Translations under genes and position numbers: made by a program
Origin: Flavobacteriaceae bacterium
Lineage (GTDB): Bacteria; Bacteroidota; Bacteroidia; Flavobacteriales; Flavobacteriaceae
Direction of reading: 5' to 3'
DNA length: 64,000 nt
Assembly (NCBI GenBank): GCA_030065775.1
Contig: JASJDL010000001.1
Span: forward strand, 687-64,686
The notes under the pieces: model-generated
What the model saw: the letters and a program-made list of their open reading frames with translations, nothing else
The model's database searches: none
Told to the model about the DNA's origin: nothing
Shown here: positions 1 through 64,000 of the stretch, piece by piece
Numbering within the stretch: the first letter of the stretch is position 1
Layout of the letters: each line of letters starts with the position of its first letter

Positions 1-1125
1 TCATTTTTTAAATTGCCTTCCTTTCCATTGATAGCTCGAATTTAAGGAGGCAATGGCTACAAACATACTAAAAAAAGGATAGATAAAACTGCTGGCAATG
101 TATTGCAATAACACCCTTTTTTGGTTGAAAAAACTAGCGGTTTTAAAAAGCAAAATCGCATCGATCAGAAATTTTATCAGGAAGAAAAATACTATGTAAA
201 GCCAGTTGAAATATGCTAAAACACTTAATATAAAAAGGAGAATAAGTAATGCATTCATTCCAAAAACAGAGAGGGCAACCAGCTTACTAAATCTGTTTTT
301 ATATCGTGTAGATTTTGCCGCCCATCGTATACGTTGCTGAAGTAATTCTTTAAAAGTGGTAACCGGTTTGGTAGTGACAATGGCATCTTTGGATTTTAAA
401 TAAAGCACTTTATCTGGATACTTTTTCTGTACCTTTTCCAATAAGAAAATATCGTCACCGCTTGCAACGTTTTCATTTCCTTTAAATCCGTTAACAGCAG
501 TAAAAATAGCTTTACTATAGCAAAGATTGGCTCCATTACATAAAAATGGTTTTTTGATACCGAATCCGCCTATCGTAGCTCCCTGCAGGCTCAAGATATC
601 AAGTAGCTGGAAGCAGTCCAAAAAACTTAAAGAAGTACCATATATAACAGGTCCGACGATCAATTCAGGGTCATTTTTTTGTAGAAACGAATCAAACATC
701 TTCAGCCAATATTTTGGTACTATGCAATCAGCATCAGTGGTAATGATCCAATCAAATCTTGCTTCTTGGATTCCCGTGTTTATGGCATCCTTTTTTGGAG
801 CATCACTTTTTCTGATGTTATTGATAATCTTAATGTCATTTTGATTGTCATCAAGAATGTTTTGAATCACCTTTACTGAATCATCATCAGACGCATCATC
901 TATAAAAATAACTTCAAATTGATCCTGAGGATACTCCAATGATTTCAAGCTATCCAATAATCCAGTCAAGGAATGTTCTTCATTACGAAAAGCAATAAGT
1001 ATTGAAAAACGGCGATCGGATGGTTCTTCGGAAGCTTCAAACTTTTTTACACGACCAAAACCAATTATGAAAAGGCCAATAATAAAACAGTACAGGGTTG
1101 TAATGAGCAATGCAATAACTATCAT
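1..1125 (-). CDS. Family 2 glycosyltransferase (membrane-anchored, CESA-like)
   Basis: FRNEE, DDASDD, TTDAD (DxD), SGDD and QRIRW (QxxRW) motifs; N- and C-terminal TM segments. Confidence 0.9.
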   Translation of the reverse strand: MIVIALLITTLYCFIIGLFIIGFGRVKKFEASEEPSDRRFSILIAFRNEEHSLTGLLDSLKSLEYPQDQFEVIFIDDASDDDSVKVIQNILDDNQNDIKIINNIRKSDAPKKDAINTGIQEARFDWIITTDADCIVPKYWLKMFDSFLQKNDPELIVGPVIYGTSLSFLDCFQLLDILSLQGATIGGFGIKKPFLCNGANLCYSKAIFTAVNGFKGNENVASGDDIFLLEKVQKKYPDKVLYLKSKDAIVTTKPVTTFKELLQQRIRWAAKSTRYKNRFSKLVALSVFGMNALLILLFILSVLAYFNWLYIVFFFLIKFLIDAILLFKTASFFNQKRVLLQYIASSFIYPFFSMFVAIASLNSSYQWKGRQFKK

Positions 1126-2108
1126 TGTTCGCTGCCTTTGGGTTCAAATACTGAGGGAAAATTAAAATTCAGCACGAAATAACTTCCGAAAATAGCCGGA
1201 ATAGCGAAATTCAATGACCACATCAACAGCGTAATTGTTACCATAATCAATTCGTTTACCGGATAAAAACTAAATACCCAAACAGCAACTGAACCTTTAA
1301 TCAACCAATCAAAAAATGATAACCCAGGTACTATCGAAGCAATAAAATACATTGAACTGATCAACGCCATAGCAGTGAAATAATCTATTTCTACAGCAAA
1401 TACCTTGAGCAAAAAATAAAACTGGAATGAAAATATTAGGTATCGAATGCAAGAGAAAAGTCCATTTTTAAAATGGGCATCAAAAGGTAATTCTTTGATG
1501 AAATTTAGAATACGGTCAATGTAGAATCCTTGTATTTTTCTACTGCCGTACCTGCTTCCGAATAGTACAAAAGCTACGAAGAAAGCTAATAAATAGCCTG
1601 CTTTTCGCAAGCGGTACACTTCTAAATCAACTTCATAATGCATCAGAAAATAGACAAGACCAGCAATTCCAAATAAAGTAGTCGTTGTCATTTGAGCACC
1701 GTTTCCGATAAGGTTCAATAGCATTATCTTGCGCCGGTATCCTTTTTGATAATAAATGGCTTTTGCACCATATTCTCCAATGCGATTCGGTGTAAACAGC
1801 GATGCCGTTAACGCACCTAAACTTTGTTGCAGCGATTCAAAAAAGGTTATTTTAATTAGTGATGAAGCGAGCGATTTCCACTTCAAAATTTCAAAGAACC
1901 AATTTAAGAGGCTTAACCCGATAAGCACAAAAACCGTACTACCACTACCCGAAATACTTGCTTCTAACTGCTTTATAAACTCAATAAAATTAATTTGCTC
2001 ATTATAGACTACCTTGTCGTAAATAAAATAAAAAGCCCCAACAATAATGGCTAATTTCACAAGAAGAAATAAGAATTGTTTAGTTTTGTAAGGCAACGAT
2101 TTGTACAT
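1122..2108 (-). CDS. Lysylphosphatidylglycerol synthase TM-domain / flippase-like membrane protein
   Basis: TPNRIGEY motif and multiple TM helices; ATG at 2108 preferred over the longer 2204 ORF start. Confidence 0.75.
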   Translation of the reverse strand: MYKSLPYKTKQFLFLLVKLAIIVGAFYFIYDKVVYNEQINFIEFIKQLEASISGSGSTVFVLIGLSLLNWFFEILKWKSLASSLIKITFFESLQQSLGALTASLFTPNRIGEYGAKAIYYQKGYRRKIMLLNLIGNGAQMTTTTLFGIAGLVYFLMHYEVDLEVYRLRKAGYLLAFFVAFVLFGSRYGSRKIQGFYIDRILNFIKELPFDAHFKNGLFSCIRYLIFSFQFYFLLKVFAVEIDYFTAMALISSMYFIASIVPGLSFFDWLIKGSVAVWVFSFYPVNELIMVTITLLMWSLNFAIPAIFGSYFVLNFNFPSVFEPKGSEQ

Positions 2109-2213
2109 TGGCGCAAAGTAATAAATAATCGTCATTACGTGATGGAAAACGACAAAGTAATCTCTAGTATAGATTATGTTTTCGGACTCGTAATGACCCC
2201 CCAAAAAGAATCT

Positions 2214-2765
2214 TTGAATTCAGAAAAAATTATATTAGGTATTGATCCGGGAACCACGATTATGGGCTTCGGATTAATCAAAGTGGTGAGTAAACAGGTG
2301 CAATTTATGCAATTGAATGAGTTGCATTTAAAGAAATACATAGATCATTATACAAAATTGAAACTCATTTTTGATCGTACCATTGAACTTATCGATACCT
2401 ACCACCCCGATGAAATCGCTATAGAAGCACCTTTTTATGGTAAGAATGTTCAATCTATGCTTAAGTTGGGGCGCGCACAGGGTGTGGCGATGGCTGCGGG
2501 ATTGTCACGTCAAATACCCATTACTGAATATTCACCCAAGAAAATCAAAATGGCTATTACAGGTAATGGAAATGCCAGTAAAGAGCAGGTAGCAAAAATG
2601 TTACAAAGCACATTACAATTGAAAGAATTACCTAAAAATTTAGACGCTACCGATGGCCTTGCCGCTGCGGTTTGCCACTTTTACAATGCCGGTAGGGTAG
2701 CAATCGGTAAAAGTTATACGGGTTGGGCAAGTTTTGTGAAAAATAACCCGAAGAAGATTGATTAG
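2214..2765 (+). CDS. ruvC: Crossover junction endodeoxyribonuclease RuvC
   Basis: ILGIDPG, IAIEAPF, GNGNASKEQV and DATDGLA motifs; TTG start at 2214 likely (ATG at 2193 is an alternative). Confidence 0.95.
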   Translation: MNSEKIILGIDPGTTIMGFGLIKVVSKQVQFMQLNELHLKKYIDHYTKLKLIFDRTIELIDTYHPDEIAIEAPFYGKNVQSMLKLGRAQGVAMAAGLSRQIPITEYSPKKIKMAITGNGNASKEQVAKMLQSTLQLKELPKNLDATDGLAAAVCHFYNAGRVAIGKSYTGWASFVKNNPKKID

Positions 2766-2832
2766 ACATTTTGATAATGAGAATTTTCAATGATTATCTA
2801 ATTACTTAATTATCAGATTATCCTATTAATAA

Positions 2833-3963
2833 ATGGCTGGCATTTATATCCATATTCCCTTTTGCAAACAAGCATGTTATTATTGCGATTTTCATTTTTC
2901 TACGTCGCTTTCGCGGAAAGAAGAAATGATGTTGGCCTTAGTAAAAGAATTGCAATTACGTACATCTGAATGTACCAACGAGTCGATCGAGACGATTTAT
3001 TTTGGTGGCGGAACACCGAGTTTATTGACCATTGATGAGATCAAATTATTGATCGATACCATTTATAAGAATTATAAAGTAGTCAATGAACCAGAAATTA
3101 CATTGGAAGCCAACCCAGATGATTTGTCCAAAGAACAAATACAGGGCCTAGCAATGACACCAATCAACAGGCTTAGTATTGGTATTCAATCATTTTATGA
3201 CAGTGATTTAAAATTAATGAATCGGGCACATAATGCTGGAGAAGCCAGGAGATCATTGGCTGAAGCTACCCGGCACTTCGATAATATATCTATTGATTTG
3301 ATTTATGGTATACCAGAGGCTACTGATGAACAATGGCTGGCGAATATTGAAACTGCTTTATCTTTTAATATTGTTCACATTTCCAGTTATGCATTGACCG
3401 TAGAGCCTAAAACAGCCTTAGAAAATTTTATAAAGAAAGGAATTATTAAGAACGTTGATGATGAACAGGCTCAAAGACAGTTTTACCTGTTAATGGATAA
3501 GCTTACTGCGAATGATTATGTTCATTATGAATTATCCAATTTTGGCAAGAAAGGCTTTTTTAGCAAAAATAATTCAGCTTACTGGCAAGGGAAATCGTAT
3601 TTGGGCATAGGCCCTTCAGCACATTCTTTTGACGGCGAAAAAAGAAGTTGGAATATAAGAAGCAATGCAAAGTATATAAAAATGCTTACTAATAATGAGT
3701 TGCCCGGTACATATGAGGTTCTAACCAAAACAGATCGATACAACGAAGCCGTTATGACGGGCTTACGTACGATGTGGGGGGTTTCATTAAACGAAATAGA
3801 AAGATTGTATGGCAGTCGTTATAAAAAATATCTTTTGCAGCAGGCAGAAGGATATATTCAGCAGGATTTGTTGTATATTGATAACAACAAATTGTTGACT
3901 ACAAAAGAAGGAAAATTTTTGAGCGATGGCATCTCATCAGATCTCTTTAAACTAAATTTATAA
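2833..3963 (+). CDS. hemW: Radical SAM heme chaperone HemW (HemN-like)
   Basis: YIHIPFCKQACYYCDF (CxxxCxxC), GGGTPS and HYELSNF motifs. Confidence 0.92.
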   Translation: MAGIYIHIPFCKQACYYCDFHFSTSLSRKEEMMLALVKELQLRTSECTNESIETIYFGGGTPSLLTIDEIKLLIDTIYKNYKVVNEPEITLEANPDDLSKEQIQGLAMTPINRLSIGIQSFYDSDLKLMNRAHNAGEARRSLAEATRHFDNISIDLIYGIPEATDEQWLANIETALSFNIVHISSYALTVEPKTALENFIKKGIIKNVDDEQAQRQFYLLMDKLTANDYVHYELSNFGKKGFFSKNNSAYWQGKSYLGIGPSAHSFDGEKRSWNIRSNAKYIKMLTNNELPGTYEVLTKTDRYNEAVMTGLRTMWGVSLNEIERLYGSRYKKYLLQQAEGYIQQDLLYIDNNKLLTTKEGKFLSDGISSDLFKLNL

Positions 3964-4715
3964 TGTTAGCTACCATTCAATATAATTCCAGAAAACACCA
4001 GATCGACTTATCCAATCCTATTGATATCTCCATGCCGCTTCGGGCCTCAAAAGAGAATGTAAATGTTTGGTATATTGATGAACCGACCATTGAGCCTGAG
4101 GAAGTTGATGATGCTATAATAAGCGTTGAAAAAGGGGCATCTGTGAACTTTAATACGATAAACTTCAATCCGCACGCCCATGGTACACATACAGAATGCG
4201 TTGGGCACATCACGAAGGAAGTACATTCCATAAATGAGAATTTAAAACAGTTTTTCTTTTTTGCAGAGTTGATCACGGTGGCGCCTGAAAAGAAAGATGA
4301 TGATTTCGTGATCTCAAAAAAACAATTGCAGTTTGCCCTGGGGAATAAGAAACGAGATGCTGTTATTATTCGAACCATGCCTAATACCAGTGAAAAAAAG
4401 AGTATGCACTATTCGCATACCAATTGGCCATATCTCTTGGAAGAAGCGACCATCTATTTACGTACAAAAGAAGTGAAGCACTTGCTTATTGATTTACCCA
4501 GCATTGATAAGGAAAAGGATAATGGCGAGTTACGCGGCCATAATGCATTTTGGAATACTGAAGGGAAGCTGCGCAAGGAAGCTACCATTACAGAATTAAT
4601 TTATGTTCCTAACCGGGTGAAGGATGGCACTTATTTCTTGAATTTGCAGATCGCGCCTTTTGAAAATGATGCAAGTCCGAGTAAACCTATTTTATATCAG
4701 ATTATCGAGTCATGA
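3963..4715 (+). CDS. Cyclase family metal-dependent hydrolase (kynurenine formamidase-like)
   Basis: HAHGTHTE metal-binding motif, IDLPSID, DASPS. Confidence 0.85.
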   Translation: MLATIQYNSRKHQIDLSNPIDISMPLRASKENVNVWYIDEPTIEPEEVDDAIISVEKGASVNFNTINFNPHAHGTHTECVGHITKEVHSINENLKQFFFFAELITVAPEKKDDDFVISKKQLQFALGNKKRDAVIIRTMPNTSEKKSMHYSHTNWPYLLEEATIYLRTKEVKHLLIDLPSIDKEKDNGELRGHNAFWNTEGKLRKEATITELIYVPNRVKDGTYFLNLQIAPFENDASPSKPILYQIIES

Positions 4716-5071
4716 AAAATCTACTTAAAATTGAGGAATTCGCGATGCTGCTGCTTTCGATATTCCTTTTTTCCCTATTGGATCTTCGGTGGTGGTGGTA
4801 CTTAGTATTTTTTTTGGCTCCTGATTTAGGTTTTTTAGGTTATGCTGTGAACGCAAAGGTTGGTGCATTCACATATAATGTACTTCATCATAAGGGAATT
4901 GCAATCATGATTTATTTACTCGGGGTTTATTTGGGGAATCAAACGACGCAATTCACAGGGATCTTGATATTTGGTCATGCGTCTTTTGATAGATTATTGG
5001 GGTACGGACTAAAATATAATGACAGTTTTCATAATACGCATTTAGGCAAAGTAGGTAAAAAGAATGATTGA
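4712..5071 (+). CDS. DUF4260 family membrane protein
   Basis: LAPDL, YN.LH, H...DR.LGYGLKY and THLG signature. Confidence 0.85.
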   Translation: MKNLLKIEEFAMLLLSIFLFSLLDLRWWWYLVFFLAPDLGFLGYAVNAKVGAFTYNVLHHKGIAIMIYLLGVYLGNQTTQFTGILIFGHASFDRLLGYGLKYNDSFHNTHLGKVGKKND

Positions 5072-5465
5072 AATTTCCAGGGATAAGAATAAGCTAGATA
5101 TTGCTATGATCCATGCCTTTTTAACTGAAACCTATTGGGCGAAAGGAAGAACTAGAGAAGAAGTAGAGCGATCAATACAACATTGTTTGTGTTACGGTGT
5201 TTATTTAGATAATCGACAAATAGGATTTGCTAGAATACTTACTGATTATACCATTTTCGCCTACTTAATGGATGTTTTTATTTTGCAGGAGCACCAGGGT
5301 AAAGGATATGGTAAGGAATTAATGAAAGTAATCATTAATGATGAAGACCTGAGAACATGTAAATGGATGCTAAAAACGGGAGATGCACATCGTTTGTATG
5401 AACAATTTGGATTCGAAAGTGCTCCAAATCCTGAGCGCGTAATGGAACGAAACCCTGCAAAATGA
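5064..5465 (+). CDS. GNAT family N-acetyltransferase
   Basis: QIGFAR, HQGKGYGK acetyl-CoA motif, LYEQFGF. Confidence 0.9.
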   Translation: MIEISRDKNKLDIAMIHAFLTETYWAKGRTREEVERSIQHCLCYGVYLDNRQIGFARILTDYTIFAYLMDVFILQEHQGKGYGKELMKVIINDEDLRTCKWMLKTGDAHRLYEQFGFESAPNPERVMERNPAK

Positions 5466-5812
5466 ACATAGAAGAACTCAGAGACTATTGTTTGAATAAA
5501 AAAGGTGTGACTGAAGAATTTCCTTTTGATGAAACAACACTCGTTTTTAAGGTGTTAGGTAAAATGTTTGCTTTAACAGGATTAGAACGTACACCCCCTC
5601 AGGTAAATTTGAAATGCGACCCTGAATGGTCAATTGAGCTCCGAGAGGAATACGATGGGCTTATTTATGGCGGCTATCACATGAACAAAAAATTGTGGAA
5701 TACTGTTGAATTTTCAAACCTCCCAGTAGACTTCATGAAAAAGCTCATCGATCATTCGTATGATTTAGTAGTAGCTAAGATGCCGAAGAAGTTAAGAGCG
5801 CAATTAGATTAA
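5462..5812 (+). CDS. MmcQ/YjbR family DNA-binding protein
   Basis: FPF...VFKV.GKMFA, NLKCDPE, YHMNKK.W, IDHSYDLV. Confidence 0.92.
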   Translation: MNIEELRDYCLNKKGVTEEFPFDETTLVFKVLGKMFALTGLERTPPQVNLKCDPEWSIELREEYDGLIYGGYHMNKKLWNTVEFSNLPVDFMKKLIDHSYDLVVAKMPKKLRAQLD

Positions 5813-5851
5813 AATCCTTTTTAGTAATTTTAGAGATTATACTCTTCAGAT

Positions 5852-7576
5852 ATGACTCTTAGATATATTCTTATAGCGCTACTGGTACTACCTATAAGCT
5901 GTAAAAAAGAAACAAACAACCCTTCTGCGCAACTTCAAAAGATCATTGAGAGTTATCATGACCACGAGGGCTACGATGAAAAAGAATTTCCACTGGGTGT
6001 ATTCACCAAAGACTATTATCAAGCAGAGGCCGAATTTGCAAAAACCAAACTCGATGAACTTACTACAATTCGTTCTGAAGCACTTAGTGAAACGGAGCAA
6101 ATATCTTTAGAACTTTTAAAATTTTCATTGCAGGATAAAATAGATTTTTATGAGTTCGAGCGCTACCTTAATCCGTTATTATCTGATTCAGGTTTCCATA
6201 GCAGCCTTAATTATATGGTACGCCCTTTGGCCAATTATGAAGAAACCAAAGAATACCTTACGAAGTTAAATGCACTTCCCTTATTTGTTGATCAACATTT
6301 TGTGAATTTGCGTGAGGGATTGGAAAAAGGTGTTTCACAGCCTTTAGTCATTTTTAATGGCTACGCCTCTACTTATGACGACCATATAGTAGCTAGTTTC
6401 GAAGATAGTTTTTTTTATTCACCTTTTAAGAAGCTCCCTACCACCCTTACATCAGCACAAAAAGATTCTGTTTTAACTGCCGCGAAAATTGCAATTGAAA
6501 AAAGCGTGGTTCCACAGTTCAAAAGGATAAAAGAGTTTTTTGAAACAGAATATTATCCGAAGACCAGAAAAACATTGGGGGTATCTGAAACTCCTAAGGG
6601 CGAAGAGTACTATCAGAACAGGATCAATTTTTACACAACAAGCACTCAATACACGGCAGATGCTATTCATGAGATCGGTCTACAGGAAGTCGCACGCATC
6701 AAATCAGAAATGGAGAAGATCATAGCCGACTTAAACTTTAAAGGTAGCTTTGCTGATTTTTTCAAATTTCTAAGAACCGATAAGCAGTTTTATGCCGAGA
6801 CTCCCGACGAATTATTGATGATAGCACGTGATATGGCCAAGAGGGTAGATGCGCAATTACCGCGATTTTTTAAAACACTTCCACGAAAGCCGTATGGCGT
6901 GGCCCCTGTACCTGATGCCATCGCACCTAAATATACCACAGGCAGATATATTGGTACTTCAAAAGACGGTACTGATCCGGGTTATTATTGGGTGAATACT
7001 TATGATTTACCTAGCAGAACCCTGTATACCTTACCTGCTCTTACGGTGCATGAAGCTGTACCAGGACATCATTTACAAGGTGCGTTAAATAAGGAATTGG
7101 GAGATAGCATTCCAAAGTTTAGAAAAAACTTGTACTTGTCAGCTTATGGCGAAGGCTGGGGCTTGTACAGTGAATTCTTGGCTGATGAAATGGAGATGTA
7201 TACTACGCCCTACGAGAAATTCGGTCAGCTTACCTATGAAATGTGGCGCGCCTGTCGTCTGGTAGTAGATACTGGTATTCATGCTAAAGGATGGACCCGC
7301 GATCAGGTGGTAGACTATATGGCTTCCAATACGGCGTTATCTTTACATGAGATCAATACGGAAACTGATAGATATATCTCATGGCCGGGCCAGGCACTAT
7401 CCTATAAAATCGGTGAGCTAAAAATTAGAGAATTGAGAAAAAAAGCTGAAGTCGAATTAGGTAGTGATTTTGATATCCGGGAATTTCATGAGGTGATCCT
7501 CGGTCAGGGTACTGTTACACTTTCCATTTTAGAAAATAGGATCAATAGGTATATTGCAGATGCTAAAAATCAATGA
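5852..7576 (+). CDS. DUF885 family lipoprotein (putative metallopeptidase)
   Basis: Lipobox ISC, HEAVPGHHLQ, EGWGLYSE, RLVVDTGIH, PGQALSYKIG. Confidence 0.92.
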   Translation: MTLRYILIALLVLPISCKKETNNPSAQLQKIIESYHDHEGYDEKEFPLGVFTKDYYQAEAEFAKTKLDELTTIRSEALSETEQISLELLKFSLQDKIDFYEFERYLNPLLSDSGFHSSLNYMVRPLANYEETKEYLTKLNALPLFVDQHFVNLREGLEKGVSQPLVIFNGYASTYDDHIVASFEDSFFYSPFKKLPTTLTSAQKDSVLTAAKIAIEKSVVPQFKRIKEFFETEYYPKTRKTLGVSETPKGEEYYQNRINFYTTSTQYTADAIHEIGLQEVARIKSEMEKIIADLNFKGSFADFFKFLRTDKQFYAETPDELLMIARDMAKRVDAQLPRFFKTLPRKPYGVAPVPDAIAPKYTTGRYIGTSKDGTDPGYYWVNTYDLPSRTLYTLPALTVHEAVPGHHLQGALNKELGDSIPKFRKNLYLSAYGEGWGLYSEFLADEMEMYTTPYEKFGQLTYEMWRACRLVVDTGIHAKGWTRDQVVDYMASNTALSLHEINTETDRYISWPGQALSYKIGELKIRELRKKAEVELGSDFDIREFHEVILGQGTVTLSILENRINRYIADAKNQ

Positions 7577-7962
7577 CGCAAAAAATTGCCCATGTCACAT
7601 TAGTAGTTAAGAACTATGATGAGGCCATAGATTTTTACGTAAATAAACTCCGGTTCAAATTGATAGAAGATACAAAACTGTCTGAAACGAAACGCTGGGT
7701 GCTCGTAGCACCTAAAGGGAACGGCTCGTGTAATTTGTTATTGGCGCAGGCAGATGGAAGACAACAATTACAATTTGTAGGTAACCAGACAGGAGGTCGT
7801 GTATTTTTATTTTTGCATACCGATAATTTTGATAGCGATTACGAGAATTTGCAAAAGCACGCTATTAAAATAGTAGATGGGCCAAGAAGCGAGGCCTATG
7901 GAAAAGTATTGGTATTTGAGGATTTGTATGGCAATCGATGGGATTTGATCGAGCCAAAGTAA
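7573..7962 (+). CDS. VOC / glyoxalase family protein
   Basis: YDEAIDFY, GNQTGGRVFLFL, FEDLYGN.WDL. Confidence 0.9.
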   Translation: MTQKIAHVTLVVKNYDEAIDFYVNKLRFKLIEDTKLSETKRWVLVAPKGNGSCNLLLAQADGRQQLQFVGNQTGGRVFLFLHTDNFDSDYENLQKHAIKIVDGPRSEAYGKVLVFEDLYGNRWDLIEPK

Positions 7963-7990
7963 ATTATCTATTCGAAAGAACGAGAAATCT

Positions 7991-9238
7991 ATGAGTAAAG
8001 AAGTTATCGTTATTGGCGGTGGAATTATAGGTCTGTGCACTGCCTATTATCTTCACAAAGAAGGTCATAAGGTTACGATTGTTGACCAGTCTAACATGGA
8101 TGCCGGAGCTTCCTATGTGAATGCGGGTTACTTAGCACCTAGTCATATTATTCCATTATCAGCTCCTGGCGTTATGAAAAAAGGGATAAAATGGATGTTC
8201 AATCCGTCAAGCCCTTTATTTATAAAACCTCGGCTTCAGGCTGATTTTTTAAAATGGGTATGGGCATTTAATAAATCCTGTAACCCAAGACACGTTGAGA
8301 AATCAATTCCTGTCATTAGGGATATCGCACTTTTAAGCCAAGACTTATACGACGCCATTAAAGCATCAGAAAATTTTAGATTTCATTACGAGAAGAAAGG
8401 TTTGCTCATGCTCTGTCAGACTGAAAAAGGATTGGATCAAGAAATTGAAGTTGCTAAGCAGGTCAAAGAACAAGGTTTAGAAGTAGAAGTACTTGGGACA
8501 AAGGATCTTGAGATTTTGCAGCCCGACGTTGAAATCAATGCAATAGGGGCTACCTATTATAAATGTGATTCACATACTACACCTCATGAATTTATGGAAG
8601 ACATGAAAACCTATTTACATGAGGCGGATGTCACCGTTCTCAAGAATGAAGAAGTGGAAGATGTAACTGTCTTTGGGAATAAAATCCAATCGATAAAGAC
8701 CCATAAACAAATTTTAAAAGCAGATGATTTTGTCCTGGCAGCGGGTTCATGGACACCATTACTTTGCAAAAAATTGGGTATAAAATTATTGCTGCAGGCC
8801 GGTAAAGGCTATCGCATCAATTCAACAAGAAAACATGGAATTACTGTTCCCGCAATTTTAGCCGAAACCAAGGTTGCAGCGACACCGATGAACGGATTTA
8901 CACGATTTGCAGGAACAATGGAAATTGCCGGCATCAATCATCACATCAATAAAATTCGCGTAAATGCTATTGCTGATGCAGCCAATAGATACTATCCCAA
9001 TACATTACTGACTGAAGAAGAAAAAGAGGCAGCAGCTTGTGGCTTGCGGCCGGTCACACCCGATGGGCTTCCTTATATCGGCAAGTCAATGAAATGTGAA
9101 AATCTTACCATAGCAACAGGTCATGCCATGATGGGGTGGAGCATGGCAACTGCCACAGGAAAATTGGTTTCAGAAGTAATTTCTGATAAAAAACCATCTC
9201 TTGATTTAAATTCGTATAGCCCTGACCGCAGGTTCTAA
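7991..9238 (+). CDS. FAD-dependent D-amino acid dehydrogenase (DadA family)
   Basis: GGGIIG FAD motif, ASYVNAG, GLRPVTPDGLP, GHAMMG. Confidence 0.88.
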   Translation: MSKEVIVIGGGIIGLCTAYYLHKEGHKVTIVDQSNMDAGASYVNAGYLAPSHIIPLSAPGVMKKGIKWMFNPSSPLFIKPRLQADFLKWVWAFNKSCNPRHVEKSIPVIRDIALLSQDLYDAIKASENFRFHYEKKGLLMLCQTEKGLDQEIEVAKQVKEQGLEVEVLGTKDLEILQPDVEINAIGATYYKCDSHTTPHEFMEDMKTYLHEADVTVLKNEEVEDVTVFGNKIQSIKTHKQILKADDFVLAAGSWTPLLCKKLGIKLLLQAGKGYRINSTRKHGITVPAILAETKVAATPMNGFTRFAGTMEIAGINHHINKIRVNAIADAANRYYPNTLLTEEEKEAAACGLRPVTPDGLPYIGKSMKCENLTIATGHAMMGWSMATATGKLVSEVISDKKPSLDLNSYSPDRRF

Positions 9239-9393
9239 TAAATCTTTAGAATTTCTTTAGATTCTTCCACTAGTTTTACGTGAAGTCATTACGAAAACAA
9301 TCTTAAAAAGGTGATTTCTTCAGGTTTTGAGTTTTTTAGATACAATAAAAACTCCCTGAAAACCATGAGTTTAAAAAATCACCATTTTAGCTA

Positions 9394-9424
9394 TTGACTG
9401 GAGTACATTTAGAAAATATGTTTG
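9394..9424 (+). promoter_or_regulatory. Bacteroidetes sigma-ABfr promoter for the 103-aa ORF
   Basis: TTG at 9394-9396 and TATGTTTG (TAnnTTTG) at 9417-9424. Confidence 0.55.
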
Positions 9425-9642
9425 TACCATAAGTTTTTAGTAAATTTTTTATAGCTATTTAAAATAGTTAACAAATTAGGGGAGAAAGGAGAAAAGTTAC
9501 GTATTTCATAGCAATTATAATCTTCAAAAGTTACTTTTCTCCTTCGTTTTTACAATAGTTTGCAAAAAAAATAGTTTTAAGGTTAGGACTTTTTAAAACT
9601 TGATTGTTTTTATTAATGAAAACCTAAAATAATTAAAGTAAT

Positions 9643-9954
9643 ATGGATCATAATTTTGAAATCGGTGAAGTTGTAGTATGCGTAAATGCAAGAAGAAGAT
9701 GGTATCGCTTAGGAGGCCTTACGAAGGGAGAACTTTATACAGTGGTCGGTTTTAATCCATATGACGGAGGTTTGGTGTTAAAAGAAGCAAAGTCACCACG
9801 TAGTGGTTATAATGCTTACAGGGCTGATCGATTTAGAAAAGTAGATTACGCTTTCGCAGAAACAGTTCTAGAAACCATGCAACCTCAAGTACGAGAAAAA
9901 GAGAGGGTTCATATTAAGGAACGCGATTTCTCGATTGCTGCCATATTAAATTAG
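9643..9954 (+). CDS. Hypothetical protein (small, SH3-like/phage-type N-terminus)
   Basis: Clean ORF after an A-rich initiation region; pattern F.IGE.VVCV...LTKGELYTV. Confidence 0.7.
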   Translation: MDHNFEIGEVVVCVNARRRWYRLGGLTKGELYTVVGFNPYDGGLVLKEAKSPRSGYNAYRADRFRKVDYAFAETVLETMQPQVREKERVHIKERDFSIAAILN

Positions 9955-9995
9955 AACCACTGGTCAATAGACATTATATGAATTTTAAAACCTTC

Positions 9996-10520
9996 TCAAT
10001 TGAGAAGGTTTTTCTTTTCTAAAGGACCAAACAAACATATTTCTTCACTTTCATTAGGAAGGACTATCATTTTTTCGAAACTCAGCCCCAGCCGTTTTAA
10101 GAGTTTGTGAGATCTGTGGTTATCGCTATTTGAAATTGCAACGATCCGATTTAACTTCAATACATTCTTCGCATATTCAAGAACTGCTTTAGTGCTTTCA
10201 TAAGCATAGCCTTTTCCCCGGCCATTGGGCAAAAATGCGAAGCCAACGTCTATATGCTCCAGGCCTTCTCGATCCACCAGCCCGGAAATGCCAATCGTGG
10301 TCCCATCACATTTTAGCGAAACTTTGTAAAAACCAAAGCCTTTACTCGAATAATTTGGCAGCATCCTTTCTTTCAAATAGTCTTTAGCATCCTGAAGCGT
10401 ATTAATATTTCTGTCCCCTATAAACTTTTTCCAGTCAGGGTCATTGACTAATTCAAAAAAGAATGCTGCGTCATCAGTACTAATCTTAGTAATGGTAAGC
10501 CTTTCTGTTTCAATAAACAT
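9996..10520 (-). CDS. GNAT N-acetyltransferase, RimJ/RimL type
   Basis: IETERL, GRGKGYAYE, N.RS.KLL.RLG. Confidence 0.9.
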   Translation of the reverse strand: MFIETERLTITKISTDDAAFFFELVNDPDWKKFIGDRNINTLQDAKDYLKERMLPNYSSKGFGFYKVSLKCDGTTIGISGLVDREGLEHIDVGFAFLPNGRGKGYAYESTKAVLEYAKNVLKLNRIVAISNSDNHRSHKLLKRLGLSFEKMIVLPNESEEICLFGPLEKKNLLN

Positions 10521-10545
10521 ATATTAAGGTATGAAGAAAAAATAC

Positions 10546-11646
10546 TTACAAAAGGTCGGTCTGTTTTTTATAGAAAGCATCCGATTGTTTTCTGAATAGT
10601 TCTATTGCCTTCTGCTTTTTGTAGTCGTAAACTTCCTGGTCTTCAGTGACATCATAATACACTTTTTCATTCAAAGAAGTATCGGTTGCCAATACAGCGG
10701 CACGCTGATTCTTCTGTTGTGTTACCCAAACGGATAGTGCATTTTCCTGTTCTTCGAGTTTGAGATCATAAGCTCCTTTTGGTGCCATGATCTTAGCAAA
10801 AACCGGTGCTGTTTCTATTGCCAAGAACAGGAGTAAAATGAAGAATGACGGAAACCAGGCAAGCTCACCCAGGGCATTGATACGTGCCATTAACCCATCA
10901 AAGCCATCAATAATGGGTTGACTGGTGGTTACTTGGGTATCCTGTTTTGTTCTTAAAGCGGCGATGGCTGCCTCTTTCTCGGTGATTTTTGTTTTTCCAT
11001 CCTGCTTGAGCTGTTGTAGTTCTTGTAAAAGCGCATCGTGCTTTTCCCGTTTTTCCTTATAAACAGGCCCTTTACCAATGAGCATGGTACCCTTACGGCC
11101 TTCCGCTTCAGCGATATAGGTTTCATACAGATCATTCACTTCTTTTTCTTTGGAAGCTATTGCAGTTTCCAGCGATTGAATTTCAGACTGGATCCTATTA
11201 ATTTCCGGAGTATATTGCTCAGCAATCTGATTCTGATTTTGTAAAGTCAATTCATTTTTTTGCTCTAATAAGACCTGGTTAATTTCCTTTTCGAAAATCT
11301 TCATCTCCAGAGGTTTTGAGATCACTACGGCAATAATAACAGCTAAAATAATCCTTGGTGATGCCTGAATGAGTTCCTGCCATATATTATCCCGTTTTTT
11401 TATAGTGGAAACAATGAATCGGTCGAGGTTAAAAATCAGTAATCCCCAAATAATCCCAAAAGCGATTGCGATATAGGCATTGTCAAAAACGGTATATAAG
11501 GCATATGAGCCAGAAATAAAGGCCATCACCGCAGTAAAAAATACAGTACCGCCAATACCGGCATATTTGATTTGTTCTGATTTTGGGCTTTCGTTAAGTA
11601 GGTCGGGGTCTGCGCCTGAGCACATCCAAAAGAAGTTTTTGATCAT
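10546..11646 (-). CDS. DUF4407 domain membrane/coiled-coil protein
   Basis: IFNLDRFIV, ISKPLE..IF.KEI, G.GP.Y and IE.APV motifs. Confidence 0.85.
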   Translation of the reverse strand: MIKNFFWMCSGADPDLLNESPKSEQIKYAGIGGTVFFTAVMAFISGSYALYTVFDNAYIAIAFGIIWGLLIFNLDRFIVSTIKKRDNIWQELIQASPRIILAVIIAVVISKPLEMKIFEKEINQVLLEQKNELTLQNQNQIAEQYTPEINRIQSEIQSLETAIASKEKEVNDLYETYIAEAEGRKGTMLIGKGPVYKEKREKHDALLQELQQLKQDGKTKITEKEAAIAALRTKQDTQVTTSQPIIDGFDGLMARINALGELAWFPSFFILLLFLAIETAPVFAKIMAPKGAYDLKLEEQENALSVWVTQQKNQRAAVLATDTSLNEKVYYDVTEDQEVYDYKKQKAIELFRKQSDAFYKKQTDLL

Positions 11647-11772
11647 AGTAAAGGGAATATATAAATAATTTAACGTGCTAATGCGGAATTTGTTACGTAT
11701 GAAAAGTTAAAATTATCTTTAAATAGTACCTTTTAGATTTATTATTTTTGTTTGAACGGAAAATCAGGACTT

Positions 11773-12348
11773 ATGTTCTCCAAAAAATGGCTTTTTATTG
11801 TTTTTATACTCATTGGGGTTTTTACGGCAGTTTCTCAGGAAAAATTTGAGCGAGAATATCGAGTTGACACGGATGAAGTTCCCCTAAAAGCAAAAACCTT
11901 CATAGAGAAATGTCGCTTTTCAAAACAAGTGAAATGGTATGTTGAAGAAAGCCAGGATGGCAAGACTTACGAAGCAAAGTCAGTAAAGAAGGGATATAAG
12001 TTTAGTATTGAATTTGATCTTCAGGGAACAGTTTTGGATGTCGAAAAAACAGTGAAATTGACTGAAATTTCGAGTGCTAAAATTAAAAAAATAGAAAGCG
12101 CTTTAACCGAAAGATTTAGAAAATACAAGATCAAAAAAATACAAGTGCAATGGAAGACCGACACCAACTCCTATATAGCATTAATTAATGGTGATGTGAA
12201 GGTTTCAACAAATGAACTCTATGAATTAGTAGTGAAGGGAAAGGTGGTATCACATTTCAAAATGTACGAGCTCTTAATAAACCCAGAAGGAACAATTTTA
12301 AAAGAGTTGGAGATCGTACCCGCAAATTCCGACAATCTACAATTCTAG
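11773..12348 (+). CDS. Hypothetical exported protein (PepSY/BLIP-like repeat character)
   Basis: Signal peptide, 'KW..E.....YEAK.......SIEFD..G' pattern; coupled to a DUF2490 gene. Confidence 0.6.
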   Translation: MFSKKWLFIVFILIGVFTAVSQEKFEREYRVDTDEVPLKAKTFIEKCRFSKQVKWYVEESQDGKTYEAKSVKKGYKFSIEFDLQGTVLDVEKTVKLTEISSAKIKKIESALTERFRKYKIKKIQVQWKTDTNSYIALINGDVKVSTNELYELVVKGKVVSHFKMYELLINPEGTILKELEIVPANSDNLQF

Positions 12349-12351
12349 ACT

Positions 12352-13002
12352 ATGGGATGTGTACGTTGGATTTTTTTTCTAGTAAGTTTTGCTGCTTTCG
12401 CACAAGACTTTAATGCGGGCTGGTTGCCAAAAGTAAATGTTTCTACAGAACTGTCAGAAACCATAAAATGGGTAAACAGTTTAGAGGCAAGAGAATTAGT
12501 TTACATGGATGATGTCATTTTTAGGCATAACTTAGTTGACATTGCCACCATTTTTTCGGTAAGAACCTCCGTTGATCAATCCTTGAACCTTGGGTACCTC
12601 ATTCGCTTTAGGGAAAATGGCGATGTCGTTCATCGTTTTTTGCAACATTATAATTTGGTGAGTAATTATAATGCATTGAGATTGGGCCACAGAATTGGGT
12701 TTGAACAATTCTTTCAAAACGCCACAAATTCCGCTTTCAGAACGAGATATAGGATCACTTTTGAAAAAGCGCTAAATGGAGCTAAGGTTGATAACAAAGA
12801 GTTTTACCTAAAGATGGGGCATGAATATTTGTGGAATTTTAATGAAGACGATCTCGAAATACGTTTTGCTCCATTCCTGGGATATCAACTTACAAAAAAA
12901 AATAAGCTCGAGTTTGGTGTAGATTATCGTTTAGGTAATTTTTTGAATAACACTTCTGAACATCGCCTATGGTTTCGAACAACATGGTACCTTTCTATAT
13001 AA
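12352..13002 (+). CDS. DUF2490 family outer-membrane beta-barrel protein
   Basis: Signal peptide, HR..EQ.F...RTRYR motif, alternating beta-strand pattern. Confidence 0.75.
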   Translation: MGCVRWIFFLVSFAAFAQDFNAGWLPKVNVSTELSETIKWVNSLEARELVYMDDVIFRHNLVDIATIFSVRTSVDQSLNLGYLIRFRENGDVVHRFLQHYNLVSNYNALRLGHRIGFEQFFQNATNSAFRTRYRITFEKALNGAKVDNKEFYLKMGHEYLWNFNEDDLEIRFAPFLGYQLTKKNKLEFGVDYRLGNFLNNTSEHRLWFRTTWYLSI

Positions 13003-13124
13003 AATTATAACGCTAATTTTTAGCTATTTAGCAACAATTTTTAGTTCGTTTTACAATAATCATTAGGAAATTTTGTTTTAAGATTGTTTTTAAAGTATAC
13101 CGAACGTAATAATTGAAAACCTAA

Positions 13125-13283
13125 ATGAGCTGTTCAAAAATTAAAGCTGAAATTTTTAAGTTATCTACTTTAAGTAAGTTAATGTCGCCAATCAATGTGA
13201 ACGAAGAAAGAAAAGAAAAAGGAATTTCTTCAAAACTTAAAAATGATGAGCTGGGCTATTTCAACTCACTGGAAAACTTATAA
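13125..13283 (+). CDS. Candidate small protein, 52 aa (below the ORF-track cutoff)
   Basis: ATG at 13125 after A-rich GAAAACCTAA; reads MSCSKIKAEIFKL...YFNSLENL, stop TAA at 13281-13283; fills the intergenic gap. Confidence 0.4.
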   Translation: MSCSKIKAEIFKLSTLSKLMSPINVNEERKEKGISSKLKNDELGYFNSLENL

Positions 13284-13286
13284 TCA

Positions 13287-14675
13287 TTAAGAATTCATTT
13301 CAGTAAAATACTTGTAAAACCAGGGTATTGTTTCTATACCTTTCAAATAATTCCAAATACCGAAATGTTCATTGGGTGAATGGATAGCGTCGCTGTCTAA
13401 ACCAAATCCCATCAAAATCGTTTTACTTTTTAACTCTTTCTCAAAAAGTGAGACGATAGGAATGCTACCACCACTACGTTGTGGGATAGGTACTTTGCCA
13501 AACGTTTGTTCGTAGGCTTTGCTGGCGGCCTGGTAACCGATGCTATCAATGGGTGTAACATAGCCCTGCCCTCCATGATGTGGTGTAACTTTTACACGTA
13601 CACTTTTTGGAGCAATACCTTCGAAATGCTTTTGAAATAATTTTGTGATTTCTTCCCAGTCTTGATTCGGTACCAGTCGCATTGAAATCTTTGCGAAGGC
13701 TTTGCTCGCAATTACTGTTTTTGCGCCTTCACCGGTATAACCACCCCAGATACCGTTGACGTCCAATGTTGGGCGAATTGAATTCCGTTCATTGGTCGTA
13801 TAACCTTTTTCGCCATAAACTTCGTCGATATCTAAAGCTTTTTTATACGCTTCTAATGAGAACGGCGCTTTCCCCATTTCACCACGCTCTTCGGTAGATA
13901 ATTCTTCTACCTCGTCATAAAATCCGGGTATGGTTATATGATTGTTTTCATCATGTAATGAAGCGATCATTTTTGTTAAGACATTAATGGGATTAGCCAC
14001 TGCGCCACCATACAATCCTGAATGCAGATCACGGTTGGGGCCTGTTACTTCTACTTCTACATAGCTTAATCCGCGTAAGCCGGTGGTGATCGACGGAATA
14101 TCATTTGCGATCATTCCGGTATCTGAAATTAAGATCACATCATTGGCAAGCTTTTTCTTGTTTCTGGGAACAAACCAAGCTAAACTTTCTGAACCCACTT
14201 CTTCTTCGCCTTCGATCATGAATTTTACATTGCAAGGTAAGTTCCCTTCTGAGGTCATATACTCCAGTGCCTTGACATGCATATAGAGTTGACCTTTATC
14301 ATCGCATGCTCCACGTGCATAGATGGCACCATCTGGATGCTTTTCGGTTGATTTAATAATGGGTTCAAAAGGAGGGGAGTCCCATAAATCCAATGGATCA
14401 GGTGGTTGCACGTCATAGTGTCCATAGACCAAAATTGTGGGTAATTTTTTGCTAATTATTTTTTCACCGTAGACTATTGGGTATCTCGGCGTCTCACAGA
14501 TTTCTACGTTGTCGCACCCCGCCTGTTCAAGAGCATTTTTTATCGCTTCTGAAGTAGTGATCACATCTTTTTCGTAAGCAGAATCTGCTGAAATCGATGG
14601 TATTTTCAATAGTTCGATGAGCTCATTTACAAATCGGCCTTTATGCTGTGCTATGTATGATTTTATGGATTCCAT
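13287..14675 (-). CDS. M20 family dipeptidase
   Basis: YGHYDVQP, RGACDDKG, EGEEEVGS, DLHSG, HSPNE. Confidence 0.93.
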   Translation of the reverse strand: MESIKSYIAQHKGRFVNELIELLKIPSISADSAYEKDVITTSEAIKNALEQAGCDNVEICETPRYPIVYGEKIISKKLPTILVYGHYDVQPPDPLDLWDSPPFEPIIKSTEKHPDGAIYARGACDDKGQLYMHVKALEYMTSEGNLPCNVKFMIEGEEEVGSESLAWFVPRNKKKLANDVILISDTGMIANDIPSITTGLRGLSYVEVEVTGPNRDLHSGLYGGAVANPINVLTKMIASLHDENNHITIPGFYDEVEELSTEERGEMGKAPFSLEAYKKALDIDEVYGEKGYTTNERNSIRPTLDVNGIWGGYTGEGAKTVIASKAFAKISMRLVPNQDWEEITKLFQKHFEGIAPKSVRVKVTPHHGGQGYVTPIDSIGYQAASKAYEQTFGKVPIPQRSGGSIPIVSLFEKELKSKTILMGFGLDSDAIHSPNEHFGIWNYLKGIETIPWFYKYFTEMNS

Positions 14676-14726
14676 TTTGTTCAATTTGACAGGAACTCAA
14701 AAGTAGTAAAAATATGGATGGGTAAC

Positions 14727-14756
14727 TTTGCAGTTTTAAATGATTGCTTATATTTG
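14727..14756 (+). promoter_or_regulatory. tRNA promoter (-33 TTTG / -7 TATATTTG)
   Basis: Matches the Bacteroidetes consensus TTTG-N18-TAnnTTTG just upstream of the tRNA. Confidence 0.75.
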
Positions 14757-14769
14757 CAGTCCAATTTTT

Positions 14770-14854
14770 GCGGATGTGGTGGAATTGGTAGACACGCTAG
14801 ACTTAGGATCTAGTGCCGCGAGGCGTGGGGGTTCGACTCCCTTCATCCGCACCA
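14770..14854 (+). tRNA. tRNA-Leu (anticodon TAG)
   Basis: GCGGATG/CATCCGC acceptor stem, CTAGA-CTTAGGA-TCTAG anticodon arm, long variable arm, GTTCGA T-loop, encoded CCA. Confidence 0.97.
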
Positions 14855-14886
14855 AAAGCTCTCAATTTTTTGAGGGCTTTTTTATT
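14855..14886 (+). terminator. Intrinsic terminator after tRNA-Leu
   Basis: AAAGCTCTCAA-TTTT-TTGAGGGCTTT hairpin followed by a T-tract. Confidence 0.75.
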
Positions 14887-15027
14887 TAAGAATTTTTTAC
14901 AACATCATTTTCTTTATTTTTTAAGAATTTTTAATCTTAATAGTCAACGTGTTTCACCAAAAATATATGAGTGCATAGTATTACATTTAGAATTCTTTTT
15001 TAGAAATTAGCATTAAAATAAATTGTT

Positions 15028-15855
15028 GTGATTAAACTATGTATTGTTAAAGGGGTACTCATGACATTTGCCTTGCTTATTGGTGAAACTTTATTGGCGC
15101 AAGATATTCCTGAGATACTTCCTGAAGAATCAAAATTTGAAGAACCCGTAAGCAAATACTGGCTCAATACTTATGGGAATATACGTATTTCAAAAAAGTT
15201 TTTTTGGGTAGCTCAGACACATTTTAGATTTCAAGAAACTACTGCTACTTCTTTTGTTGGACAAGTTGGACAAATTTATAACCGACATGCAATAGGTTAT
15301 ATTTATTCCGATAAGATAAACTTTGCACTAGGAGGAGTGCTACGTTTGAATTACGATGTAAAAGAAAACGGAGTAAGTGATGTTATACTTCCAGAATACC
15401 GTATCTGGCATCAATATCAGTTTGCTATGAATATTGCTTCTGCGGTAGCCTACCACCGGTTTAGAATAGAACATCGATGGTCTAAAGGCTTTAAAAAAAA
15501 TGATGAATATATTTTTAGAAATAGGTGGAGGTATATGTTTCGGCTTAAAATTCCCTTAAATAAAGCAAATATTCAACCAAAAGTGTTCTATATTGCCCCA
15601 GAAGCTGAACTTATCATGCAAAGTGGAAAGCCTGTTGTAGCCAGTCCTTTAGAAGACTTACGACTACACACCAGTTTTGGATATATTTTCTCACCACAAC
15701 TTACCGTTGCTGCAGGTCTCATGTACAATCAAGGGCAAACGCTTGATAATGGGGGCATTTGGAAGCAAGGATGGACCATAAGAACGCACTTGTATTTCTC
15801 ACCCGATTTTAGGAAAATAAAAAATAAATTACCTGAGGTACATTTCAGGGATTGA
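15028..15855 (+). CDS. DUF2490 family outer-membrane beta-barrel protein
   Basis: Signal peptide; EYRIWHQY, HRFRIEHRW and RNRWRY motifs. Confidence 0.8.
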   Translation: MIKLCIVKGVLMTFALLIGETLLAQDIPEILPEESKFEEPVSKYWLNTYGNIRISKKFFWVAQTHFRFQETTATSFVGQVGQIYNRHAIGYIYSDKINFALGGVLRLNYDVKENGVSDVILPEYRIWHQYQFAMNIASAVAYHRFRIEHRWSKGFKKNDEYIFRNRWRYMFRLKIPLNKANIQPKVFYIAPEAELIMQSGKPVVASPLEDLRLHTSFGYIFSPQLTVAAGLMYNQGQTLDNGGIWKQGWTIRTHLYFSPDFRKIKNKLPEVHFRD

Positions 15856-15867
15856 CAAATTTGTACT

Positions 15868-16698
15868 ATGCAAAGAAAAAAAACAATTAAAGTCCTCAGT
15901 ATAGTCTCCGCAATAGGAATTATTTCTACTGTTTATTTCGGTGTACAGAATGCAAAGCTCAAAGGCTTGAATAAAGAATTGTCAAAAGATAATCAAATCA
16001 AAAAAGCTTATGCTTACAAAAAGAGTTTGGATACCATAGATTCTTTATTGATGGATGGAAACTTTACTCAAGCGCTAAATCTTTATAAAGAGCTAAATAG
16101 CGATAGCATCATTGGTGAATACTTCAACGTAGATATGCGCATAGAAATGGCTCAAAAGTTAGCTCTTTTACCCAAATCCAGACCTTTCCAAAAACTGTTT
16201 ATGACTGGGCAAAAGTTTGATATTTCGGGAGGATCTTTTCAAGAAGTAGAGTATTCAAAGATAGCTGATTCGCAACTACAAAAAGCACAATTAGAAATTA
16301 AAAGTTTAAGAGCACAACTTTCCAATTCAAACGATTACCTAAAATTTAAAACTTCAAAGGGTACTCAGCTACATTATATAGGTGGTGTTAAAAATAGTAA
16401 GGCGAATGGTTACGGTATAGCTATTTTAGAAACTGGTAGTCGGTATGAAGGGCAATGGAAAGATAATCTGCGGCATGGGCAAGGTAAATTTTATTGGAAT
16501 GACGGAGAAATTTATGAAGGTGAATACAATAATGACAGAAGAGAAGGCTACGGCACTTATTATTGGGAAAATGGTGAAAAATATGTAGGAGAATGGAAAC
16601 AAGACGCTCGAAATGGTAAGGGTGAGTTTTACAATAAACGAGGTAAGCTTAAAGCCAGTGGTATTTGGGAAAATGACAAGCTTATTGAACAAAACTAG
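15868..16698 (+). CDS. MORN-repeat protein with N-terminal anchor and coiled coil
   Basis: Tandem YEGQWKDNLRHGQG / YEGEYNNDRREGYG / YVGEWKQDARNGKG repeats. Confidence 0.9.
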   Translation: MQRKKTIKVLSIVSAIGIISTVYFGVQNAKLKGLNKELSKDNQIKKAYAYKKSLDTIDSLLMDGNFTQALNLYKELNSDSIIGEYFNVDMRIEMAQKLALLPKSRPFQKLFMTGQKFDISGGSFQEVEYSKIADSQLQKAQLEIKSLRAQLSNSNDYLKFKTSKGTQLHYIGGVKNSKANGYGIAILETGSRYEGQWKDNLRHGQGKFYWNDGEIYEGEYNNDRREGYGTYYWENGEKYVGEWKQDARNGKGEFYNKRGKLKASGIWENDKLIEQN

Positions 16699-16858
16699 TT
16701 CTTAACTTTTTCGCATTCAATGGTCCTCTATTTGAATTTAGAAAAAAAATAATATGTTATTGAATGAATCTGCCACCGGGAGCTTGACTAATGCGTGAGT
16801 TAGACTATTTAAAGCCTTAAATGAGTTGTGGTTTCTTTTCTAGTCTACTGGTCAATTT

Positions 16859-17272
16859 CTAATGCGGCAATTTGTCTTTAAGAAGGCCATATAGAAATGT
16901 ACCTATAATTGCAAATAGAATCACAATCAATATTGGTAAGAAACCAGCACCTGCCAAGGTAAACATAGGTCCCGGGCATGCACCTGCTAAGGCCCAGCCT
17001 AGACCAAATATAATGCCTCCTATAATATATCTACTGATACTTTGTTCCTTCGGATAGAAAATTATTTTCTGTCCGTAAAATGATTTAATCTTAAAGCGCT
17101 TGATGACTTGTACAATGCTAATCCCCAAGATAACAGCCGTACCAATAATGCCATACATATGAAAGGATTCGAATCGAAACATTTCATAAATTCTGAACCA
17201 TGATGCAGCTTCTGATTTGAATAAAGTGATTCCGAATAGGATACCTATGAGTAAATATGAAATTGTTCGCAT
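16859..17272 (-). CDS. YeeE/YedE (PmpB/DUF6691-like) sulfur-compound transporter subunit
   Basis: GGIIFGLGWALAGACPGP motif, 4 TM helices. Confidence 0.9.
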   Translation of the reverse strand: MRTISYLLIGILFGITLFKSEAASWFRIYEMFRFESFHMYGIIGTAVILGISIVQVIKRFKIKSFYGQKIIFYPKEQSISRYIIGGIIFGLGWALAGACPGPMFTLAGAGFLPILIVILFAIIGTFLYGLLKDKLPH

Positions 17273-17275
17273 GCC

Positions 17276-17836
17276 TTAAAAAATTAGTGGAAATAAAATG
17301 TGGATCATGAACAGTCCGCCCAAAAAGAAACCTATGACTGCTAGTAATGAGGGTACTTGAAGGTTGCTCAACCCAGATATGGCATGCCCGGAAGTGCAAC
17401 CACCGGCATAACGGGCTCCAAAACCTACTAAAATACCACCAACGGCAAGTATGAGCACGCTTTTGAAATTATACATAGCTGAAAGACCGAATAACTCTGT
17501 AGGTAAATAGGCGTCGCCTGCACTTTGAAATCCAAGTTCATTCAATCGTTCTACCGTCTTGGGATTAATTGTGACGGATGGGTCATTCGTTAAAAAGAAG
17601 GATGCTATAAAACCTCCGATAATAACACCAAGAACAACGATGAGATTCCAACGTTGCGCTTTCCAATCGAACTTAAAAAAATCTGCCGTTTTATCGGCTC
17701 CACAAATAGTACAAAGCGTTCGCAGATTAGAAGACATGCCAAATGTTTTATCTATCATGATCAGTAAAAACATCACCAATGCTATCATAGCCCCTGAAGT
17801 GTACCAGGGCCAGGGTTCGAAAATCCAGTTCATCAT
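17276..17836 (-). CDS. YeeE/YedE (PmpA-like) sulfur-compound transporter subunit
   Basis: GGILVGFGARYAGGCTSGHAISGL motif. Confidence 0.92.
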   Translation of the reverse strand: MMNWIFEPWPWYTSGAMIALVMFLLIMIDKTFGMSSNLRTLCTICGADKTADFFKFDWKAQRWNLIVVLGVIIGGFIASFFLTNDPSVTINPKTVERLNELGFQSAGDAYLPTELFGLSAMYNFKSVLILAVGGILVGFGARYAGGCTSGHAISGLSNLQVPSLLAVIGFFLGGLFMIHILFPLIF

Positions 17837-17884
17837 AATTTAGTTTTGGAACTACAAAAGAACATAATTTCATATAAATAGTAT

Positions 17885-17898
17885 GTAACTTTTATTAC
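17885..17898 (-). promoter_or_regulatory. GTAAC-N4-GTTAC box upstream of the yeeE/yedE pair (one mismatch)
   Basis: GTAACTTTTATTAC; -7-like TTCTTTTG on the minus strand at 17855-17862, offset 30. Confidence 0.7.
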
Positions 17899-17900
17899 AT

Positions 17901-17937
17901 AAAAAAGGCCGACTATAGAAAATAGCTGACCTTTTTT
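17901..17937 (-). terminator. Probable terminator after sqr
   Basis: AAAAAAGG-CCGACTAT/ATAGCTGA-CCTTTTTT imperfect hairpin with A/T tails. Confidence 0.55.
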
Positions 17938-17962
17938 AAAACCAAACCAAACCTAACTATAG

Positions 17963-19210
17963 TTATACGTCCTTTCCCTTCAACATTTTATTCCAGTAGA
18001 GGTAGGGAAGCATATATTTTTTCAGGATCCACAATCTCCAGTGCTCTTTAGAAGAATCAGAAATAAGCATTCGTTTCAATTTTGGGTCGGGGGTAAAATT
18101 TCCATCGTAATCGAATTCAGCTAAGACCATTTTTCCATAATCTGTGACCAAAGGACATGAAGAATAACCATTATAAGCCATATTTCCTTTTTTAGCATGT
18201 TCAATTAATAAGGAAATATTGTCAACTGCTACGGGTACCTGTTTTCGGATAGCAGCGCCCGTTTTTGCAGTAGGTAAACCACAGACATCGCCTAGACCAA
18301 AAATATTGCTATATTTCTTATGTTGCATGGTATATTGATCTACATCAAGCCATTTAGCATCATTTACCAAGGGTGATTCTTGTATAAACTTAGGTGCCAC
18401 TGAAGGTGGGGCAGTATGCAACATATCATAGTGGATGCCAATAAGATCGCCATCTTTTGATATTTTAATGTCTTTGGAGTTTACTTCTGACTGGTTATCA
18501 CCTAAAGCATACCAGGCTATTTTATTTTCTCCATCTATTTTTTTCAACTGGTGCCCGAAGCGTAGATGCGTATCTTTTTTAGTATTTACTTCCATTAAGG
18601 TTTTCTTAATCTCGGGTATTCCAAAGATGACACCACCGCTCGTGGCAAACACAACGTTACTTTGTTTTCTGACACCGCTTTTTCTAAAATGACTTTCAGC
18701 CAGATACATTATTTTTTGTGGGGCTCCACCACATTTTATAGGGGTAGTGGGTTGTGTAAATAGTGCAGTTCCGCCTTTGAAATTCTTAATCACATTCCAG
18801 GCGTGTTTAGGATCGGTATAAACACTGCAGACAACACCTTTATCCATAGCTTCGCCTAATCCGGGCACCAAAGAATAGTCATATACCAAACCCGGGGCAA
18901 CTACCAAATAATCATAAGTATGGTCACCACTTGATTTGGTTGAAACAGTATTCTTTTCAGGATCAAAAGCGGTTGCATAATCTTTAATCCAGTGTACTCC
19001 TCTGGGCATTACACTAGCCATTGGTTTGGCGGTTTTATCAAAATTATAGGTGCCAGCTCCTACCAAGGTCCAGGCGGGCTGGTAGTAATGTGTGTCCGCT
19101 GGTTCTATAAGTCCGATACTATATTTCTTATTTTTTTTCAATAATTGAGCGGCGGCCATAATACCGGCCGTTCCTCCTCCTATGATCAATACTTGATGAT
19201 GAGAACTCAT
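17963..19210 (-). CDS. sqr: Sulfide:quinone oxidoreductase, type II
   Basis: GGGTAG FAD motif, HYYQP.WT.VG.G, KCGGAPQK, KTGAA and YSSCPLVT redox-Cys motifs, AEFDY. Confidence 0.92.
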   Translation of the reverse strand: MSSHHQVLIIGGGTAGIMAAAQLLKKNKKYSIGLIEPADTHYYQPAWTLVGAGTYNFDKTAKPMASVMPRGVHWIKDYATAFDPEKNTVSTKSSGDHTYDYLVVAPGLVYDYSLVPGLGEAMDKGVVCSVYTDPKHAWNVIKNFKGGTALFTQPTTPIKCGGAPQKIMYLAESHFRKSGVRKQSNVVFATSGGVIFGIPEIKKTLMEVNTKKDTHLRFGHQLKKIDGENKIAWYALGDNQSEVNSKDIKISKDGDLIGIHYDMLHTAPPSVAPKFIQESPLVNDAKWLDVDQYTMQHKKYSNIFGLGDVCGLPTAKTGAAIRKQVPVAVDNISLLIEHAKKGNMAYNGYSSCPLVTDYGKMVLAEFDYDGNFTPDPKLKRMLISDSSKEHWRLWILKKYMLPYLYWNKMLKGKDV

Positions 19211-19266
19211 GACAAGCTGAATTAGTGTTAATACTCTAAATGTAAAATTTTATGGTATGTTCTACA

Positions 19267-19280
19267 GTAACTTTTGTTAC
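19267..19280 (-). promoter_or_regulatory. GTAAC-N4-GTTAC box upstream of sqr
   Basis: GTAACTTTTGTTAC; -7-like TACATTTA at 19237-19244 (minus strand), offset 30. Confidence 0.85.
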
Positions 19281-19318
19281 AGAAGATAAAGACATCAAAA
19301 CAGATGATTTTCATTCAG

Positions 19319-19522
19319 CTACTTGGTTTTACAAGTATTCAGGCCAACTACGGCATATAGCGGACAAAAACTTATGAAGCTTGTTACTACAAATATTGCA
19401 GCTAAAGCGATAAGAATGTAAGCCAGGGTTCCTCCAATAATATTTTGGTAATACAATATGCCAATTACCACTGCAATAAGGATTCTGATTATGCGGTCTG
19501 CACCGCCCATATTTTTTTTCAT
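19319..19522 (-). CDS. DUF2892 (YgaP-like) small membrane protein
   Basis: MKKNMG..DR.IR ... FCPLY...G.NTC signature. Confidence 0.92.
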   Translation of the reverse strand: MKKNMGGADRIIRILIAVVIGILYYQNIIGGTLAYILIALAAIFVVTSFISFCPLYAVVGLNTCKTK

Positions 19523-19536
19523 AATTTAAAGTTTTA

Positions 19537-19626
19537 TCAGTTGAGTAAAAGTACAGCACCAGTTACAATACCTATACATAGTATACATACAATCAGTAAC
19601 TTAATAATTTTCTTGTTATTCATCAT
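19537..19626 (-). CDS. Candidate leaderless 29-aa single-TM peptide with CxxC
   Basis: Translates as MMNNKKIIKLLIVCILCIGIVTGAVLLLN*; starts 4 nt after the -7 element TATTTTTG and ends 14 nt before DUF2892. Confidence 0.5.
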   Translation of the reverse strand: MMNNKKIIKLLIVCILCIGIVTGAVLLLN

Positions 19627-19660
19627 AGTCAAAAATAAACGAGTGATTTAAGAATAAGTA

Positions 19661-19672
19661 TGATAATTATCA
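19661..19672 (-). promoter_or_regulatory. TGAT-N4-ATCA (FNR-like) box upstream of the small ORF/DUF2892
   Basis: TGATAATTATCA perfect palindrome; -7 TATTTTTG at 19630-19637. Confidence 0.75.
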
Positions 19673-19688
19673 CAAAATTTAGATCATA

Positions 19689-21128
19689 TTAAGATTTCAC
19701 CTTTTTCTTAAAAGTATAACTAAACCCTGCCATGATCATTGATGTAGTCATATCATAGGATACTTCTGAGCCGGGAATCTGTCCTAATGGGTTCGTTGTG
19801 GCATCCCAGGGCCCGTCCGGAAATCCATCCTCATTAAAATCGACTGCCGGTACAGGGCTCAAAAGAGGCCCCGCGGTGGAACCACCACTTGTTCCAAAAT
19901 GAAAAACGGCATCAAAAGATAAATTGTCCGTTGCTTTATAGCTTAAACCAAATTGAAATGCATTTTTGATAATTGCGGTTGCAGGAGTATTAAAGAATGC
20001 CAATTCGTCCTTAATTGGGTTTGAGCTATAGGTGTATCCTACACGCAGTGGTACTTTATCAATACCCTTATATTGAAGGCCTGCTGAAACAACGGAAATA
20101 CTTTCCCATCCAAATCCATTGACGGCACCTGTTGGAAATCCTTGAAAAGGACCACTTTGGGCTATTTGCCAACCACTGGATTCAAAACCATCCGTATTTT
20201 CGTAATCGATGAATCGATAGTCTAAGGCCAGATCTATATCACCCTTGGAATACCCAAATCCTAGAGAATAAATGGCAGGATAATCTAAATTAAATGATAC
20301 ATTCGGTGCCGAGGTTTGGCCTGGATCTAAATAGGTATTTTCGAAATCAAAATCTCCAAAGAATTGTGTAGTCTTATAGGACGCACCGGCACTGAAACCC
20401 GATCCTGAATCATAAAATATCCCTATCTGCCCACCAAAACCTATAGCATTTGCTTTGTCACTCATTGGATATCCTAAAGTCTGACTTGGCACTGCCAAAG
20501 GGTTCGGTTGAATTTCTAAAGTTGCATAGTCAACAGTTGGCTGGATACCTATGGAAAATTTATCTGATAGTTCATAGGCCCATGTAAAACCTACTTGTAA
20601 TAAAATGTAGTCTGATTCTATTCTTCCGAAGCCCATGGCTGCTTGCGGGTAATTTATGGGGTTAGAATTCATCGTAGGGTTAAAGTTTGCATTTAAAGGA
20701 TGGTTTGGTTCTTGGGGGAAGGTGACACCAAACCCGGCAATACCGAAAGCCGAGGCACCAAATGCATGTTTGCTTCCTTCTTTGCTCCATACATAAGCTA
20801 AAGCCGGTAAAGGTGACAGACCTCTATCATCTTTTGTTACACCACGTACCGCCGGGGCACCAGGCCCTAATAGACCGGCAGGTAACGAGGATGATAATTC
20901 AGGTGAAGAAAAGAATAAACCCAAATCAAATTTCAACGTGCTTTCATCAAAAGCTGAAATTGAAGCCGGGTTCCATTGTAGTGCTCCTGAGATATCAAGA
21001 GGTTGGCCAGTGGCTGCGCCACCCATAGACATGTTTACAGAACCAACACCTTGCATAACATGACCTGTCTGGCCAGTCAAAATCCAAGGCATAACAATTA
21101 AAACAATTAAAAAAAGTCTTGTTTTCAT
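19689..21128 (-). CDS. OmpP1/FadL/TodX family outer-membrane channel
   Basis: Signal peptide, SMGGA.T......AL.WNPA hatch motif, LRVGYTY, C-terminal beta-strand FSYTF. Confidence 0.88.
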   Translation of the reverse strand: MKTRLFLIVLIVMPWILTGQTGHVMQGVGSVNMSMGGAATGQPLDISGALQWNPASISAFDESTLKFDLGLFFSSPELSSSLPAGLLGPGAPAVRGVTKDDRGLSPLPALAYVWSKEGSKHAFGASAFGIAGFGVTFPQEPNHPLNANFNPTMNSNPINYPQAAMGFGRIESDYILLQVGFTWAYELSDKFSIGIQPTVDYATLEIQPNPLAVPSQTLGYPMSDKANAIGFGGQIGIFYDSGSGFSAGASYKTTQFFGDFDFENTYLDPGQTSAPNVSFNLDYPAIYSLGFGYSKGDIDLALDYRFIDYENTDGFESSGWQIAQSGPFQGFPTGAVNGFGWESISVVSAGLQYKGIDKVPLRVGYTYSSNPIKDELAFFNTPATAIIKNAFQFGLSYKATDNLSFDAVFHFGTSGGSTAGPLLSPVPAVDFNEDGFPDGPWDATTNPLGQIPGSEVSYDMTTSMIMAGFSYTFKKKVKS

Positions 21129-21164
21129 AGAAAATTATTTATGTTATGAGAAATTTATTTTCAT

Positions 21165-21194
21165 AAAAAAATCCAAGAGATCTTAACTCCCGGA
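21165..21194 (-). terminator. Terminator-like hairpin inside the fadL-like leader
   Basis: Minus strand TCCGGGAG-TTAAGAT-CTCTTGGA-TTTTTTT. Confidence 0.5.
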
Positions 21195-21261
21195 ATTTGA
21201 TAATCTGATGTTTTCATTTCATATTTTACTCAAAATTACCGCATTGTCCCTGCATGAATAA

Positions 21262-21273
21262 TGATAATTATCA
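21262..21273 (-). promoter_or_regulatory. TGAT-N4-ATCA (FNR-like) box, proximal fadL-like promoter
   Basis: TGATAATTATCA, identical to the 19661 copy; -7 TAATTTTG at 21231-21238 with the same offset. Confidence 0.75.
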
Positions 21274-21329
21274 GGTCTATGTCTGATTTGGATTCATACC
21301 AAATCTAATCTATGGAATTGAAAAGTTTT

Positions 21330-21343
21330 GTAACTTAAGTTAC
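21330..21343 (-). promoter_or_regulatory. GTAAC-N4-GTTAC box, distal fadL-like promoter
   Basis: TGTAACTTAAGTTACA perfect palindrome; -7 TAGATTTG at 21300-21307, offset 30. Confidence 0.88.
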
Positions 21344-21353
21344 ACAGGATGAG

Positions 21354-21986
21354 CTACTTTCTTTGGAAAACCGTATAAATATAAGGACGCGGCGAAGCGG
21401 AGGGGGTGAGATGCGTATAATTCAAATATTTGATAAGCTTGAAATCATTACCAATTTTCTCTTGAAGCAACCTATGATCATATTGCTGGATTTCTAATCC
21501 ACTGCATTTCTTTGCTCCTTCTTTAGAAAATATCCCTATTAGTGCATAGCCTCCAGGCTTAACCAATTTATTTACTGATTTAAAGTAGGAATCTTGTTCT
21601 TCTTTCTTTGTAAGGAAGTGTAACATAGCGCGATCTTGCCAAAGATCAACAGGCTCTAGTAAGTGAAGTTTTTTGGGTTTTGTTAAATCATCAACCAGAA
21701 AGGATACATTTTTTGCACGCTGCTGCAAGCGCTCCTTTAATAATTTCATGGCTATTGTACTAATATCGATAGCAGTTATATTTGAGTATCCGGCATCTAA
21801 CAACTCATCGATCAAGGTACTTGCCCCGGCACCTACGCTTAGTATATGTGCATTTTTTTCTAAGCGTAAATTTTGAATAAGTTTTAAAGAAACATTGGAG
21901 GTCTTCTCATACCAGCCCAGCTCATGCAGGGCTTTGCTTTCGTAGGCTTCGTCCCAATGCTTTTGTAGGTCAATTTCAACAGTCAT
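21354..21986 (-). CDS. Class I SAM-dependent methyltransferase
   Basis: HWDEAY, VGAGAS motif I, DIS, WQDRAMLHFL, GAKKCSGL. Confidence 0.88.
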   Translation of the reverse strand: MTVEIDLQKHWDEAYESKALHELGWYEKTSNVSLKLIQNLRLEKNAHILSVGAGASTLIDELLDAGYSNITAIDISTIAMKLLKERLQQRAKNVSFLVDDLTKPKKLHLLEPVDLWQDRAMLHFLTKKEEQDSYFKSVNKLVKPGGYALIGIFSKEGAKKCSGLEIQQYDHRLLQEKIGNDFKLIKYLNYTHLTPSASPRPYIYTVFQRK

Positions 21987-22015
21987 TCTTATAGTCTCAT
22001 TCTTTATATAGTAAA

Positions 22016-22041
22016 ATGAGTAACCGCTGAAGGTTACTCAT
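22016..22041. terminator. Hairpin between the PDO-rhodanese gene and the methyltransferase
   Basis: ATGAGTAACC-GCTGAA-GGTTACTCAT 10-bp stem, with a short T-run on the minus strand. Confidence 0.6.
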
Positions 22042-22068
22042 TATGATATGCTAATTTTTTTACATAGT

Positions 22069-23478
22069 TTACAATGTGCTTGGACACACGTAATCAGTCA
22101 TTTCTACACCAGCTTCTTTCATTGCTTTATACCCACCGGCCACATCAATTATATTATGAATTCCTCTGCTTTTCAGGATAGATGCTGCTACAATGCTTCT
22201 GTAGCCGCTAGCACAATGCACATAGAAATTTTCTTTATCGGGAAATTCCGCTAAATGATCATTTAAGAAGTCGAGAGGTGTATTATTGGCGTCAACCACA
22301 TGCTCTGACTGAAATTCTCCTTTTTTACGTACATCAAATACTTTTATTTTTTCTGCGTCCATGGCTTCTTTGAAAGCATCCGCCGAAATAGACGTTAGTG
22401 TATCATATTCTTTTGAGGCGTTTTTCCATGACTTAAAACCACCTTTTAAATAACCTAATGTGTTGTCAAAACCAACTCGGGAGAGTCTGGTAACAGCTTC
22501 TTCTTCTCTTCCTTCAGGAGTCACAAGTAAAATGGGTTGCTGCACATCGGCTATTAATGCGCCCACCCAGGGGGCGAAACTTCCGTCAAGGCCTATGAAA
22601 ATGGATCTTGGAATATGTCCTTCTGTGAATTCAGTTTTGCCACGTACATCCAAAACCACGGCATCTGTTTCATTGGCGGCTGCCTCAAAAGCATCTGGTG
22701 ATAATGCCTGTGTACCGCGCTTGATGACCTCATCAATATCAGCATATCCTTCTTTATTCATTTTGACATTTAATGGAAAATATGCTGGTGGCGGTAACAA
22801 GCCTTCCGTTACTTCTTCAATAAATTCTTCCCGCGTCATGTTTGCACGAAGGGCATAATTAGTTTTTTTCTGATTACCTAAAGTATCAACTGTTTCCTTA
22901 CTTAGGTTTTTACCGCATGCTGAACCGGCTCCATGCGCTGGATATACGATGACATCATCGGCTAACGGCATAATTTTAGAGCGCAGGCTGTCGAATAAAG
23001 TACCAGCCAATTCCTCTTGGGTCATATCGGCAGCTTTTTGAGCGAGATCGGGTCTTCCCACATCACCTAAAAATAGAGTATCTCCACTAAAAATCGCATG
23101 ATCTTTACCATCCTTATCTCGTAATAAATACGTAGTACTTTCCATGGTATGGCCTGGGGTATGTAGTGTAACAATCGTACTATCTCCAAGTTTAAATTCC
23201 TGACCGTCTTTCGCTATAATCGCGTCAAAACTAGGGTTCGCATTTGGACCATAAATAATAGGTGCACCTGTCTCCTTCGATAAAGTAACATGACCACTTA
23301 CAAAATCGGCATGAAAATGTGTTTCGAAGACATATTTGATAGTGGCATTGTTCTTTCTTGCCTTATCAATATATGGTTTTACTTCTCGTAAAGGGTCTAT
23401 GATGGCCACTTCACCATTACTTTCAATATAATAAGCACCCTGAGCGAGGCAACCGGTATAAATCTGTTCTATGTTCAT
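22069..23478 (-). CDS. MBL-fold persulfide dioxygenase fused to two rhodanese domains (CstB-like), copy 1
   Basis: ETHFHADFVSG, HTPGHT, GDTLF.GDVGRPDL, HGAGSACG, C-terminal rhodanese HCASGYRS. Confidence 0.9.
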   Translation of the reverse strand: MNIEQIYTGCLAQGAYYIESNGEVAIIDPLREVKPYIDKARKNNATIKYVFETHFHADFVSGHVTLSKETGAPIIYGPNANPSFDAIIAKDGQEFKLGDSTIVTLHTPGHTMESTTYLLRDKDGKDHAIFSGDTLFLGDVGRPDLAQKAADMTQEELAGTLFDSLRSKIMPLADDVIVYPAHGAGSACGKNLSKETVDTLGNQKKTNYALRANMTREEFIEEVTEGLLPPPAYFPLNVKMNKEGYADIDEVIKRGTQALSPDAFEAAANETDAVVLDVRGKTEFTEGHIPRSIFIGLDGSFAPWVGALIADVQQPILLVTPEGREEEAVTRLSRVGFDNTLGYLKGGFKSWKNASKEYDTLTSISADAFKEAMDAEKIKVFDVRKKGEFQSEHVVDANNTPLDFLNDHLAEFPDKENFYVHCASGYRSIVAASILKSRGIHNIIDVAGGYKAMKEAGVEMTDYVCPSTL

Positions 23479-23534
23479 TATTCTTTATGCTTTAATTCTA
23501 GTGACAAAAATACTATAATAGATTTTTTGTATCA

Positions 23535-23548
23535 GTAACCAAAGTTAC
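23535..23548 (-). promoter_or_regulatory. GTAAC-N4-GTTAC box upstream of PDO-rhodanese copy 1
   Basis: GTAACCAAAGTTAC; -7 TATTTTTG at 23505-23512, offset 30. Confidence 0.88.
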
Positions 23549-23619
23549 ATAGGTTTATTCAATACCTGACTCAATACGATTAATTGCATTGGGCCAGGTT
23601 TACTGATTCACCGCAAAAA

Positions 23620-25032
23620 TTATAACATTGTGGTGGGGCAAATATACTCAGATTTTGGTACTGAAGTTTCTTTGATTTCGTCGAATCCTTCAGTGATATC
23701 TTTTATATCCTGCCAACCCCTTTGTTTTAAAATGGATAAAGCGATCATACTCCTGTAACCACTTCGGCAATGAAGGATAATTGGTTTATCTTTGGGTAGC
23801 TCAGCCAGGTGTTTATTGATCTCATTTAATGGAATATTGTAAGCACCTTCGACATGTTGTGAGTCATATTCACTTTTCTTACGAACATCAAAAACCAAAA
23901 GATCTTTAGTAAACATTTTTTCAAATTCTTTAACGCTTATTCTTCCAACAGTTTCAATTTCTTTACCTGCATTTTTCCAAGTATCAAACCCTCCTTTTAG
24001 GTAACCAATGGTGTGATCATAACCAACTCGGGATAAACGTGTAATAGCTTCTTCTTCTTTACCAGGATATGTTATCAACAAGATTTCTTGTTTCACATCA
24101 GGAATCATCTCACCTACCCACTGGGCGAAATTACCATCTAACCCAATATTGATACTGTTTGGAACGAATCCTTTAGCGAAGTCATCAGCATCTCTGGTGT
24201 CTAAGACCAAAGCGCCTGTTTCGTTAGCGGCAGCATCAAAAGCATCTGGGCTAAACAAATGACTTGCTCTGGTCATGACGGTATCCAGGCTGTCATATCC
24301 TTTTATGTTCATTAATACATTTTGAGGAAAGTATCCCGGAGGCGCTGTTAAACCAGTTAATAACTCTTCAATAAATTCCTCTTTAGTCATGTCTGCCCTC
24401 AACGCATAATTTACCTCTTTTTGATGGCCTAAAGTATCTGTGGTTTCTTTACTCATCATTTTACCACAAGCCGAACCGGCACCATGGTTAGGATACACGA
24501 TTAAATCATCACTTAAAGGCATAATTTTAGTTCTTAAGGAATCATATAAATGCCCTGCGAGTTTTCGCTCTGTAAGATCAGAAACAACATGCTGCGCAAG
24601 GTCAGGACGCCCTACGTCACCGATAAATAAGGTGTCACCTGTAATGATACCGTGTTCCTGATCATTTTCATCAATTAATAAGTATGTTGTACTTTCCATG
24701 GTATGCCCAGGAGTATGTATTACTTTGACTTTGTAATTACCGACATTAAAAATCTGGCCGTCTTTTGCAACTGTGGCTTCATAGCCTGGTTTAGCAGTTG
24801 GTCCAAAAACAATTTCAGCTCCGCTCTTTTTTCTTAGATCCAGGTGCCCACTTACAAAATCTGCGTGGAAATGTGTTTCAAAAACATATTTTATCTCTGC
24901 ATTATCAATTTGTGCTCTGTCAATGTAAGGTTGTACCTCACGTAAAGGGTCGAAAACCGCTGCCTCACCATTATTCTCTATATAATATGCGGCGTGCGCT
25001 AAACATCCGGTATAAATTTGTTCTACTTTCAT
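23620..25032 (-). CDS. MBL-fold persulfide dioxygenase fused to two rhodanese domains (CstB-like), copy 2
   Basis: Same motifs as copy 1; rhodanese loop HCRSGYRS; ATG at 25032 (MKVEQIYTGCL) by homology to copy 1. Confidence 0.9.
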   Translation of the reverse strand: MKVEQIYTGCLAHAAYYIENNGEAAVFDPLREVQPYIDRAQIDNAEIKYVFETHFHADFVSGHLDLRKKSGAEIVFGPTAKPGYEATVAKDGQIFNVGNYKVKVIHTPGHTMESTTYLLIDENDQEHGIITGDTLFIGDVGRPDLAQHVVSDLTERKLAGHLYDSLRTKIMPLSDDLIVYPNHGAGSACGKMMSKETTDTLGHQKEVNYALRADMTKEEFIEELLTGLTAPPGYFPQNVLMNIKGYDSLDTVMTRASHLFSPDAFDAAANETGALVLDTRDADDFAKGFVPNSINIGLDGNFAQWVGEMIPDVKQEILLITYPGKEEEAITRLSRVGYDHTIGYLKGGFDTWKNAGKEIETVGRISVKEFEKMFTKDLLVFDVRKKSEYDSQHVEGAYNIPLNEINKHLAELPKDKPIILHCRSGYRSMIALSILKQRGWQDIKDITEGFDEIKETSVPKSEYICPTTML

Positions 25033-25089
25033 TTTTATTTTTTTAAAAATTATATCTACGAAAGTTACCAGCAATTATTATTATATACA

Positions 25090-25103
25090 GTAACTTTAGT
25101 TAC
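25090..25103 (-). promoter_or_regulatory. GTAAC-N4-GTTAC box upstream of PDO-rhodanese copy 2
   Basis: GTAACTTTAGTTAC; -7-like TAACTTTC at 25060-25067, offset 30. Confidence 0.87.
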
Positions 25104-25129
25104 ATTCCAAAGAAGAGTAAAACAAAATG

Positions 25130-26878
25130 CTATTTATTGGTCTGCCGAATGTATTTGTGGAATTTATCGGGCTTTTCCTTCCCTTCTTTCATGATTGAAT
25201 AGGCGTCAACTGCTTCCTGAATACTCATGAAACAATTATCGTAACCCAGAATGTTCATTACACCCCCTTTGTCTAGGGCATCCCTTACGGGGCCTTTAAT
25301 TCCTGAAAACACCACTTGAATGTTCTGACCACCGTAATATTCTAAGACTTCAATTAAGGTATGAACACCGGTACTATCAATGGTATTCATACTTTCGCAA
25401 TCAATAATAATGAGTTGGAGCGCCGGACCTTTTTCTACCACTAATTCCTCTAATGTATCTTTAAAAAAAGTAGTGTTTGCGAAATATAATTGGGCATCAA
25501 ACCGTACGATCAAAATATCATCTTTTACGATTACATCCTTACCAAAGCGTTCTACATTTCTATAAAAATGTGTCCCATGTATGTTTGCCAATACCGCCAC
25601 ATGTGGCCTGGTGGTTTTCAGAATGACCATGACTAAAGAAAGAATGACACCCACACCAATTCCTTTTTCGATACCAAGAGTTAAGGTAGCGAAAAAAGTG
25701 GCAAGCAGCAGAAAGAAATCAGTTCTATTGCTTTTCCACAAGTACAACACTTCCTTATAATCGATCAGCCCGAAAACAGCCACCATGATAACCGCAGCCA
25801 GAATTGATTTTGGAAGATTGTGAAAATAAGGCGTTAAAAATAAAAGTGTTATTACAATAAGGATGGCACTGACGACTGATGCCATAGTTGTTTTAGCGCC
25901 AGCCTGATCACTTACGGCTGTCCTTGAAAATCCACCTGTCGTAGGATAGGATTGAAAAAAAGAACCTATGATATTGGCCAGACCTAATCCTATCAATTCC
26001 TGGTTTGGTACCACTTTGTAGTCTCTGTGTTTTAATTGGATCGCCTTCGCCACAGCGATGCTTTCCATAAAACTGACGAATGCAATGGTAGCAGCCATTG
26101 GTAAAAGTATATTTATGACCTTTAGATCAAACGAAGGAATGCTAAAACCTGGTAATGAACTGGGGATTTCACCAACGATCTTAACAGGATTGTTCCCCTG
26201 ATTGAGCCCAAAAATAGATACGGCTAATATTCCAAATACAACAGCAAGTAGTTGACTCGGAAAACCTTTCTTTATTTTTTTAGATAGTATTATAATCAAG
26301 ATTCCAATACTTCCAATTCCAAAGGATATCCAGTTAATTTCATCGAATTTACTAATTGCATTCAACAAAATCTCATGGATATGGTGTGACCTTGGTATGT
26401 CTATGCCCAATAAACTTTTTAACTGACTAAGCCCAATAATGAGGGCTGCCGCTGATGTAAAGCCACTTATGACCGGGTGAGAGAGAAAATTGACCAGAAA
26501 ACCAAGCTTGAAAATCCCTAATAGAAACTGAATGGCACCTACTAGAAAAGCTAAAATGATCGCATACATAATGTATTGTTCTATTGTAATGCCTTCAAAT
26601 GAGCTAATGGCTGTGGCCGTTAATAAGGATACCATAGCTACGGGCCCAACAGCAAGTTGTCTGGAGGTGCCAAGTAGCGCATAAATTAATAAAGGAACAA
26701 TCGAAGCGTACAAACCATAAACTTCAGGTAGACCGGCAATGGAAGCATAGGCCATACCTTGCGGAATCAACATAATACCAACTGTTAACCCGGCGCCAAT
26801 ATCGCCTTTCAGCCAACTTCTCTTATAATTGGGGGCCCATTCTAAAACTGGCAGTATCGATTTCAACGAAATTTTCAT
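25130..26878 (-). CDS. SulP/SLC26 anion transporter with STAS domain
   Basis: IPQGMAYA...GLP..YGLY, GGFSRTAV, LYFAN, IDSTG. Confidence 0.93.
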   Translation of the reverse strand: MKISLKSILPVLEWAPNYKRSWLKGDIGAGLTVGIMLIPQGMAYASIAGLPEVYGLYASIVPLLIYALLGTSRQLAVGPVAMVSLLTATAISSFEGITIEQYIMYAIILAFLVGAIQFLLGIFKLGFLVNFLSHPVISGFTSAAALIIGLSQLKSLLGIDIPRSHHIHEILLNAISKFDEINWISFGIGSIGILIIILSKKIKKGFPSQLLAVVFGILAVSIFGLNQGNNPVKIVGEIPSSLPGFSIPSFDLKVINILLPMAATIAFVSFMESIAVAKAIQLKHRDYKVVPNQELIGLGLANIIGSFFQSYPTTGGFSRTAVSDQAGAKTTMASVVSAILIVITLLFLTPYFHNLPKSILAAVIMVAVFGLIDYKEVLYLWKSNRTDFFLLLATFFATLTLGIEKGIGVGVILSLVMVILKTTRPHVAVLANIHGTHFYRNVERFGKDVIVKDDILIVRFDAQLYFANTTFFKDTLEELVVEKGPALQLIIIDCESMNTIDSTGVHTLIEVLEYYGGQNIQVVFSGIKGPVRDALDKGGVMNILGYDNCFMSIQEAVDAYSIMKEGKEKPDKFHKYIRQTNK

Positions 26879-26936
26879 GAATTAATTTGTAAGGAATTCT
26901 CGATGGCAAAGATACTCCTAAACAGAGTTATTATTT

Positions 26937-26950
26937 GTAACTATTGTTAC
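26937..26950 (-). promoter_or_regulatory. GTAAC-N4-GTTAC box upstream of SulP
   Basis: GTAACTATTGTTAC; -7 TATCTTTG at 26907-26914, offset 30. Confidence 0.88.
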
Positions 26951-26957
26951 TTGCTAT

Positions 26958-28682
26958 TCAAAGGACCTCATGGCACTCTTTAAATGCCTTTTTAGTACAG
27001 GGTTGTTTTAGTTGGTTATGAATTGCTATAATCGCACTTCTTTTATCCTTAAAGAAGATGTGTTCACCTACACGTTTCTTGAAGCCTCCGGTTTCCAGCA
27101 CATCCTGACTTACGAGTTTTAGTCCTGCGATATAAATCCCACCACGATGTTCTTTCCACTTGAGCATTTCATAGGTTAACCATTCTGCAGCAGCCAAGTC
27201 AATGAAATTTATGCCGTCAGCGGCAATGAGTACATAGTCAATTTTATTTTCATCGTATAAGTTCGCAAAAAAGTCTGCAATTTTTTCAATAGACCCAAAA
27301 TATAGTGATCCGTCAATGCGCACGATTTTCATACTCGAACACTCTTTTGCTTCCGAATCTCGAATGGTATTTACCAAGCGTCCCTTCTCATCTAGTGCTA
27401 AAATGGCGATGTTCGGTTTGGAGGTTCTTTCAAGATAAAAGAAGAATGAAGTAATGATTCCGGCCAATAATGCAAATTCGAGATCAAAGAAAAGCGTTCC
27501 AACCAGTGTAACTGTTAAGACGATAACTTCCTTACCACTACTTTTGTATACTTGTTTTATATGATGAAAATCTATAAGATTATAACCAACAAGAAGAATA
27601 ATTCCACCCATGGTCGCCTTTGGTAAATATGCTGCATAACCTGCCAGTGTTAGTACCACAGCCATTAGTAAAATGGAGGCGAAGATTGCTGCCATTGGGG
27701 TTTTGGCCCCGGCTTGATGATTCACGCCAGAGCGCGTGAAGGAGCCTGATCCGGCATAACTTGAAAAGAAACTAGCTATTAAATTAGAGAGTCCTTGACC
27801 GATAAATTCTTGATTACCATCAATTTTTTGATGTGTTTTTAAGGCAATTGCCCGTCCTATCGCAACGGCTTCTATAAGCCCGAGCAGTGCAAGTACCATC
27901 GCTCCCGAGCTTAATTTCTGAACATTTTCAATAGTCAATTCAGGAATTCTGAATGGAGGCAGGTTTGAAGGCACATTACCAACAGTTTCAATCCCTTGTT
28001 GTTCCCCGCCCATTAACAGTGCTAAAACACTTCCCAATACCATGGCGATCAACATATAATATCGCGAAAGCGGTTTTATAAGGTGCTTAATTACTAAAGC
28101 TACCAGTAAAGTGCCTATAGCCACAATAAAAACATTCCAATTCGTGCTTGATATATTTTCGGCTATATGGGTAATGATCTCCAAAATGGTACTTCCCTGA
28201 GGAACTTTAATGGCAAATACATGGCTTAATTGTTTGAATGCGATGAGTATACCGGCCCCTGCGGTAAATCCTATAATCACTGAATGTGAAACGAAATTTA
28301 CAAGCTTGCCCATTTTCATTAACCCCATCAAAAATTGGAAAAGACCAGTAAGAAAAGTTAAAACCAGGGCCATTGAAACAAACATTTCAACATCACTTTC
28401 GGGGTTTAGATTCAATTTTACGAGTGTAGCATATACAACGATTGAAATAGCTGTAGTTGGCCCGGAAATTAAATGATAAGATGAGCCAAATAAAGCAGCG
28501 ATGATAGGAGTGATCATAGCAGTATAAAAACCATAAATTGGAGGGAGGCCTGCAATTATGGCGAAAGCTACAGCTTGTGGAATTACAATAACTGTTCCGG
28601 TAATGCCAGCAATCAGATCATCTTTCCATGTGGTTTTGACTTTTGGAAGCCATAACAGAAAAGGAAACAGTTTACTAAGCAT
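26958..28682 (-). CDS. SulP/SLC26 anion transporter with STAS domain (in the molybdoenzyme operon)
   Basis: IPQAVAFA.IAGLPP.YG, SGSFTRSGVN, GSLYFG, INFIDL. Confidence 0.93.
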   Translation of the reverse strand: MLSKLFPFLLWLPKVKTTWKDDLIAGITGTVIVIPQAVAFAIIAGLPPIYGFYTAMITPIIAALFGSSYHLISGPTTAISIVVYATLVKLNLNPESDVEMFVSMALVLTFLTGLFQFLMGLMKMGKLVNFVSHSVIIGFTAGAGILIAFKQLSHVFAIKVPQGSTILEIITHIAENISSTNWNVFIVAIGTLLVALVIKHLIKPLSRYYMLIAMVLGSVLALLMGGEQQGIETVGNVPSNLPPFRIPELTIENVQKLSSGAMVLALLGLIEAVAIGRAIALKTHQKIDGNQEFIGQGLSNLIASFFSSYAGSGSFTRSGVNHQAGAKTPMAAIFASILLMAVVLTLAGYAAYLPKATMGGIILLVGYNLIDFHHIKQVYKSSGKEVIVLTVTLVGTLFFDLEFALLAGIITSFFFYLERTSKPNIAILALDEKGRLVNTIRDSEAKECSSMKIVRIDGSLYFGSIEKIADFFANLYDENKIDYVLIAADGINFIDLAAAEWLTYEMLKWKEHRGGIYIAGLKLVSQDVLETGGFKKRVGEHIFFKDKRSAIIAIHNQLKQPCTKKAFKECHEVL

Positions 28683-28746
28683 TCACAAATGTATTGATTC
28701 TATGATTTGATTGAAAATGAAATCCCGCTTAAGCGGGAAGATCATT

Positions 28747-31656
28747 TTAATTAGTATCACTTATAAAATAGCATCCACCTTCTATTTTATCGGGCGTAAA
28801 TGCTCTTTTAAACCATAATGGACGTCGTTCACCATTAGGTCCGGGGGCAGGTCGAGTCATTGATAGCCATTCTTTATAAATCTCATGTGATTTATTAGTA
28901 TCTACAACTATGTCACCGTAGTTTTCGTTAGGCCCGGGCTTCTCAATTCGAACACGCTGATGCCAGCAATGCATACCACTAATGGGGTCGGGATGTACGG
29001 CATGCGTGATATTTTGGTGTACACCACCATCTTTCCAAAAGATACGTTTCGAATCACTATCTTCAGATTCAAATGGTTGTATTCCCGAAAGCGTATTCAT
29101 ATGCCATTTACCTTGTCCGTCATTTTCAATATTAACAGTATTAGTGGCCCATCTATTTCCTATTTTATCTTGTGTTCTTCGCCATCTTCCTATGTGATGT
29201 GAGCAGGCAACTACACCTGGTTTCATACTTTGAGTCACCCATACTTTATCAATGAAGTAGCCAATATCTGTATTCATTTTGACTAAGTCCCCTGTTTTAA
29301 ATCCCCATTTAGCCGCGTCTTCCGGATGCATCCAGATCGGATTTCTATTGGAGATCTCCACCAGCCATTTGGCATTTCCCGATCGTGTATGAATTAAAGT
29401 TGGTAACCTGAAGGTAGGTACTAACACGTATTCACCTTTAGATTTGTCCAGGTGATCACTATGAATATGGCTTTTTATGTATTGGGGAATCGCATATTCG
29501 GGCCATTTCCAATCAACCATGGTTTGTGAATAGAATTCATTTTTTCTGGAAGGAGTAGGAAAGCCAACAACCGCCTTTCCTTTGATTAACACGCCAATAG
29601 CTTTTCCTTCTTTATAAACTACATCGGTTTTTTTATCGATAGTTGAACCTTCGAGCTGTTGCTCTGTTAATAGGGTTTCATTTACTTTATAAGACTCTCC
29701 CTGTTCTATTTCATAGGCTCCATATTTTTGCATATAGTTCAACTCTGCAAAAGGACCGGTAAAGCCATCAGCTTTAGCTGCTTCTGGTAGACCATTTACC
29801 CGTTCAAAAATGTATTGATAGTATTCTTCAATGGTGATTTTTTCTCCAGGCCGGTAAGGTGATTCAAAATGTTTACGGATACCCATACTGCCGTCTGGAT
29901 CAATGCGCCACGAAAGTTCAATCCAAAATTCATCTTCCTCCCAAACTTCTCCCGGATTTGCCTGGTAAGTATATTCAACAGGATTTCCATTTCTACGGGC
30001 AGCTTCCCTGAGCACGGGTTGCCTAAAGGCCACCCAGGTTCCACCATGTGTAGCATAGGAGTTGATGTCATGTCGCTCTGAAGCTAAGCCCATGGGTAGT
30101 ACAAAATCTGCATAAAAAGCCGTTTCATTCCAGGTGGGTGTCAAGGCGGCATGCACGCCGAATTTATCTTCATCAGTTAATTGTTCAATCCATGTAAATC
30201 CGTCGGGATAGGTCCATACAGGATTAAATACCCTTGTAAAATAAACATCCATTTTACCACGGCCTTCCTTGAGAAAATGAGGTAATAACTGACTCATTTC
30301 AAAAAAGGCGAGTGGGTACTCTCTTGGGAAATGTAGCTCATTCCACTTTTTATGAGGTTCAGGAGGATTTGGTTGTGTAGGGCTAAACTTATTCCATGAA
30401 TTCGGTGAAGTACCCCCTTTTGTACCTACAGCGCCGGTTAATACTGTTAAGAAATGTAAGCATCGTGCGACACACCAGCCCCCTAAATTTGATGCTCCAG
30501 CAGCGCGCCAGTTATGTGATGCGAATCGCTCTCCGGCTTTGCCAATTTCTCTGGCTATTTCTATGATTGTCGAAGCCTTAACACCAGATTCTTTTTCGGC
30601 AAATTCAGGCGTAAATTCTTTATATTCTTCGATCATCGAACTTATGTAGTTCTCAAAAGTCACTTTTTTCTTCGGATGCCTGGCCTCCAAATATTCCTTC
30701 CAATTTGTCCAATTTTCTAGATATTCTCTATTGTATAGCCCTTCTTTTAGAATGATTACTGCCATAGCCAATAAAACGGCAGCCTCGGTTCCGGGATAAG
30801 TGGGAAGCCAATAATCAGACATTGAAGCCGTATTTGATAATCTTGGGTCCATCGTGGCCAGCTTGGCGCCTTTCATTTTGCCTTCAATGATGCGTTGTGC
30901 ATGCGGATTAAAATAATGCCCAGACTCTAAGTGGGCAGATACCAATAAGATGAATTGGGCATTGGCATGGTCTGGTGATGGGCGATCGTAACCATACCAT
31001 ATATTATAGCCGAATCGCGCTCCCGATGAACAAATATTGGTATGCGAATTGTGACCATCGATTCCCCATCCTTGTAAAATCCAGTTCATGAATTTTTCAT
31101 GCCCTGGACGCCCAACATGGTATGCAACTTCGTTATGACGATCTTCTTTGATGGCTTTTCTAATTCTTGTTGAAAGCGTATCCAATACTTCATCCCATGT
31201 TACCCGTTCCCATTCGCCATCACCTCTTTTTCCTTTTCGTTTTAGAGGGAATAATATCCGGTCGGGATCTTTAATTTGATTGATTGTCGCGGGCCCTTTA
31301 GCGCAATTCCTGCCTCGACTTCCGGGATGATGAGGATTCCCCTCAAATTTCTTGACTTCCTGGGTTTCTTTCTCAATAAATGCTGTTAAGCCACAAGCAC
31401 TCTCGCAATTAAAACAAGTAGTCGGTACGATCTGATAGGTCTTTTTAACCTTTTTTGGCCATGCTTTGGGATCGTATTCGATCCAATTATCCCAGGTCTC
31501 AGGAGAGGGAAAATTTTCATACATTTCTGCGATTTCTTCATCGCTAAATTTCCGCATGTCTTGATCAGTCTCCTGGCGATTATCTTTGTGTAGATTTGGA
31601 ATGACCCCTAACTTTTCTGCTATGTTTTCGATGAATGAAGGTTTTTTATATCCCAT
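28747..31656 (-). CDS. Molybdopterin (bis-MGD, DMSO reductase family) oxidoreductase catalytic subunit, Psr/Soe/Arr-like, no Tat signal
   Basis: TTCFNCESAC...NCAKG FS0 cluster, DPDRILFPLKR.G.RG.G.WERVTWDE, SHTNICS putative Cys ligand, ETA.YAD.VLP, MHPEDA..G..GD.V; no RRxF motif. Confidence 0.9.
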   Translation of the reverse strand: MGYKKPSFIENIAEKLGVIPNLHKDNRQETDQDMRKFSDEEIAEMYENFPSPETWDNWIEYDPKAWPKKVKKTYQIVPTTCFNCESACGLTAFIEKETQEVKKFEGNPHHPGSRGRNCAKGPATINQIKDPDRILFPLKRKGKRGDGEWERVTWDEVLDTLSTRIRKAIKEDRHNEVAYHVGRPGHEKFMNWILQGWGIDGHNSHTNICSSGARFGYNIWYGYDRPSPDHANAQFILLVSAHLESGHYFNPHAQRIIEGKMKGAKLATMDPRLSNTASMSDYWLPTYPGTEAAVLLAMAVIILKEGLYNREYLENWTNWKEYLEARHPKKKVTFENYISSMIEEYKEFTPEFAEKESGVKASTIIEIAREIGKAGERFASHNWRAAGASNLGGWCVARCLHFLTVLTGAVGTKGGTSPNSWNKFSPTQPNPPEPHKKWNELHFPREYPLAFFEMSQLLPHFLKEGRGKMDVYFTRVFNPVWTYPDGFTWIEQLTDEDKFGVHAALTPTWNETAFYADFVLPMGLASERHDINSYATHGGTWVAFRQPVLREAARRNGNPVEYTYQANPGEVWEEDEFWIELSWRIDPDGSMGIRKHFESPYRPGEKITIEEYYQYIFERVNGLPEAAKADGFTGPFAELNYMQKYGAYEIEQGESYKVNETLLTEQQLEGSTIDKKTDVVYKEGKAIGVLIKGKAVVGFPTPSRKNEFYSQTMVDWKWPEYAIPQYIKSHIHSDHLDKSKGEYVLVPTFRLPTLIHTRSGNAKWLVEISNRNPIWMHPEDAAKWGFKTGDLVKMNTDIGYFIDKVWVTQSMKPGVVACSHHIGRWRRTQDKIGNRWATNTVNIENDGQGKWHMNTLSGIQPFESEDSDSKRIFWKDGGVHQNITHAVHPDPISGMHCWHQRVRIEKPGPNENYGDIVVDTNKSHEIYKEWLSMTRPAPGPNGERRPLWFKRAFTPDKIEGGCYFISDTN

Positions 31657-31668
31657 TTTAATGAAGTA

Positions 31669-33285
31669 TTAAGCGAGTGGTATTCTTTGAGGTGCTTCAA
31701 CCCAAATTTTTTCTGTAAAATAAATTCCTAAGAATATCGATAAAGCAGCAAGTGTTAACGTTGCTGTTGTAGGTTGGATGAATAGCAATACCAATGGTAG
31801 CACGTTACCTATTATAAGGGATCCCACCCAAAACAATGTTTTATACCTACCTGATGTGATCATTTTAACGACACTTTTTGCAGCAGTAGTAGCGTGTGTG
31901 GTTGTTAGTTCTGTTATCAACGTAAAAAGATTTACTAATAAGGCCCCAATTAAAATTGGCTTTAAGATTAGCATCCAGGATTCACTTCCTGCAATAAACC
32001 CGATGAAAATAAAGACAGCAGCACCCGCCATGATACTATGAACTAACATGTGTAGCACGAGTGAAGGACTTTGCCAGAAATCCCTTCCTTTGGCCTGAGC
32101 GAAAAGAAACGCTGTATATGTTGCTAAAAGAACTGCAAAAACTGCAGTGACCCATAGCAAGGGTTTTTCAGGGATCGTCCAATTAAAATAGGTGGCCGCC
32201 CCCCATAATGTTACCAGTAGTCCAAAGATGGTAATGGTATAGCCTCCTTTCACCAACCATGAGTTCCATTGCGGCCGTAATAAGACATATAAAAATCTGT
32301 CGGGCCTGTCTAAATCTAGAACTAGAAATAATCCTGTTAAAGCCAAAAAGAACAAAGAAACACCTACTGACCATAATTTGGTCGTGTCAGATAAATCATA
32401 TCCAACTAATAGGGCCACAAAAGGAATTAAAAAAGTCCCGGCAGCAATAGCTTTTGTAATGACATAGGCTATTACCTCCCAACCCCATAATATACCTTTA
32501 TCAGGAGTATCATAGACTCTTCTTGCCGAACCATTTAATACGTCAATATAATTTGGATTTTCAGACTCCTTTCGTTGGTAAGCTGCTTCGATTTCATTGT
32601 CTATGGATAGCTGCAACAAATCAATATCATCATTCGTATTGATCATTTTTTCGGCTGCTTTGGCGAAATGGCCAACGCCCCTTGCCTGGGAATTCCAAAG
32701 TCCGGGCCCGGACGGATGTGTAGCTTCAGGATTTAAAGAAGCCTCATCACCGTCTATGTAGTATAAATTTGGATGTGTACCTTTTTCGGGTTTTCTAACC
32801 TTAACCTGCTGCCGCGCCAATAATTGTGAAATTTCGGTTTGTGGATTTTCCATATCGCCTGCAATTATTGCATGTTCAGGGCAAACACTTACACAGGCAG
32901 GCTCCCGGCCAACATCAACGCGATGTGCACAATAGTTACACTTTGCAGCTGTGTGGGTTTCAGGATCAATATATAGGGCATCATACGGACAAGCTTGCAT
33001 ACACGATTTACACCCGATACATCTGTCATTGTCGAAGTCTACGATGCCATCATCTCTGACATATAAGGCCTCTACAGGGCAAATTTCCACACATGGGGCA
33101 TCAGTACAATGATTGCACCGCATTACCGAAAATATTCTTCGGGTATTTGGAAATTGACCTTTTTCTACTTGTTTTACATACGTACGATTAACTCCTACAG
33201 GAACATCATGCTCGGATTTACAGGCTGTAGTACAGGCATGACAACCGATACACTTTCGATTGTCAATTATAAATCCATATTTCAT
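31669..33285 (-). CDS. Fused 4x[4Fe-4S] ferredoxin (NrfC/PsrB-like) and NrfD/PsrC-like 8-TM anchor
   Basis: CIGCHACTTAC, CNHC..APC..ICP, CIGCKSC..ACP and CNYC...PAC...CP motifs, then WG..V..Y, DLDRPDRF and about 8 TM helices. Confidence 0.92.
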   Translation of the reverse strand: MKYGFIIDNRKCIGCHACTTACKSEHDVPVGVNRTYVKQVEKGQFPNTRRIFSVMRCNHCTDAPCVEICPVEALYVRDDGIVDFDNDRCIGCKSCMQACPYDALYIDPETHTAAKCNYCAHRVDVGREPACVSVCPEHAIIAGDMENPQTEISQLLARQQVKVRKPEKGTHPNLYYIDGDEASLNPEATHPSGPGLWNSQARGVGHFAKAAEKMINTNDDIDLLQLSIDNEIEAAYQRKESENPNYIDVLNGSARRVYDTPDKGILWGWEVIAYVITKAIAAGTFLIPFVALLVGYDLSDTTKLWSVGVSLFFLALTGLFLVLDLDRPDRFLYVLLRPQWNSWLVKGGYTITIFGLLVTLWGAATYFNWTIPEKPLLWVTAVFAVLLATYTAFLFAQAKGRDFWQSPSLVLHMLVHSIMAGAAVFIFIGFIAGSESWMLILKPILIGALLVNLFTLITELTTTHATTAAKSVVKMITSGRYKTLFWVGSLIIGNVLPLVLLFIQPTTATLTLAALSIFLGIYFTEKIWVEAPQRIPLA

Positions 33286-33366
33286 ATTGGCAATTTATTA
33301 GTTACTATTGGTTGAATTAAAATTGAATAAGACTTTAAATATAGACAGAAAAACACCAATGGATAA

Positions 33367-33380
33367 GTAACAAAAGTTAC
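33367..33380 (-). promoter_or_regulatory. GTAAC-N4-GTTAC box upstream of the molybdoenzyme operon
   Basis: GTAACAAAAGTTAC; -7-like TATATTTA at 33336-33343, offset 31. Confidence 0.85.
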
Positions 33381-33438
33381 ACAAGAGTAAATCGCTCATT
33401 TTCGAAAATCATAAAATGAGTAGAAACATAGGTACACA

Positions 33439-34074
33439 CTAGTCTAAATTAATGACCTCAATATTATTTCTGTGAAGTTCTATTTTATCTTGATTTTCAA
33501 GTTTCTTCAATAATCTTGAAACCACAACCCTTGATGTATGGAGTTCGTACGCAATTTGCTGATGTGTATTGTGAATAATATTATCTTCCGATATTCTAGA
33601 TTTTTCTTTTAGGTATTTTAACAAGCGCTCATCCATATTCAAAAAAGCGATGCTGTCTATAGTTTCGAGCATTTCATTGAGTCGGTTGTGATAACTTTCG
33701 AAAACAAAATTTCTCCAGCTTTTGTATTTGGCCGACCATTCCTCCATTTTTCGAACAGGAATCATAATAAGCTTAGTATCAGTTTCGGCAATAGCGCGAA
33801 TTTCACTTTTTGTTTGTCCTAAGCAACATGTAAGCGTCATGGCACAGGTATCACCTTTTTCCAAAAAATATAAAAGTAATTCATCGCCGTCATTATCTTC
33901 CCGCAATATTTTAATTGCTCCTGAGATCAATAAGGGTATCGATTTAATATAATCTCCAATTTCAATCATTTTGTGTCCTTCGGGAACTTCTTTGAAAGTT
34001 CCCACCTGATTTATTTCTTGAATAAGGGCGTCTTCGAAAAGATGACCATAATTCATTTTTAGCTCCTCAACCAT
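33439..34074 (-). CDS. Crp/Fnr family transcriptional regulator
   Basis: cNMP-binding-like domain with CAMTLTCC, RLL.YL, HTH THQQIAYELHTSRVVVSRLLKKLE. Confidence 0.93.
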   Translation of the reverse strand: MVEELKMNYGHLFEDALIQEINQVGTFKEVPEGHKMIEIGDYIKSIPLLISGAIKILREDNDGDELLLYFLEKGDTCAMTLTCCLGQTKSEIRAIAETDTKLIMIPVRKMEEWSAKYKSWRNFVFESYHNRLNEMLETIDSIAFLNMDERLLKYLKEKSRISEDNIIHNTHQQIAYELHTSRVVVSRLLKKLENQDKIELHRNNIEVINLD

Positions 34075-34308
34075 GACCTAAAGTTATAACAAATTATAAG
34101 ATAATTTAGATACACTTTTTCATTTGTACTAATAACAGGGACAAATACAGACCAAAATTATTTGTGTACACAAGGATTAATGGATCAAAAGTTTATAGAT
34201 AGATGTTGTTCAATCAACAACTCTTAATTATTGATAAATTTTTTAAGAAATTTTTAAGATGTAGAGTTGGAAAATATTTTTATTATTGCGTTCAATACCA
34301 AACAGAAA

Positions 34309-34611
34309 ATGTTAAACAAAAATGCCATAAGGTTATTTTTTGCATTCTTATTTCTTTTAAGTACTGTTGCGCCTTCCATTTCCACGATGATCGGACATCA
34401 TGACGACACTGTTTGTGTCGTTGATCTTATGGATTTGGAGAGCAAGGAAAAAGATCCTGTCAAGGATAAGGAAAATAAGATTTTGGACTTTAACAATTCT
34501 GGTCTATCATTGATAGATTTCAAATCGTTGCAGTTAGAAGAGTACTGCTTACATAACTACGCAACACCACACCTCAATCTTAGTTCCCCGCCTCCAGAAC
34601 AATACATATAA
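34309..34611 (+). CDS. Small exported/leader-type hypothetical protein ending in a PPPE motif
   Basis: N-terminal hydrophobic segment, acidic middle, C-terminal LSSPPPEQYI; ATG at 34309. Confidence 0.65.
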   Translation: MLNKNAIRLFFAFLFLLSTVAPSISTMIGHHDDTVCVVDLMDLESKEKDPVKDKENKILDFNNSGLSLIDFKSLQLEEYCLHNYATPHLNLSSPPPEQYI

Positions 34612-34680
34612 TATAAAATTCTGAGTTCATTGAACTCGCAGGTTTTTTAAAAGAATTTAATCTTACTTAATTTTTATTAT

Positions 34681-36261
34681 ATGTTAAAAACTATTAAGAG
34701 TGACTTGCCAGCGAGCATAGTCGTATTTTTTGTTGCAATACCGTTGTGTCTGGGTATTGCATTAGCAAGTGGGGCACCACTTTTTTCAGGACTCATTGCA
34801 GGTATCATTGGTGGAATAGTTGTAGGGTCCATAAGTGGTTCAAAAATTGGTGTCAGTGGCCCGGCAGCAGGTCTAGCTGCCATTGTGCTGGCGGCCATAG
34901 CAACATTGGGTGGATTCGAGAACTTTTTGGTTGCTGTCGTTTTAGGAGGCATCATACAAATAGTGTTTGCCGTACTGAAGGCGGGAGTCATTGGCTATTA
35001 TTTTCCTTCCTCAGTAATCAAGGGGATGTTAACAGGAATTGGAATCATTATCATTTTGAAACAAATTCCTCATTTCTTTGGCTATGACGCTAGTCCTGAA
35101 GGTAATTTTGCTTTTTTTCAGGTTGACGGTGAAAATACATTTTCAGAAATACTGAAGACATTCAATTATATACAGCCAGGTTCAGCTTTGATCGGGTTAA
35201 TAGGACTGATAATTCTAATTCTATGGGAAAAAGTTTTATCGAAAAAAGCAAAAATATTTCAACTTGTACAAGGGCCATTGGTCGCTGTAGTACTAGGAAT
35301 TGTTTTTTATGTAATTACAAAATCAAACGAATTTCTCGGAATTGGTTCAACGCACTTGGTGAGCATTCCAGTACCTGAAGACGCATCATCTTTTCTTGCT
35401 CAGTTTAGTTTTCCCAATTTTGCGGCAATAACCAATCCCGATATTTGGATAGTTGCCTTTACATTGGCATTGGTTGCCAGTTTGGAAACACTGTTGTGCG
35501 TTGAGGCAACCGATAAACTAGATCCGCACAAAAATGTCACACCAACAAATAGAGAGTTATTTGCTCAAGGAACCGGGAATATCATTTCAGGTATGATCGG
35601 CGGATTACCGATTACCCAGGTGATTGTACGAAGTTCTGCAAACATTCAATCAGGGGGCAGGTCTAAGCTATCGGCCATTATTCATGGATTTTTCTTATTA
35701 ATTTCAATCGTACTGATTCCCAGGCTGTTAAATATGATACCCTTATCGGTACTCGCAGCCATTTTATTATTGGTTGGTTATAAGCTTGCGAAACCAGCTC
35801 TGTTCAAACAAATGTATGATTTGGGTTGGAAGCAATTCATTCCTTTTACTGTAACCGTGCTCGGAATCATCTTTACGGATTTATTGATAGGAATCGGAAT
35901 GGGACTAGCAGTAGGAATTGTGGTAATCCTTATAAAGAGCTACCAAAATTCACATTTCCTGCATATTGAAGATAAGAGTAATGGAAAGCACAAGATTAAA
36001 ATGACATTAGCTGAGGAAGTAACGTTTTTTAACAAAGGGGCTATACTCAAAGAACTGGATAGCTTACCACTTGATACCTTTCTTGAGCTTGATGTTCGTA
36101 AGACGCGTTATCTGGACAATGATATCATCGAGATTCTGGAAGACTTTGCCTTTAAGGCAAAAGAAAGAAATATCGATATCAAATTGATTTCAGAAAGAGG
36201 GGTTGCTGAAAACCCTGATAGTTTTATACAATTCTTTAAACTAAGGCCAAAGGTCGCTTAA
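34681..36261 (+). CDS. SulP family anion (probably bicarbonate) transporter
   Basis: PLCLGIALASGAP, SGPAAGL, TQVIVRSSAN; this clade is typically linked to carbonic anhydrase. Confidence 0.9.
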   Translation: MLKTIKSDLPASIVVFFVAIPLCLGIALASGAPLFSGLIAGIIGGIVVGSISGSKIGVSGPAAGLAAIVLAAIATLGGFENFLVAVVLGGIIQIVFAVLKAGVIGYYFPSSVIKGMLTGIGIIIILKQIPHFFGYDASPEGNFAFFQVDGENTFSEILKTFNYIQPGSALIGLIGLIILILWEKVLSKKAKIFQLVQGPLVAVVLGIVFYVITKSNEFLGIGSTHLVSIPVPEDASSFLAQFSFPNFAAITNPDIWIVAFTLALVASLETLLCVEATDKLDPHKNVTPTNRELFAQGTGNIISGMIGGLPITQVIVRSSANIQSGGRSKLSAIIHGFFLLISIVLIPRLLNMIPLSVLAAILLLVGYKLAKPALFKQMYDLGWKQFIPFTVTVLGIIFTDLLIGIGMGLAVGIVVILIKSYQNSHFLHIEDKSNGKHKIKMTLAEEVTFFNKGAILKELDSLPLDTFLELDVRKTRYLDNDIIEILEDFAFKAKERNIDIKLISERGVAENPDSFIQFFKLRPKVA

Positions 36262-36272
36262 AAACAAAAAAA

Positions 36273-37097
36273 ATGGATCAAAAAAAATATAAAATACTCT
36301 TACTTTCAAGTTTAAAAAAGACCGACGTAACGGTGTTGAAAAGTACTGTGAATTTAGCACGGATCATGAACGCCGATATCAATATGTTCTATGTAAAGAA
36401 GCCGCTGGAAATTGTGAAAAAAGAAAGTCATTTGTCGGCAATGAGAATCATTAATAAGGAGTATGCCACGATCGATACCGAAATTAAGAAAATGATTGCT
36501 CCTTTTCGAGATGGTTCAGGTGTTACAATACAAACAGATTTTGTCTTTGGTAACGTAAAAAAAGAAATTGCTAATTACATTAATGAAGTCAACCCTGATA
36601 TGATTGTTATCGGCAAAAGAAAATCCAATGGTTTCAAATTTATAGGAGATAAGATTACAGAGTTTGTACTTAAGAACTACCATGGAATGGTATTAATTGC
36701 CGCTAATAATAACAGTCTGGAACTTAAAGAAGACTTAAAATTAGGTACCTTGAATTTTGATGAAGAAGCATTAAATCTTGGCTTTGCCAAGAACTTCGTC
36801 GAACAGACTAGGTTACCTTTAAAATCCTTTAAGATTGTAGAGAAATCAACAGGTCAACGAACCCGGGCTCCTCAGAACAACTCGAAAGCTGGCATTGATT
36901 ATGTTTTTGAACAAAATGACAATGTATTAGATAATTTATCAAATTACTTGTCAAAGAATAACATCGATTTGCTCTTAGTGAACCGAAACGATAAGAAGGG
37001 ATCAAGCGATTTTTTAAAATCTCAGTTCAAAGGATTAATTGATAAAAGTAATGTGTCCATGTTCTTACCAGGAACTGAGGCCTATGAATTAAATTAA
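36273..37097 (+). CDS. Universal stress protein (USP) domain protein
   Basis: GNVK.EI..YI....PDMIVIGKRK...IGD..TEFVLK. Confidence 0.8.
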   Translation: MDQKKYKILLLSSLKKTDVTVLKSTVNLARIMNADINMFYVKKPLEIVKKESHLSAMRIINKEYATIDTEIKKMIAPFRDGSGVTIQTDFVFGNVKKEIANYINEVNPDMIVIGKRKSNGFKFIGDKITEFVLKNYHGMVLIAANNNSLELKEDLKLGTLNFDEEALNLGFAKNFVEQTRLPLKSFKIVEKSTGQRTRAPQNNSKAGIDYVFEQNDNVLDNLSNYLSKNNIDLLLVNRNDKKGSSDFLKSQFKGLIDKSNVSMFLPGTEAYELN

Positions 37098-37262
37098 TAT
37101 GTTTAATATTATTAATTAATAATTAAACAAAAATTTAACAAGTTCATTGAAAATTTGGAACAATATCAATAATTAATTTAAGAATAAATAAATTTTAAAT
37201 TTATAGTGCTATTTTGGTCTTTTGATTATTTTTAGGATCAAATTCAAATCAAACAGGACTAT

Positions 37263-39140
37263 ATGAAAAATTTATTTACGAACATCAAAGGTGATGCGTT
37301 TGGTGGTATCACGGCCGGCATTGTTGCATTACCGTTGGCTTTGGCCTTTGGTGTATCATCAGGTTTAGGGCCAAGTGCCGGATTGTATGGTGCTATTTTT
37401 ATTAGCTTTTTTGCTGCTCTTTTTGGTGGCACAAATACCCAAATATCTGGGCCAACCGCACCAATGACCGCCGTAAGTATGGTCATCATCGCCACGATTA
37501 TTGCCGCGAACGATGGTGATGTTAACAAAGCCTTACCCGCAATTTTGGCCATATTCTTGTTAGCCGGATTAATGCAAATTGGACTTGGGGTAATTGGTCT
37601 TGGTAAATATATTCGATATATACCGTATCCTGTAGTCTCCGGTTTTATGACGGCAATTGGTGTCATCATTCTGGTCACACAAATTTTGCCTTCATTGGGA
37701 TATTATCCTAAAGAAGACGCTGAGTATGTCGGTCAGTACAAAGTACAGGCCGAAGAAGTGATATTGGAAAATATTTTGAAAGAGGAAGCAGGAGAAGACA
37801 TTCTGGTACTCGAAGATTTTCAAGAAACCATTAACAGGGCGAGTCAGGTTACCGAAGCTGATATCTTGAAGGAATCGCAGACCTTAGCTGCGAAGGATGC
37901 CTCCGGTGTTGTTGGTGCTCTTAAAGTCTTACCGAGAGCACTTCAAAATATTAGTTGGTTAGAAGTAGTACTGGCATTAGGTACAATCATTATAATTTAT
38001 GGCTTTAAGCGTATAACAACCGTGGTGCCCAGTACCCTGGTAGCGCTATTGGTAATGACAGGTATCGCCATTGGCTTTGGCCTGGATTACCGCCCTATTG
38101 AGAAAATCCCTGAAGGCTTGCCCAAATTCAGAATGGATATTTTTACAGGGTTCAGCCTAGGAAGCATTACTCCATATTTCTTTACGGCATTGACCCTGGC
38201 CTTGTTAGGAGCTATAGACTCTTTATTGACGAGTGTAGTGGCAGATAACATGACCAAGACCAAGCATAAACCCGATAAAGAATTGGTAGGTCAAGGTATT
38301 GGAAATAGTGTTGCTGCTCTCTTTGGCGGAATACCCGGAGCAGGTGCAACGATTCGTACGGTCGTAAACATTAATTCTGGTGGTAAAACCAGATTGTCAG
38401 GTATGATTGCCGGTCTATTATTATTTGTCATCTTATTGGCAATTGCTCCTTTGGCTTCCAGAATCCCGGCGGCTGTTCTGGCCGGAATCTTAATAACGGT
38501 TGGGATCGGTGTGATGGATTATAAAGGATTACGCGCTATTCCGGCATTACCTAAGGATGGTAAAATTGGCCCGTTCAAATTCAGTATGGAAGTTGTTATT
38601 ATGTTGGTAGTGTTGATTCTTTCTACGTTCTGGAACCTGGTATACGCTGTGGGTATCGGATTGGTCATTGCATCTTTAATGTTCATGAAGAAAATCGGTG
38701 ATTTGACTGCAGAACGCTCTGACGTAAAAACACTGAAAAAGGAGAGATTCTGGAAAGACGAAGAAGATTTTCCAGAAGAGTACAAAGAAAAAGTGTTCAT
38801 CAAACATATTAAAGGGCCCTTATTTTTTGGTTCTACCAGTGACTTCCAGGCATTAGCACAACAAATACCCGCGACAGCTAACACCGTAATTATGCGATTA
38901 GACCGTATGCAGTATATGGATCAGTCAGGCCTCTATGCCATGGAAGACATGCTGTTAGATTTAAGGAAAAAAGAAGTTGAAGCCCTCTTCGTTGGAATGC
39001 TACCCCAACCAAGATATATGATGGAACGCATTGATATTATTCCTGATTTTATACCCGAAGAACACATTTTCGAAACTTTTGATGAATGTGTTGCTTGGAT
39101 TAAAGAAAATATAAATAACAATAAGAATAACAATAAGTAA
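37263..39140 (+). CDS. SulP family transporter, BicA-like, with STAS domain
   Basis: GD.FGGITAGIVALPLALAFG, QISGPTAPM, GAGATIRTVVN, GPLFFG. Confidence 0.92.
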   Translation: MKNLFTNIKGDAFGGITAGIVALPLALAFGVSSGLGPSAGLYGAIFISFFAALFGGTNTQISGPTAPMTAVSMVIIATIIAANDGDVNKALPAILAIFLLAGLMQIGLGVIGLGKYIRYIPYPVVSGFMTAIGVIILVTQILPSLGYYPKEDAEYVGQYKVQAEEVILENILKEEAGEDILVLEDFQETINRASQVTEADILKESQTLAAKDASGVVGALKVLPRALQNISWLEVVLALGTIIIIYGFKRITTVVPSTLVALLVMTGIAIGFGLDYRPIEKIPEGLPKFRMDIFTGFSLGSITPYFFTALTLALLGAIDSLLTSVVADNMTKTKHKPDKELVGQGIGNSVAALFGGIPGAGATIRTVVNINSGGKTRLSGMIAGLLLFVILLAIAPLASRIPAAVLAGILITVGIGVMDYKGLRAIPALPKDGKIGPFKFSMEVVIMLVVLILSTFWNLVYAVGIGLVIASLMFMKKIGDLTAERSDVKTLKKERFWKDEEDFPEEYKEKVFIKHIKGPLFFGSTSDFQALAQQIPATANTVIMRLDRMQYMDQSGLYAMEDMLLDLRKKEVEALFVGMLPQPRYMMERIDIIPDFIPEEHIFETFDECVAWIKENINNNKNNNK

Positions 39141-39144
39141 AACT

Positions 39145-39780
39145 ATGGCAACAAAAAATATAGCAATAACAAAAGATATGCAGGCGGCTTTAACACCATC
39201 GGCCGTTTTGCAAGATTTATTAGAAGGTAATAATCGATTTACAAGCGGCAGTTCAGATACTCTTGACAATGCGTCCTTGATCAGCCAAACAACCGGGGGG
39301 CAATTTCCCAAGGCCGTGATCTTATCATGTATTGATTCGCGTGTTCCTGTTGAAACAGTTTTTGATCAGGCGATAGGTGATATTTTCGTAGCACGTGTGG
39401 CAGGAAATTTTGAAAATACCGATATCTTAGGTAGTATGGAATATTCTTGCAAAGTAGCCGGAAGTAAATTAGTGCTTGTACTGGGTCATGAGGCATGTGG
39501 TGCTGTAAAGGCCGCATGTGACGGTGTGGAGCTTGGAAATATTACTGCTTTATTGAGTAATATATTACCGGCTGTTAAAGTATCGTCTGATCAGGTTGAT
39601 GGAGAATTGAATTCATCAAATTCAACATTTGTCGCCAAAACCGTTGAGAATAATGTGAAGCTCACCATAGAAAGGATACGAGAAAAGAGCCCTATTCTTA
39701 AAGAAATGGAAGCCAATGGAGAAATTGAAATCGTTGGTGGCGTTTACAGTTTACAGACCGGTAAAGTTGAAATGCTTTAA
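39145..39780 (+). CDS. Beta-class carbonic anhydrase
   Basis: LSCIDSRVP, RVAGN and GHEACGAV zinc ligands. Confidence 0.95.
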   Translation: MATKNIAITKDMQAALTPSAVLQDLLEGNNRFTSGSSDTLDNASLISQTTGGQFPKAVILSCIDSRVPVETVFDQAIGDIFVARVAGNFENTDILGSMEYSCKVAGSKLVLVLGHEACGAVKAACDGVELGNITALLSNILPAVKVSSDQVDGELNSSNSTFVAKTVENNVKLTIERIREKSPILKEMEANGEIEIVGGVYSLQTGKVEML

Positions 39781-39805
39781 GATATTGTTTTAATATTGGT
39801 TAAAT

Positions 39806-39830
39806 GCCACTCGCAAGAGTGGCTTTTTTT
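39806..39830 (+). terminator. Intrinsic terminator after carbonic anhydrase
   Basis: GCCACTC-GCAA-GAGTGGC-TTTTTTT. Confidence 0.9.
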
Positions 39831-39889
39831 ATGCTTGTTATTAGGAATTTTAAAAGCTGTGTTGTTTTTATAGTATAACAGCAAACAAA

Positions 39890-40036
39890 ATGAAAAAAAT
39901 TCTTAAAAAATCTGCTTCAATCGTCATCAACGGAACCACTATGATACCGCTCATGGTATTCCTATTATTTACCAATCAAAATAAAGAATTAGATAGGTTA
40001 ATCAGTATTCTAAAGGCGAGTGTAGAAGTACATTAA
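39890..40036 (+). CDS. Candidate small membrane protein, 48 aa
   Basis: MKKILKKSASIVINGTTMIPLMVFLLFTNQ...VEVH*, A-rich context before the ATG. Confidence 0.35.
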   Translation: MKKILKKSASIVINGTTMIPLMVFLLFTNQNKELDRLISILKASVEVH

Positions 40037-40845
40037 AAACTCCACTTCTTATAGTCAGCGCTTTTTTCTAGCTGTTTTTCGATATCATCTGATAGGGCAG
40101 GGAAAAAGTCTATTCCTGTTATGGTTTCTATCTTATCAATAGAAACTACAAACTCGTATAGTGGTTTTTTAGATTCTTCATGCGGCACTAAAAAAGCGAT
40201 TGCCTTTATCCCTGGTTCAGAATAATCCAATAATATTTTATAATAACTTTTCGGTACTGCCACTTTTTCGTGACCAATGGTTGCAAGCCCATCTTCCAGA
40301 ACACCGCCTGTAATCACGTATAAATGCCGCTCCTTCCCAACCCAATAACGTACTTTTTGTTCTAGCCGATTCCAGACACCACCATTAAAACCAGGTTTTT
40401 GAGGTGAAATATTTGAAGTCAAAAATGTATTGTCATAGGCTTTTTTGGAGAATTTTCGATCGCCGGCCGGTAAAAGATGTCCTTTACTATAGCCAGAATT
40501 TTTGTAATTCCCCCAATGAGCCGATTTGGTCTTTACCTTTTTATCAGGTTCGAACAGGGGGCGCTTCCTGTTTATTCGTGATAGATGCTCTTTTTTCAGT
40601 TCATAAGCTACCCATTCTGCCTGCTCATGGGGTTCACTATAAGAAAGGGTGTAATAATCGTGCTTTACGATTTGATTGGTGGTTGAAGTCGGCAAAAAAT
40701 TAAAATGACTTCCTGGCCTTTTTTCCGCTTCAGCAGAATCAGGACTACTATAAACGGCTTCATTGCTCGACGTTGGAACTATAAAATATAAAATAGCCGC
40801 TACAAGGAGGATGAGTACCGGATACGCGATGGCTTTATTTTTCAA
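40033..40845 (-). CDS. DNA/RNA non-specific endonuclease (NucA/EndA-like)
   Basis: SGYSKGHL.PAGD, SNISPQ..FN.G.W..LE, VPK.YYK. Confidence 0.92.
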   Translation of the reverse strand: MKNKAIAYPVLILLVAAILYFIVPTSSNEAVYSSPDSAEAEKRPGSHFNFLPTSTTNQIVKHDYYTLSYSEPHEQAEWVAYELKKEHLSRINRKRPLFEPDKKVKTKSAHWGNYKNSGYSKGHLLPAGDRKFSKKAYDNTFLTSNISPQKPGFNGGVWNRLEQKVRYWVGKERHLYVITGGVLEDGLATIGHEKVAVPKSYYKILLDYSEPGIKAIAFLVPHEESKKPLYEFVVSIDKIETITGIDFFPALSDDIEKQLEKSADYKKWSF

Positions 40846-41294
40846 ACCTTTTTTGATTTGAGTTCGATTTCTTCGAAATCTTCAGTGCGCTCTAACGAAT
40901 TAAACATAGAAAGAATGTCAATTGGAGGCACTGTTAATTTTCGTTTTTCTAAGTCTAGCCAAGCCGCATAAATAGCTATTTCGGCAGCCAATACACCATC
41001 TTCACGGTATAGGCGATGAATCATTTTAAAACGTTCTCCATTTTGTGATAGCCCGGAAAGACGTAAATCAATGCTTAATTGTTCACCTAATTTTATTTCT
41101 CTATAAAAGGTGGTGCTTTCTGTAAAAAGAATAGGTCCGAAATTATGTTCTTCGAATTTTGATGCAGGTAATCCATTTTCATTAAAAAACCGAATTCTAC
41201 ATTCGGCAGCGTAATCATTGTAGGCCGTATGGCGCATATGTTTATTCGCATCAAAATCAGCCCACTTGGTGTGGAAATTAATTTTGTAAGACAT
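40842..41294 (-). CDS. Acyl-CoA thioesterase (hot-dog fold)
   Basis: W.DFDAN.HMRH.AY.D 4HBT-like motif. Confidence 0.88.
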   Translation of the reverse strand: MSYKINFHTKWADFDANKHMRHTAYNDYAAECRIRFFNENGLPASKFEEHNFGPILFTESTTFYREIKLGEQLSIDLRLSGLSQNGERFKMIHRLYREDGVLAAEIAIYAAWLDLEKRKLTVPPIDILSMFNSLERTEDFEEIELKSKKV

Positions 41295-42490
41295 TAATTC
41301 AATACTTCTTTAATTCGCTTGAAGGCTTCTTTCAATTCTTCTGTGGAGGCGGCGTATGATATTCTGATATTATTTGGCGCACCGAAAGCATCACCTGTCA
41401 CCGTAGCCACATGCGCTTTTTCCAACAAGAATAGAGAAAAGTCAGTAGCATTGTTAATGGTATAGCCTGCAATTGTTTTTCCAAAGAAAGAGGAAACATC
41501 AGGAAATACATAAAAAGCACCGCTCGGGGTATTCGCGGTAATACCATCAATCGCATCGATTAGGTTTAATACCAGGTCTCTTCGCTCTTTGAATTCATCA
41601 ACCATGTACTGTATGTTGGCAACCGGGGCATCAACAGCAGTAATCGTAGCCCGCTGTGCGATACAATTGGCACCAGAAGTAACTTGTCCTTGCATTTTTG
41701 TACATGCCTTAGCAATCCAGGCAGGGGCACCGATATAGCCAATTCGCCAACCCGTCATGGCAAATGCCTTGGCCACACCATTAACGGTAATAGTTCTGTC
41801 ATACATGCTGTCTATTTTAGCGAAGCTAAAGGTGGGTTGGCCATAATTGATATGCTCGTAGATTTCATCTGACAGGATGTAGATATTAGGATGCTTCTCC
41901 AAAACCCTTGCCAAAGCCCTGTATTCTTGTTCGGTGTATGAAGACCCGCTCGGATTATTCGGTGAATTAAAGAAGATCATTTTGGTTCGAGGAGTGATGG
42001 TAGCCTCCAATTGTTCGGGTGTGATTTTAAAATCTGTTTCAATTGAAGAAGGAATCTCAATATATGTCGCTTCTGCTAAGGTCGCTATAGCAGAATAACT
42101 CACCCAATAAGGTGCAGGGAGAAGTACTTCATCTCCCTTGTTAAGCAAAACCATAGCTACATTCGCAATAGATTGTTTGGCGCCTGTTGACACAACAATC
42201 TGACTTTGATCATATGTTAAACCGTTATCACGTTTGAACTTTCTGCAAATGGCTTCCCGCAATTCTAAATATCCGTTTACCGGCGTATAAGAGTTATAAT
42301 TTTCATCGATCGCATGCTTGGCGGCATCCTTAATAAAATCGGGGGTATTAAAATCAGGTTCACCTAAACTCAAACTGATAATATCTTTGCCTTCAGCTCG
42401 TAATTCTCGAGCCTTTGCGGCCATGGCCAAAGTTTGAGAAGTGGGTAGGTTATTAATGCGTTCTGAAAGTTGTTCTTGCAAAGTGATCAT
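41294..42490 (-). CDS. aspC: Aspartate aminotransferase-like class I PLP aminotransferase
   Basis: GEPDF, NSPNNPSG, SDEIY, AKAFAMTGWRIG. Confidence 0.88.
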   Translation of the reverse strand: MITLQEQLSERINNLPTSQTLAMAAKARELRAEGKDIISLSLGEPDFNTPDFIKDAAKHAIDENYNSYTPVNGYLELREAICRKFKRDNGLTYDQSQIVVSTGAKQSIANVAMVLLNKGDEVLLPAPYWVSYSAIATLAEATYIEIPSSIETDFKITPEQLEATITPRTKMIFFNSPNNPSGSSYTEQEYRALARVLEKHPNIYILSDEIYEHINYGQPTFSFAKIDSMYDRTITVNGVAKAFAMTGWRIGYIGAPAWIAKACTKMQGQVTSGANCIAQRATITAVDAPVANIQYMVDEFKERRDLVLNLIDAIDGITANTPSGAFYVFPDVSSFFGKTIAGYTINNATDFSLFLLEKAHVATVTGDAFGAPNNIRISYAASTEELKEAFKRIKEVLN

Positions 42491-42606
42491 TACATAAATT
42501 TAGATGTCAAAAGTAAAAATTTATGCTCTAAATTCACCGAAAGAAAAAGACTTTTACAACCTGAATGCGCTAAATCAAACGAATTCTTTGGAAATGTGAA
42601 ATTTGA

Positions 42607-43707
42607 TCAAGCAATTACAGGCTTTCTCCCTAATTCAGCTAGCATTCTAAAGTGTGACGCAATAGCAGCGCGCGTCGTTGCATACTCATAATAAGGTAAG
42701 TTGAATTCTAGCGCCGTTCTCTTAACGATTTTCGCAAGATCTTTATAGTGTATATGGCTAATATGAGAGAATAAATGGTGTTCAATCTGCCTGTTCAGCC
42801 CACCGGTAAACCAACTAACAATTTTATTCTTCGGAGCGAAATTCGCAGTTGTTAATAACTGATGAATTGCCCAGGTATTTTTCATATTACCCTGTTCATC
42901 TGGTAGTGGCATTTGTGTTTCAGGCATAATGTGCGCTAATTGAAATGTAATGCTCAATATTAAGCCTGCTACGTAATGCATCACAAAAAAGCCGATTAAA
43001 ATTTTCCACCAGGCTAAATTGAGTACGAGAATAGGAACGACAATCCAGATTAGCACATATAATGCTTTAGAAATAGCAAGAATGGTCCAGTTTTTTACTG
43101 GGCTTGGAAATTTACCATAGGACAATCCACGTTTCATATACTGGTACATCTGTTTAAAATCAGTAGTGATGGCCCAATTGATTGTCAGCAGGCCGTATAA
43201 TAAAACAGAATAATATTGTTGATATTTATGCATAGAATGCCACTCTGCATGTTTCGAAAATCGTATGATCCTGCCCGCATCCATGTCTTCATCATGACCG
43301 TGAATATTGGTATAGGTATGATGAAGCACATTATGCTGTACTTTCCAATTGTATACATTTCCGGCAAGGATATAAATACTGCTTCCCATTAAATCATTGA
43401 CCCATTGCCTGCTTGAAAAGGAGCCATGATTACCATCATGCATAACGTTCATACCAACTCCTGCCATTCCAATTCCAATAACAACCGTAAGCAATAGCAA
43501 CAACCATTGATTCATATCTATGGTCAAGATCAAAAAATAAGGTGTCAGAAAAATGGAGAACATGATTACTGTTTTAAGATACAGTTTCCAGTTTCCGGTT
43601 TTTTTGATATTCTTTTCTTTAAAATAGGTGTTGATACGTTTATTAAGTGTTCTAAAAAATTTTGTAGAATCTACACGGGAGAATTTTACAGAGATATTAT
43701 TTGACAT
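42607..43707 (-). CDS. Acyl-CoA/fatty acid desaturase
   Basis: His boxes HDGNH, HNVLHH and QIEHH. Confidence 0.92.
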   Translation of the reverse strand: MSNNISVKFSRVDSTKFFRTLNKRINTYFKEKNIKKTGNWKLYLKTVIMFSIFLTPYFLILTIDMNQWLLLLLTVVIGIGMAGVGMNVMHDGNHGSFSSRQWVNDLMGSSIYILAGNVYNWKVQHNVLHHTYTNIHGHDEDMDAGRIIRFSKHAEWHSMHKYQQYYSVLLYGLLTINWAITTDFKQMYQYMKRGLSYGKFPSPVKNWTILAISKALYVLIWIVVPILVLNLAWWKILIGFFVMHYVAGLILSITFQLAHIMPETQMPLPDEQGNMKNTWAIHQLLTTANFAPKNKIVSWFTGGLNRQIEHHLFSHISHIHYKDLAKIVKRTALEFNLPYYEYATTRAAIASHFRMLAELGRKPVIA

Positions 43708-43818
43708 ATGACGTTGTCTTTTTATAAGGCGTAAAAATAAGTCATTTACAAAAACAATGACGTTTCAAGGCCTAATTTATACATTTTTTAACAGGAAGCC
43801 TTAGTTTTGCACCTTAAA

Positions 43819-44448
43819 ATGGATTTAATAGAAAAATACTTCGACTGGCTAAGCAAAGAACAATTACAGCAATTTTCGGCTTTAGAAGCATTATATAGGT
43901 ATTGGAATGCACAAATTAATGTGATTTCAAGAAAGGATATCGATGAGCTCTATTTACGGCATGTGCTGCATGCACTCGGTATTGCTAAAGTACAAGAGTT
44001 TCATGCAGGTTCAAAGATATTAGATGTTGGTACTGGTGGAGGTTTCCCCGGGATTCCATTGGCAATTCTATTTCCACAAGCAAGTTTTTATCTCGTTGAT
44101 TCCATTGGTAAAAAAATTAAAGTGGTCAATGAAGTTATCGCTGCTCTAGGATTAAAAAATGTACAGGCTGAGCACGGACGTGCCGAGAAAGTGAAGGGAG
44201 AATTCGACTTTATCGTTAGCCGAGCTGTGACAACTATGGATGATTTCGTAAAGTGGACGCGCAAAAAAATTGCCAAAAAACAAAACCATGAGCTTGCCAA
44301 TGGTATACTTTATTTAAAAGGTGGTGACCTGACCAAAGAGTTGGCAAATTTTCCGAAAGCAACACTTTTTAATTTATCAGATTATTTTGAAGAAGATTTT
44401 TTTGAAACTAAGAAAGTGGTGCATGTACCTCTAAAATACAAGCCTTAA
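43819..44448 (+). CDS. rsmG: 16S rRNA m7G527 methyltransferase
   Basis: WNAQIN.ISR, LDVGTGGGFPGIPLA, VSRAV. Confidence 0.95.
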   Translation: MDLIEKYFDWLSKEQLQQFSALEALYRYWNAQINVISRKDIDELYLRHVLHALGIAKVQEFHAGSKILDVGTGGGFPGIPLAILFPQASFYLVDSIGKKIKVVNEVIAALGLKNVQAEHGRAEKVKGEFDFIVSRAVTTMDDFVKWTRKKIAKKQNHELANGILYLKGGDLTKELANFPKATLFNLSDYFEEDFFETKKVVHVPLKYKP

Positions 44449-44506
44449 GAATTTTTTCATAAATTGTCGGTTTAAATCTTTTAACTCACTCAAATTAACT
44501 GCAATT

Positions 44507-46162
44507 ATGGATTTCCTCTCTGTGGCCTCATTCGTTGGCTTTACCTTACTTGTGGCTGGAATAGCCTGGTACTCAACAAGAAATACAAATGAAAAATCAG
44601 CCGACGGATATTTTTTAGGAGGCCGAAGCCTCGGAGCTCTAACGATTGCAGGATCACTACTGCTAACGAATTTATCTGCTGAGCAAATTGTAGGACTCAA
44701 CGGACAGGCTTTTACAGAAGGTGTTCTTGTAATGGCCTGGGAAACCCTGGCGGCAATTGCTATTGTAATCTGCGCAATTTTTTTGTTACCAAAGTATATG
44801 AGTCAGGGCATTACCACCATTCCTGAATTTATCGAAAGCAGATTCGATAAACATACGAAAGGCTTATTGTCATTGCTTTTCCTATTTGCATATGGCGTTG
44901 TCTTACTCCCTACTATTTTGTATTCAGGCTCACTAGCCTTTAGCACCATGTTTGATCTCACGGAAGTTTTAGGAATGTCTCAGGGCAATGTCATCGCGAT
45001 ATGTGTATGGAGTATCGGCATTATCGGAATTATTTATGCAATTTATGGGGGGTTAAAGGCTGTAGCCGTTTCTGATTTAATTAATGCCATTGGCCTGCTA
45101 ATAGGTGGATTGTTAATCCCTGTTTTTGGATTGCAATTAATCGGTGATGGAAGTATTTCTGAAGGTTTAACAACCCTTTGGAATAGTAATCCCGATAAAT
45201 TTGAAGCTACCGGAGATGTCACTTCTTCGATACCCTTTGGTACGATTTTCACAGGTATGATGATTGCGCAAATTTATTATTGGGGAACGAATCAATCTAT
45301 TTTGCAACGTGTTTTTGGAGCCAAAAGTTTGAAAGAAGGCCAAAAAGGGATGATGTTGGCCGCTTTAGTTAAGTTTTTAATACCAGTTGTTGTGGTACTT
45401 CCAGGAATTATTGCCTGGCATGTTTTTGAGGGTAATTTGGAGAATGCCGATCAGGCCTATCCTGCACTTGTGAAAAAGGTATTGCCAACAGCATTTATCG
45501 GTTTCTTTGCAGCAGTATTGTTCGGGGCAGTATTGAGTTCTTTTAATAGTTTATTGAATAGTAGTGCTACCCTATTTGGATTTGATTTATACAAACAGTA
45601 TTTCAATAAAGAGGCGAGTGAAGAAGGCACGGTAAAAGCAGGAAAACGATTTGGTTTGGTGATTGCCTTAATTGCGATGCTGATCGCACCTTTTATAGCA
45701 AATGCTCCCGCTGGTTTATTTGATTATATTCAGCGGGCATTAGGTAGTCTAAGTGTACCGATTTTTGCAGTAGTATTTATTGGGGTACTGACCAGGAAAG
45801 TTCCGGCATTAGGTGCTAAGATCGTTTTAATTGGAGGGGTTCTTATGTATTTAACAAGCTTACTCTTTTTGGAGCCTTATTACAGAAGCACTGCGCTCGA
45901 GACAGCGACGTCCAACGGTATTACAGATGCCGGCGCTTTAAAATTGGCAGAAGCAACGGCGTATCCACATTTCCTGCATGTGATGGGAATCTTGTTTGTT
46001 GTTAATATTTTAATCATGTTAATAGTAGGGAAACTCAAACCCAAAACTACTCCATACGAACCAAAACTTACTGATGAAATTAATATTGAACCATGGAAGT
46101 ACACAGTTCTTGCCGGGGTAATAATTACTTTATTGGTATTGAGTACCTATTTGATTTTTTAA
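44507..46162 (+). CDS. Sodium:solute symporter (YidK-like)
   Basis: GYFLGGRSL, LTNLSAEQ.VG, YYWGTNQ.I.QR. Confidence 0.9.
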   Translation: MDFLSVASFVGFTLLVAGIAWYSTRNTNEKSADGYFLGGRSLGALTIAGSLLLTNLSAEQIVGLNGQAFTEGVLVMAWETLAAIAIVICAIFLLPKYMSQGITTIPEFIESRFDKHTKGLLSLLFLFAYGVVLLPTILYSGSLAFSTMFDLTEVLGMSQGNVIAICVWSIGIIGIIYAIYGGLKAVAVSDLINAIGLLIGGLLIPVFGLQLIGDGSISEGLTTLWNSNPDKFEATGDVTSSIPFGTIFTGMMIAQIYYWGTNQSILQRVFGAKSLKEGQKGMMLAALVKFLIPVVVVLPGIIAWHVFEGNLENADQAYPALVKKVLPTAFIGFFAAVLFGAVLSSFNSLLNSSATLFGFDLYKQYFNKEASEEGTVKAGKRFGLVIALIAMLIAPFIANAPAGLFDYIQRALGSLSVPIFAVVFIGVLTRKVPALGAKIVLIGGVLMYLTSLLFLEPYYRSTALETATSNGITDAGALKLAEATAYPHFLHVMGILFVVNILIMLIVGKLKPKTTPYEPKLTDEINIEPWKYTVLAGVIITLLVLSTYLIF

Positions 46163-46182
46163 GTGCCTGTGATCTTAAATAT

Positions 46183-46210
46183 AAAAAAGCCCTCGATTTC
46201 GAGGGCTTTT
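46183..46210. terminator. Bidirectional terminator
   Basis: AAAAAAGCCCTCGA-TT-TCGAGGGCTTTT between convergent genes. Confidence 0.9.
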
Positions 46211-46213
46211 AAT

Positions 46214-47842
46214 TTATTCGCCTAAAAAAGGATAGCGATAATCTTCAGGGGAAACAAAAGTTTCCTTAATCAATCGTGGCGATACCCAACGTAATAAATT
46301 TTGCGCAGAACCCGCTTTATCATTTGTTCCAGAAGCCCTGGCACCACCAAACGGCTGCTGGCCAACCACTGCGCCCGTGGGTTTATCATTAACGTAGAAA
46401 TTACCAGCGCAATTTTCCAAAGCTTTGGTCGCTTCCGTTACTGCATAACGATCAGTAGAAAATACAGCTCCGGTAAGGGCATATTCAGATGTACCGTCCA
46501 CTAATTTTAAAGTATCTGCCCAATCTTTATCTTTATATACATAAACAGTCACAACGGGTCCGAATAATTCGGTACACATGGTGGTATACTTAGGGTCTTT
46601 CGTTAAAATTACCGTTGGTTCAATAAAATAGCCCTTGGACTTATCGTACCCGCCACCTACAATAATATCGGCATCAGCATCCGCTTTAGCCTGATCAATA
46701 TACTTGGCAAGTTTGTCAAATGAACCTTCGTGAATCACTGCGGTAATGAAATTGCTCATGTCTTCCGGCGATCCCATTTTAAAAGACTTCACATCTTCTC
46801 TTACATAACCCAATACTTCATCTGCAATTGATTCAGGAAGATAAACTCTTGAGGCGGCAGAGCATTTCTGTCCTTGAAATTCAAAAGCGCCTCGTGTAAT
46901 ACCAGTCGCTACTTGCTTGCTATTGGCAGAAGGATGGGCAATAATAAAATCTTTACCTCCGGTTTCACCAACGATCCTTGGATAGGTTTTATAGTTATGA
47001 ATGTTTTTACCAATCTTTTTCCAGATTTCTTTGAAGACGAATGTCGAACCCGTAAAATGCAATCCTGAAAAATCCGGTGAGGCCAATACGGTTTCAGTAA
47101 TCATGACCGGATCGCCACAGACGAGATTGATAACACCATCAGGTACACCGGCTTCTTTAAAGACATCCATAATAACTTTAGCTGAGAAAACCTGGCTATC
47201 AGAAGGCTTCCAAACGACCACGTTGCCCATCATAGCAGCACTGGCAGGTAAGTTTGCCGCAATAGCAGTAAAGTTAAATGGTGTAATCGCATATACAAAC
47301 CCTTCCAACGGCCTGTATTCAACACGATTCCAAATACCTTCTGAAGAATCTGGCTGCTCGGTATATATTTGCGACATGTATTCTACGTTAAAACGTAAGA
47401 AGTCAATCAATTCACATGCTGCGTCAATCTCAGCCTGATGGATCGTTTTTGATTGTGCGATCATCGTTGCTGCATTTATCTTTGCCCTGTAAGGCCCGGC
47501 TAGTAATTCGGCTGCGCGCAGAAAGATCGCTGCACGCTGCTCCCATGGCATTTGTGACCATGCTTTTCGGGCTTCCAAGCACGACGCAATGGCTTGCTCG
47601 GCATGTTTTTTTTCGGCCAAATGATACTGGCCCACAACATGTTGATGATCATGAGGAGGCGTCATATTTTGAGTGGTTCCTGTTCTGATTTCCTCACTTC
47701 CTATGTAAAGAGGTACATCTACTGAACCATTAAAATAGGCTTTATATTGTTTTAAAACTGCTTCTCTTTCGGGTGAACCCGGAGCATACCCCTTAACAGG
47801 TTCATTGACTGCTACCGGTACTTGAAAAAATCCTTTACCCAT
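46214..47842 (-). CDS. pruA: L-glutamate gamma-semialdehyde (P5C) dehydrogenase
   Basis: PFNFTAI, GETGGKD, FQGQKCSA, ELFGP, PFGGARASGTNDK. Confidence 0.95.
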   Translation of the reverse strand: MGKGFFQVPVAVNEPVKGYAPGSPEREAVLKQYKAYFNGSVDVPLYIGSEEIRTGTTQNMTPPHDHQHVVGQYHLAEKKHAEQAIASCLEARKAWSQMPWEQRAAIFLRAAELLAGPYRAKINAATMIAQSKTIHQAEIDAACELIDFLRFNVEYMSQIYTEQPDSSEGIWNRVEYRPLEGFVYAITPFNFTAIAANLPASAAMMGNVVVWKPSDSQVFSAKVIMDVFKEAGVPDGVINLVCGDPVMITETVLASPDFSGLHFTGSTFVFKEIWKKIGKNIHNYKTYPRIVGETGGKDFIIAHPSANSKQVATGITRGAFEFQGQKCSAASRVYLPESIADEVLGYVREDVKSFKMGSPEDMSNFITAVIHEGSFDKLAKYIDQAKADADADIIVGGGYDKSKGYFIEPTVILTKDPKYTTMCTELFGPVVTVYVYKDKDWADTLKLVDGTSEYALTGAVFSTDRYAVTEATKALENCAGNFYVNDKPTGAVVGQQPFGGARASGTNDKAGSAQNLLRWVSPRLIKETFVSPEDYRYPFLGE

Positions 47843-47912
47843 TCTAGTATGTTTTTAAATGTTAATCGACTAAATTTGGCGAACAAAGTTAAGAAAATAG
47901 TGGCGATAAATA

Positions 47913-48617
47913 ATGTGTACAGTAACTTATATTCCTAAAGGAAATTCCGATTTTATTTTAACCTCGAGCAGGGACGTTCCTTATGCCCGGAAAAAGGCAG
48001 ATCATCCTCAAAAATATATCGAGGACGGTGTGAAATTGTGGTATCCAAAAGATGGTAAGGCAGGCGGAACCTGGATAGGATTAAGTTCAAAAAATAGATT
48101 GATCTGCTTATTGAATGGGGGCTTTGAATATCATACTTCGCTGAGCTATTATAAGAAGAGTAGGGGCCTTATCGTCAAAGAATTATTGAAAGCTGAAAAT
48201 ATTCGTAGAGGTTTAGACGATGTTGACCTCGAAGGTGTAGAGCAATTCACACTTACCATCGTTGACTGGAATAGTACCTTAGAACTCATAGAATTCGTTT
48301 GGGACGGTCAACAAAAACATACGAAGACTTTACCTCAGGAACCGGCAATTTGGTCATCATCTACTTTGTATGACAAAAATATCAAACAACTTCGTACTGA
48401 TTGGTTTGAAAGCTGGCAACATGAAAATGAGATCAGCCAGGAAAGTATTTTGGAATTTCATCATTCGGCGGGTGTTGGCGACCCCAGGATTGATGTGCTA
48501 ATGGACCGAAAATTAGGGGGCACTGTCAGCATTACTTCTATCAAAAAATCGTCCAAGTCGATACAGATCAACTATGAGGATGTATTGAGACATAAAAAGT
48601 CATGCTTAACAATTTAG
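47913..48617 (+). CDS. NRDE/TANGO2 family protein
   Basis: MCT N-terminus, SSRD, PKD..AGGTWIG, LLNG, SRG. Confidence 0.88.
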   Translation: MCTVTYIPKGNSDFILTSSRDVPYARKKADHPQKYIEDGVKLWYPKDGKAGGTWIGLSSKNRLICLLNGGFEYHTSLSYYKKSRGLIVKELLKAENIRRGLDDVDLEGVEQFTLTIVDWNSTLELIEFVWDGQQKHTKTLPQEPAIWSSSTLYDKNIKQLRTDWFESWQHENEISQESILEFHHSAGVGDPRIDVLMDRKLGGTVSITSIKKSSKSIQINYEDVLRHKKSCLTI

Positions 48618-49774
48618 TAAAAAATAAAGGAGATAAAGGCAAGTATACCAAGCCCTAAAGAAGAAATAAACAGAAATGAAAAATTAGCTAGCGTGTACTT
48701 TATAAATGTTTTGAACCAACCTTGTTTATAGAAGTTCTTCATTGCTATAAGCAAATAGATGGCAAAAAGTAGCACTGCAATAATATAGACACTATCACTC
48801 TCACCGGATGCATAATAAATGAGGTTGAACAGTAGCAGCAATAAGAATAGTACTGATTGTGTATAAAAAACAAACACCATGTGCTCCATAAAGGTGTATT
48901 TTCGTCGTAAGTAAATAAATTTTAGGAATAAAGCGAATACCGGTAAGAATAAAAAAATGGCCAATGAAAGCCCAGAAAATATTTTTTCATTCAAACCTTG
49001 AGCATTATCCTGGGTCATTTCATAAGTACGTTGAGCTCTTACATAATAGAACCTGTTCCAAAAGTTATTTTCGTATCCGAGACTATCCAATGCTTGTGCC
49101 GTAGTATGTTCTTTATTTTTTTCATGGTAGTTGTAAAATGCTTTTACTTTTTTTATAAACGGACTTTGATCGGTCAGCGTGTCAGCCAAGGCACCTACGT
49201 CTTGATTGTATTTCTGTAAGCTATCTATGTTTACATTATTTGCCTGTAATGTAGAATCAAGGTTTATAGGTATGTTTTTAGGGATGCTTTTTTGAACCTT
49301 TTCCAAAGTTGCCTTGGCAATCGAATCCTTGCGCTTTGCAGCTAATGAATCTAAAGGTGTATTGTTTAATTTTACAATGGCTGCTTGTGACTCTTCACTG
49401 CCATCACTGTTGAGTTCTTGAATTTGTTTAATAGCACCAATAACGAGAAAGAACATCAATGATACGGTCAAGTAAGTGCGAAATGGGTTGACAAAATTTT
49501 TACGTTTACCTGAAATAAAATCGTAAGCTACTTTTCCCGGCTTGAACAGTAGCGGTACTGCCGTGTTCCAAACACGCGAATCATAGGTAATGAGGTTTCC
49601 CACAAACTCATCAACAACAAGCTTAAAACTTAGAGGATTGGTATTATTGCGCTGCCCACATTCAGGGCAGAAGTTCTCATCACCATTGAGCAGTGCATCA
49701 CAATTCAAGCAATGATTACCTCGTTGACGAGCAGGTAATTTTTCTTTTTTCTTCTTTTTAAACAACGATAGCAT
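48614..49774 (-). CDS. DUF3667 domain membrane protein
   Basis: CLNC...FCPECGQ zinc ribbon, PG.....FISGKR..FVNP. Confidence 0.88.
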   Translation of the reverse strand: MLSLFKKKKKEKLPARQRGNHCLNCDALLNGDENFCPECGQRNNTNPLSFKLVVDEFVGNLITYDSRVWNTAVPLLFKPGKVAYDFISGKRKNFVNPFRTYLTVSLMFFLVIGAIKQIQELNSDGSEESQAAIVKLNNTPLDSLAAKRKDSIAKATLEKVQKSIPKNIPINLDSTLQANNVNIDSLQKYNQDVGALADTLTDQSPFIKKVKAFYNYHEKNKEHTTAQALDSLGYENNFWNRFYYVRAQRTYEMTQDNAQGLNEKIFSGLSLAIFLFLPVFALFLKFIYLRRKYTFMEHMVFVFYTQSVLFLLLLLFNLIYYASGESDSVYIIAVLLFAIYLLIAMKNFYKQGWFKTFIKYTLANFSFLFISSLGLGILAFISFIFY

Positions 49775-49823
49775 TGCCTAAAATTAGGTCATTTTTTAGA
49801 ATTAGGAAGCGATAAAAAATGAA

Positions 49824-50210
49824 TTAATTTAAAACTGCCGGCGCATTCAATTGAAACGAAGGAATCTGTACTTTGAAACTTTTAGTAGTTGTAAAGTTAA
49901 TCATGTTGTAGTATCCACTCATAGATCCGAAGGGCGATACCAGATTGCAATATGAATTATAGGTATGACTTGTCTTTGGTTTTAAAATAGGTTTTTTACC
50001 AATAACACCTTCACCTTCAACAACTTCCAGACTTTTTAAGGCGTCAAAAATATCCCAATGACGACTCACCAACTGAACCGAGTCATTACTTTGATTTTCA
50101 ATGGTAATGCTGTAACTAAAGGTATAGTACAGGTTCTGTTTATGGATAGTAGTACCCTCGAAATTTGTCTCTACTGATATTTTTATACCGTTTGTTACTT
50201 GTTGAACCAT
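49824..50210 (-). CDS. apaG: ApaG protein
   Basis: Y.ITIEN.....VQL..RHW.I, GEGVIG..P. Confidence 0.95.
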   Translation of the reverse strand: MVQQVTNGIKISVETNFEGTTIHKQNLYYTFSYSITIENQSNDSVQLVSRHWDIFDALKSLEVVEGEGVIGKKPILKPKTSHTYNSYCNLVSPFGSMSGYYNMINFTTTKSFKVQIPSFQLNAPAVLN

Positions 50211-50300
50211 GGCTAACTACCTTTAAAATAGCGAACTACAAAAATATAAAAACTATTGGTATTTATATTAAACTTAAAATGTAGATGTTTATTTTCCAGT

Positions 50301-51563
50301 TTAGTTGCGTAAATTTTCAGAATTGGCGGTACTTATACCGATTACTTGGTCGTAACGCGTGCCAATCGGTTTGTAATACACAATAACCGTATAGTTATTT
50401 TCTGTCTGATAAAAAGAACCATCAATGGCGTAATGCTTGATGCTGTTTTTTTCAGTAGCAGTTACATAGGAATAGTTGTAGAACCCTTGCTTTAAATAAA
50501 GTTTGCCACGATATAATTTGGTCTGCTCATCGTAGGTCATTTTGTTTTCTTCGGTGAGTTGCCATTCATTAAAATCACCATAAATATAAATGGAATCAGT
50601 ACCAATATTTTCAAAAGATTCTAAACTGAAATGCACCCATGAGTAATCACCCTCGGTGGCAATGCTTTCGGTATCGATAGTTCTTAAAACAAAGTTTCCA
50701 TTCACATCGGGATAATAGGTGTAAGGCCGGTGTAAACGCTCTTCGTCAGTATATAAGTAGGTATGAAAAGTGTCTTTCAACTCACTTCTCGCAATGTTAT
50801 TGACAGCACCTCTTATCTGCTTGGTATCAAAGAACAAGAATTCGTTTCCTCCCCAATAATTGACATTGGCACCATATTTATAAAGCAGTTGTGTTCCCCT
50901 TATGAATTGTGGTTTGATATTTCTGGTCGCAGTATTCCAATCAAAGTTTTGATATACAACTGTTTTTAATTCCAAACTCGGATTGTTAATCAGCAAATTC
51001 GGATGATTCACACTAAACTGTACATTTTGCATCGTATTAATGGAGCTAATATCACGACTTCTATGCACACTGACACCAATGTCTACCAAAGGTTCATATA
51101 CTATGAAGGGCCGCGTAAAAACTACTTCGTCATCCTCGTCCAGAACAGTCAATACGTAATTACCGCTGACTTTAATTCGTAAATTATCAGTGGGTAAACG
51201 TAAACGGTAATGTGTGTAGCCTTGAATGGTATTAAATGAATTTTCAAAATTGCGAATCCAGTCGTTGGTAAAGCCGTCTAAGTATTCTGTTGGATTGATG
51301 TTTGATTTTTCCCAGTTATAGTCATAGTGTTCTATGCTGTAAGAATACTGTTTTTGATCGCTTTCAAGATCGTCAAATTCAAGTACTATCGGATTGCCTA
51401 ATTTGATTATTGGTGTATAGTCATTGGTCTGTGTTGAACGGAAGATAATTGCCTTAATATGCGCTGGCGGATGTACAACTACCTTTGATTGTGCCCATAG
51501 ACCACTGCCGGGTAAGGACACTAACAAACAAAGAAAAACAGCTAATTTTTGTGCCAAATTCAT
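50301..51563 (-). CDS. DUF5103 / type IX secretion system plug-like protein
   Basis: FDDL, SFNT...YTHY, SGNY, GGNEF..FD, KQGFYNY, TENNY. Confidence 0.8.
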   Translation of the reverse strand: MNLAQKLAVFLCLLVSLPGSGLWAQSKVVVHPPAHIKAIIFRSTQTNDYTPIIKLGNPIVLEFDDLESDQKQYSYSIEHYDYNWEKSNINPTEYLDGFTNDWIRNFENSFNTIQGYTHYRLRLPTDNLRIKVSGNYVLTVLDEDDEVVFTRPFIVYEPLVDIGVSVHRSRDISSINTMQNVQFSVNHPNLLINNPSLELKTVVYQNFDWNTATRNIKPQFIRGTQLLYKYGANVNYWGGNEFLFFDTKQIRGAVNNIARSELKDTFHTYLYTDEERLHRPYTYYPDVNGNFVLRTIDTESIATEGDYSWVHFSLESFENIGTDSIYIYGDFNEWQLTEENKMTYDEQTKLYRGKLYLKQGFYNYSYVTATEKNSIKHYAIDGSFYQTENNYTVIVYYKPIGTRYDQVIGISTANSENLRN

Positions 51564-51755
51564 CAATTTTATTGCCTTAGATCAAAAGCTATACCGAACT
51601 TTTAGCGGCAAAAATAGGGAAACAAATTTTATCTGCTTATTTTTGTTATTTAGAACGATTATAAATAATATTTAAACTTTCTAAATGCTTAGATAACACC
51701 TGCAAAATTTTTAAATTTGCACCGCTTTTAAAGACATTAATTACAATTTATAAAT

Positions 51756-53105
51756 ATGTCAACAGACATTCGTATCAGAAAAGGCTTAGATATTAAGCTT
51801 GTTGGCGAAGCAGAAAAAACGACTACCAAACTTCCTCAGGGTAGTTTGTATGCAGTAAAGCCAGACGATTTTCATAAAATTATTCCAAAACTCCTTGTAA
51901 AAGTTGGCCATGAAGTAAAAGCAGGTGATGCCTTATTTCATTCAAAAACAAATGAGCAGCTCTTGTTTCCCTCTCCTGTAAGTGGCGAGGTGGTTGAGAT
52001 CGTACGTGGTGCAAAGCGCAGAGTTTTAGAGATTAAAATTTTAGCTGATAAAACCCAAGAGTATCAAGATTTTGGTAAAAAAGACGTAGCAAGCATGAGC
52101 GGTGATGACCTGAAAGCTCATTTATTAGCATCGGGTTGTTGGCCGTTTATTAAACAGCGTCCTTATGATGTGATTGCAAACCCTGAGCGGTCTCCAAGAG
52201 ATATTTTTATTTCAGGGTATGCCAGTGAACATTTAGCTCCAGACTCAGACTATATATTATTTGGAAAGCAAGAAGAGCTTCAAACAGCTGTAAATGCTTT
52301 ATCAAAATTAACTGATGGTCAAGTTCATGTATGTGTAGGTAAAAATGCTGATAACCCTTTAACCAGTCTTTCTGGCGTCTCATTACATAAAGTTTCTGGG
52401 CCGCATCCCAGCGGAAATGTGGGTACTCAAATCGCAAAAATTGATCCGATCAACAAAGGGGAAACGGTTTGGGTCGTGAATCCGCAAGATTTGGTAATTA
52501 TTGGTGAATTATTGTTGACAGGAAAGTTCAATGCTACTCGAACTATTGCCTTGACGGGATCAAAAATCATTCGCCCGCAATATGTAGAAGCCATTGTTGG
52601 AGCGAAGATTGAAGACTTGGTTACTGATAATTTAGATGAGAAGAACGAACGTATTATCAGCGGTAACGTTTTAAGTGGTGTTCAGGTAGACAAAGAGGGA
52701 TTTTTGGGGTATTATGACAATCAAATAACGGCGATTCCAGAAGGGGATGATTATGAATTCTTCGGATGGAATAAACCAATCTTTAATAAAATTTCAAACT
52801 CCAGGGCACTGACTTTTTCCTGGTTGAATCCTCATAAAAAGTACGACCTAAATACGAATACAAATGGTGAGCATAGAGCCTTTGTGTTAACAGGTTCTTA
52901 TGAACAGGTGTTTCCATTGGATATCTATCCGATGCAGATTTTAAAGGCATGTATGTATAAAGACTTGGATGAAATGGAAGCCTTGGGTATGTATGAAGTG
53001 GCTCCTGAAGATTTTGCATTGACAGAATTTATTTGTGTATCTAAACAACCGCATCAACAAATAATTAGAGATGGGTTGGATTTAATGATTGAAGAAATCG
53101 GATAA
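51756..53105 (+). CDS. nqrA: Na+-translocating NADH:quinone reductase subunit A
   Basis: IRKGLDI.L.G, SPVSG, GPHPSGNVG, APEDFAL.EF.C.SK. Confidence 0.96.
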   Translation: MSTDIRIRKGLDIKLVGEAEKTTTKLPQGSLYAVKPDDFHKIIPKLLVKVGHEVKAGDALFHSKTNEQLLFPSPVSGEVVEIVRGAKRRVLEIKILADKTQEYQDFGKKDVASMSGDDLKAHLLASGCWPFIKQRPYDVIANPERSPRDIFISGYASEHLAPDSDYILFGKQEELQTAVNALSKLTDGQVHVCVGKNADNPLTSLSGVSLHKVSGPHPSGNVGTQIAKIDPINKGETVWVVNPQDLVIIGELLLTGKFNATRTIALTGSKIIRPQYVEAIVGAKIEDLVTDNLDEKNERIISGNVLSGVQVDKEGFLGYYDNQITAIPEGDDYEFFGWNKPIFNKISNSRALTFSWLNPHKKYDLNTNTNGEHRAFVLTGSYEQVFPLDIYPMQILKACMYKDLDEMEALGMYEVAPEDFALTEFICVSKQPHQQIIRDGLDLMIEEIG

Positions 53106-53116
53106 AACGGTAAGAA

Positions 53117-54322
53117 ATGGGATTAAAACAAAACTTACATAATTTAAAAGAGAAGTACAAGGGGACTAAGATGGCTCCTGCATTCAATGCCATCCATACT
53201 TTTTTGTATTTACCGAATGAAACTACGCATGGTGGTACACATATTAAAGCCGCAGATGACCTAAAACGTACCATGAATATTGTTATCATGGCTTTAATAC
53301 CTTGTCTGATTTTTGGTATGTTCAATGCTGGTTATCAGCATTATTTGGCAGCGGGTGAATTAGAAAGAGCTACAAGTTTCTTTAGCGGAGAGTTCTGGAA
53401 CATGAACAATTTCTTTATCGGACTAAAGAAGGTACTGCCATTGGTGATTGTTTCTTATTTGGTAGGATTGGTGGTAGAATTCATCTTCGCAGTGATTAAA
53501 GGACACGAAGTTGAAGAGGGTTATTTAGTAACTGGAATGTTAGTTCCATTGATCGTACCTGTTGATACGCCGCTCTGGATGTTAGCGGTAGCTGTCGTAT
53601 TTGGTGTAGTAATCGGTAAGGAAGTATTTGGTGGAACAGGAATGAACATTTTAAATCCGGCCTTGACCGTAAGAGCCTTTTTATTCTTCGCGTATCCTAC
53701 ATGGATGAGTGGTGATAAGGTTTGGGTACATGACGCTGTCAACAGGGTAGGGCAACCAGACGCTATTTCTGGTGAAACCATGCTAGGTAGCTTGGCACAG
53801 AACCTGGAACCGAAATATAGCGTTTGGGAACAGTTTATGGGTTTTATACCCGGATCCGTTGGTGAAACATCAACGTTATTGATCTTGTTAGGCGGACTGT
53901 TCCTGGTCTTTGCGAAAATAGGAAGCTGGCGTATAATGGTCAGTGCAATTATAGGTGCTTTGGTTATGGGACTCATGTTCAATCAAGTGGTAGAATTTGG
54001 TTGGATCACTTCAGGAAGTAAGTTCTATGGATTGATGACAGTAGACTTCTGGCAACACCTACTAATAGGTGGTTTGGCATTTGGTATTGTCTATATGGCA
54101 ACTGATCCGGTTACGGGGTCACAAACCAATAAAGGAAAATGGATTTACGGATTTCTAATCGGGTTCTTCTCTGTCATGATCCGTGTATTCAATCCTGCCT
54201 ATCCAGAAGGAGTTATGTTGGCTATTCTATTAATGAATGTCTTTGCTCCTACAATTGACCACTACGTGGTTCAAGGGAATGTAAAGAGAAGACTAAAACG
54301 TTTAAAAGTAAAAACTGCATAA
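53117..54322 (+). CDS. nqrB: Na+-NQR subunit B
   Basis: DLKRTM, KEVFGGTG.N..NPAL, SGET FMN site, MATDPV. Confidence 0.96.
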   Translation: MGLKQNLHNLKEKYKGTKMAPAFNAIHTFLYLPNETTHGGTHIKAADDLKRTMNIVIMALIPCLIFGMFNAGYQHYLAAGELERATSFFSGEFWNMNNFFIGLKKVLPLVIVSYLVGLVVEFIFAVIKGHEVEEGYLVTGMLVPLIVPVDTPLWMLAVAVVFGVVIGKEVFGGTGMNILNPALTVRAFLFFAYPTWMSGDKVWVHDAVNRVGQPDAISGETMLGSLAQNLEPKYSVWEQFMGFIPGSVGETSTLLILLGGLFLVFAKIGSWRIMVSAIIGALVMGLMFNQVVEFGWITSGSKFYGLMTVDFWQHLLIGGLAFGIVYMATDPVTGSQTNKGKWIYGFLIGFFSVMIRVFNPAYPEGVMLAILLMNVFAPTIDHYVVQGNVKRRLKRLKVKTA

Positions 54323-54325
54323 GTT

Positions 54326-55090
54326 ATGGCTAGAAACACAGAAGGTAACGTTTATACAGTGCTATTTGCTATCGCTATGGTGGTGGTGGTGGGTTCATTA
54401 CTGGCTTTTACGGCTTCGTATTTAAAACCTACAATTACACAAAATATGAAAACCGAAAAGCAGCAAAATATTTTGTTTGCAATGGGCGTAAACGAAGCTA
54501 CAGTTTCAGGAGATCAAGAGGACGCCGGTGAGTTTGTTTCTACAGATAAGGCCTCAGAAGAATTTTCAAAATATATTACCAAGCAGTACTACATTGAGGG
54601 TTCTGAAGCCATCGAAGATGATCAGGCATATTTAATTGATATCAAGAAGGAAGCCGATAAGGCAAAAAGCGGGTCTTATACAAGAAAGTTACCACTATTT
54701 GTAGGAGAGAAAGACGGTAAGAAATTCTACATCGTACCGATGCGAGGAGTAGGGCTTTGGGATGCTATCTGGGGTTATATTGCACTCAATGAAGATTTAC
54801 AAACAGTAAAAGGTGCTTACTTTGATCATAAAGCAGAAACACCAGGTTTAGGCGCGAATATAACAGAGGCGTATTTTAGAGATGACTTTCAGGGAGAATC
54901 CATCTTTGCTGAGGGTGAATTCAAAGGAATTACAGTAGCTAAAGGAAATAATGATCCCACAAACAACGATAAAAACGATAATGAGGTTGATGCAATAGCT
55001 GGTGCTACTATTACCGGCGACGGCGTTACAGCAATGATCAAAAAAGATCTGGCAATGTATTTACCTTATTTCAATACCTTAAAAAAGTAA
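54326..55090 (+). CDS. nqrC: Na+-NQR subunit C
   Basis: GLW..IWG, ETPGLG, VDAIAGATIT FMN site. Confidence 0.96.
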   Translation: MARNTEGNVYTVLFAIAMVVVVGSLLAFTASYLKPTITQNMKTEKQQNILFAMGVNEATVSGDQEDAGEFVSTDKASEEFSKYITKQYYIEGSEAIEDDQAYLIDIKKEADKAKSGSYTRKLPLFVGEKDGKKFYIVPMRGVGLWDAIWGYIALNEDLQTVKGAYFDHKAETPGLGANITEAYFRDDFQGESIFAEGEFKGITVAKGNNDPTNNDKNDNEVDAIAGATITGDGVTAMIKKDLAMYLPYFNTLKK

Positions 55091-55093
55091 TAT

Positions 55094-55783
55094 ATGGCAG
55101 AAGTAGCAGAGCAAGAAAAAGTAGTAAAGGCTCCCAGCGAACCTTTGTTTTCTAAAAAAAATAGAAAGTTAGTTACCGACCCATTAACCGATAATAACCC
55201 AATTACCATTCAGGTGTTAGGTATTTGTTCGGCGCTGGCAATTACGGCACAACTAAAAGCGTCTATAGTAATGACTTTAGCGGTATTTTTTGTGATGGGG
55301 GTTGGGAATGTAGTGATCTCATTGATGCGTAACATCATTCCTTCAAAAATTAGAATCATCGTGCAGTTGATTGTAGTCGCTTCACTGGTTATCATTGTTG
55401 ATCAGGTGTTGAAGGCGTATTCATATGCCTTAAGTAAAGAATTGGCGGTTTTCATCGGACTGATCATTACAAACTGTATCATTATGGGACGCTTTGAAGC
55501 GTTTGCTTTAGGAAATGGTATTTGGAAATCTTTCCTTGACGGGATAGGAAATGCAGCTGGTTATGGGTTGATATTGATCATCGTTGGATTTTTTAGAGAA
55601 CTATTGGGGTCTGGTACCTTATTAGGATTTCCTGTTTTAGGTAATCCGGTTGAAAAAACGGGCCTATATGCTTTAGGTTATGAGAATAACGGATTCATGT
55701 TATTATCACCAATGGCATTGATCATCGTAGGAATATTAATTTGGGTGCAGCGAACTAAAAATCCTGCATTAGTAGAAGACTAA
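55094..55783 (+). CDS. nqrD: Na+-NQR subunit D
   Basis: NNPI..QVLGICSALA, ITNCI.MGR.EAFA. Confidence 0.96.
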   Translation: MAEVAEQEKVVKAPSEPLFSKKNRKLVTDPLTDNNPITIQVLGICSALAITAQLKASIVMTLAVFFVMGVGNVVISLMRNIIPSKIRIIVQLIVVASLVIIVDQVLKAYSYALSKELAVFIGLIITNCIIMGRFEAFALGNGIWKSFLDGIGNAAGYGLILIIVGFFRELLGSGTLLGFPVLGNPVEKTGLYALGYENNGFMLLSPMALIIVGILIWVQRTKNPALVED

Positions 55784-55789
55784 AAGAAT

Positions 55790-56518
55790 ATGGAGCATAT
55801 AGAAATATTTTTTAAATCGGTTTTTATACAGAATATGGTATTCGCCACATTCTTAGGAATGTGTTCTTATTTGGCGGTATCTAAGAAAGTATCAACAGCG
55901 GTAGGTTTAGGTGCTGCGGTTATTTTTGTTTTGGCGGTAACAGTACCTTTAAACTGGCTTTTAGATCAATATATATTGCAGCCAGGCGCCTTGGCGAAAA
56001 CATTAGGGGCAGAATATGCAGATTATGATCTGAGTTTTTTATCATTTATCATGTTTATTGCCACTATTGCAACGATGGTGCAATTGGTAGAGATCATTGT
56101 GGAAAAATTTGCACCTGCGCTCTATAACTCATTAGGTATTTTCTTACCACTAATTGCAGTGAACTGTGCCATTTTAGGTGGTTCATTATTCATGCAAGCA
56201 CGTGAGATTCCAACCTTAGGCTTGGCCCTTAACTATGGTGTAAGTTCAGGTATAGGATGGTTCTTAGCGATTTTGGCGATTGCGGCAATACGCGAGAAGA
56301 TTCGGTATTCTGCAGTACCAGCTCCTTTAAGAGGTTTAGGAATTACGTTTATTATTACCGGTTTGATGGGAATCGGCTTCTTAAGCTTTGGTGGAATGCT
56401 AACAGGTGATGAAGGCAATAAAAAAGAGAAAACTGAACAGGCGATCAATGCAGAAGAAGAGAAAAAAGAACAGTTAAAAGAAGAGTTAGAAACCAATACA
56501 ACAGCATTAAATCAATAA
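55790..56518 (+). CDS. nqrE: Na+-NQR subunit E
   Basis: [23 protein letters not shown]. Confidence 0.96.
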
Positions 56519-56519
56519 T

Positions 56520-57827
56520 ATGTTTTTAGCAGCAAGTACGTCGGGAGTCGTAATAACAACAGTAGTAGCTTTTTTGGCCATTGTCTTGGTATTGGTTGCT
56601 TTGCTATTATTTGTAAAGGAAAAATTGGCGCCATCTGGCCCTGTTAAGATTACTATTAATGGAGAAAAAGAAATAGAAGTAGCTTCGGGCTCAACACTGC
56701 TTTCGACTCTAGGTAATCAAAAAATATTTTTACCATCTGCCTGTGGCGGTGGTGGAACCTGTATTCAATGTGAATGTCATGTATTGGAGGGCGGGGGTGA
56801 AGCGCTTCCTACAGAAACTCCTCATTTTACGAGAAAGGAATTGCAATCAGGTGCGCGATTGGCATGTCAGGTAAAGGTGAAACAAGACATGAATATTACC
56901 ATTCCTGAAGAGGTATTTGGTATCAAGAAATGGGAGGCGACAGTTGTTCGAAATTACAACGTCGCATCCTTTATAAAGGAGTTTGTTGTTGAGATTCCTG
57001 AAGATATGGGTTACAAGGCCGGTGGATATATTCAGATTGAAATACCTCCCTGTACAATAAATTATAAAGATATAGATATTACAGCGCACCCTGAAGAACA
57101 CGAAACACCCGATAAGTTTCAGGCAGAATGGGATAAATTTGGCTTATGGCCGTTGGTGATGAAGAATACCGAGACGGTAGAACGTGCTTATTCGATGGCC
57201 TCTTATCCTGCAGAAGGACGTGAGATCATGTTGAATGTTCGTATTGCTACACCACCTTGGGACCGCGCTAAAAACCAGTGGATGCAAGTAAACCCTGGAG
57301 TCGCGTCATCATACATCTTTGCGCAAAAACCGGGTGATAAAGTAACAATTTCGGGCCCTTACGGAGAATTCTTTATTAATGAGTCTGATTCCGAAATGTT
57401 ATATGTTGGTGGTGGTGCCGGTATGGCGCCAATGCGTTCTCATCTATATCACCTGTTTAAAACCTTGAAAACGGGTAGAAAAGTTACTTATTGGTATGGT
57501 GGTCGTTCTAAAAGAGAGTTGTTCTACATTGAACATTTTAGAGCTTTGGAGAAAGATTTTCCGAATTTTAAATTCTATATGGCCTTATCTGAGCCTTTAG
57601 AAGAAGATAACTGGAAAGTAAAAGATGGCATTGATGGTGATGGTGACGGTTTTGTAGGATTTATTCATAATTGTGTGATCGATAATTATTTGAATCACCA
57701 TGAAGCGCCAGAAGATATTGAATTGTATTTCTGTGGGCCTCCATTAATGAACAAAGCTGTTCAGAAGATGGGTGAAGACTTCGGTATACCGGATGAAAAC
57801 ATCCGCTTCGATGACTTCGGAGGATAG
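56520..57827 (+). CDS. nqrF: Na+-NQR subunit F
   Basis: [10 protein letters not shown] 2Fe-2S motif, [23 protein letters not shown]. Confidence 0.97.
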
Positions 57828-57872
57828 CTAGAAAGTATCATTCTGAGCGAAATGAAGAATCTTAAAAAAATA

Positions 57873-57897
57873 AAAACCGGCATTTGCCGGTTTTTTT
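57873..57897. terminator. Terminator after nqrF
   Basis: AAAACCGGCA-TT-TGCCGGTTTTTTT. Confidence 0.88.
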
Positions 57898-57914
57898 GTC
57901 GAGAAATTTAAGCG

Positions 57915-58466
57915 TTAATCCAGTTTTATGGGTTGATTTTGATTACTATGCGCCTTCCAACGTTCATCCTCGTAAATAGACGTATAGATGACTTCAACCG
58001 GGAATGGTGAGCTGTCCTCTGAAGTAATATCTAAATAGTTGTAAACACTATCCAAATTTTTGACGGGAAGTTTGTAAGTAAAGATGGGTTTTTCTTCACC
58101 TGGCATGAGGGTACTTCCTTGGCTTAAGGTAGCGTGCTGAGACAAATACCCAAACTCAAGGAGCTTTGGAAGCTGGGATTGGAGCAATTTTTCTACATCA
58201 AGAGGATAGGATTTGCTTTTATAGATAAAACGAATAGAATCAATAATTGCCGGACCTAAACCCCTATTTTCAATAACTTCTTCCATCACAATTAGCGAGT
58301 CATTACCACTGAAATTAGTGCTAAAATCAAGTCGAGGTTTTACCGATAGCTTGCTCTGTCGCCGCATAATATTGGTTTGGTAAATAAAAATAATCAAGGT
58401 CAATAAACTAATAAGCATGGCAGAAATGCCCAAGATTCTATCGGTTGCTATTTTTTTGAATTTCAT
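57915..58466 (-). CDS. Hypothetical protein with N-terminal TM helix
   Basis: TM SAMLISLL..IFIYQ, SVKP.L and N.GLGPAII pattern; ATG at 58466. Confidence 0.7.
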   Translation of the reverse strand: MKFKKIATDRILGISAMLISLLTLIIFIYQTNIMRRQSKLSVKPRLDFSTNFSGNDSLIVMEEVIENRGLGPAIIDSIRFIYKSKSYPLDVEKLLQSQLPKLLEFGYLSQHATLSQGSTLMPGEEKPIFTYKLPVKNLDSVYNYLDITSEDSSPFPVEVIYTSIYEDERWKAHSNQNQPIKLD

Positions 58467-58799
58467 GAAATGGAATGGATTGGTTGTTTTGACTATATGT
58501 AGGATTATCAATAAAAATGTTACAAATCATTAATTTTCATAAAGTTATAAAATTTGAATTTATCGTTTCAGGAAATATTTTGCTTCTCAGAACGTTAAAG
58601 TAATAAAGGGTGTATTATGAATTGCTATAAGTGTAATTTTACGTTGGAAAGAATACGGCGTAAAAAATATCAGAAACTATTGTTTCCAAGCAGCAAAAGA
58701 TTTAAGTGTTATAGCTGCAACAAAACGCATTTAAAATTCGGCTTACTGGACAGCCTATTAAATCTATTTAGATTAGGCTTTAAGTAAAGAGAGACATTT

Positions 58800-59261
58800 T
58801 CAAGAGTAAATCACATCAAACTTGTAGATCGGATTTTCATTTTCGTATTCGAAGATCCTGGAGTAATCCATGACATTTGCAATACTATCTAGTTCACATA
58901 AAAAGGCCACAACGGCAGATAAACCCTTAAATAAGACTTCTTTGTCTCTTGGATTGCGAGGTTTCGGATTGTAATGACACAATGGTGTTATAAACCCACA
59001 AGCCTCCAAGAATACTTTTTCTATCTGTAGTAATTCCAAAGGTGAATACCCGTTGAAGGTTCTGCCCAATTGCTGGTGGATTCTACCAACATAACTTAGC
59101 TCAAGAGAACCATGTTGATCTGATAAATGTTTCCAACTGTCATGATTATCCAGAATATTACCAACAGCGCATGCTGAGCAACATTCAGGATTCAACTCAT
59201 CATTATGAAAAGCATCATAGAGTTTAATTAAAGCTTGTTCTAATCGTTGTGGAATAATCAT
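58800..59261 (-). CDS. Conserved hypothetical Cys-rich protein next to nqr
   Basis: RLEQAL.KLY.AFH...L.PECC.ACAVGNI; ATG at 59261. Confidence 0.75.
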   Translation of the reverse strand: MIIPQRLEQALIKLYDAFHNDELNPECCSACAVGNILDNHDSWKHLSDQHGSLELSYVGRIHQQLGRTFNGYSPLELLQIEKVFLEACGFITPLCHYNPKPRNPRDKEVLFKGLSAVVAFLCELDSIANVMDYSRIFEYENENPIYKFDVIYS

Positions 59262-59419
59262 TACAATCAATTCTTTTGCTTAAATATATAACAAAAATTT
59301 TGTTATCAATATTGTCATAGCGTAAAGAATTAACAGTTTTATTAAAAAAACGAACTATCAAATGGTATTGCACAATACATTTTACTTTTTTTAGTTCTAA
59401 TAACATGTTTAAAAAGATA

Positions 59420-59788
59420 ATGACCCCACTTACCGAGCAGGAACTTCACAATTTGGCCATGAATATTGCAGGTAAGAAACTTCAACAAATGGGTTATGAA
59501 TTTATAGCAGTAAACAGTAAAATCAAAAAACATCCTCAGTTTGTAATATTTAAGAAAGGTGAACCTACCATTTTTGTATTGGTAAAGGCAACCGATAATA
59601 TTCAAAATCCTTATGAATACGATAAAGTTTGGATGGAAACCTTTGTACAACACGCCAAAAGGCAAGGTGCCAGCGTTTGGTTTGCCGGTGTAGGCATTGC
59701 CAATGCCGAAAGTGTGGAAATGCCTGTTTTTAAAGACCACCCCTACTATGTTGCATTTGACGACTTTCTAAAAATATATGAACTCTGA
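59420..59788 (+). CDS. Conserved hypothetical protein next to nqr (YraN/PD-(D/E)xK-like pattern)
   Basis: LHNLAMN..G..L...GYEF.AVNS..K..PQFV........FVLVK. Confidence 0.75.
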   Translation: MTPLTEQELHNLAMNIAGKKLQQMGYEFIAVNSKIKKHPQFVIFKKGEPTIFVLVKATDNIQNPYEYDKVWMETFVQHAKRQGASVWFAGVGIANAESVEMPVFKDHPYYVAFDDFLKIYEL

Positions 59789-59938
59789 AGGAACAATTTA
59801 AGTGCTGGATGCAGCTGTTCTAACTTGGTAATCTTCTAGTTACCATCACTTTTCATAAAAAGAAAACACAAAAACATTTTTAAATTCGCTGCGAAATTTA
59901 TAAATTGGTCAATAACTAAAATTTAAACAATTATCACT

Positions 59939-60265
59939 ATGGGGAAATTTGAAGTTTACAAAGATAAAGGCGGTAAACATAGATTCAGACTAAAGGCCGG
60001 TAATGGTCAAATTATTTTAGCGAGCCAAGGTTATGCATCAAAGTCTAGCTGCGAAAACGGAATCGAATCAGTAAAAAAGAATTGTAAGGATGACGACTGT
60101 TTCGAAAGATTAAAATCATCAAAGGGTGAACCTTACTTCAACCTAAAATCAACAAACGGACAAGTTATCGGTTCTAGTGAGAGATATTCATCGACTTCAG
60201 CTATGGAAAATGGTATTGCCTCGGTAAGAAAGAATGCACCGGGTGCCAAAGTGGTTGAAGTTTAA
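59939..60265 (+). CDS. YegP (DUF1508 x2) family protein
   Basis: Two repeats of F.LK..NGQ.I..S..Y.S....ENGI.SV.KN. Confidence 0.93.
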   Translation: MGKFEVYKDKGGKHRFRLKAGNGQIILASQGYASKSSCENGIESVKKNCKDDDCFERLKSSKGEPYFNLKSTNGQVIGSSERYSSTSAMENGIASVRKNAPGAKVVEV

Positions 60266-60290
60266 ATACTTTAATTGAGGATTTAAAAAT

Positions 60291-60318
60291 AAAAAAACCG
60301 CTCTTGAGCGGTTTTTTT
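60291..60318. terminator. Bidirectional terminator
   Basis: AAAAAAACCGCTC-TT-GAGCGGTTTTTTT. Confidence 0.9.
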
Positions 60319-60350
60319 ATTTTTAACTGATTTGGCACACAGTTTATGAA

Positions 60351-61217
60351 CTAATTTCCAGTAGAAGAAGATTCAGGTTTTTGCTCCAAAATATCAAAGA
60401 ATTCATCTAATTTCGGTAAGATCACAAAACGGGTTCTTCTGTTACGCGAACGTCCATCTGCGGTGTCATTGGTAGCTAGAGGTAAATATTCACTTCTACC
60501 TGCAGCAATCAATCGTTTAGGATCTATGCTAAAATCGTTTTGCAAAACTCTGATCACGGCGGTAGCACGTTGTGTGCTTAGGTCCCAATTATCGAGCGTT
60601 CTGGCATTTTTAATCGGTACATTATCAGTATAGCCCTCCACCATAACTTCCATATTGGGCTTTTCTTTAATAACGGTAGCAACTTTGGCTAACAATCCCT
60701 TAGCTTTCGAAGTAATATTGGAACTTCCACTTTTGAATAGGAGCTTGTCTGAAATAGTAATGTAAACAACTGTCTTTTCTACATCAACGATAATGTCTTC
60801 GTCTTGAATCCCGTCTGCTAAAGCACTCTTCAAGTTTACAGCGAGAGCTAAGTTAATAGAGTCTTTGCGAGACATGGCGCCACGAATACCATTAATGTAT
60901 TTGTCTTTCTCACTCAATTGGGCAATCACATCTTTAATATTACTGCTGGCAGATTGCGATAACATGGTCAAATTTTCTATCTGCCTGATGTTTTGAGCAT
61001 TATTATCTGATAAAAATTTGTTTTGAGATTCTAAAGCAGCAACCTGGTTGGCTAATTTGTCTTTTTCTACCTGGCATTCTAATACCTTGGCATTGGCATC
61101 TGTTAGTTGTTGCTTGGTTGCATCGTAATCACTTTGCAATTCGGCAAATTTCTTTTGAGAAACGCACGATGAAAGTAAAATTGCCGAAGCAATGGCAAGC
61201 ATAAAAATTTTCTTCAT
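60351..61217 (-). CDS. OmpA/MotB-domain lipoprotein with coiled coil
   Basis: Lipobox LSSC, LLFKSGS, VEGYTDN, NWDLS..RA..V, RNRR. Confidence 0.9.
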   Translation of the reverse strand: MKKIFMLAIASAILLSSCVSQKKFAELQSDYDATKQQLTDANAKVLECQVEKDKLANQVAALESQNKFLSDNNAQNIRQIENLTMLSQSASSNIKDVIAQLSEKDKYINGIRGAMSRKDSINLALAVNLKSALADGIQDEDIIVDVEKTVVYITISDKLLFKSGSSNITSKAKGLLAKVATVIKEKPNMEVMVEGYTDNVPIKNARTLDNWDLSTQRATAVIRVLQNDFSIDPKRLIAAGRSEYLPLATNDTADGRSRNRRTRFVILPKLDEFFDILEQKPESSSTGN

Positions 61218-61351
61218 GATGAACTGGTTATTTAATTTTGATACTAAGTTATTAAAATATCCTTAGTAATAAATTAAAGGTTTGTATTTAATATCTTTTT
61301 AACACTTAGCGTGTATCTTTGGCAAGATTAACAATAGAATCTAAAGCAAAT

Positions 61352-62341
61352 ATGAAGTTGAAAGCAGTTACTCTTTTTTTTGTTTGTCTAGTACTCTTCT
61401 TTTCCTGTGAAAAGAATGAAGATAAAGAATTTAAGAAGTTAGGAGGTTATGCCTTTGGAACCAACTTCCAAATAACTTATCAAGACGATCGTGATTTTAC
61501 CAAAGAAATCGATAGCTTATTTCAAGTGGTGAATAAGTCCTTATCTACATATTTGCCTGATTCAGATATTTCTAAGATTAATAATGGTGATACTACGATA
61601 GTTGTGGATGCGCTTTTCGCGGAAGTTTATGCAAAGTCATTAAAGGTCTATAAAGAAACAGAAGGTATTTTTGACCCCACTATCGGAATTTTAGTCAATG
61701 CCTGGGGATTTGGCCCCGAGAAGGCTATATCTAAACCTGATTCCGCGAGAATTAGGGAATTATTATTGTTGGTGGGATTTGACAAAGTGCATTTAAGAGA
61801 TGGCAGAATAAAAAAGGATAATGATAGTATATATTTCGATTTTAATGCCATTGCCAAAGGTTACGCGGTTGACGTAGCAGGACGCTTTTTAGAAGCTGAA
61901 AATGTAGCCAATTATTTGGTAGAAATAGGTGGTGAAATACGAACCAGGGGTGTAAAAAAGAACGGCTCGGCATGGAAAGCCGGTATAGAAGATCCTAATT
62001 TTGACGGAACACGATCGATTCAAAAAATAGTTGAATTAAAAGATGAAGCTATGGCGACCTCTGGCAGTTACAGAAAGTTCAAAGTAGATTCACTTACCGG
62101 ACAGAAATACGTACATATTTTAGATGCCAAAACCGGCTATTCAACTCAAAGTAGTTTATTGAGTGTTTCGGTCATCGGTAAAACAGATTGCGCCGACGTT
62201 GATGGCTATGCCACGGCTTTAATGGCCATGCCCTTAGAAAAAGCAAAACAGTTCTTGAAAAATCATCAAGAACTGCGTGCGTATTTAATTTTTAGTGATC
62301 CGAAAGGCAATTTACAAAGCTATGCGACTGAAAATTTTTAA
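61352..62341 (+). CDS. apbE: FAD:protein FMN transferase
   Basis: Lipobox FSC, FDPTIG, D.NAIAKGY.VD, EIGGE, MATSG.Y, HI.D..TG, D..ATA; close to nqr. Confidence 0.93.
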   Translation: MKLKAVTLFFVCLVLFFSCEKNEDKEFKKLGGYAFGTNFQITYQDDRDFTKEIDSLFQVVNKSLSTYLPDSDISKINNGDTTIVVDALFAEVYAKSLKVYKETEGIFDPTIGILVNAWGFGPEKAISKPDSARIRELLLLVGFDKVHLRDGRIKKDNDSIYFDFNAIAKGYAVDVAGRFLEAENVANYLVEIGGEIRTRGVKKNGSAWKAGIEDPNFDGTRSIQKIVELKDEAMATSGSYRKFKVDSLTGQKYVHILDAKTGYSTQSSLLSVSVIGKTDCADVDGYATALMAMPLEKAKQFLKNHQELRAYLIFSDPKGNLQSYATENF

Positions 62342-63309
62342 AGTTGTAAGGTTTTTAATATAGCCTCCAGCTCAAACATATAGTCACGTTTATTAATATT
62401 TGGTGCATATGTAAATCCTTCTACGATGAGCATACGGTCATTTTTTTCATCGATTACTGAATAATTTAAGAAAGGTCCAGCCATATAATCACCTTTGACT
62501 TCCCATTTTCCTCGAACCTCAAAGGCGTCCTTACCTTTGAATTTAGTGCTTTTGATATGTGGTGAATATGCGGCCTCTGTGATCATATGAGAACCTTCAG
62601 GTCCGCCGGGAATAAATCGCTTACCAATAGTATCACGCGTGGCAACAATGTTGTTGCCCATAATGTCATTTTCATTATTAATGGGTGTTGCATACACCAG
62701 AATATTTTTGCTGACATCATTGAGTGTTTCATTACGCAACCATAAGAATTCACCATTATCGGTCACCAGACGATAATCCTTAGGAATTTTCATCGAAATA
62801 TTGAGCGCCTTCAGTGTTTTTATGGCATCACTGTCCAAATGCTTTTTAGTCAATTTTTTTTGAAAAAATTTAAGGTCGCCATCTTTAAAAACCGAAACAA
62901 TTTCTTCTTTATGCTTATTGATGAGTTTGATAAGAGATGCTTCGTCTTTGCCTAAAATAGTCATCGCAATTTGTGGATCGGCATATAAATTAGAATTTAC
63001 ACTAAAATTGTCTTGCGTGTCAACGCCCACAAATAGTAAGTTTCTATTTGCCTTAAATAGCCGTGTAAAGGTACTTGGAGTCACCTGGTGTACAGAGAAT
63101 TGGTTTTCTTCTTGGGGAAGACCTAAAACTGGTGAGGCTATTATATCGCGTAAAGCGTCTCCTGCTTTACCTTGCCATTCAGTATTGTTCATGACGATTA
63201 GTACATGGTTCATACTACCTGTAGACTGCCGTAAAGTTAATTTGCCATTGTTGTTACCGCATGAACTGGCGACTATAACAGTAAGTGCCAATAGGAATAA
63301 TTTTTTCAT
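62338..63309 (-). CDS. DUF4837 family lipoprotein
   Basis: Lipobox SSC, GLPQ.E..F, RG.WE...DYM.GPF, EGF.YAP...KR....ELEAI. Confidence 0.85.
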   Translation of the reverse strand: MKKLFLLALTVIVASSCGNNNGKLTLRQSTGSMNHVLIVMNNTEWQGKAGDALRDIIASPVLGLPQEENQFSVHQVTPSTFTRLFKANRNLLFVGVDTQDNFSVNSNLYADPQIAMTILGKDEASLIKLINKHKEEIVSVFKDGDLKFFQKKLTKKHLDSDAIKTLKALNISMKIPKDYRLVTDNGEFLWLRNETLNDVSKNILVYATPINNENDIMGNNIVATRDTIGKRFIPGGPEGSHMITEAAYSPHIKSTKFKGKDAFEVRGKWEVKGDYMAGPFLNYSVIDEKNDRMLIVEGFTYAPNINKRDYMFELEAILKTLQL

Positions 63310-63346
63310 TGATGTGAGTTATTTATGATAACAAACTCAAAAAATA

Positions 63347-64000
63347 TTATCCTTTATAGATTTTAAGTTTGGTACCTGGTTTCAGGCTTTTTACACTCCA
63401 AATATTGTTCCATTTTTTGATTTGACTAACAGAAACTTTAGGAAATTTTTTAGAGATCAACCATAAAGAGTCTCCTTTTTTCACCACATAGGTGGTATAT
63501 TTTCCTTTTGGAGCGCTATTAGAAGCAACATTCTTTGAACTTGATTTCTTTTTAGGCGCAGCTGCATATCGCTTTGGATAAATGGTCAAACGCTGCCCAA
63601 TGCGTAAACGGCTGCTGCGTAAGCCATTCCAACGTTTTAATTGTGAAACGGTAACTCCGTAGCGCTGCGCAATCTTACCTAGGTAATCTCCATTTCTTAC
63701 ACGATAGCGAATTCGCTGATTAGGTTCAAAATATTTTGGTAATGGTTTTTCGCGTTTAGCATCATCCGCTTTAGCGAAAGCATAAATTTGTGCTTCGTTA
63801 GATACAAACTTACCCAGCAAGTCTTTGGGCAATCTCAAAGTATAATTTTTGCCCTTCACATGGGGTATAATGTTCAGTTTGTATTGTGGATTCAAGAATT
63901 CCAACAATTCATCATCAGTATTTAAAACTTTATTGATCTGCTCAAAAGTTAGTTGTCTTTTTATATGAATCGTATCAGTCTCAAAAGTACTGATGTAGGT
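63347..64000 (-). CDS. C-terminal part of a LysM-repeat lytic transglycosylase (MltD-like), truncated by the window end
   Basis: Two LysM domains (YRVRNGDYLGKIA, YVVKKGDSLWLIS); the frame continues to the window edge. Confidence 0.85.
   Translation of the reverse strand, partial: TYISTFETDTIHIKRQLTFEQINKVLNTDDELLEFLNPQYKLNIIPHVKGKNYTLRLPKDLLGKFVSNEAQIYAFAKADDAKREKPLPKYFEPNQRIRYRVRNGDYLGKIAQRYGVTVSQLKRWNGLRSSRLRIGQRLTIYPKRYAAAPKKKSSSKNVASNSAPKGKYTTYVVKKGDSLWLISKKFPKVSVSQIKKWNNIWSVKSLKPGTKLKIYKG

Follow-up and report, generated by a model that had tools for sequence, protein, structure and literature searches.

A cytoplasmic molybdoenzyme complex termed PSRLC3 was first noted in green sulfur bacteria, with descriptions dating from 2008 to 2013. 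In the CT0496-CT0494 complex a fusion of psrB and psrC precedes psrA (order BC-A), and oxidation of sulfite has been proposed as the reaction (PMC3906813, PMC6338057, PMC8232776). Besides green sulfur bacteria, complexes of this type have been described for SAR406, MG-II archaea and others (PMC3906813, PMC6338057). The Chlorobaculum complex is induced by sulfide and was named polysulfide oxidoreductase by the Hanson laboratory (bioRxiv 10.1101/172254), and the green sulfur bacterial complex has been treated as the counterpart of SoeABC (PMC8232776, quoting Dahl 2013). In Ruegeria pomeroyi, the defect of a soeABC mutant was greater with thiosulfate than with sulfite (bioRxiv 10.1101/2022.12.07.519552).

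A window of 64,000 nucleotides from a Flavobacteriaceae bacterium (GCA_030065775.1 JASJDL010000001.1:687-64686), the whole stretch of DNA analysed, was searched for Pfam and NCBIfam domains. Positions 16859-34074 hold 13 genes, all on the minus strand, and the 13 co-oriented genes listed in an earlier note on this DNA were all recovered in place with the domains assigned to them. The region is a composite, with a cassette added to an ordinary flavobacterial sulfide cluster, and its description as a unique island was rejected. The first layer would be the common Flavobacteriaceae cluster of crp, two PDO-rhodanese genes, the DUF2892 gene, sqr and the YeeE pair, and the second a four-gene cassette (FeS-NrfD, Mo-bisPGD and two SulP) put between crp and pdo. 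The earlier description as self-contained was corrected, because the genes for Moco/MGD biosynthesis are located on a different contig. Their presence there (moaA, moaC, moaD, moaE, moeA, moeB and a mobA-like gene) means that the lack of such genes, named in the earlier note as a ground for refuting its proposal, does not apply. The genome also encodes a separate FdhF/YdeP-type enzyme with FdhD. In the genome, which is 80% complete, neither a SorA/SUOX-type domain nor SoxY was detected, which leaves the Mo enzyme without a rival sulfite oxidiser among the candidates looked for, and no Sox system was found.

The 4Fe-4S dicluster-NrfD fusion ('PsrBC' or 'SoeBC', 31669-33285) is a single reading frame of 538 aa upstream of the Mo gene that ends 12 nt short of it, with Fer4_11 at residues 52-144 and NrfD at residues 264-518. 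It combines a four-cluster ferredoxin with an NrfD-type quinone anchor of 8 TM, and inspection of the N-terminus revealed no signal peptide. The Mo-bisPGD catalytic subunit of the PSRLC3 'PsrA' type (28747-31656) has the domains Molybdop_Fe4S4, Molybdopterin and Molydop_binding; its N-terminus shows neither an RR motif nor a hydrophobic leader, and hence no twin-arginine signal. Since the NrfD loops carry 10 lysine and arginine residues on the FeS side and 2 on the opposite side, the positive-inside count assigns the FeS domain to the cytoplasmic side. With Tat signals missing on the Mo and FeS parts, the topology puts both on the cytoplasmic side, which bears out the Soe-like orientation suggested earlier. 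The FS0 cysteines are at 81, 84, 88 and 118, and Cys209 aligns with the Mo-ligand Cys173 of Thermus thermophilus PsrA and with the cysteine of ArrA, so that the Mo-ligand region reads Cys209-Ser210. Among solved and curated relatives, PsrA, PhsA and ArrA come closest. No NCBIfam equivalog cut-off was reached by the Mo subunit, the top matches being a DmsA/YnfE subfamily model with 193 bits and PhsA with 185.8 bits. Two SulP/STAS anion permeases follow. SulP 1 (26958-28682, Sulfate_transp and STAS) has no regulatory box of its own and is probably co-transcribed with the Mo enzyme, and SulP 2 (25130-26878, SulP and STAS) passes the TIGR00815 cut-off.

The Mo subunit is 65-67% identical over residues 4-957 to an orthologue that occurs as the single strong, Tat-less homologue in 41 of the 87 genomes of one family. 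This family carries the FMO protein and is therefore Chlorobiaceae. The Chlorobiaceae orthologue shares 82-85% identity with named Chlorobium loci, and in the Chlorobium orthologue P0400 an RR motif and a hydrophobic leader are likewise missing. The fused FeS-NrfD subunit is about 52% identical to its Chlorobiaceae counterpart, and the Chlorobiaceae homologue also has the fused gene upstream, with TauE/SafE downstream. Judged by its sequence, the flavobacterial enzyme is a PSRLC3-type two-gene cytoplasmic complex (psrBC-psrA), matched to CT0496-CT0494 through the literature. It shares with PSRLC3 the Tat-less Mo subunit of about 960 aa, the FeS and NrfD parts fused upstream in the order BC-A, an anion transporter gene as the next neighbour downstream and, close by, a gene for a FadL-type outer-membrane protein; a Crp-like motif has also been reported for the Chlorobaculum promoter (bioRxiv 10.1101/172254). 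The flavobacterial locus differs in having two SulP permeases in place of the TauE of green sulfur bacteria. The hosts differ as well, since the flavobacterium is an aerobic heterotroph without Dsr, whereas in green sulfur bacteria reverse DsrAB would supply the sulfite. In a host without Dsr, sulfite would therefore come from PDO.

Compared to SoeABC of Allochromatium vinosum, R. pomeroyi and Aquifex aeolicus, the complex has the same cytoplasm-facing Mo-bisPGD, FeS and NrfD parts and the cysteine ligand, and the same reaction is proposed, the conversion of sulfite to sulfate with reduction of quinone. However, SoeABC is encoded by three separate genes in the order A-B-C, whereas here two genes are in the order BC-A. 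In addition, SoeC and the CT0494-type anchor fall into separate dendrogram groups with different taxonomic ranges (PMC8076601). SoeABC in the strict sense was rejected, since a single fused BC gene precedes A. Of the SoeABC-like sulfite oxidation in the earlier note, the sulfite-to-sulfate step downstream of PDO stands as the best-supported reading, while the strict SoeABC assignment does not. PsrABC and PhsABC resemble the enzyme in the top structural and HMM matches in the N-terminal half, in the position of the cysteine ligand and in the cofactor set, but they are Tat-exported, face the periplasm, have about 760 aa and keep B and C separate. Their identity with the complex was rejected, as the Tat signal is missing and PhsA scored 185.8 bits against a cut-off of 694.

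The remaining genes contribute an SQR flavoprotein and predicted persulfide dioxygenases of the MBL fold with rhodanese domains, which by domain searches make up the heterotrophic SQR-PDO gene set. PDO-rhodanese 1 (23620-25074; Lactamase_B and two Rhodanese domains) shares 81% identity with the leading member of a tandem pair of PDO genes in G073, a genus without the Mo module. Its annotated TTG start at 25074 is unlikely because it falls between the regulatory box and the -7 element, and the most likely start is the ATG at 25032. PDO-rhodanese 2 (22069-23478, MBL with two rhodanese domains) is the common flavobacterial type, with homologues of up to 82% identity in 286 of 300 Flavobacteriaceae genera. 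For the SQR-like flavoprotein (17963-19210, Pyr_redox_2) the top NCBIfam match was type III SQR, with 220.8 bits against a cut-off of 525. It is adjoined by a small YgaP-like TM/DUF2892 membrane protein gene (19319-19522, PF11127), as is also the case in G073 and G180. The YeeE/YedE-family half-transporters (17276-17836, Sulf_transp, and 16859-17272, DUF6691, assigned by family/domain search) lie in other genera between crp and the FeS-NrfD gene; the match of the YeeE half to the thiosulfate transporter TsuA is weak. The barrel of a FadL/TodX-type outer-membrane channel (19689-21128, Toluene_X) has a counterpart in Chlorobium, where a FadL-type gene precedes the orthologous Mo module by about 1 kb. 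An accessory class I SAM methyltransferase (21354-21986, Methyltransf_25/31) had no match in the 11 Flavobacteriaceae loci compared and weak matches in 2 of 80 related loci.

The genes are linked by a palindrome, GTAAC-N4-GTTAC, of which seven intergenic copies are present in the region, six perfect and one with one mismatch. Only 8 perfect copies were found in the 2.84 Mb of the genome and 6 of these are within the region, a clustering for which our binomial estimate is p ~1e-12. All seven end 22-23 nt ahead of a -7 box resembling TAnnTTTG. The perfect copy ahead of the FeS-NrfD gene is at 33367-33380 with its -7-like box 22-23 nt on, and the equivalent position is occupied in five other loci (L019, L022, L023, L025 and L026). 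The copies ahead of PDO-rhodanese 1 (25090-25103) and sqr (19267-19280) show the palindrome with the same -7 offset. Ahead of SulP 2 (26937-26950), PDO-rhodanese 2 (23535-23548) and the FadL-type gene (21330-21343) the box is followed 22 nt downstream by TATCTTTG, TATTTTTG and TAGATTTG, respectively, and that ahead of the YeeE pair (17885-17898) has the mismatch. The FadL-type gene has an additional promoter-like site with TGATAATTATCA further downstream of its box. The single promoter palindrome described in the earlier note was thus borne out, at seven sites and with 6 of the 8 perfect genomic copies. In 9 of 11 other Flavobacteriaceae loci the box is kept at orthologous positions with varying spacer letters, and it is also kept in one locus from another Bacteroidia family, whereas the Chlorobiaceae loci that were examined showed no copy. 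In each transcription unit the box would be centred near -41.5, where class II activators of the Crp/Fnr type have their site.

The Crp/Fnr protein (33439-34074) exceeds the cut-offs of PF00027 (cNMP_binding) and PF13545 (HTH_Crp_2), giving an effector domain and a C-terminal Crp-type HTH, and reached no NCBIfam equivalog cut-off (CRP, NtcA). No box precedes crp itself. Orthologues are present in 242 of 300 Flavobacteriaceae genera, typically 1.5-4 kb from a PDO gene, and Cys77 and Cys83 are invariant across 8 orthologues of 37-84% identity. All 14 Mo-positive Flavobacteriaceae genera also carry crp and PDO, and in at least 7 of them crp is 2.8-5.5 kb from the Mo gene. By this adjacency and co-occurrence the Crp protein is a candidate binder of the boxes.

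The rare part is the cassette located here between crp and pdo, made up of the FeS-NrfD fusion, the Mo subunit without a Tat signal and both SulP genes; it occurs in 14 of 300 Flavobacteriaceae genera, compared to 286 for PDO-rhodanese, and the earlier view of a common sqr/pdo core with an unusual Mo module is confirmed. Since G073, which lacks the Mo module, has the crp-PDO-PDO...DUF2892-SQR backbone with the same boxes, the cassette appears to have been inserted into a common backbone. Flavobacteriaceae share the order FeSNrfD-MoA-SulP-SulP-PDO with two further families of Bacteroidia; in L065 and most of the Flavobacteriaceae loci the Mo gene is immediately followed by the SulP 1 orthologue, SulP 2 is kept behind SulP 1 in related loci, and the fused FeS-NrfD gene adjoins the Mo gene in 70 of 80 related loci. 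Relatives of the Mo subunit with at least 59% identity occur in more than ten phyla. Their frequent neighbours are PDO, TusA/DsrE and TauE or SulP genes. Of 80 named loci, 21 have a PDO-like gene within 6 kb, among them those of Ktedonobacteria, Terriglobia and a delta MAG, and TusA or DsrE are close to the module in Chlorobium, Marinimicrobia, Ktedonobacteria and Rhodococcus jostii pRHL3. In Thermomicrobium, a CsoR-type regulator precedes the module. The neighbourhoods of many relatives in other phyla are uninformative.

The region is best explained, and rather probably so, as a Crp-family-controlled regulon for the oxidation of sulfide and sulfane sulfur, in which the Mo enzyme would oxidise the sulfite made by PDO with menaquinone as acceptor. 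That the enzyme acts on other inorganic sulfur, oxidising thiosulfate or reducing cytoplasmic polysulfide, persulfide or tetrathionate with quinol while SulP carries thiosulfate, is a much less likely alternative. The nearest solved and curated relatives PsrA, PhsA and ArrA, the weak TsuA match and the thiosulfate expected as product of PDO-rhodanese fusions all point in this direction, as do the sulfide-induced polysulfide oxidoreductase of Chlorobaculum (bioRxiv 10.1101/172254) and the strongly impaired thiosulfate oxidation of the R. pomeroyi soeABC deletion (bioRxiv 10.1101/2022.12.07.519552). However, quinol-driven reduction of polysulfide would be uphill and implausible beside an O2-dependent PDO in an aerobe, the neighbouring SulP and TauE/SafE genes (sulfite-exporter family) suggest sulfite or sulfate, and the Psr/Phs features are missing, with no Tat signal and PhsA at 186 against 694.

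It is very doubtful that the enzyme handles a non-sulfur oxyanion, such as one of selenium, arsenic or a nitrogen oxide, and lies in a sulfur regulon by accident. The DMSO-reductase superfamily is catalytically versatile (PMC10100899) and many relatives have no sulfur genes nearby, but the cassette operator is identical to that of sqr and pdo with an equal offset, the linkage to PDO and SulP is kept in many genera, and a domain search of the region's genes showed no ars, ser or nar-type partner. Formate dehydrogenases have a (Se)Cys-His dyad at the Mo ligand. Because the ligand region here is Cys209-Ser210, a formate:quinone oxidoreductase ('FqoABC'), the tentative name of Calisto and Pereira for the CT0494 group, is highly improbable, even though CT0494-type anchors were placed in a putative Fqo complex (PMC8076601) and some database homologues are labelled 'formate dehydrogenase'. 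The Fdh-alpha model, whose cut-off is 666, gave 141.9 bits and ranked behind Psr/Dms-type models, the gene is within an SQR and PDO regulon and elsewhere beside TusA, DsrE and TauE, and the genome has its separate FdhF/YdeP-type enzyme.

For the favoured oxidation of sulfite, which for the PSRLC3 family is a proposal, the following route is suggested. SQR would convert H2S to sulfane sulfur and reduce menaquinone, and the PDO-rhodanese fusions would use O2 to form sulfite and thiosulfate from persulfide. The Mo enzyme, with its cysteine-ligated Mo centre, would then most likely oxidise the PDO-derived sulfite to sulfate, with electrons passing from Mo by way of FS0 and the four FeS clusters into the NrfD domain, where menaquinone accepts them. 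Transport of the oxyanions across the membrane may be the task of the SulP permeases. The novelty claimed for this pathway was not upheld: the enzyme is already described as PSRLC3 and very widespread (PMC3906813, PMC6338057), many Bacteroidia have the complete cassette together with SulP and PDO, and work on Proteobacteria has already dealt with an SQR-PDO-Soe route (bioRxiv 10.1101/2022.12.07.519552; PMC11507549). The heterotrophic route of R. pomeroyi and Beggiatoa leptomitoformis likewise combines SQR, PDO and rhodanese (bioRxiv 10.1101/2022.12.07.519552; PMC11507549) and has a cytoplasmic Mo sulfite dehydrogenase as the final step, predicted here. It differs in that the steps here all share one Crp-family regulon, in Bacteroidota, with a Mo enzyme of the PSRLC3 type and no Sox found in the 80% complete genome. 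The molybdoenzyme would probably convert toxic sulfite to sulfate. The interest of the locus lies in a compact regulon that is present in cultured aerobes (Gaetbulibacter, Lutibacter).

Thirteen consecutive genes, all on the minus strand, were found at 16859-34074 by ORF listing and domain scans. They encode a Crp/Fnr-family regulator (33439-34074), a four-cluster ferredoxin domain fused to an NrfD-type membrane domain (FeS-NrfD), a Mo-bisPGD catalytic subunit of 969 amino acid residues (28747-31656), two SulP/STAS permeases, two MBL-fold persulfide dioxygenases (PDO1, 23620-25074; PDO2, 22069-23478) with two rhodanese domains in each, a class I methyltransferase, a FadL/TodX-type barrel (19689-21128), a YgaP-like (DUF2892) membrane peptide, an SQR-like flavoprotein (SQR, sulfide:quinone oxidoreductase) and a split YeeE/YedE pair. 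The co-orientation of the genes and their common palindrome, which the earlier note had read from the sequence, were confirmed by these scans and by a palindrome search. Divergently from the regulator gene, the plus strand carries a third gene of the SulP family, whose product has no STAS domain, followed by a tandem universal stress protein (34681-37097). The SulP-like gene (34681-36261) was considered as the molybdate transporter of the island and rejected, as its MOT1 match was below the cut-off and it is not kept elsewhere beside the FeS-NrfD, Mo subunit and SulP genes, here called the cassette.

The palindrome GTAAC-N4-GTTAC occurs in the region in six perfect copies and in one with a single mismatch, all of them intergenic. 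The 2.84-Mb assembly (205 contigs, about 80% complete) has eight perfect copies, including these six, a clustering with p about 1e-12 by our own binomial estimate. A TAnnTTTG-like -7 box begins 22-23 nt past the end of each palindrome, which places the palindrome centre near -41.5, the classical class II position of a Crp/Fnr activator. From the same geometry, the PDO1 gene probably starts at ATG 25032 and not at TTG 25074. In 9 of 11 other Flavobacteriaceae loci the box was found at orthologous positions, 5' of the FeS-NrfD gene, PDO and sqr, with differing spacer letters, and it is also kept in one locus from another Bacteroidia family. The two perfect copies outside the island are both on contig C92. 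The one at position 16047 (10048 in locus L003), in the intergenic space that separates the genes for DUF983 and an ABC-F ATPase, may mark an additional regulon member, and the one at 12346, within gldM, is probably a chance occurrence. A 12-mer palindrome, TGATAATTATCA, is repeated identically at 19661-19672 and 21262-21273, 5' of the DUF2892 and FadL-type genes, and suggests a second regulatory input.

The backbone of the region is widespread in the family. PDO-rhodanese fusions were present in 286 of 300 sampled Flavobacteriaceae genera versus 14 of 300 for the Mo subunit, which bears out the view that the sqr/pdo core is common and the molybdoenzyme module unusual. A sampled genome devoid of the Mo subunit, G073, has in the same order crp (84% identity), tandem PDO genes (81 and 80%), DUF2892 (72%) and sqr (76%), with six boxes within 20 kb. 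This genome and the genus counts show that the window contains the common flavobacterial Crp-boxed sqr/pdo cluster. The four genes of the cassette, for FeS-NrfD, the Mo subunit and two SulP permeases, lie between crp and the first pdo, and two boxes belong to the cassette itself. In G161, a genome of the same genus as the source, the Mo subunit is absent and the flanking peptidase and PDO are on separate contigs. All 14 Mo-positive genera contain crp and PDO, and in at least seven the distance from crp to the Mo gene is 2.8-5.5 kb. The remaining Mo-positive genera retain the order FeS-NrfD, Mo subunit, SulP1, SulP2, PDO; the YeeE pair and crp often lie 5' of this block, and sqr 3' of it. Their sole PDO belongs to a third type, which shares 52-58% identity with PDO1 and with PDO2. 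PDO2 itself is up to 82% identical to PDOs from Mo-less genera. Different PDO lineages thus seem to have been joined to the cassette.

The Crp regulator is not specific to the island. Orthologues were present in 242 of the 300 genera, and coordinate matching put them typically 1.5-4 kb from a PDO-rhodanese gene. Cys77 and Cys83 of the effector domain (C-x5-C) were invariant in a small sample of eight orthologues with 37-84% identity. The pair fits a thiol-based sulfane-sulfur sensor and may form a thiol switch. Known persulfide sensors are members of the CsoR, ArsR, sigma-54 and further families, and none is known from the Crp/Fnr family. In a bolder reading, to which we give a rather low probability, the regulator is a new kind of sulfide or sulfane-sulfur sensor acting through Cys77-x5-Cys83. 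It would activate a Flavobacteriaceae-wide regulon from the -41.5 boxes, and the cassette would have been recruited into this regulon in about 5% of the genera. In Chlorobaculum tepidum the orthologous complex is induced by sulfide, and its promoter has a Crp-like motif (bioRxiv 10.1101/172254); the motif hints at a wider link.

The Mo subunit lacks a twin-arginine leader; it contains the Molybdopterin and Molydop_binding domains and the FS0 cysteines 81, 84, 88 and 118. Its FeS-NrfD partner has no signal peptide and eight predicted helices. The connecting loops have 10 Lys and Arg residues on the FeS-domain side versus 2 on the opposite side, so that the FeS domain and the Mo subunit should face the cytoplasm. 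In alignments, Cys209 of the Mo subunit corresponds to Cys173, the Mo ligand of Thermus PsrA, and to a cysteine of ArrA. It is followed by Ser and not by the His of the (Se)Cys-His dyad found at the Mo ligand of formate dehydrogenases. None of the NCBIfam equivalog cut-offs was reached by the molybdoenzyme; the top matches, to a DmsA/YnfE subfamily model, PhsA and TtrB-like models, scored a quarter to half of the cut-offs. The flavobacterial cassette has neither an Mrp/NBP35 FeS-carrier ATPase nor a NarJ/TorD-type chaperone. In the actinobacterium Rhodococcus jostii (pRHL3; L028, 11817-12986) and the haloarchaeon Natrinema halophilum (L033, 12014-13174) the end of the Mo gene is overlapped by an Mrp/NBP35 gene, and an acidobacterial locus (L076) has a NarJ/TorD-type chaperone in its place.

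Homologues of the Mo subunit were found with 73-88% identity in Lutibacter, other Flavobacteriaceae, Saprospiraceae and Lewinella, and with 53-57% identity in Thermomicrobium roseum, Rhodococcus jostii RHA1 pRHL3 and haloarchaea. In each annotated locus of the latter group a fused FeS-NrfD gene lies directly 5' of the Mo gene. In a sample of the phylum, 60 of 401 genomes had a homologue, and within one family 41 of 87 did (65-67% identity). This family is the Chlorobiaceae, as the FMO bacteriochlorophyll protein was present in all four of its genomes checked; the named Chlorobium loci confirm the assignment. Their order is a FadL-type outer-membrane gene, fused FeS-NrfD, Tat-less Mo subunit and TauE/SafE. 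The FadL/TodX-type gene lies about 1 kb 5' of the enzyme genes in Chlorobiaceae (L063, 4797-6221), and another is within the flavobacterial regulon (19689-21128). A different FadL protein has reportedly been suggested by the Hanson laboratory as a carrier of hydrophobic sulfur chains.

A scan with one genome per species gave at least 595 relatives. The best 80 of these, all with at least 59% identity, come from Chlorobiaceae, Bacteroidia, Calditrichota, Planctomycetota, Acidobacteriota, Chloroflexota, Binatia, Rokubacteria, Methylomirabilota, Marinimicrobia and delta MAGs, and the two-gene cytoplasmic molybdoenzyme is present in more than 10 phyla. Neither C. tepidum TLS nor a proteobacterial SoeA was among the matches listed at this identity with one genome per species. 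The plasmid collection contained no SoeABC; its matches were orthologues and Arx- or YdeP-like enzymes. Clusters of ten distant representatives carried no informative names, and names in the ESM Atlas were generic. Matches on Azoarcus and Cereibacter plasmids were discarded as a SoeA reference, as their neighbours are a PhnD-like binding protein, a sensor kinase with response regulator and TorD, which we take to be an Arx-type arsenite oxidase locus.

A cytoplasmic 'PSR' complex of green sulfur bacteria (PSRLC3, CT0496-CT0494) was described as Tat-less, with a psrBC fusion and the order psrBCA (Wright et al., PMC3906813). It also occurs in SAR406, Marine Group II, Haladaptatus and Caldilinea, and oxidation of Dsr-derived sulfite was proposed for it (PMC3906813). 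The window enzyme belongs to this family and has three of its defining features: the missing Tat leader, the psrBC fusion placed 5' of the Mo gene, and orthology to the green sulfur bacterial complex. It would work like SoeABC, the sulfite:quinone oxidoreductase, in its putative activity, but does not have the three genes of that system.

Because catalysis is putative throughout the family, function was assigned from genomic context. Among the best 80 of at least 595 relatives, PDO-like genes were found within 6 kb in 21 named loci, including four Ktedonobacteria, one Terriglobia genome and one delta MAG, SulP in 17, SQR in 7, TusA in 6, DsrE in 5 and TauE in 4, all Chlorobium. In Rhodococcus pRHL3, DsrE and TusA are directly 5' of the two genes, and ArsR regulators and PDO-like MBL hydrolases are encoded nearby. 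In Thermomicrobium a CsoR-type regulator precedes the module; other loci had uninformative neighbourhoods. In the window the cassette has the same operator as sqr and pdo, and anion permeases lie 3' of the enzyme, as does a protein of the TauE 'sulfite exporter' family in Chlorobium. The 80% complete source genome yielded neither a SorA/SUOX-type domain nor SoxY. PDO makes sulfite in the cytoplasm, the compartment of the Mo enzyme active site, and the Mo enzyme would oxidise it to sulfate with transfer of electrons to menaquinone. A sulfite:menaquinone oxidoreductase with sulfate as product is the most economical reading and the one we consider probable. Its main rival, an enzyme acting on thiosulfate or polysulfide, has in our estimate a rather small chance of being correct. 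Calisto and Pereira tentatively regarded the same complex as a formate:quinone oxidoreductase and set its anchor apart from SoeC (PMC8076601). For the window enzyme formate oxidation is unlikely: the ligand region has Ser after Cys209, the HMM scores speak against it, and contig C123 carries a separate FdhF/YdeP-FdhD pair. The observation of the earlier note is thus confirmed and its interpretation supported in part; sulfite oxidation to sulfate is the best reading, and the enzyme family is one already described (PMC3906813). The SQR-PDO-Soe route was studied in Ruegeria pomeroyi (bioRxiv 10.1101/2022.12.07.519552) and discussed for Beggiatoa (PMC11507549); no description in Flavobacteriaceae was found in the open-access literature.

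By the earlier note, a genome lacking Moco/MGD biosynthesis genes would have refuted the proposed pathway; these genes were found on contig C148: moaA, moeA, moaC, a mobA-like nucleotidyl transferase, a ThiF/MoeB-type gene, moaE and moaD, together with a rhodanese. Genes for a DUF6265 protein and a rhodanese with a single domain lie at the cluster edge (L002, 2290-3230). Contig C123 (L073, 3972-7106) encodes a second molybdoenzyme, which belongs to the FdhF/YdeP family and is preceded by FdhD, so the island is not the only user of the Moco genes.

New here are the layered build of a family-wide Crp regulon and a rare Mo/SulP cassette, the conserved operator at the class II position and the identification of cultured carriers. 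Sulfite oxidation by the two-gene cytoplasmic molybdoenzyme is putative and has been predicted since 2008; here the enzyme shares a compact, operator-marked regulon with the enzymes that would supply its substrate. The hosts are aerobic heterotrophs with the cultured relatives Gaetbulibacter sp. S0825, Lutibacter aestuarii CCUG 60022 and Flavilitoribacter nigricans DSM 23189, and close Mo-less relatives with the same backbone are possible natural controls. The enzyme function and a complete oxidation of sulfide to sulfate are therefore directly testable, and the significance of the region, which we rate as moderate, is that of a test bed for an enzyme family with a putative function. If the reading is true, some marine Bacteroidota would contribute to sulfate formation, beyond the release of thiosulfate or sulfite.

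Follow-up and report, generated by a model that had tools for sequence, protein, structure and literature searches.

What protein reads the palindrome GTAAC-N4-GTTAC, which recurs in front of a series of sulfur genes in a marine Flavobacteriaceae bacterium, and in answer to which signal? The window analysed, a stretch of 64,000 nucleotides from one contig, had been read from its letters alone as holding seven copies. Six of these are exact (at 19267, 21330, 23535, 25090, 26937 and 33367), while the seventh, at 17885, is only a near-copy with one mismatch; all seven serve minus-strand promoters. Shuffling the window gives an expectation of 0.03 exact copies, and a count of at least six was reached in 0 of 100 shuffles. 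Chance as the origin of the boxes is excluded. The one-mismatch class by itself is not significant in the window (mean of 1.12 expected), so the case for the 17885 copy lies in its geometry and in the exact boxes found at orthologous YeeE promoters. A search of the rest of the window finds no further copy, in agreement with the earlier statement that no full one was noticed in the flanking core DNA. The 14-bp core extends to T-GTAAC-N3T-GTTAC, that is, TGTAA-N6-TTACA.

The position of the boxes is as regular as their sequence. A 22-nt spacer separates box and -7 octamer at six of the seven window sites, and 23 nt at 33367, which places the 3' base of the octamer 30 nt (31 nt for 33367) from the box. 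These measured spacers bear out the constant offset of 30 nt, 31 for the last box, proposed in the sequence-only reading. The TA-initiated -7 elements that it described hold except at the 17885 copy, whose element is TTCTTTTG. With the octamer TAnnTTTG numbered -12 to -5, which is established knowledge of Bacteroidota promoters, the box spans -48 to -35. The best reading is thus a class II-type site centred near -41.5, a centre inferred from the -7 numbering with the transcription start sites unmapped.

The genes behind the boxes, all on the minus strand, had been correctly assigned, as judged by Pfam. Box 1 (17885-17898; GTAATAAAAGTTAC, with its -7-like element at 17855-17862) precedes a split YeeE/YedE-type sulfur transporter (16859-17836; Pfam Sulf_transp and DUF6691), encoded in two halves at 17276-17836 and 16859-17272. 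Box 2 (19267-19280; GTAACAAAAGTTAC, -7 element TACATTTA at 19237-19244) heads a sulfide:quinone oxidoreductase (SQR) of the mitochondrial type, or type II (17963-19210), which matches human SQR 6mp5 with an E value of 7e-98 and has a box in front in 7 other loci. Box 3 (21330-21343; GTAACTTAAGTTAC, -7 element TAGATTTG at 21300-21307) lies before a FadL/TodX-like outer-membrane channel (19689-21128; Pfam). The earlier assignment of a box to this unit is real, with the correction that a 171-nt leader holding a second promoter separates the box from the start codon. Box 4 (23535-23548; GTAACTTTGGTTAC, -7 element TATTTTTG at 23505-23512) serves a two-gene unit (21354-23478), in which a persulfide dioxygenase-rhodanese gene (22069-23478), whose product matches 3tp9 and 3r2u over its full length and also ETHE1, is followed by a SAM methyltransferase without its own box (21354-21986). 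The tandem paralogue of the former, a CstB-like persulfide dioxygenase-rhodanese fusion (23620-25032; Pfam Lactamase_B and Rhodanese), stands behind box 5 (25090-25103; GTAACTAAAGTTAC, -7 element TAACTTTC at 25060-25067). Box 6 (26937-26950; GTAACAATAGTTAC, -7 element TATCTTTG at 26907-26914) precedes a SulP-STAS anion transporter (25130-26878; Pfam), as a box does in 7 other loci. The attribution of a box to SulP holds for this gene only, as a second SulP-STAS gene (26958-28682) is boxless and belongs to the molybdoenzyme operon behind box 7 (33367-33380; GTAACTTTTGTTAC on the minus strand, -7 element TATATTTA at 33336-33343). By Pfam, this three-gene operon (26958-33285) also encodes a 4Fe-4S/NrfD fused subunit (31669-33285) and a Psr/Phs-like molybdopterin subunit (28747-31656). 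The nearest solved structure for the molybdoenzyme is the thiosulfate/polysulfide reductase 2vpw, and orthologues of the fused BC subunit have a box in front in 5 other loci.

Outside the window, the genome (2.84 Mb, 80% complete) contains just two more exact copies, at positions 12346 and 16047 of contig C92. The former lies within a coding frame. The latter is intergenic, 29 nt from TAACTTTG, and heads a DUF983 gene with a geometry near-identical to that in the window, so that seven of the eight exact genomic copies lie 29-31 nt from a -7 element. The bare word shows no genome-wide enrichment, with 8 exact copies against 11 for the reversed word and, at up to one mismatch, 72 against 208. 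What is non-random is the clustering and the promoter position of the box, not its frequency.

We then turned to the surroundings of orthologues of the neighbouring Crp/Fnr gene in 80 named Flavobacteriaceae loci, where 194 exact boxes were counted against 2 for a control pattern. The motif-frequency check suggested with the sequence-only reading thus comes out in two ways: the word is not commoner genome-wide, but it is enriched in orthologous loci. A histogram of the distance from box to TAnnTTTG in these loci gives a single spike, with 98 boxes at 30 nt; hence 98 of the 194 keep this position with the strict octamer, and 152 do so when TAnnTTT[GAC] is allowed. A TTG at -33 is present in 7 of these 152 promoters and missing in 145, while T-G at -34/-33 is kept in about two thirds. 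The fixed offset and the missing -33 element lend support to the class II-like site claimed earlier, although activation itself remains an inference. A small histogram peak at 60 nt does not represent class I sites; it stems from a single orthologous promoter, which has another -7-like element farther downstream. The sequences between box and -7 element are not conserved from promoter to promoter; since they are unrelated, the promoters are not recent copies, and copied promoter cassettes can be ruled out.

The genes preceded by a box in the 80 loci include PDO-rhodanese (39 loci), TauE (40 loci), the regulator itself (13 loci) and DUF983 (12 loci), together with SQR, SulP, the molybdoenzyme BC subunit, YeeE, a 1-Cys peroxiredoxin and CydA; a YgaP-like protein is encoded nearby. 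In some genomes the regulon takes in cytochrome bd, a cytochrome c and a respiratory enzyme of the Psr-like kind. In dozens of genera, orthologous sulfur genes have this same box in front of them, at an unchanged offset.

The protein that we propose as reader of the box, without binding data to support it, is the Crp/Fnr-family regulator P0001 (211 aa; 33439-34074, minus strand). Its membership of the superfamily is supported by Pfam domains above their cut-offs (cNMP_binding PF00027 and HTH_Crp_2 PF13545) and by an AF2 model (pLDDT 87.4) with TM scores of 0.82 to 3dv8 and 0.77 to CAP-DNA; NtcA is also among the best fold matches. The protein has no cAMP-type pocket. Its only cysteines are Cys77, Cys83 and Cys84, in a loop Cys77-x5-Cys83-Cys84 that is the sole low-confidence part of an otherwise confident model. 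In alignment with CRP, Cys77 and Cys83 fall on residues 70 and 76-77 of its cAMP phosphate cassette, and both are invariant down to 45% identity, also in other families and classes; Met79 is invariant as well.

Across 150 genomes of the family, box-promoters occur in 105 of the 120 with an orthologue of P0001 and in 3 of the 30 without one. This co-occurrence and the repetition of box and offset across genera uphold the earlier view that these genes form one co-regulated system, not a chance cluster. In the other 15 of the 120 no exact box-promoter was seen, nor was one found in five genomes of a distant family (f28) whose orthologues have 47% identity and the same helix and Cys motif. The boxes adjoin regulators with the R-V helix in most loci. 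Autoregulation is not universal, as no box stands upstream of the regulator gene in the window itself.

The recognition helix of P0001, S-R182-V-V-V-S-R187, provides a further link between regulator and box. R182-V183...R187 is invariant, Val183 being so in 35 and in 27 aligned orthologues, and RVVVSR of P0001 aligns with RVTVTR of NtcA and RETVGR of CRP. In CRP, as its E181 mutants show, the base at position 7 of the half-site depends on residue 181. Next to the R-V regulators, perfect palindromes at the same offset number 50 of the GTAAC type and 1 of the GTGAC type; next to the R-E sister clade, there are 0 of the GTAAC and 4 of the GTGAC type. Judged from these counts and alignments, the type of box follows this residue of the helix: valine goes with A and glutamate with G.

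Taken together, we consider it likely that the palindrome is the operator of P0001, acting as a class II-type activator of a sulfide and persulfide detoxification regulon in response to sulfane sulfur, with start sites, activation and effector being inferred. Lying at about -48 to -35, with 22 nt between it and the Bacteroidota -7 element downstream, the box would stand in place of a proper -33 element, and the dimeric regulator bound there would probably recruit RNA polymerase. Its predicted targets are the seven promoters of the island and the one DUF983 promoter elsewhere in the genome. The presumed detoxification function rests on SQR, the two CstB-like persulfide dioxygenase-rhodanese proteins, YeeE, SulP, the FadL-like channel and the Psr-like molybdoenzyme. 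Because P0001 has no cAMP-type pocket and carries invariant cysteines at the position of the CRP phosphate-binding cassette, the likeliest signal is sulfane sulfur, as sulfide-derived persulfide or polysulfide that would modify or bridge Cys77 and Cys83 (plus Cys84). Against this explanation stands the lack of start-site, expression or binding data for the Flavobacteriaceae source organism.

The most serious competitor, though in our view an unlikely one, keeps the operator and changes the signal: the loop of Cys77, Cys83, Cys84 and Met79 would hold an Fe-S cluster, haem or a metal for sensing O2, NO or redox state, as in FNR- or HcpR-like proteins, or else bind an oxyanion of the sulfite or thiosulfate type. 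The three cysteines and the invariant Met79 could indeed bind such a cofactor. A C-x5-C pattern with a third cysteine resembles the cluster ligands of Rrf2-type regulators, the loop is poorly modelled without a ligand, and some databases name the orthologues 'anaerobic regulatory protein'. The respiratory genes taken into the regulon of some genomes (cytochrome bd, cytochrome c, Psr-like enzyme) also point this way, as does the identity of the box with the consensus predicted for the NO-linked HcpR2 group (PMC1274295). However, the FNR-type N-terminal Cys cluster is absent, hcp was not found here or in five distant orthologue-bearing genomes, and the conserved core of PDO-rhodanese, TauE, SQR, rhodanese and YeeE corresponds to the genes under CstR, BigR and SqrR. 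A separate FNR-like box, TGAT-N4-ATCA, stands at the same offset before stress genes, which suggests that O2 is handled by another regulator. It is less likely still that P0001 works from this operator as a repressor over the -33 region, freed by sulfane-sulfur modification of its cysteines like CstR, SqrR and BigR. The box does abut or overlap the -33 position, and the T-G remnant at -34/-33 in about two thirds of the promoters, a possibly weak -33, could be a working element, leaving room for transcription at a basal level and for repression. Repressors make up most of the known dedicated sulfane-sulfur sensors (PMC13467558). Among the well-studied ones FisR is the exception. Yet the -7 spacing is kept with single-nucleotide precision from genus to genus, as is typical of activators that touch RNA polymerase, whereas repressor sites usually wander, for example the repressor-type PSOS motifs in Chlorobaculum. 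A proper TTG is nearly always missing, and NtcA and CRP, which among characterised relatives come closest in helix and site, activate from -41.5.

We regard it as very improbable that the boxes are read by another protein of this genome, the C42 Crp paralogue with an R-P helix and the HcpR2 signature, or that they are something other than a transcription factor site: a cluster arisen by chance, promoter cassettes that were copied, or a -35 element used by an alternative sigma factor. The paralogue has proline at the CRP-181 position, as does HcpR2, whose predicted site is the same word, but a paralogue of this type is encoded in only 43 of the 150 genomes, and box-promoters occur in 29 of these 43 and in 79 of the 107 without it; this phylogenetic profile, together with the adjacency of the boxes to the R-V regulator, rejects it as the reader. 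AAC does occur in ECF-type -35 elements; here, however, both half-sites are invariant and are followed by a canonical housekeeping -7 element. The shuffles and the counts in the 80 loci dispose of chance, the unrelated spacers argue against copied cassettes, and the box type changes with the helix residue of the island regulator's own family.

The activator proposed here resembles several known regulators without belonging to their groups. NtcA of cyanobacteria, the second-best solved relative of P0001 by sequence, shares the helix form R-V-x-V-x-R, and it reads GTA-N8-TAC at -41.5 (PMC3898017), a pattern contained in our box at the same inferred class II position. P0001, however, is only about 22-24% identical to it, scores 42 bits against a TIGR03697 cut-off of 245, carries Cys77/Cys83/Cys84 in its pocket in place of 2-oxoglutarate ligands, and would control a sulfur instead of a nitrogen regulon at -33/-7 promoters in another phylum. 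HcpR2, the predicted NO and nitrosative-stress regulator of hcp (Rodionov et al. 2005, PMC1274295), is likewise a Crp/Fnr protein that occurs in Bacteroidota, with an identical predicted consensus, GTAACnnnnGTTAC. Despite this, membership of HcpR2 is rejected: P0001 has Val183 where HcpR2 has proline (the Glu181 position of CRP), and HcpR2 co-occurs with hcp, whereas the predicted P0001 targets are sulfide-oxidation genes and no match to hcp (Prismane family) was obtained in the 80%-complete source genome or in the 5 near-complete distant genomes. With E. coli CRP and FNR at class II promoters, P0001 has in common the fold, the 16-bp TGTnA-N6-TnACA architecture and an inferred centre at about -41.5 that replaces the upstream promoter element. 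It differs in lacking the cAMP-binding residues of CRP and the N-terminal cluster of FNR (PRK11161 score of 22 bits, cut-off 228, so that FNR membership is not met), in a GTAAC-type site instead of TTGAT-N4-ATCAA, and in its partner, the Bacteroidota sigma-A at a -33/-7 promoter.

By gene content, the regulon is like those of CstR (CsoR family), SqrR, BigR and YgaV (ArsR family) and the sigma-54 activator FisR, which comprise SQR, PDO-rhodanese, TauE, YeeE/YedE and rhodanese genes (PMC13467558). P0001 shares with these dedicated sensors a conserved cysteine pair, its chemistry being inferred, but it is of an unrelated protein family and is probably a housekeeping-sigma activator, not a repressor or a sigma-54 enhancer-binding protein. 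Reviews of 2022 and 2026 (one of them PMC13467558) list no Crp/Fnr-type sulfane-sulfur sensor among those given. A further parallel is in Chlorobaculum tepidum, where psrABC and cydAB, which are induced by sulfide, have a predicted CRP-like motif upstream, of the TAAC...GTTA type and PrfA-like, and the Crp/Fnr protein CT1719 is proposed as its binder, the binding untested (bioRxiv 10.1101/172254). Unlike our boxes, those sites are placed some 58 nt before the start site, some in tandem, the motif is reported without a spacer, and no such regulator turned up in the other Chlorobiaceae that were examined. We found no published Crp/Fnr-type sulfide sensor, nor such a regulon in Flavobacteria, in the literature outside subscription-only papers. 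Only tentatively, and short of calling it probable, do we suggest that a Crp protein with a cysteine pocket is a direct persulfide/polysulfide sensor of a further structural class after the CsoR, ArsR and Fis types, and the first class II activator among them at housekeeping promoters, conserved with its operator across Flavobacteriaceae and with its Cys motif in other Bacteroidota and in a sister clade that reads GTGAC.

Three families of regulators are known to sense sulfide and persulfide, none of them in Bacteroidota, a phylum that is plentiful in sulfidic marine particles, sediments and guts. The regulon provides a concrete and widely conserved candidate, in which operator and regulator are defined, two cysteines are invariant and the list of targets is clean. 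It is also among the clearest computational cases of class II Crp/Fnr geometry kept unchanged at the unusual -33/-7 promoters of Bacteroidota, which helps in reading other regulons of the phylum. Finally, the box marks poorly understood genes, namely DUF983, the FadL-like channel, the fused Psr-like molybdoenzyme and the methyltransferase, for a role in sulfur detoxification.

The GTAAC-N4-GTTAC palindrome occurs in exact form six times in the 64-kb window (19267, 21330, 23535, 25090, 26937 and 33367), against 0.03 copies expected by chance from dinucleotide-preserving shuffles of the same DNA, and a further copy with one mismatch lies at 17885. In minus-strand order, a gap of 22 nt (23 nt at 33367) separates each box from a downstream TAnnTTT[GAC]-type octamer, which for the 17885 box reads TTCTTTTG. 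The gap from octamer to start codon is 18-50 nt, the exception being the fadL-like gene with 171 nt. The sequence-only reading had described seven copies at a constant promoter offset; this is confirmed, as six exact copies and one with a single mismatch, and its rule of 30 or 31 nt from the box to the 3' base of the -7 element is exact. The genes it had placed behind the boxes (a YeeE pair, SQR, fadL-like, persulfide dioxygenases (PDOs), SulP and a molybdoenzyme operon) are also as described.

These boxed genes encode a split YeeE, an SQR of the mitochondrial type (E 7e-98 against human SQR), a FadL-like channel, two MBL-rhodanese fusions, a SulP protein and, from one operon, a 4Fe-4S/NrfD fusion with a molybdopterin subunit and another SulP. 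Judged from the nearest solved structures, the two MBL-rhodanese fusions are CstB-like PDOs, with full-length matches to 3tp9 and 3r2u and a match to ETHE1 as well; for the molybdopterin subunit, these structures are Psr/thiosulfate reductase and ArrA. A single Crp/Fnr-family gene (33439-34074, minus strand) heads the island.

Several genes of this region have no GTAAC box of their own. A YgaP-like transmembrane protein of 67 aa (19319-19522, minus strand; PF11127, E 2e-21) and a hydrophobic 29-aa ORF with a C-I-L-C motif (19537-19626, minus strand) sit in the interval from the fadL-like gene to the SQR box. A SAM-dependent methyltransferase gene (21354-21986) lies directly behind one PDO gene and, lacking a box, is probably co-transcribed with it; similar methyltransferases are box-linked in related loci L048 and L058. 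Upstream of the regulator, the plus strand at 34681-39140 carries genes for two further SulP-family permeases and a universal stress protein, with no GTAAC box ahead of them, bringing the SulP-family genes of the window to four in 14 kb. A second palindrome, TGATAATTATCA, of the FNR-like form TGAT-N4-ATCA, is found at 19661-19672 and 21262-21273. Its distance to a TAnnTTTG is 31 nt, which for the longer form ATGAT-N4-ATCAT equals the class II offset of the GTAAC boxes. The 29-aa ORF and the YgaP-like gene lie behind one copy; the other forms a second, proximal promoter of the fadL-like gene. There are five exact copies genome-wide, and in related loci such a box at the same offset precedes genes for Usp-like proteins, a 260-aa membrane protein, a candidate small heat-shock-type protein and an 840-aa protein. 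Judged from these sites, the pattern suggests a separate FNR-like stress regulon overlapping the island.

In the 2.84-Mb assembly as a whole (80%-complete, 37.7% G+C), the bare word is not enriched: it occurs 8 times in exact form, the reversed word 11 times. The non-random feature is the location of the copies, not word frequency: six of the eight fall within the 14-kb island, all at the promoter offset. The remaining two are on contig C92. The copy at C92:12346 lies within a coding frame, and the copy at C92:16047-16060 (locus L008) is intergenic, 29 nt from TAACTTTG, and precedes a DUF983 gene outside the island (C92:15555-16001, minus strand, 148 aa, CxxC motifs). Since DUF983 is a recurrent box target in other loci, this site can be counted as an eighth promoter of the set. 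Preceded by a box in 12 of 80 related loci, the DUF983 protein, of unknown function, is on this comparative evidence a conserved regulon member.

Orthologues of the island regulator, with 45-83% identity, are present in 120 of the 150 sampled family genomes, and also in named Tamlana, Litoribaculum, Dokdonia, Polaribacter, Aequorivita, Bizionia, Tenacibaculum, Maribacter and other genomes. Across eighty named loci (1.37 Mb) the exact box occurs 194 times and the reversed word twice. A histogram of box distances to strict TAnnTTTG elements on either side showed a single spike, 98 boxes at exactly 30 nt, and was almost empty elsewhere between 8 and 70 nt. A profile of 152 box promoters gives the extended site T-GTAAC-N3T-GTTAC, with T-G at -34/-33 on the promoter side and no conservation over the next 20 nt; a TTG -33 element is present in only 7 of them. 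The unconserved spacer rules out that the promoters are copies of each other and, together with the fixed box offset, indicates that they are maintained by selection on the box and its phase.

At the 187 sites showing the geometry, the first gene behind the box most often encodes a TauE sulfite exporter (40 loci) or a PDO-rhodanese (39), followed by the regulator itself (13), DUF983 (12), a small rhodanese (9), SQR, SulP and a cytochrome c/Tll0287 protein (7 each), a 1-Cys peroxiredoxin, a fatty-acid hydroxylase and a fused molybdoenzyme BC subunit (5 each), YeeE (4), a TolC-like protein (3) and CydA (1). The recurrence of box and offset ahead of sulfur genes in these loci supports the proposal that the island genes form one co-regulated system. 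According to a review (PMC13467558), CstR, SqrR/BigR and FisR control the same kind of gene set in other phyla.

Four lines of evidence, namely position, phylogenetic profile, failure of a rival reader and co-variation of specificity, point to the island regulator as the reader of the box. In most loci a box is found no more than a few tens of bases from the regulator stop codon, and in 13 there is one upstream of the regulator. The pattern of box, 22 nt and TAnnTTT is found in 105 of the 120 family genomes with an orthologue but in only 3 of the 30 without, and reversed-pattern controls are near zero; since the genomes share ancestry and cannot be treated as independent, the association is strong but does not amount to a formal probability. 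The genome encodes two further full Crp-type paralogues. One of them, on contig C42 (C42:328-999, locus L140), has the R-P helix SRPTLN, the signature described for HcpR2; it can be rejected as reader, being present in only 43 of 150 genomes, with box promoters not commoner in genomes that have it (29 of 43) than in those that lack it (79 of 107). The sequence GTAACnnnnGTTAC is the predicted HcpR2 consensus (PMC1274295). Membership of the island regulator in HcpR2 is rejected on the other criteria: HcpR2 has Pro at position 181 where the island regulator has Val, and a search for hcp turned up none in this 80%-complete genome, despite the HcpR2-type helix of the C42 paralogue, or in five distant genomes with orthologues. 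NtcA is alike in helix, site and position, a likeness that does not amount to identity.

The helix S-R-V-V-[IV]-S-R is invariant among aligned orthologues and aligns to RVTVTR of NtcA and RETVGR of CRP. A sister clade in other Bacteroidota families (loci L179-L181 and L183-L232) combines the helix S-R-E-[VA]-[IV]-[ST]-R with a Cys-x5-Cys pocket, and its regulators are adjoined by GTGAC-N4-GTCAC boxes at the same 22-nt offset, fewer per locus. A scan of regulator neighbourhoods counted, among perfect 5-N4-5 palindromes with the class II offset, 50 GTAAC and 1 GTGAC boxes beside R-V regulators, against 0 and 4 beside R-E regulators, where hybrid boxes were also found. In CRP terms the box is TGTAA-N6-TTACA, and in CRP it is residue 181 that determines which base pair is preferred at position 7 of the half-site, as seen with E181 mutants. 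By analogy, the pairing of R-V with GTAAC and R-E with GTGAC matches this rule. Altogether, the assignment of operator, regulator and regulon is strong and we hold it with high confidence, in the absence of binding data. In five genomes of the distant family f28 (G178, G258, G270, G341 and G393), orthologues of ~47% identity retain both the R-V helix and the TCAMSLACC pocket, and these genomes lack both an exact box promoter of the flavobacterial type and an hcp gene; operator or promoter must be arranged differently there.

The Bacteroidota promoter consensus, in the form quoted in the literature, is TTG-N17-23-TAnnTTTG, and in marine flavobacteria the -7 box is the conserved element. Counting TAnnTTTG as -12 to -5 places the box at -48 to -35 with its centre at -41.5, where CRP, FNR and NtcA bind in class II mode (PMC3898017 for NtcA). 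This inferred centre is in line with the class II-like activator site of the sequence-only reading. The regulator would then act as an activator substituting for the -33 contact, a mode favoured because spacing is rigid to the single nucleotide across genera, a proper -33 element is near-absent and the regulator-gene self-boxes share the same geometry. Repression is not excluded, since many promoters retain a T-G remnant at -34/-33 and repressors make up most of the known sulfane-sulfur sensors. From promoter geometry, we infer that activation is the likely mode.

The predicted model of the island regulator has a Crp fold (pLDDT 87.4), with 3dv8, CAP-DNA and NtcA as best matches, and the protein has neither cAMP-type residues nor the FNR N-terminal cluster. 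Every aligned orthologue has Cys77 and Cys83. Cys84 is found in 33 of 35 sequences of the close set and in distant loci, and both it and Met79 are invariant in a 27-sequence alignment that extends to 45% identity and to other families and classes. In the alignment these pocket residues replace CRP residues 70 and 76-77 of the phosphate-binding cassette, and the Cys loop alone is modelled poorly. Both cysteines are present in 3dv8 from Eubacterium rectale, the closest solved relative, and likewise in the R-E clade. The pocket could hold an Fe-S cluster, haem or metal, which remains a serious alternative; given the regulon content, sensing of sulfane sulfur is the most economical reading. Cys77 and Cys83/84 would become persulfidated or joined by a polysulfide bridge, the kind of sensing known from CstR, SqrR and FisR. 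Resting on this analogy, a sulfane-sulfur effector is plausible but open, and we regard the question as evenly balanced.

No published description of this regulon was found in the literature. Reviews of 2022 and 2026 assign sulfane-sulfur sensors to the CsoR, ArsR and Fis families, together with secondary sensors, and name no Crp/Fnr-type protein. In Chlorobaculum, a CRP-like TAAC...GTTA motif has been predicted at the sulfide-induced psrABC and cydAB, its binder being unproven (2017 preprint, bioRxiv 10.1101/172254). The system of these Flavobacteriaceae would combine class II Crp/Fnr control, as inferred from geometry, with a sulfide-stress regulon, both of known kinds.

Follow-up and report, generated by a model that had tools for sequence, protein, structure and literature searches.

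A PSRLC3-type molybdoenzyme, predicted to face the cytoplasm, probably completes sulfide oxidation in a flavobacterial gene island

A 64,000-nucleotide stretch of a Flavobacteriaceae genome (the window) carries two genes of a molybdoenzyme that resembles both the polysulfide reductases (Psr) and SoeABC, and it is surrounded by genes of sulfide oxidation. The locus raises the question of which side of the membrane such an enzyme works on and which substrate it turns over. The earlier note on this DNA had read the ferredoxin and the NrfD anchor as one 538-aa polypeptide encoded ahead of the catalytic gene. The coordinates and the domain matches agree, and confirm that the observation is real and was correctly read. 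The pair is laid out as follows.

31669-33285, minus strand: fused BC gene, 538 aa
32746..33285, minus strand: ferredoxin (PsrB/SoeB-like) domain, residues 1-180, one Cys4 motif for each of four [4Fe-4S] clusters
32497..32745, minus strand: linker of about 80 aa, residues 181-263, poorly conserved (consensus mostly x, pLDDT below 50)
31669..32496, minus strand: NrfD/PsrC-type 8-helix anchor, predicted to bind quinone, residues 264-538 plus the stop codon
28747-31656, minus strand: catalytic A gene, 969 aa, Mo-bisPGD subunit without a Tat signal

The BC gene precedes the A gene by 12 nt. Both open reading frames begin at the earliest possible start codon past an in-frame stop, so that neither protein can have a hidden longer N-terminus. 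No signal peptide precedes the first cluster motif, with which the BC protein directly opens. Its Fer4_11 and PsrB-like homology spans residues 2-180, over which Thermus PsrB is matched with an E-value of 3.9e-48, and none of the 16 ferredoxin cysteines varies among 34 homologs. The Pfam NrfD match covers residues 264-518. The gap between the two homologies bears out the linker length given in the earlier note. AlphaFold2 predicts eight confident transmembrane helices within residues 269-533; confidence is low for the modeled ferredoxin domain and so also for its docking onto the cytoplasmic face.

The A subunit has its FS0 cysteines at C81/C84/C88/C118 (encoded at 31303-31416) and the motif SHTNICS at residues 204-210 (31027-31047). 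SoeA proteins have about 950-1000 residues. In alignments with Thermus PsrA and Shewanella ArrA, C209 falls at the position of the Mo ligand, and it is invariant in 89 family members, which is in line with the proposal that SHTNICS is a putative Mo-ligand segment of the PsrA/ArrA type. In agreement with the earlier note, there is no twin-arginine motif in BC or A, and a motif of the S/T-RR-x-F-L-K type occurs in 0 of the 89 A subunits of the family. The TorD family (PF02613), said earlier to be missing as a gene, was likewise not found in the 80%-complete genome. By the reasoning applied to PSRLC3, the two-gene polysulfide-reductase-like complex 3, the lack of a Tat signal points to a cytoplasmic orientation.

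The distribution of charge in the anchor gives the same indication. Lysine and arginine residues number 14 in the loops on the N-terminal side and 2 in the opposite loops; the means over 75 homologs are 14.7 and 1.1, and the smallest difference is 7. The conserved loops DLDRPxRF and AKGRDFWQSP lie on the N-terminal, cytoplasmic side. The bias is reversed in three anchors that are partnered with Tat-bearing catalytic subunits, where the homologous loops have 3 vs 6, 5 vs 8 and 7 vs 9 basic residues. The suggestion that the basic loops place the N-terminus, the ferredoxin and the DLxRPxRF loop in the cytoplasm is thus upheld. These sequence features support an enzyme that faces the cell interior, with all redox domains predicted to be cytoplasmic and the anchor inverted.

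Two named enzyme classes were rejected for the pair. A periplasmic polysulfide/thiosulfate reductase of the Psr/Phs type is contradicted by the PhsA model score of A (186 bits against a cut-off of 694), by the missing Tat signal and by the position of the family in a separate clade with a support of 100. TtrABC tetrathionate reductase fails on TtrA (94 bits, cut-off 1750) and TtrB (198, cut-off 416), and the gene order B-C-A is the sole resemblance to ttrBCA. The best NCBIfam scores and the nearest solved structures belong to polysulfide, thiosulfate and arsenate reductases. NCBIfam contains no SoeA model, and the JGI name of the window family is the generic COG0243, not soeA.

The surroundings of the pair form a sulfur island with the following members.

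16859-17836, minus strand: two YeeE/TsuA-type sulfur-transporter pieces, in the block 16859..19210, which has palindrome boxes
17963-19210, minus strand: sulfide:quinone reductase (SQR)-like flavoprotein, in the same block
22069..25074, minus strand: two fusions of an MBL-fold domain and rhodanese, read as persulfide dioxygenase (PDO)-rhodanese, each with its own box
25130..26878, minus strand: second SulP permease; a palindrome box of its own lies at 26937-26950
26958..28682, minus strand: SulP-family permease, 64 nt downstream of the A gene, a candidate sulfate exporter
33367..33380: palindrome box GTAACAAAAGTTAC, 82 nt ahead of the start codon of BC, one of seven in the window
33439..34074, minus strand: Crp/Fnr-family regulator, directly upstream of the BC gene

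A SAM methyltransferase gene is also present in the island. The window has seven matches to GTAAC-N4-GTTAC (six of them perfect), where 1.12 are expected, and all seven are intergenic and within the island. Six immediately precede minus-strand gene starts, namely those of BC, SulP2, both PDO-rhodanese genes, sqr and a transporter piece. The BC-A operon, which probably includes the SulP permease at 26958..28682, thus has an upstream box in common with sqr, the two PDO-rhodanese genes, the SulP permeases and the sulfur transporter. These genes may well be co-regulated, and the Crp/Fnr-family protein is a candidate for reading the box.

Similar neighbors recur elsewhere. Among the best 80 named loci the fused BC gene is directly upstream of A in 72. 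The enzyme is accompanied by SulP (counted within 6 kb) in 23, PDO-rhodanese in 22, a YeeE-type transporter in 9, SQR-like and DsrE-like proteins in 7 each, a TauE/SafE sulfite exporter in 5, MoaE in 7 and a ThiF-family/MoeB-like protein in 6. In most of these loci (about 58 of 80) there is neither a PDO nor a SulP gene within 6 kb, which counts against a role in sulfite oxidation. The copy of Rhodococcus jostii RHA1 is adjacent to DsrE, TusA and three MBL genes, and that of Thermomicrobium roseum to a CsoR-type regulator. A search of the host's own 80%-complete genome found no SUOX/SorA domain, DsrA or AprA, nor other known sulfite-oxidizing enzymes; MoaC and a MobA-like gene are present.

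Taken as a whole, gene context favors sulfite oxidation. We consider it fairly probable that the window complex is a PSRLC3-type, SoeABC-like complex iron-sulfur molybdoenzyme, anchored in the inner membrane and facing the cytoplasm, that converts sulfite to sulfate at the end of a sulfide-oxidation regulon, and this would probably be the last step of a sulfide-detoxifying island. SQR and the two PDO-rhodanese proteins would carry out the intracellular oxidation of sulfide to sulfite, of which the PDO-rhodanese proteins are the likely cytoplasmic source. The Mo-bisPGD subunit, with Cys209 as ligand, would then oxidize sulfite to sulfate. Two electrons would travel by way of FS0 and the four [4Fe-4S] clusters in the ferredoxin part of BC to menaquinone, whose site in the inverted NrfD anchor may lie on the side of the cytoplasm, and sulfate would leave by the SulP permease, which is probably co-transcribed. 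The earlier proposal of a cytoplasm-facing, quinone-coupled sulfur molybdoenzyme, chiefly a sulfite:quinone oxidoreductase, is supported by topology, gene context and the literature. The usual account of heterotrophic sulfide oxidation by SQR and PDO stops at sulfite and thiosulfate. If the proposal is true, the fused enzyme would be the missing sulfite-to-sulfate step in many Bacteroidota, Acidobacteriota, Planctomycetota, Chloroflexota, Actinomycetota and haloarchaea. The family is missed by the usual soeA annotation, and sulfur-cycle gene surveys would undercount it. Canonical SoeABC genes are often reported to be rare or absent in marine sediment surveys (PMC12345210).

It is possible, but rather unlikely, that an enzyme of the same cytoplasmic architecture acts on another sulfur compound (thiosulfate, tetrathionate, or a protein or low-molecular-weight persulfide or polysulfide), either oxidizing it with quinone or reducing it with menaquinol. 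YeeE/TsuA-type thiosulfate transporter pieces and rhodanese domains in the same regulon agree with this, as do the polysulfide, thiosulfate and arsenate reductases among the best matches and the DsrE and TusA sulfur carriers that adjoin the RHA1 and Chlorobium copies. However, the presence of sulfite exporters (TauE/SafE) and of SulP permeases indicates that sulfite and sulfate are handled. With an upstream box common to the enzyme, SQR and the persulfide dioxygenases, turning sulfane sulfur back into sulfide would be futile, and menaquinol is a poor reductant of polysulfide. The cytoplasmic polysulfide/tetrathionate reductase that had been named as an alternative is thus compatible with the sequence, but is disfavored because the operon's box recurs at the sqr and persulfide dioxygenase genes. 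Deletion of soeABC in Ruegeria pomeroyi is reported to impair thiosulfate oxidation more than sulfite oxidation (preprint, bioRxiv 10.1101/2022.12.07.519552), so that even canonical Soe enzymes may act more broadly.

A further, doubtful suggestion is that PSRLC3 is more than a plain sulfite dehydrogenase: with its inverted NrfD anchor it might couple ion translocation to the very exergonic transfer of electrons from sulfite to menaquinone, or it might use another cytoplasmic sulfur substrate such as thiosulfate or carrier-bound persulfide. Identity is 53-66% among flavobacteria, green sulfur bacteria, Chloroflexota, Actinomycetota and haloarchaea, and such unusually high conservation would be consistent with an energy-conserving mechanism under tight constraint.

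A non-sulfur oxyanion or metalloid handled in the cytoplasm (selenite, arsenite or tellurite), with the link to sulfur genes reflecting a common stress regulon, is improbable. Arsenate and selenite enzymes do occur in the wider Psr/Arr/Srr clade (PMC10100899), ArsR-type regulators flank the RHA1 copy, and the methyltransferase of the island could be read in this way. Nevertheless, the neighbors that recur across phyla in the best 80 loci are sulfur-specific, ars or selenium genes do not recur at related loci, and green-sulfur-bacterial copies adjoin DsrE and TauE genes. It is very improbable that the redox domains are periplasmic, as in a conventional outward-facing Psr-type reductase exported by an unrecognized route or a hitch-hiking partner: Tat-bearing relatives with the motif NSHTNICS exist in the wider clade (P0249, P0296), but the family lacks the Tat motif and, in this genome, a detected TorD gene, the ferredoxin is covalently N-terminal to the anchor, and the charge bias is N-terminus-inside in 75 of 75 homologs, opposite to that of Tat-dependent relatives.

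Relatives with 53-89% identity were found, among the matches listed, in many bacterial phyla and in haloarchaea. The cultured relatives Gaetbulibacter and Lutibacter, from the host clade, have orthologs at 86-89%. Orthologs occur in 60 of the 401 Bacteroidota genomes sampled, including 41 of the 87 in family f24. The three f24 genomes tested carry the FMO protein and are thereby identified as green sulfur bacteria. In two of these three, A (958 aa) immediately follows a fused BC gene of 517-530 aa, with identities to the window proteins of 51% for BC and 65% for A. Among the best 80 loci, named Chlorobium and Chlorobiaceae copies have 65-66% identity (Chlorobium sp. N1, 65%) and Marinimicrobia copies 60-61% to the window A subunit. 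In a phylogenetic tree, the A subunit groups with the green-sulfur-bacterial proteins (support 99), nested within the 100-support clade, which excludes PhsA, ArxA and the Azoarcus-type enzymes; the relation to SoeA is taken from papers. Judged by sequence and tree position, the window pair, which also agrees in gene order and fusion, is an ortholog of the green-sulfur-bacterial PSRLC3. The architecture is not new: a very widespread family has this layout as a rule.

The best match of solved structure is Thermus thermophilus PsrABC (PDB 2VPW-2VPZ; E 2.6e-36 for A and, as above, 3.9e-48 for B). It shares the cofactor set and has an anchor of eight helices, but is periplasmic, Tat-exported and made of three subunits, with an A subunit of 765 aa and an oppositely oriented anchor, and its identity to the window protein is only about 25-30%, over the N-terminal half.

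SoeABC of Allochromatium vinosum, Aquifex aeolicus and Ruegeria pomeroyi is, according to the papers, likewise a complex iron-sulfur molybdoenzyme with Cys-ligated Mo-bisPGD. It has no Tat signal, its A and B parts are cytoplasmic, and its NrfD-type anchor is predicted to be inverted (PMC8076601); the window pair has the same Tat-less, N-side arrangement. It differs in gene layout: the three subunits of SoeABC are encoded separately, in the order A-B-C that the name implies, whereas the window has a BC fusion before A. The SoeC survey of Calisto and Pereira places SoeC only in Proteobacteria, Clostridia and Aquificae. The green-sulfur-bacterial complex and SoeABC are handled as the same enzyme type in PMC8232776, a passage of which, restating Dahl 2013, calls SoeABC-type genes 'universally present' in purple or green sulfur bacteria.

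The psrBC-psrA operon of Marine Group A (SAR406) is also fused, Tat-less and ordered with BC ahead of A, but has no PDO/SQR island. Wright et al. 2013 (PMC3906813) discussed it mainly as a possible polysulfide reductase of oxygen-deficient water, which would agree with another sulfur substrate. No report of an enzyme assay of any fused two-gene member was found in the accessible literature.

PSRLC3 was named in 2008 by Frigaard and Bryant and treated also by Gregersen et al. 2011, as cited in PMC9324843, PMC6338057, PMC5473276 and PMC3906813. In green sulfur bacteria it is encoded by '2 genes' (PMC5473276) and is 'inferred to be sulfite oxidase' (PMC9324843); PMC3906813 describes the fusion of psrB and psrC, the gene order psrBCA and the missing TAT signal, and gives the proposal that Dsr-derived sulfite is oxidized. 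The window locus has the same features, with a PsrA-like gene and a single PsrB/PsrC-like fusion gene before it, orthologous sequences, and the same proposed role in cytoplasmic sulfite oxidation. The 'uncharacterised sulfite:quinone oxidoreductase' of the earlier note stands as a predicted cytoplasmic sulfur enzyme; the note missed that this two-gene layout had already been named and described. The window host is an aerobic flavobacterium in whose 80%-complete genome DsrA was not found, and the co-occurrence with a Dsr system described for green sulfur bacteria is lacking here; this co-occurrence describes the host group and does not define the enzyme. Sulfite would come from persulfide dioxygenase in the window host and from reverse DsrAB in green sulfur bacteria, and the neighbors are SulP, PDO and SQR under a putative Crp-type box in the former and TauE and DsrE at Chlorobium loci. 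The window copy is a clean example of a known architecture: it comes with a regulon of its own, and relatives from its clade are in culture.

The enzyme is encoded by two genes on the minus strand, the first for the fused ferredoxin-NrfD anchor protein (BC) and the second for the Mo-bisPGD catalytic subunit (A). Each ORF begins at the first possible start codon past an in-frame stop.

31669-33285, minus strand: BC ORF, 538 aa, 12 nt before the A ORF
28747-31656, minus strand: A ORF, 969 aa, after the BC ORF
BC residues 2-180: PsrB/NrfC/TtrB-like four-cluster ferredoxin (Fer4_11; Thermus PsrB, E 3.9e-48)
Between the ferredoxin and NrfD parts of BC: unconserved linker of ~80 residues
BC residues 264-518: Pfam NrfD domain

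The ORF layout and the domain matches bear out the fusion, the linker of ~80 aa and the position of BC before A, all of which had been read from the sequence in the earlier note. All 16 cluster cysteines of BC are invariant among 34 homologs. The AlphaFold2 model has eight confident transmembrane helices (residues 269-533), its confidence being limited to this membrane part and the ferredoxin domain being of low confidence. In Bacteroidota genome G036 (L016, 8642-10329) B (256 aa) and C (503 aa) are encoded by two ORFs that overlap; this is a frameshift or else a natural variant lacking the fusion.

Subunit A contains the three Pfam domains of a Mo-bisPGD catalytic subunit, and the motif of its Fe-S cluster FS0 comprises C81, C84, C88 and C118. 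The segment SHTNICS had been proposed to carry the Mo ligand. This assignment stands, as C209 of the segment falls, in the alignment, where Thermus PsrA and Shewanella ArrA have their Mo ligand, and is invariant in 89 of 89 A subunits of the family; the longer motif DGHNSHTN[IV]CS is invariant in the same 89 proteins save for one N207T. No NCBIfam equivalog came near its cut-off with A. PhsA, TtrA, ArrA, DmsA and QrcB were rejected with scores far under their cut-offs, and a SoeA model is absent from NCBIfam. Residues 1-20 of A (window 31600-31656) form a conserved non-Tat motif, IE-x-IAEKLG-x-IP-x-LH, which is common to flavobacteria, green sulfur bacteria and Natrinema and may serve for docking or for binding a chaperone. 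Four divergent representatives of the clade (P0246, P0247, P0250 and P0273) are without the Mo-ligand cysteine and the entire SHTNxCS motif. Poor gene calls may explain this, or the four may be paralogs without the cofactor, like QrcB and ActB.

Neither BC nor A has a twin-arginine motif or a hydrophobic signal region, and a Tat motif is found in 0 of the 89 family A subunits. The 'RR' of some homologs was rejected as a Tat signal, being either the conserved RRYxL stretch before FS0 or an artefact of over-extended ORFs. A search for TorD (PF02613) gave no match in the window's 80%-complete genome; control genomes gave matches. Lys and Arg residues were counted per loop in 75 aligned fused homologs, using the boundaries of the window's helices. 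The regions counted for the N-terminal side were the stretch preceding the first helix, loops 2-3, 4-5 and 6-7, and the C-terminal tail. Stand-alone NrfD anchors of three relatives served for comparison.

Lys+Arg on the N-terminal side and on the opposite side of the anchor
Window BC: 14 and 2
75 fused homologs (mean): 14.7 and 1.1
Azoarcus KH32C anchor: 3 and 6
Sulfurovum mangrovi anchor: 5 and 8
Cereibacter ArxC: 7 and 9

Within the fused family the excess on the N-terminal side is never less than 7. The charge bias of this family is inverted, because its loop counts reverse those of the three relatives. The A subunit of Azoarcus and ArxA of Cereibacter carry a Tat signal, and a TorD gene adjoins all three comparison loci. 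The basic loops place the N-terminus of BC in the cytoplasm, and the ferredoxin, covalently joined to the N-terminus of the anchor, is therefore on the same side. Thus the missing Tat signal, the missing TorD-type chaperone gene and the cytoplasmic N-terminus and ferredoxin, as claimed at first reading, are all upheld.

The catalytic gene on the Sulfurovum mangrovi plasmid (L008, 5989-9157) is split into overlapping ORFs (5989-7002 and 6944-9157) and the PLSDB gene table does not list it; this gene of a Tat/TorD-type relative is probably frameshifted or pseudogenised. Two other relatives, P0249 (1115 aa) and P0296 (1123 aa), bear Tat signals at 32-45% identity and retain the NSHTNICS active-site motif and an N-terminal PP-x-E-x-W motif. 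They fall within the clade of support 100 described below and, judged by these features, look like a periplasmic sister enzyme.

The palindrome GTAAC-N4-GTTAC occurs seven times in the window, six times perfectly, compared to 1.1 expected. All seven boxes are intergenic and lie in the sulfur island, within 17885-33380, and six of them are just upstream of minus-strand gene starts.

33367-33380: box upstream of the BC gene start
Box upstream of the second SulP gene
Boxes upstream of both MBL-rhodanese (persulfide dioxygenase type) genes
Box upstream of the gene resembling sulfide:quinone reductase (SQR)
Box upstream of the YeeE/TsuA-type transporter piece
21330-21343: seventh box, ~200 nt upstream of a FadL-type gene

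A Crp/Fnr-family gene (33439-34074) adjoins the box of the BC gene. From sequence, the seven boxes and this gene resemble a single regulon plus its dedicated regulator. Four SulP-family permease genes are located within 14 kb (25130-28682, 34681-36261 and 37263-39140). Two are on the minus strand in the sulfur island; the other two are on the plus strand and flank a universal-stress-protein gene.

Neighbors were counted within 6 kb of the enzyme in the best 80 loci. SulP genes were found in 23 of the 80 and persulfide dioxygenase-rhodanese genes in 22, followed by YeeE-type halves (9), SQR-like, DsrE-like and MoaE genes (7 each), ThiF-family (MoeB-like) genes (6) and the TauE/SafE sulfite exporter (5), which directly follows A in Chlorobium. 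The flavobacterial loci have SulP and persulfide dioxygenase-rhodanese genes, whereas Chlorobium has TauE/SafE and DsrE-like genes. At two Chlorobium loci (L072, 8777-9814; L071, 10506-11015) the TauE/SafE-family exporter comes directly after A, with a DsrE-like (DrsE_2) gene nearby. The copy in Rhodococcus jostii RHA1 is surrounded by DsrE, TusA, three MBL genes, thioredoxin and ArsR-type regulators, and a CsoR-type regulator is found at the Thermomicrobium roseum copy. Immediately after A, and overlapping it, comes an Mrp/NBP35-family ATPase gene in the actinobacterium RHA1 (pRHL3; L005, 10817-11986) and in the haloarchaeon Natrinema halophilum (L006, 11014-12174). The ATPase may take the place of TorD as a maturation factor dedicated to Fe-S clusters. 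No gene of this family is adjacent to A in the window.

The best reading of the complex is sulfite oxidation, for which we infer both substrate and direction. Persulfide dioxygenase would produce sulfite in the cytoplasm, and the complex would remove it as the sole candidate found in the genome. No SUOX/SorA domain, DsrA or AprA was found in this MAG, and each genome-wide absence is provisional because the MAG is 80% complete. Another contig carries MoaC and a MobA-like gene. Because the sulfite/sulfate couple is situated far below menaquinone, oxidation is the strongly favored direction. The shared box suggests co-expression of the enzyme with SQR, in which case reduction of sulfane sulfur to sulfide would be futile. 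Topology, gene context and literature support the earlier reading of a cytoplasm-facing sulfur molybdoenzyme that is a candidate for sulfite oxidation.

The family is very large, and its sequences are strongly conserved. Homolog searches returned at least 8000 proteins for each subunit, and the names among the matches listed are generic ('molybdopterin-dependent oxidoreductase', 'NrfD/PsrC family molybdoenzyme membrane anchor subunit', a JGI COG0243 name). Generic names were also the only ones attached to the nearest representatives of 50%-identity clusters, to their members and to the ESM Atlas matches. The matches listed from the divergent representative P0247 were solely generically named proteins of Acidobacteriota, Actinobacteria and Chloroflexi. 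A tblastn search against plasmids found copies of 53-57% identity in T. roseum, R. jostii RHA1 and several haloarchaea. It found no soeABC from Proteobacteria; candidate matches in Agrobacterium, Caballeronia, Ralstonia and Tritonibacter were rejected as unrelated molybdoenzymes. The fused BC gene is directly upstream of A in all three plasmid loci examined (T. roseum, RHA1 and N. halophilum).

In an even sample of Bacteroidota genomes the ortholog is present in 60 of 401. In one family (f24) 41 of the 87 sampled genomes carry it, with 65-67% identity. The FMO bacteriochlorophyll a protein occurs in 3 of 3 f24 genomes tested, which are therefore green sulfur bacteria, and in two of the three the A gene (958 aa) comes immediately after a fused BC of 517-530 aa. 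The ortholog is absent from all 28 other genomes sampled in the window's own family; by this patchy occurrence the sulfur island is an accessory trait within that family. A scan of named genomes gave more than 600 matching stretches, the best 80 loci all having at least 60% identity. The closest named relatives are Gaetbulibacter sp. S0825 (89%) and Lutibacter (86%), and Chlorobium sp. N1 and Chlorobiaceae MAGs are 65-66% identical to the window's A. Copies of at least 60% among the best 80 loci also occur in Saprospiraceae, Cyclobacteriaceae, Calditrichota, KSB1, Planctomycetota, Acidobacteriota, Ktedonobacterales, Marinimicrobia and Binatia. The fused BC gene is directly upstream in 72 of these 80 loci, several of which end at contig ends. 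In a quick maximum-likelihood tree (LG+G4), which contains long rows and has no bona fide SoeA among its sequences, the window's A groups with green-sulfur-bacterial proteins (support 99). This group is nested in a long-stemmed clade (support 100), apart from PhsA, ArxA and the Azoarcus-type enzymes, and identity backs the main split (55-66% inside the family versus ~25% to PhsA).

The green-sulfur-bacterial ortholog of the complex is polysulfide-reductase-like complex 3 (PSRLC3), recorded as encoded by '2 genes' (PMC5473276) and 'inferred to be sulfite oxidase' (PMC9324843). Wright et al. (2013, PMC3906813) reported a fused psrBC, gene order psrBCA and no TAT signal in Marine Group A, in green sulfur bacteria and in other groups; they took the missing signal to imply a cytoplasmic location and noted an existing proposal that the cytoplasmic complex oxidizes Dsr-derived sulfite. 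No report of an assay on the fused two-gene form was found in the literature. In purple or green sulfur bacteria SoeABC-type genes are 'universally present', according to a review restating Dahl et al. (2013) (PMC8232776). Calisto and Pereira (PMC8076601) predicted an inverted SoeC with SoeAB on the N-side and listed SoeC only in Proteobacteria, Clostridia and Aquificae, and the bSreA/SoeA lineage has been described as large and highly conserved (Wells et al., PMC10100899). The name SoeABC implies a three-gene A-B-C layout, unlike that of the window pair, in which B and C are fused and precede A. Every architectural point of the window complex is already published, because the papers on PSRLC3 and Marine Group A describe them. 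The complex has the usual, already described layout of a widespread family, and its architecture is not new.

Follow-up and report, generated by a model that had tools for sequence, protein, structure and literature searches.

Which protein reads the palindromic box that recurs in front of the sulfur genes at this locus, and which signal does it convey to them? The window, i.e. the whole stretch of 64,000 nt analysed here from a Flavobacteriaceae genome, carries a sulfur island whose genes from 16859 to 33285 all lie on the minus strand, and next to it, on the same strand, a Crp/Fnr-family regulator gene with an ORF of 211 aa (33439..34074). The earlier note had proposed that this regulator is the cognate activator of the island and that it may sense reactive sulfur through its cysteines.

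Promoter boxes of the sulfur island

The island comprises a split YeeE/YedE pair (16859-17836), an SQR-like flavoprotein (17963-19210), a FadL-like outer-membrane protein (19689-21128), two persulfide dioxygenase-rhodanese fusions (PDO-rhodanese; 22069-23478 and, the second fusion, 23620-25074) and a SulP permease (25130-26878), besides a methyltransferase, a second SulP and a molybdopterin oxidoreductase with a fused FeS-NrfD subunit. The window contains six exact copies of GTAAC-N4-GTTAC (0.03 expected) plus one copy with a single mismatch at 17885. The exact copies are found in the promoters of the FeS-NrfD/Mo-oxidoreductase/SulP unit (GTAACAAAAGTTAC at 33367..33380, 23 nt upstream of TATATTTA on the minus strand), the SulP permease 25130-26878 (26937..26950, 22 nt to TATCTTTG), the PDO-rhodanese 23620-25074 (25090..25103, 22 nt to TAACTTTC), the PDO-rhodanese 22069-23478 together with the methyltransferase (23535..23548, 22 nt to TATTTTTG), the FadL-like protein (21330..21343, 22 nt to TAGATTTG) and the SQR-like flavoprotein (19267..19280, 22 nt to TACATTTA), and the one-mismatch copy GTAACTTTTATTAC of the split YeeE/YedE pair (17885..17898) lies 22 nt upstream of a degenerate -7-like TTCTTTTG. 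The distance from the box to the Bacteroidetes -7 element is therefore 22 nt in six of the seven island promoters and 23 nt once; three of the seven -7 elements match TAnnTTTG exactly and four differ from it by one or two bases. If the TA of the -7 element is taken as -12/-11, the box centre falls at about -41.5, the same box centre as in the class II geometry of Escherichia coli CRP. NtcA, too, has a documented box centre of -41.5 (PMC3898017).

Genome-wide, eight exact boxes were found (assembly of 2.84 Mb, 80% complete), six of them in the island and one in a coding region. The remaining copy, GTAACTTTTGTTAC at C92:16047, is an eighth promoter box outside the window, located 21 nt upstream of TAACTTTG and reading into a gene for a 148-aa DUF983-like Zn-ribbon membrane protein (C92:15555-16060). 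DUF983 genes adjoin relatives of the regulator in about ten other loci, and this DUF983-like gene is likely a member of the regulon.

No box with up to two mismatches was found between 33381 and 36018, so the regulator's own promoter is boxless, and the earlier suggestion that the gene is not autoregulated holds in this genome at that mismatch level. Autoregulation appears lineage-dependent, given that a correctly placed box precedes the regulator gene in 14 of 78 orthologs and is absent in 64. In the divergent intergenic region, ∼90 nt upstream of the regulator's start codon, the sequence TTGTGTACACAA (34162-34173) is a perfect palindrome of 12 bp and could be a candidate site of a different regulator of this gene. 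On the regulator's other side, the plus-strand genes at 34681-39780 form a boxless cluster and encode a SulP, a tandem-Usp-like protein, a SulP with a STAS domain and a β-carbonic anhydrase; this SulP-carbonic anhydrase pairing suggests bicarbonate or another anion and not the sulfide regulon.

Fold and family of the regulator

The effector domain, a cNMP-binding-like β-roll, matches PF00027 over residues 28-113 (33736..33993, minus strand) with 36.3 bits against a cut-off of 27.5, and residues 150-211 match PF13545 with 35.1 bits against 27. The helix-turn-helix (HTH), hit by PF13545 and PF00325, occupies residues 171-194 (33493..33564), and a central dimerisation (C) helix spans residues 118-144 (33643..33723). 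An AlphaFold2 model built on an alignment of 139 sequences was confident (pLDDT 90.9, pTM 0.82) and places strands within residues 26-106 and helices at residues 118-144, 171-177 and 182-194. In Foldseek comparisons the model superposed on CRP-cAMP, 3DV8, NtcA and FNR with TM scores of 0.75-0.83. The closest solved structure by a search of the subfamily profile against the PDB is 3DV8 (4e-43), followed by CRP (5e-22). With both the β-roll and the C-terminal Crp-type winged HTH present, the predicted protein is assigned to the Crp/Fnr superfamily.

Within that superfamily it scores far below the established families: 58.8 bits against a cut-off of 266 for CRP (NF008732) and 22 bits against 228 for FNR (NF008365). 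Sensing of cAMP was rejected on the replacement of the cAMP-contacting CRP residues E72 and R82 by M79 and K89. Residues 1-76 contain no Cys, so the regulator lacks an FNR-type cluster, in agreement with the earlier note, and FNR-type Fe-S sensing was discarded, the protein having zero N-terminal Cys and three Cys overall. R131 aligns with CRP R123 in the HMMER alignment, W120 and R131 are the majority residues at a level of at least 81% in every Cys class of the subfamily, and Y69 is conserved in every Cys class too. As judged from profile scores and diagnostic residues, the regulator is neither CRP, FNR, NtcA nor HcpR2. A match at E ≤ 1e-20 was obtained in 338 of 401 sampled genomes of the family Flavobacteriaceae.

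Residue 183 covaries with the box

The recognition helix SRVVVSR, reported earlier from the translation, was confirmed at residues 181-187 (33514-33534), within the HTH. A set of 80 orthologous loci from many genera of Flavobacteriaceae, with 70-87% identity, was then compared. In nearly all of them PDO-rhodanese, YeeE, SQR, SulP or Mo genes flank the regulator, and in nearly all, one to six exact boxes flank it as well. A strict TAnnTTTG stands exactly 22 nt downstream of 98 of the 189 boxes of these loci, against a motif density of 0.0007 per position, and the extended box consensus is tGTAAC-N4-GTTACtg.

For covariation, 74 contexts across Bacteroidota were collected and sorted by residue 183, which aligns with CRP Glu181. 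A search of the phylum with P0145, a representative of the Glu type, yielded for the most part orthologs of the query and was used only as a source of distant loci. The 43 loci with Val183 (594 kb) hold 24 exact GTAAC-N4-GTTAC and one exact GTGAC-N4-GTCAC, and the 27 loci with Glu183 (352 kb) hold one and six, respectively; when up to one mismatch is allowed, the numbers become 62 GTAAC to 10 GTGAC for Val and 15 to 30 for Glu. As far as these counts go, residue 183 predicts the box, Val pairing with GTAAC and Glu with GTGAC, which is the CRP recognition code, and this covariation is the strongest new evidence that the adjacent gene encodes the cognate regulator. The Glu-type relatives, with helix SREVISR, comprise L118, L121, L126, L149, L151, L166 and others; GTGAC-N4-GTCAC boxes occur at their loci, some exactly 22 nt upstream of TAnnTTTG. 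By helix and box they are a second DNA-specificity branch of the same sulfur-linked family.

With the same sulfur genes and boxes recurring at the 80 loci and the box type tracking residue 183, the pairing of regulator and boxes claimed in the earlier note stands, and we regard it as highly likely that this protein is the cognate reader of the island boxes. It probably acts by class II activation and is very probably the class II activator of the seven island promoters. The competing reading, that the adjacent gene is not the box reader and that some other Crp-like protein binds GTAAC-N4-GTTAC, has few candidates, as only three proteins in the whole genome carry a Crp-type HTH over the cut-off. 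One of the two others is a receiver-domain fusion with helix TETLIR; the other, with helix SRPTLN (about 223-227 aa), is encoded at C42:328-999, where no obvious sulfur or hcp genes were found among its neighbours. In the C42 protein, Pro replaces CRP Glu181, as it does in HcpR2 regulators that have been predicted to use the same box (PMC1274295); however, it has Asn at the equivalent of R185, its contig shows no sulfur genes, and the adjacency of regulator and boxes in nearly all of 80 loci and the covariation of Val/Glu with A/G speak against it. We consider this reading very improbable.

Cys77 is the hallmark of the subfamily

All three cysteines of the protein fall in the segment CAMTLTCC of the effector domain, as the earlier note had seen, and form a C77-x5-C83-C84 cluster (33823..33846, minus strand; codons 33844-46, 33826-28 and 33823-25 for C77, C83 and C84, respectively). 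The HMMER alignment to CRP puts this cluster in the phosphate-binding-cassette region, pairing C77 with I70, A78 with G71, M79 with E72, C83 with F76 and C84 with E77, and K89-S90 with R82-S83 of the cassette that holds cAMP. In the model, C77 sits in the loop after the strand at 65-72, and C83 and C84 sit in a short helix at 80-86; the Cys-bearing residues 71-90 are also the least confident stretch, with pLDDT of 77 for 71-80 and 67 for 81-90.

Conservation was scored on 142 representatives of 50%-identity clusters with 32-65% identity to the query. Of these, 139 have C77 and 130 have S90, compared with 75 for C83 and 80 for C84. Closer to the query the full cluster prevails, exactly three Cys being found in 72 of the 80 orthologs (three orthologs lack C84), and CAM is conserved across the three-Cys class. 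Thus the C-x5-CC cluster named in the earlier note does exist in this regulator, but subfamily-wide only C77 is near-invariant and C83 and C84 are clade-specific; on this alignment the hallmark of the family is C77 and not the cluster as a whole.

Several relatives depart from the three-Cys pattern. Two YeeE-linked relatives with 54-55% identity, one of the same genus, carry C77 alone and no exact box. In L165 (G014:C18:17196-17804, 54% identity), Phe replaces C77 while C83-C84 are kept; its neighbours include PDO, YeeE and DUF983 genes and one box. The gene is intact, as the reported TAA is its natural stop, and the pseudogene reading was dropped. Such a natural variant is useful for telling which cysteine matters. 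A sister branch from other Bacteroidota (L104, L106, L133-L154) has C77 only, in GESCIMSFLGGxH, with helix ARVVVSR; its members are mostly 203-212 aa long, are >80% identical across Chitinophagales, Sphingobacteriales, Flavobacteriales and Cytophagales, and often adjoin OsmC, thioredoxin, rhodanese or PDO genes. At seven Flavobacteriaceae loci (L007, L009, L022, L027, L030, L046 and L077), a second copy of the subfamily with 36-40% identity is located inside the sulfide island.

Sulfur genes accompany the effector domain

To score linkage, tblastn was used to look for genes of PDO, rhodanese, SQR or YeeE up to 5 kb away from the regulator. Such genes accompany 29 of 33 members of the C77+C83+C84 class, 11 of 15 with C77+C83 and 11 of 21 with C77 only, as against one of 300 random 10.6-kb windows of this genome; the four misses in the C77+C83 class make up a separate group with 33-35% identity. 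Beside members from other families, one of which has a Glu-type helix, Pfam searches identified operons of rhodanese, thioredoxin, OsmC and rhodanese-thioredoxin genes. Sulfur linkage is thus common to both helix types and hence goes with the effector domain, not with the DNA site. The in-window regulon has sulfide, persulfide, sulfite and thiosulfate functions only, with no peroxidase or catalase, and the predicted target genes correspond to those governed by known dedicated sensors of sulfane sulfur.

Proposed mechanism and competing signals

Because of the site in the effector pocket, the conservation of C77, the sulfur linkage, the regulon content and the persulfidation of a Crp-like protein elsewhere, namely a heavily persulfidated one in Acinetobacter baumannii in vivo (PMC7315123), we infer that covalent sulfane-sulfur sensing at C77, with C83 or C84 as partner, is the best-supported mechanism. 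The regulator would be a dimer of the Crp/Fnr type that serves the detoxification of sulfide and sulfane sulfur as a class II activator, in which R182, V183, S186 and R187 of the recognition helix would read tGTAAC-N4-GTTAC centred at about -41.5. Its predicted targets are SQR, the two PDO-rhodanese fusions, the split YeeE, the two SulP, the cytoplasm-facing Mo enzyme, the FadL-like channel and the DUF983 protein, and the regulator gene itself would stay outside box control in this genome. As sulfide is oxidised, cellular persulfide or polysulfide may modify Cys77 in the effector pocket, at the place where CRP has its cAMP-contacting cassette, and the modified Cys77 would probably form a tri- or tetrasulfide bridge with Cys83 or Cys84. 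Such a bridge could stiffen the flexible cassette in the way that ligand binding does in CRP or NtcA, whereupon the DNA-binding domains would swing to the active position and RNA polymerase would be recruited.

We put the chance that the regulator senses persulfide through its cysteines at about even. The fuller proposal stands somewhat short of even and is offered tentatively: that Bacteroidota add a fourth structural class to the dedicated sensors of reactive sulfur, namely a class II activator of the Crp/Fnr type persulfidated at C77, in which a bridge to C83/C84 in the three-Cys clade substitutes for the ligand and which has split into GTAAC (Val) and GTGAC (Glu) readers. Speaking against sensing by the C-x5-CC cluster, C83 and C84 are missing from about half of the subfamily, some YeeE-linked relatives have only C77, and PgRsp, the probable characterised relative taken up below, binds heme and has been tied to oxidative stress, not to sulfide (PMC6955866). 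The Phe77 relative L165 counts against the proposal too, as does the Pro of the C42 protein. The distant relatives beside thioredoxin and OsmC genes would fit a general thiol-redox signal too.

The main rival to persulfide sensing, unlikely in our estimate, is a heme-based sensor, in which the pocket would hold heme with Cys77, perhaps also Met79, as axial ligand, and sulfide binding or heme reduction would be the switch. In ferric CooA, Cys75 is an axial heme ligand, and the conservation of CAM in the three-Cys class fits such a role. PgRsp of Porphyromonas gingivalis purifies red, with Soret bands at 412 and 425 nm (PMC6955866); C77-only relatives fetched here have 207 aa with Cys76, Met78 and His85 in CIMSFLGGxH, numbered as in PgRsp, and 3DV8, the best modelling template of PgRsp, is by far the closest solved structure to the subfamily. 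Yet the C76A, M78A and H85A single variants of PgRsp bind heme like the wild type, and heme had no effect on its DNA binding in EMSA (PMC6955866). Furthermore, no His is conserved in the sensor domain of the three-Cys class, an N-terminal Pro or Ala ligand for heme is absent as well, and the membership of PgRsp rests on residue numbering and the shared template. A general sensor of thiol redox state or disulfide stress, in which oxidants would form a C77-C83/84 disulfide and induction by sulfide would be indirect, seems still less likely.

A Crp/Fnr protein of Lactobacillus casei, FLP, is reportedly activated by a disulfide, and thioredoxin, OsmC and rhodanese-thioredoxin genes do lie downstream of distant relatives. 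A PgRsp mutant is sensitive to oxidative stress (PMC6955866), and sulfane sulfur is itself reported to cause disulfide stress (PMC9163753). Against a general redox signal, however, peroxidase and catalase are absent from the window regulon and PDO, SQR and YeeE linkage dominates phylum-wide. The least likely of these three signals is a non-covalent one, whereby a small sulfur anion or a low-molecular-weight thiol or persulfide (thiosulfate, sulfite, or a bacillithiol- or CoA-type persulfide) would bind in the pocket as cAMP, 2-oxoglutarate and glutathione do in relatives, and the cysteines would only line it. The pocket does keep features of a ligand site, S90 (CRP S83) and R131 (CRP R123) being conserved in all Cys classes and K89 standing at the phosphate-binding R82 of CRP, and PrfA and Vfr are activated by glutathione, as cited in PMC7315123. 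A near-invariant Cys in a cytoplasmic regulator would nevertheless be unusual for a purely steric role, and no candidate ligand is singled out.

Implications

We know of no description of a sensor for sulfide or persulfide in Bacteroidota. Sulfide is common in the settings that this phylum dominates, namely marine particle degradation, sediments and guts. In the literature searched, neither a Crp/Fnr-type regulator of sqr or pdo genes nor a Crp/Fnr sulfane-sulfur sensor was found, and a Crp/Fnr-type sulfur sensor thus appears new to that literature. If covalent sensing is the true reading, the family would do in Bacteroidota what CstR, SqrR and FisR do in other phyla; if confirmed, an activator with a new fold would join the three known dedicated sensor classes, and covalent sulfur chemistry would replace the ligand in the classic CRP allosteric switch. 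The regulator together with its 14-bp box at a fixed 22-nt offset would then be a sequence marker for sulfide-response regulons in thousands of genomes. New here are the covariation of Val/Glu with A/G across Bacteroidota, which illustrates the CRP recognition code cleanly in nature, the controlled, phylum-wide sulfur-gene linkage by Cys class, and the distinction between a near-universal C77 and the clade features C83 and C84. The possible identity of PgRsp as a member would also show a virulence-linked regulator from an oral pathogen in a new light.

Comparison with known regulators

The nearest functional parallel in DNA reading is NtcA, which in structures with DNA reads its box through Arg186, Val187, Thr190 and Arg191 and in which Val187Glu abolishes binding (PMC11850224). 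By alignment, R182, V183, S186 and R187 of the regulator correspond to these four residues; both helices follow R-V-x-x-[T/S]-R, with Val in the place of CRP Glu181 as the discriminator, and the box fits GTA-N8-TAC near -41.5 in class II position (PMC3898017, PMC11850224). The NtcA comparison drawn in the earlier note therefore survives as a shared helix and box code and not as close kinship: identity is ∼23%, membership of the NtcA family was rejected at 42.2 bits against the TIGR03697 cut-off of 244.95, the pocket bears a Cys cluster, and the regulon concerns sulfur, that of NtcA nitrogen. Since Val recurs in a subfamily that is mostly Glu, the NtcA-like helix is best read as a parallel change.

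HcpR2, the Crp/Fnr regulators of hcp in Bacteroides, Clostridium and Thermotogales, have a predicted box, GTAACnnnnGTTAC, that is identical to the island box, and they too have Glu181 replaced (PMC1274295). They differ in having Pro at that position, where the regulator has Val183, and in a regulon of hcp and nitrosative stress; with Val instead of Pro and no hybrid-cluster-protein gene (hcp) among the island genes scanned, assignment to HcpR2 was rejected. 3DV8, a Crp/Fnr protein of Eubacterium rectale from structural genomics, shares the C-x5-C spacing. With this closest structure and its conserved cassette-region Cys, the regulator fits a 3DV8-like Crp subfamily of Bacteroidota and Firmicutes. 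PgRsp, modelled on that template, has 207 aa, and its Cys76, Met78 and His85 were examined as possible heme ligands (PMC6955866). Because its residue numbering (207 aa; C76, M78, H85) and template match those of the CIMSFLGGxH relatives, PgRsp is probably a member of the C77-only branch. A homologue search with a C77-only relative gave no P. gingivalis protein among the 120 matches listed, so its membership stays inferred. It lacks C83 and C84, and the published account makes it a redox regulator that binds heme and controls hmu, bcp and itself, with no link to sulfide (PMC6955866).

The dedicated persulfide sensors known so far are CsoR-, ArsR- and Fis-type proteins, as the earlier note had stated and as a 2026 review agrees: CstR (CsoR), SqrR/BigR (ArsR) and FisR (Fis), which mostly work through conserved Cys pairs of their sensor part (PMC13467558). 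Their targets are sqr, pdo-rhodanese, sulfurtransferase and sulfite/thiosulfate transporter genes (PMC13467558), and the present regulator is likened to them, on boxes and gene adjacency only, in its predicted control of sqr, pdo and sulfurtransferase genes. Its Crp/Fnr fold is unrelated to theirs. Whereas modification releases the repressors CstR, SqrR and BigR, and FisR activates with σ54, the regulator described here would be a σA class II activator.
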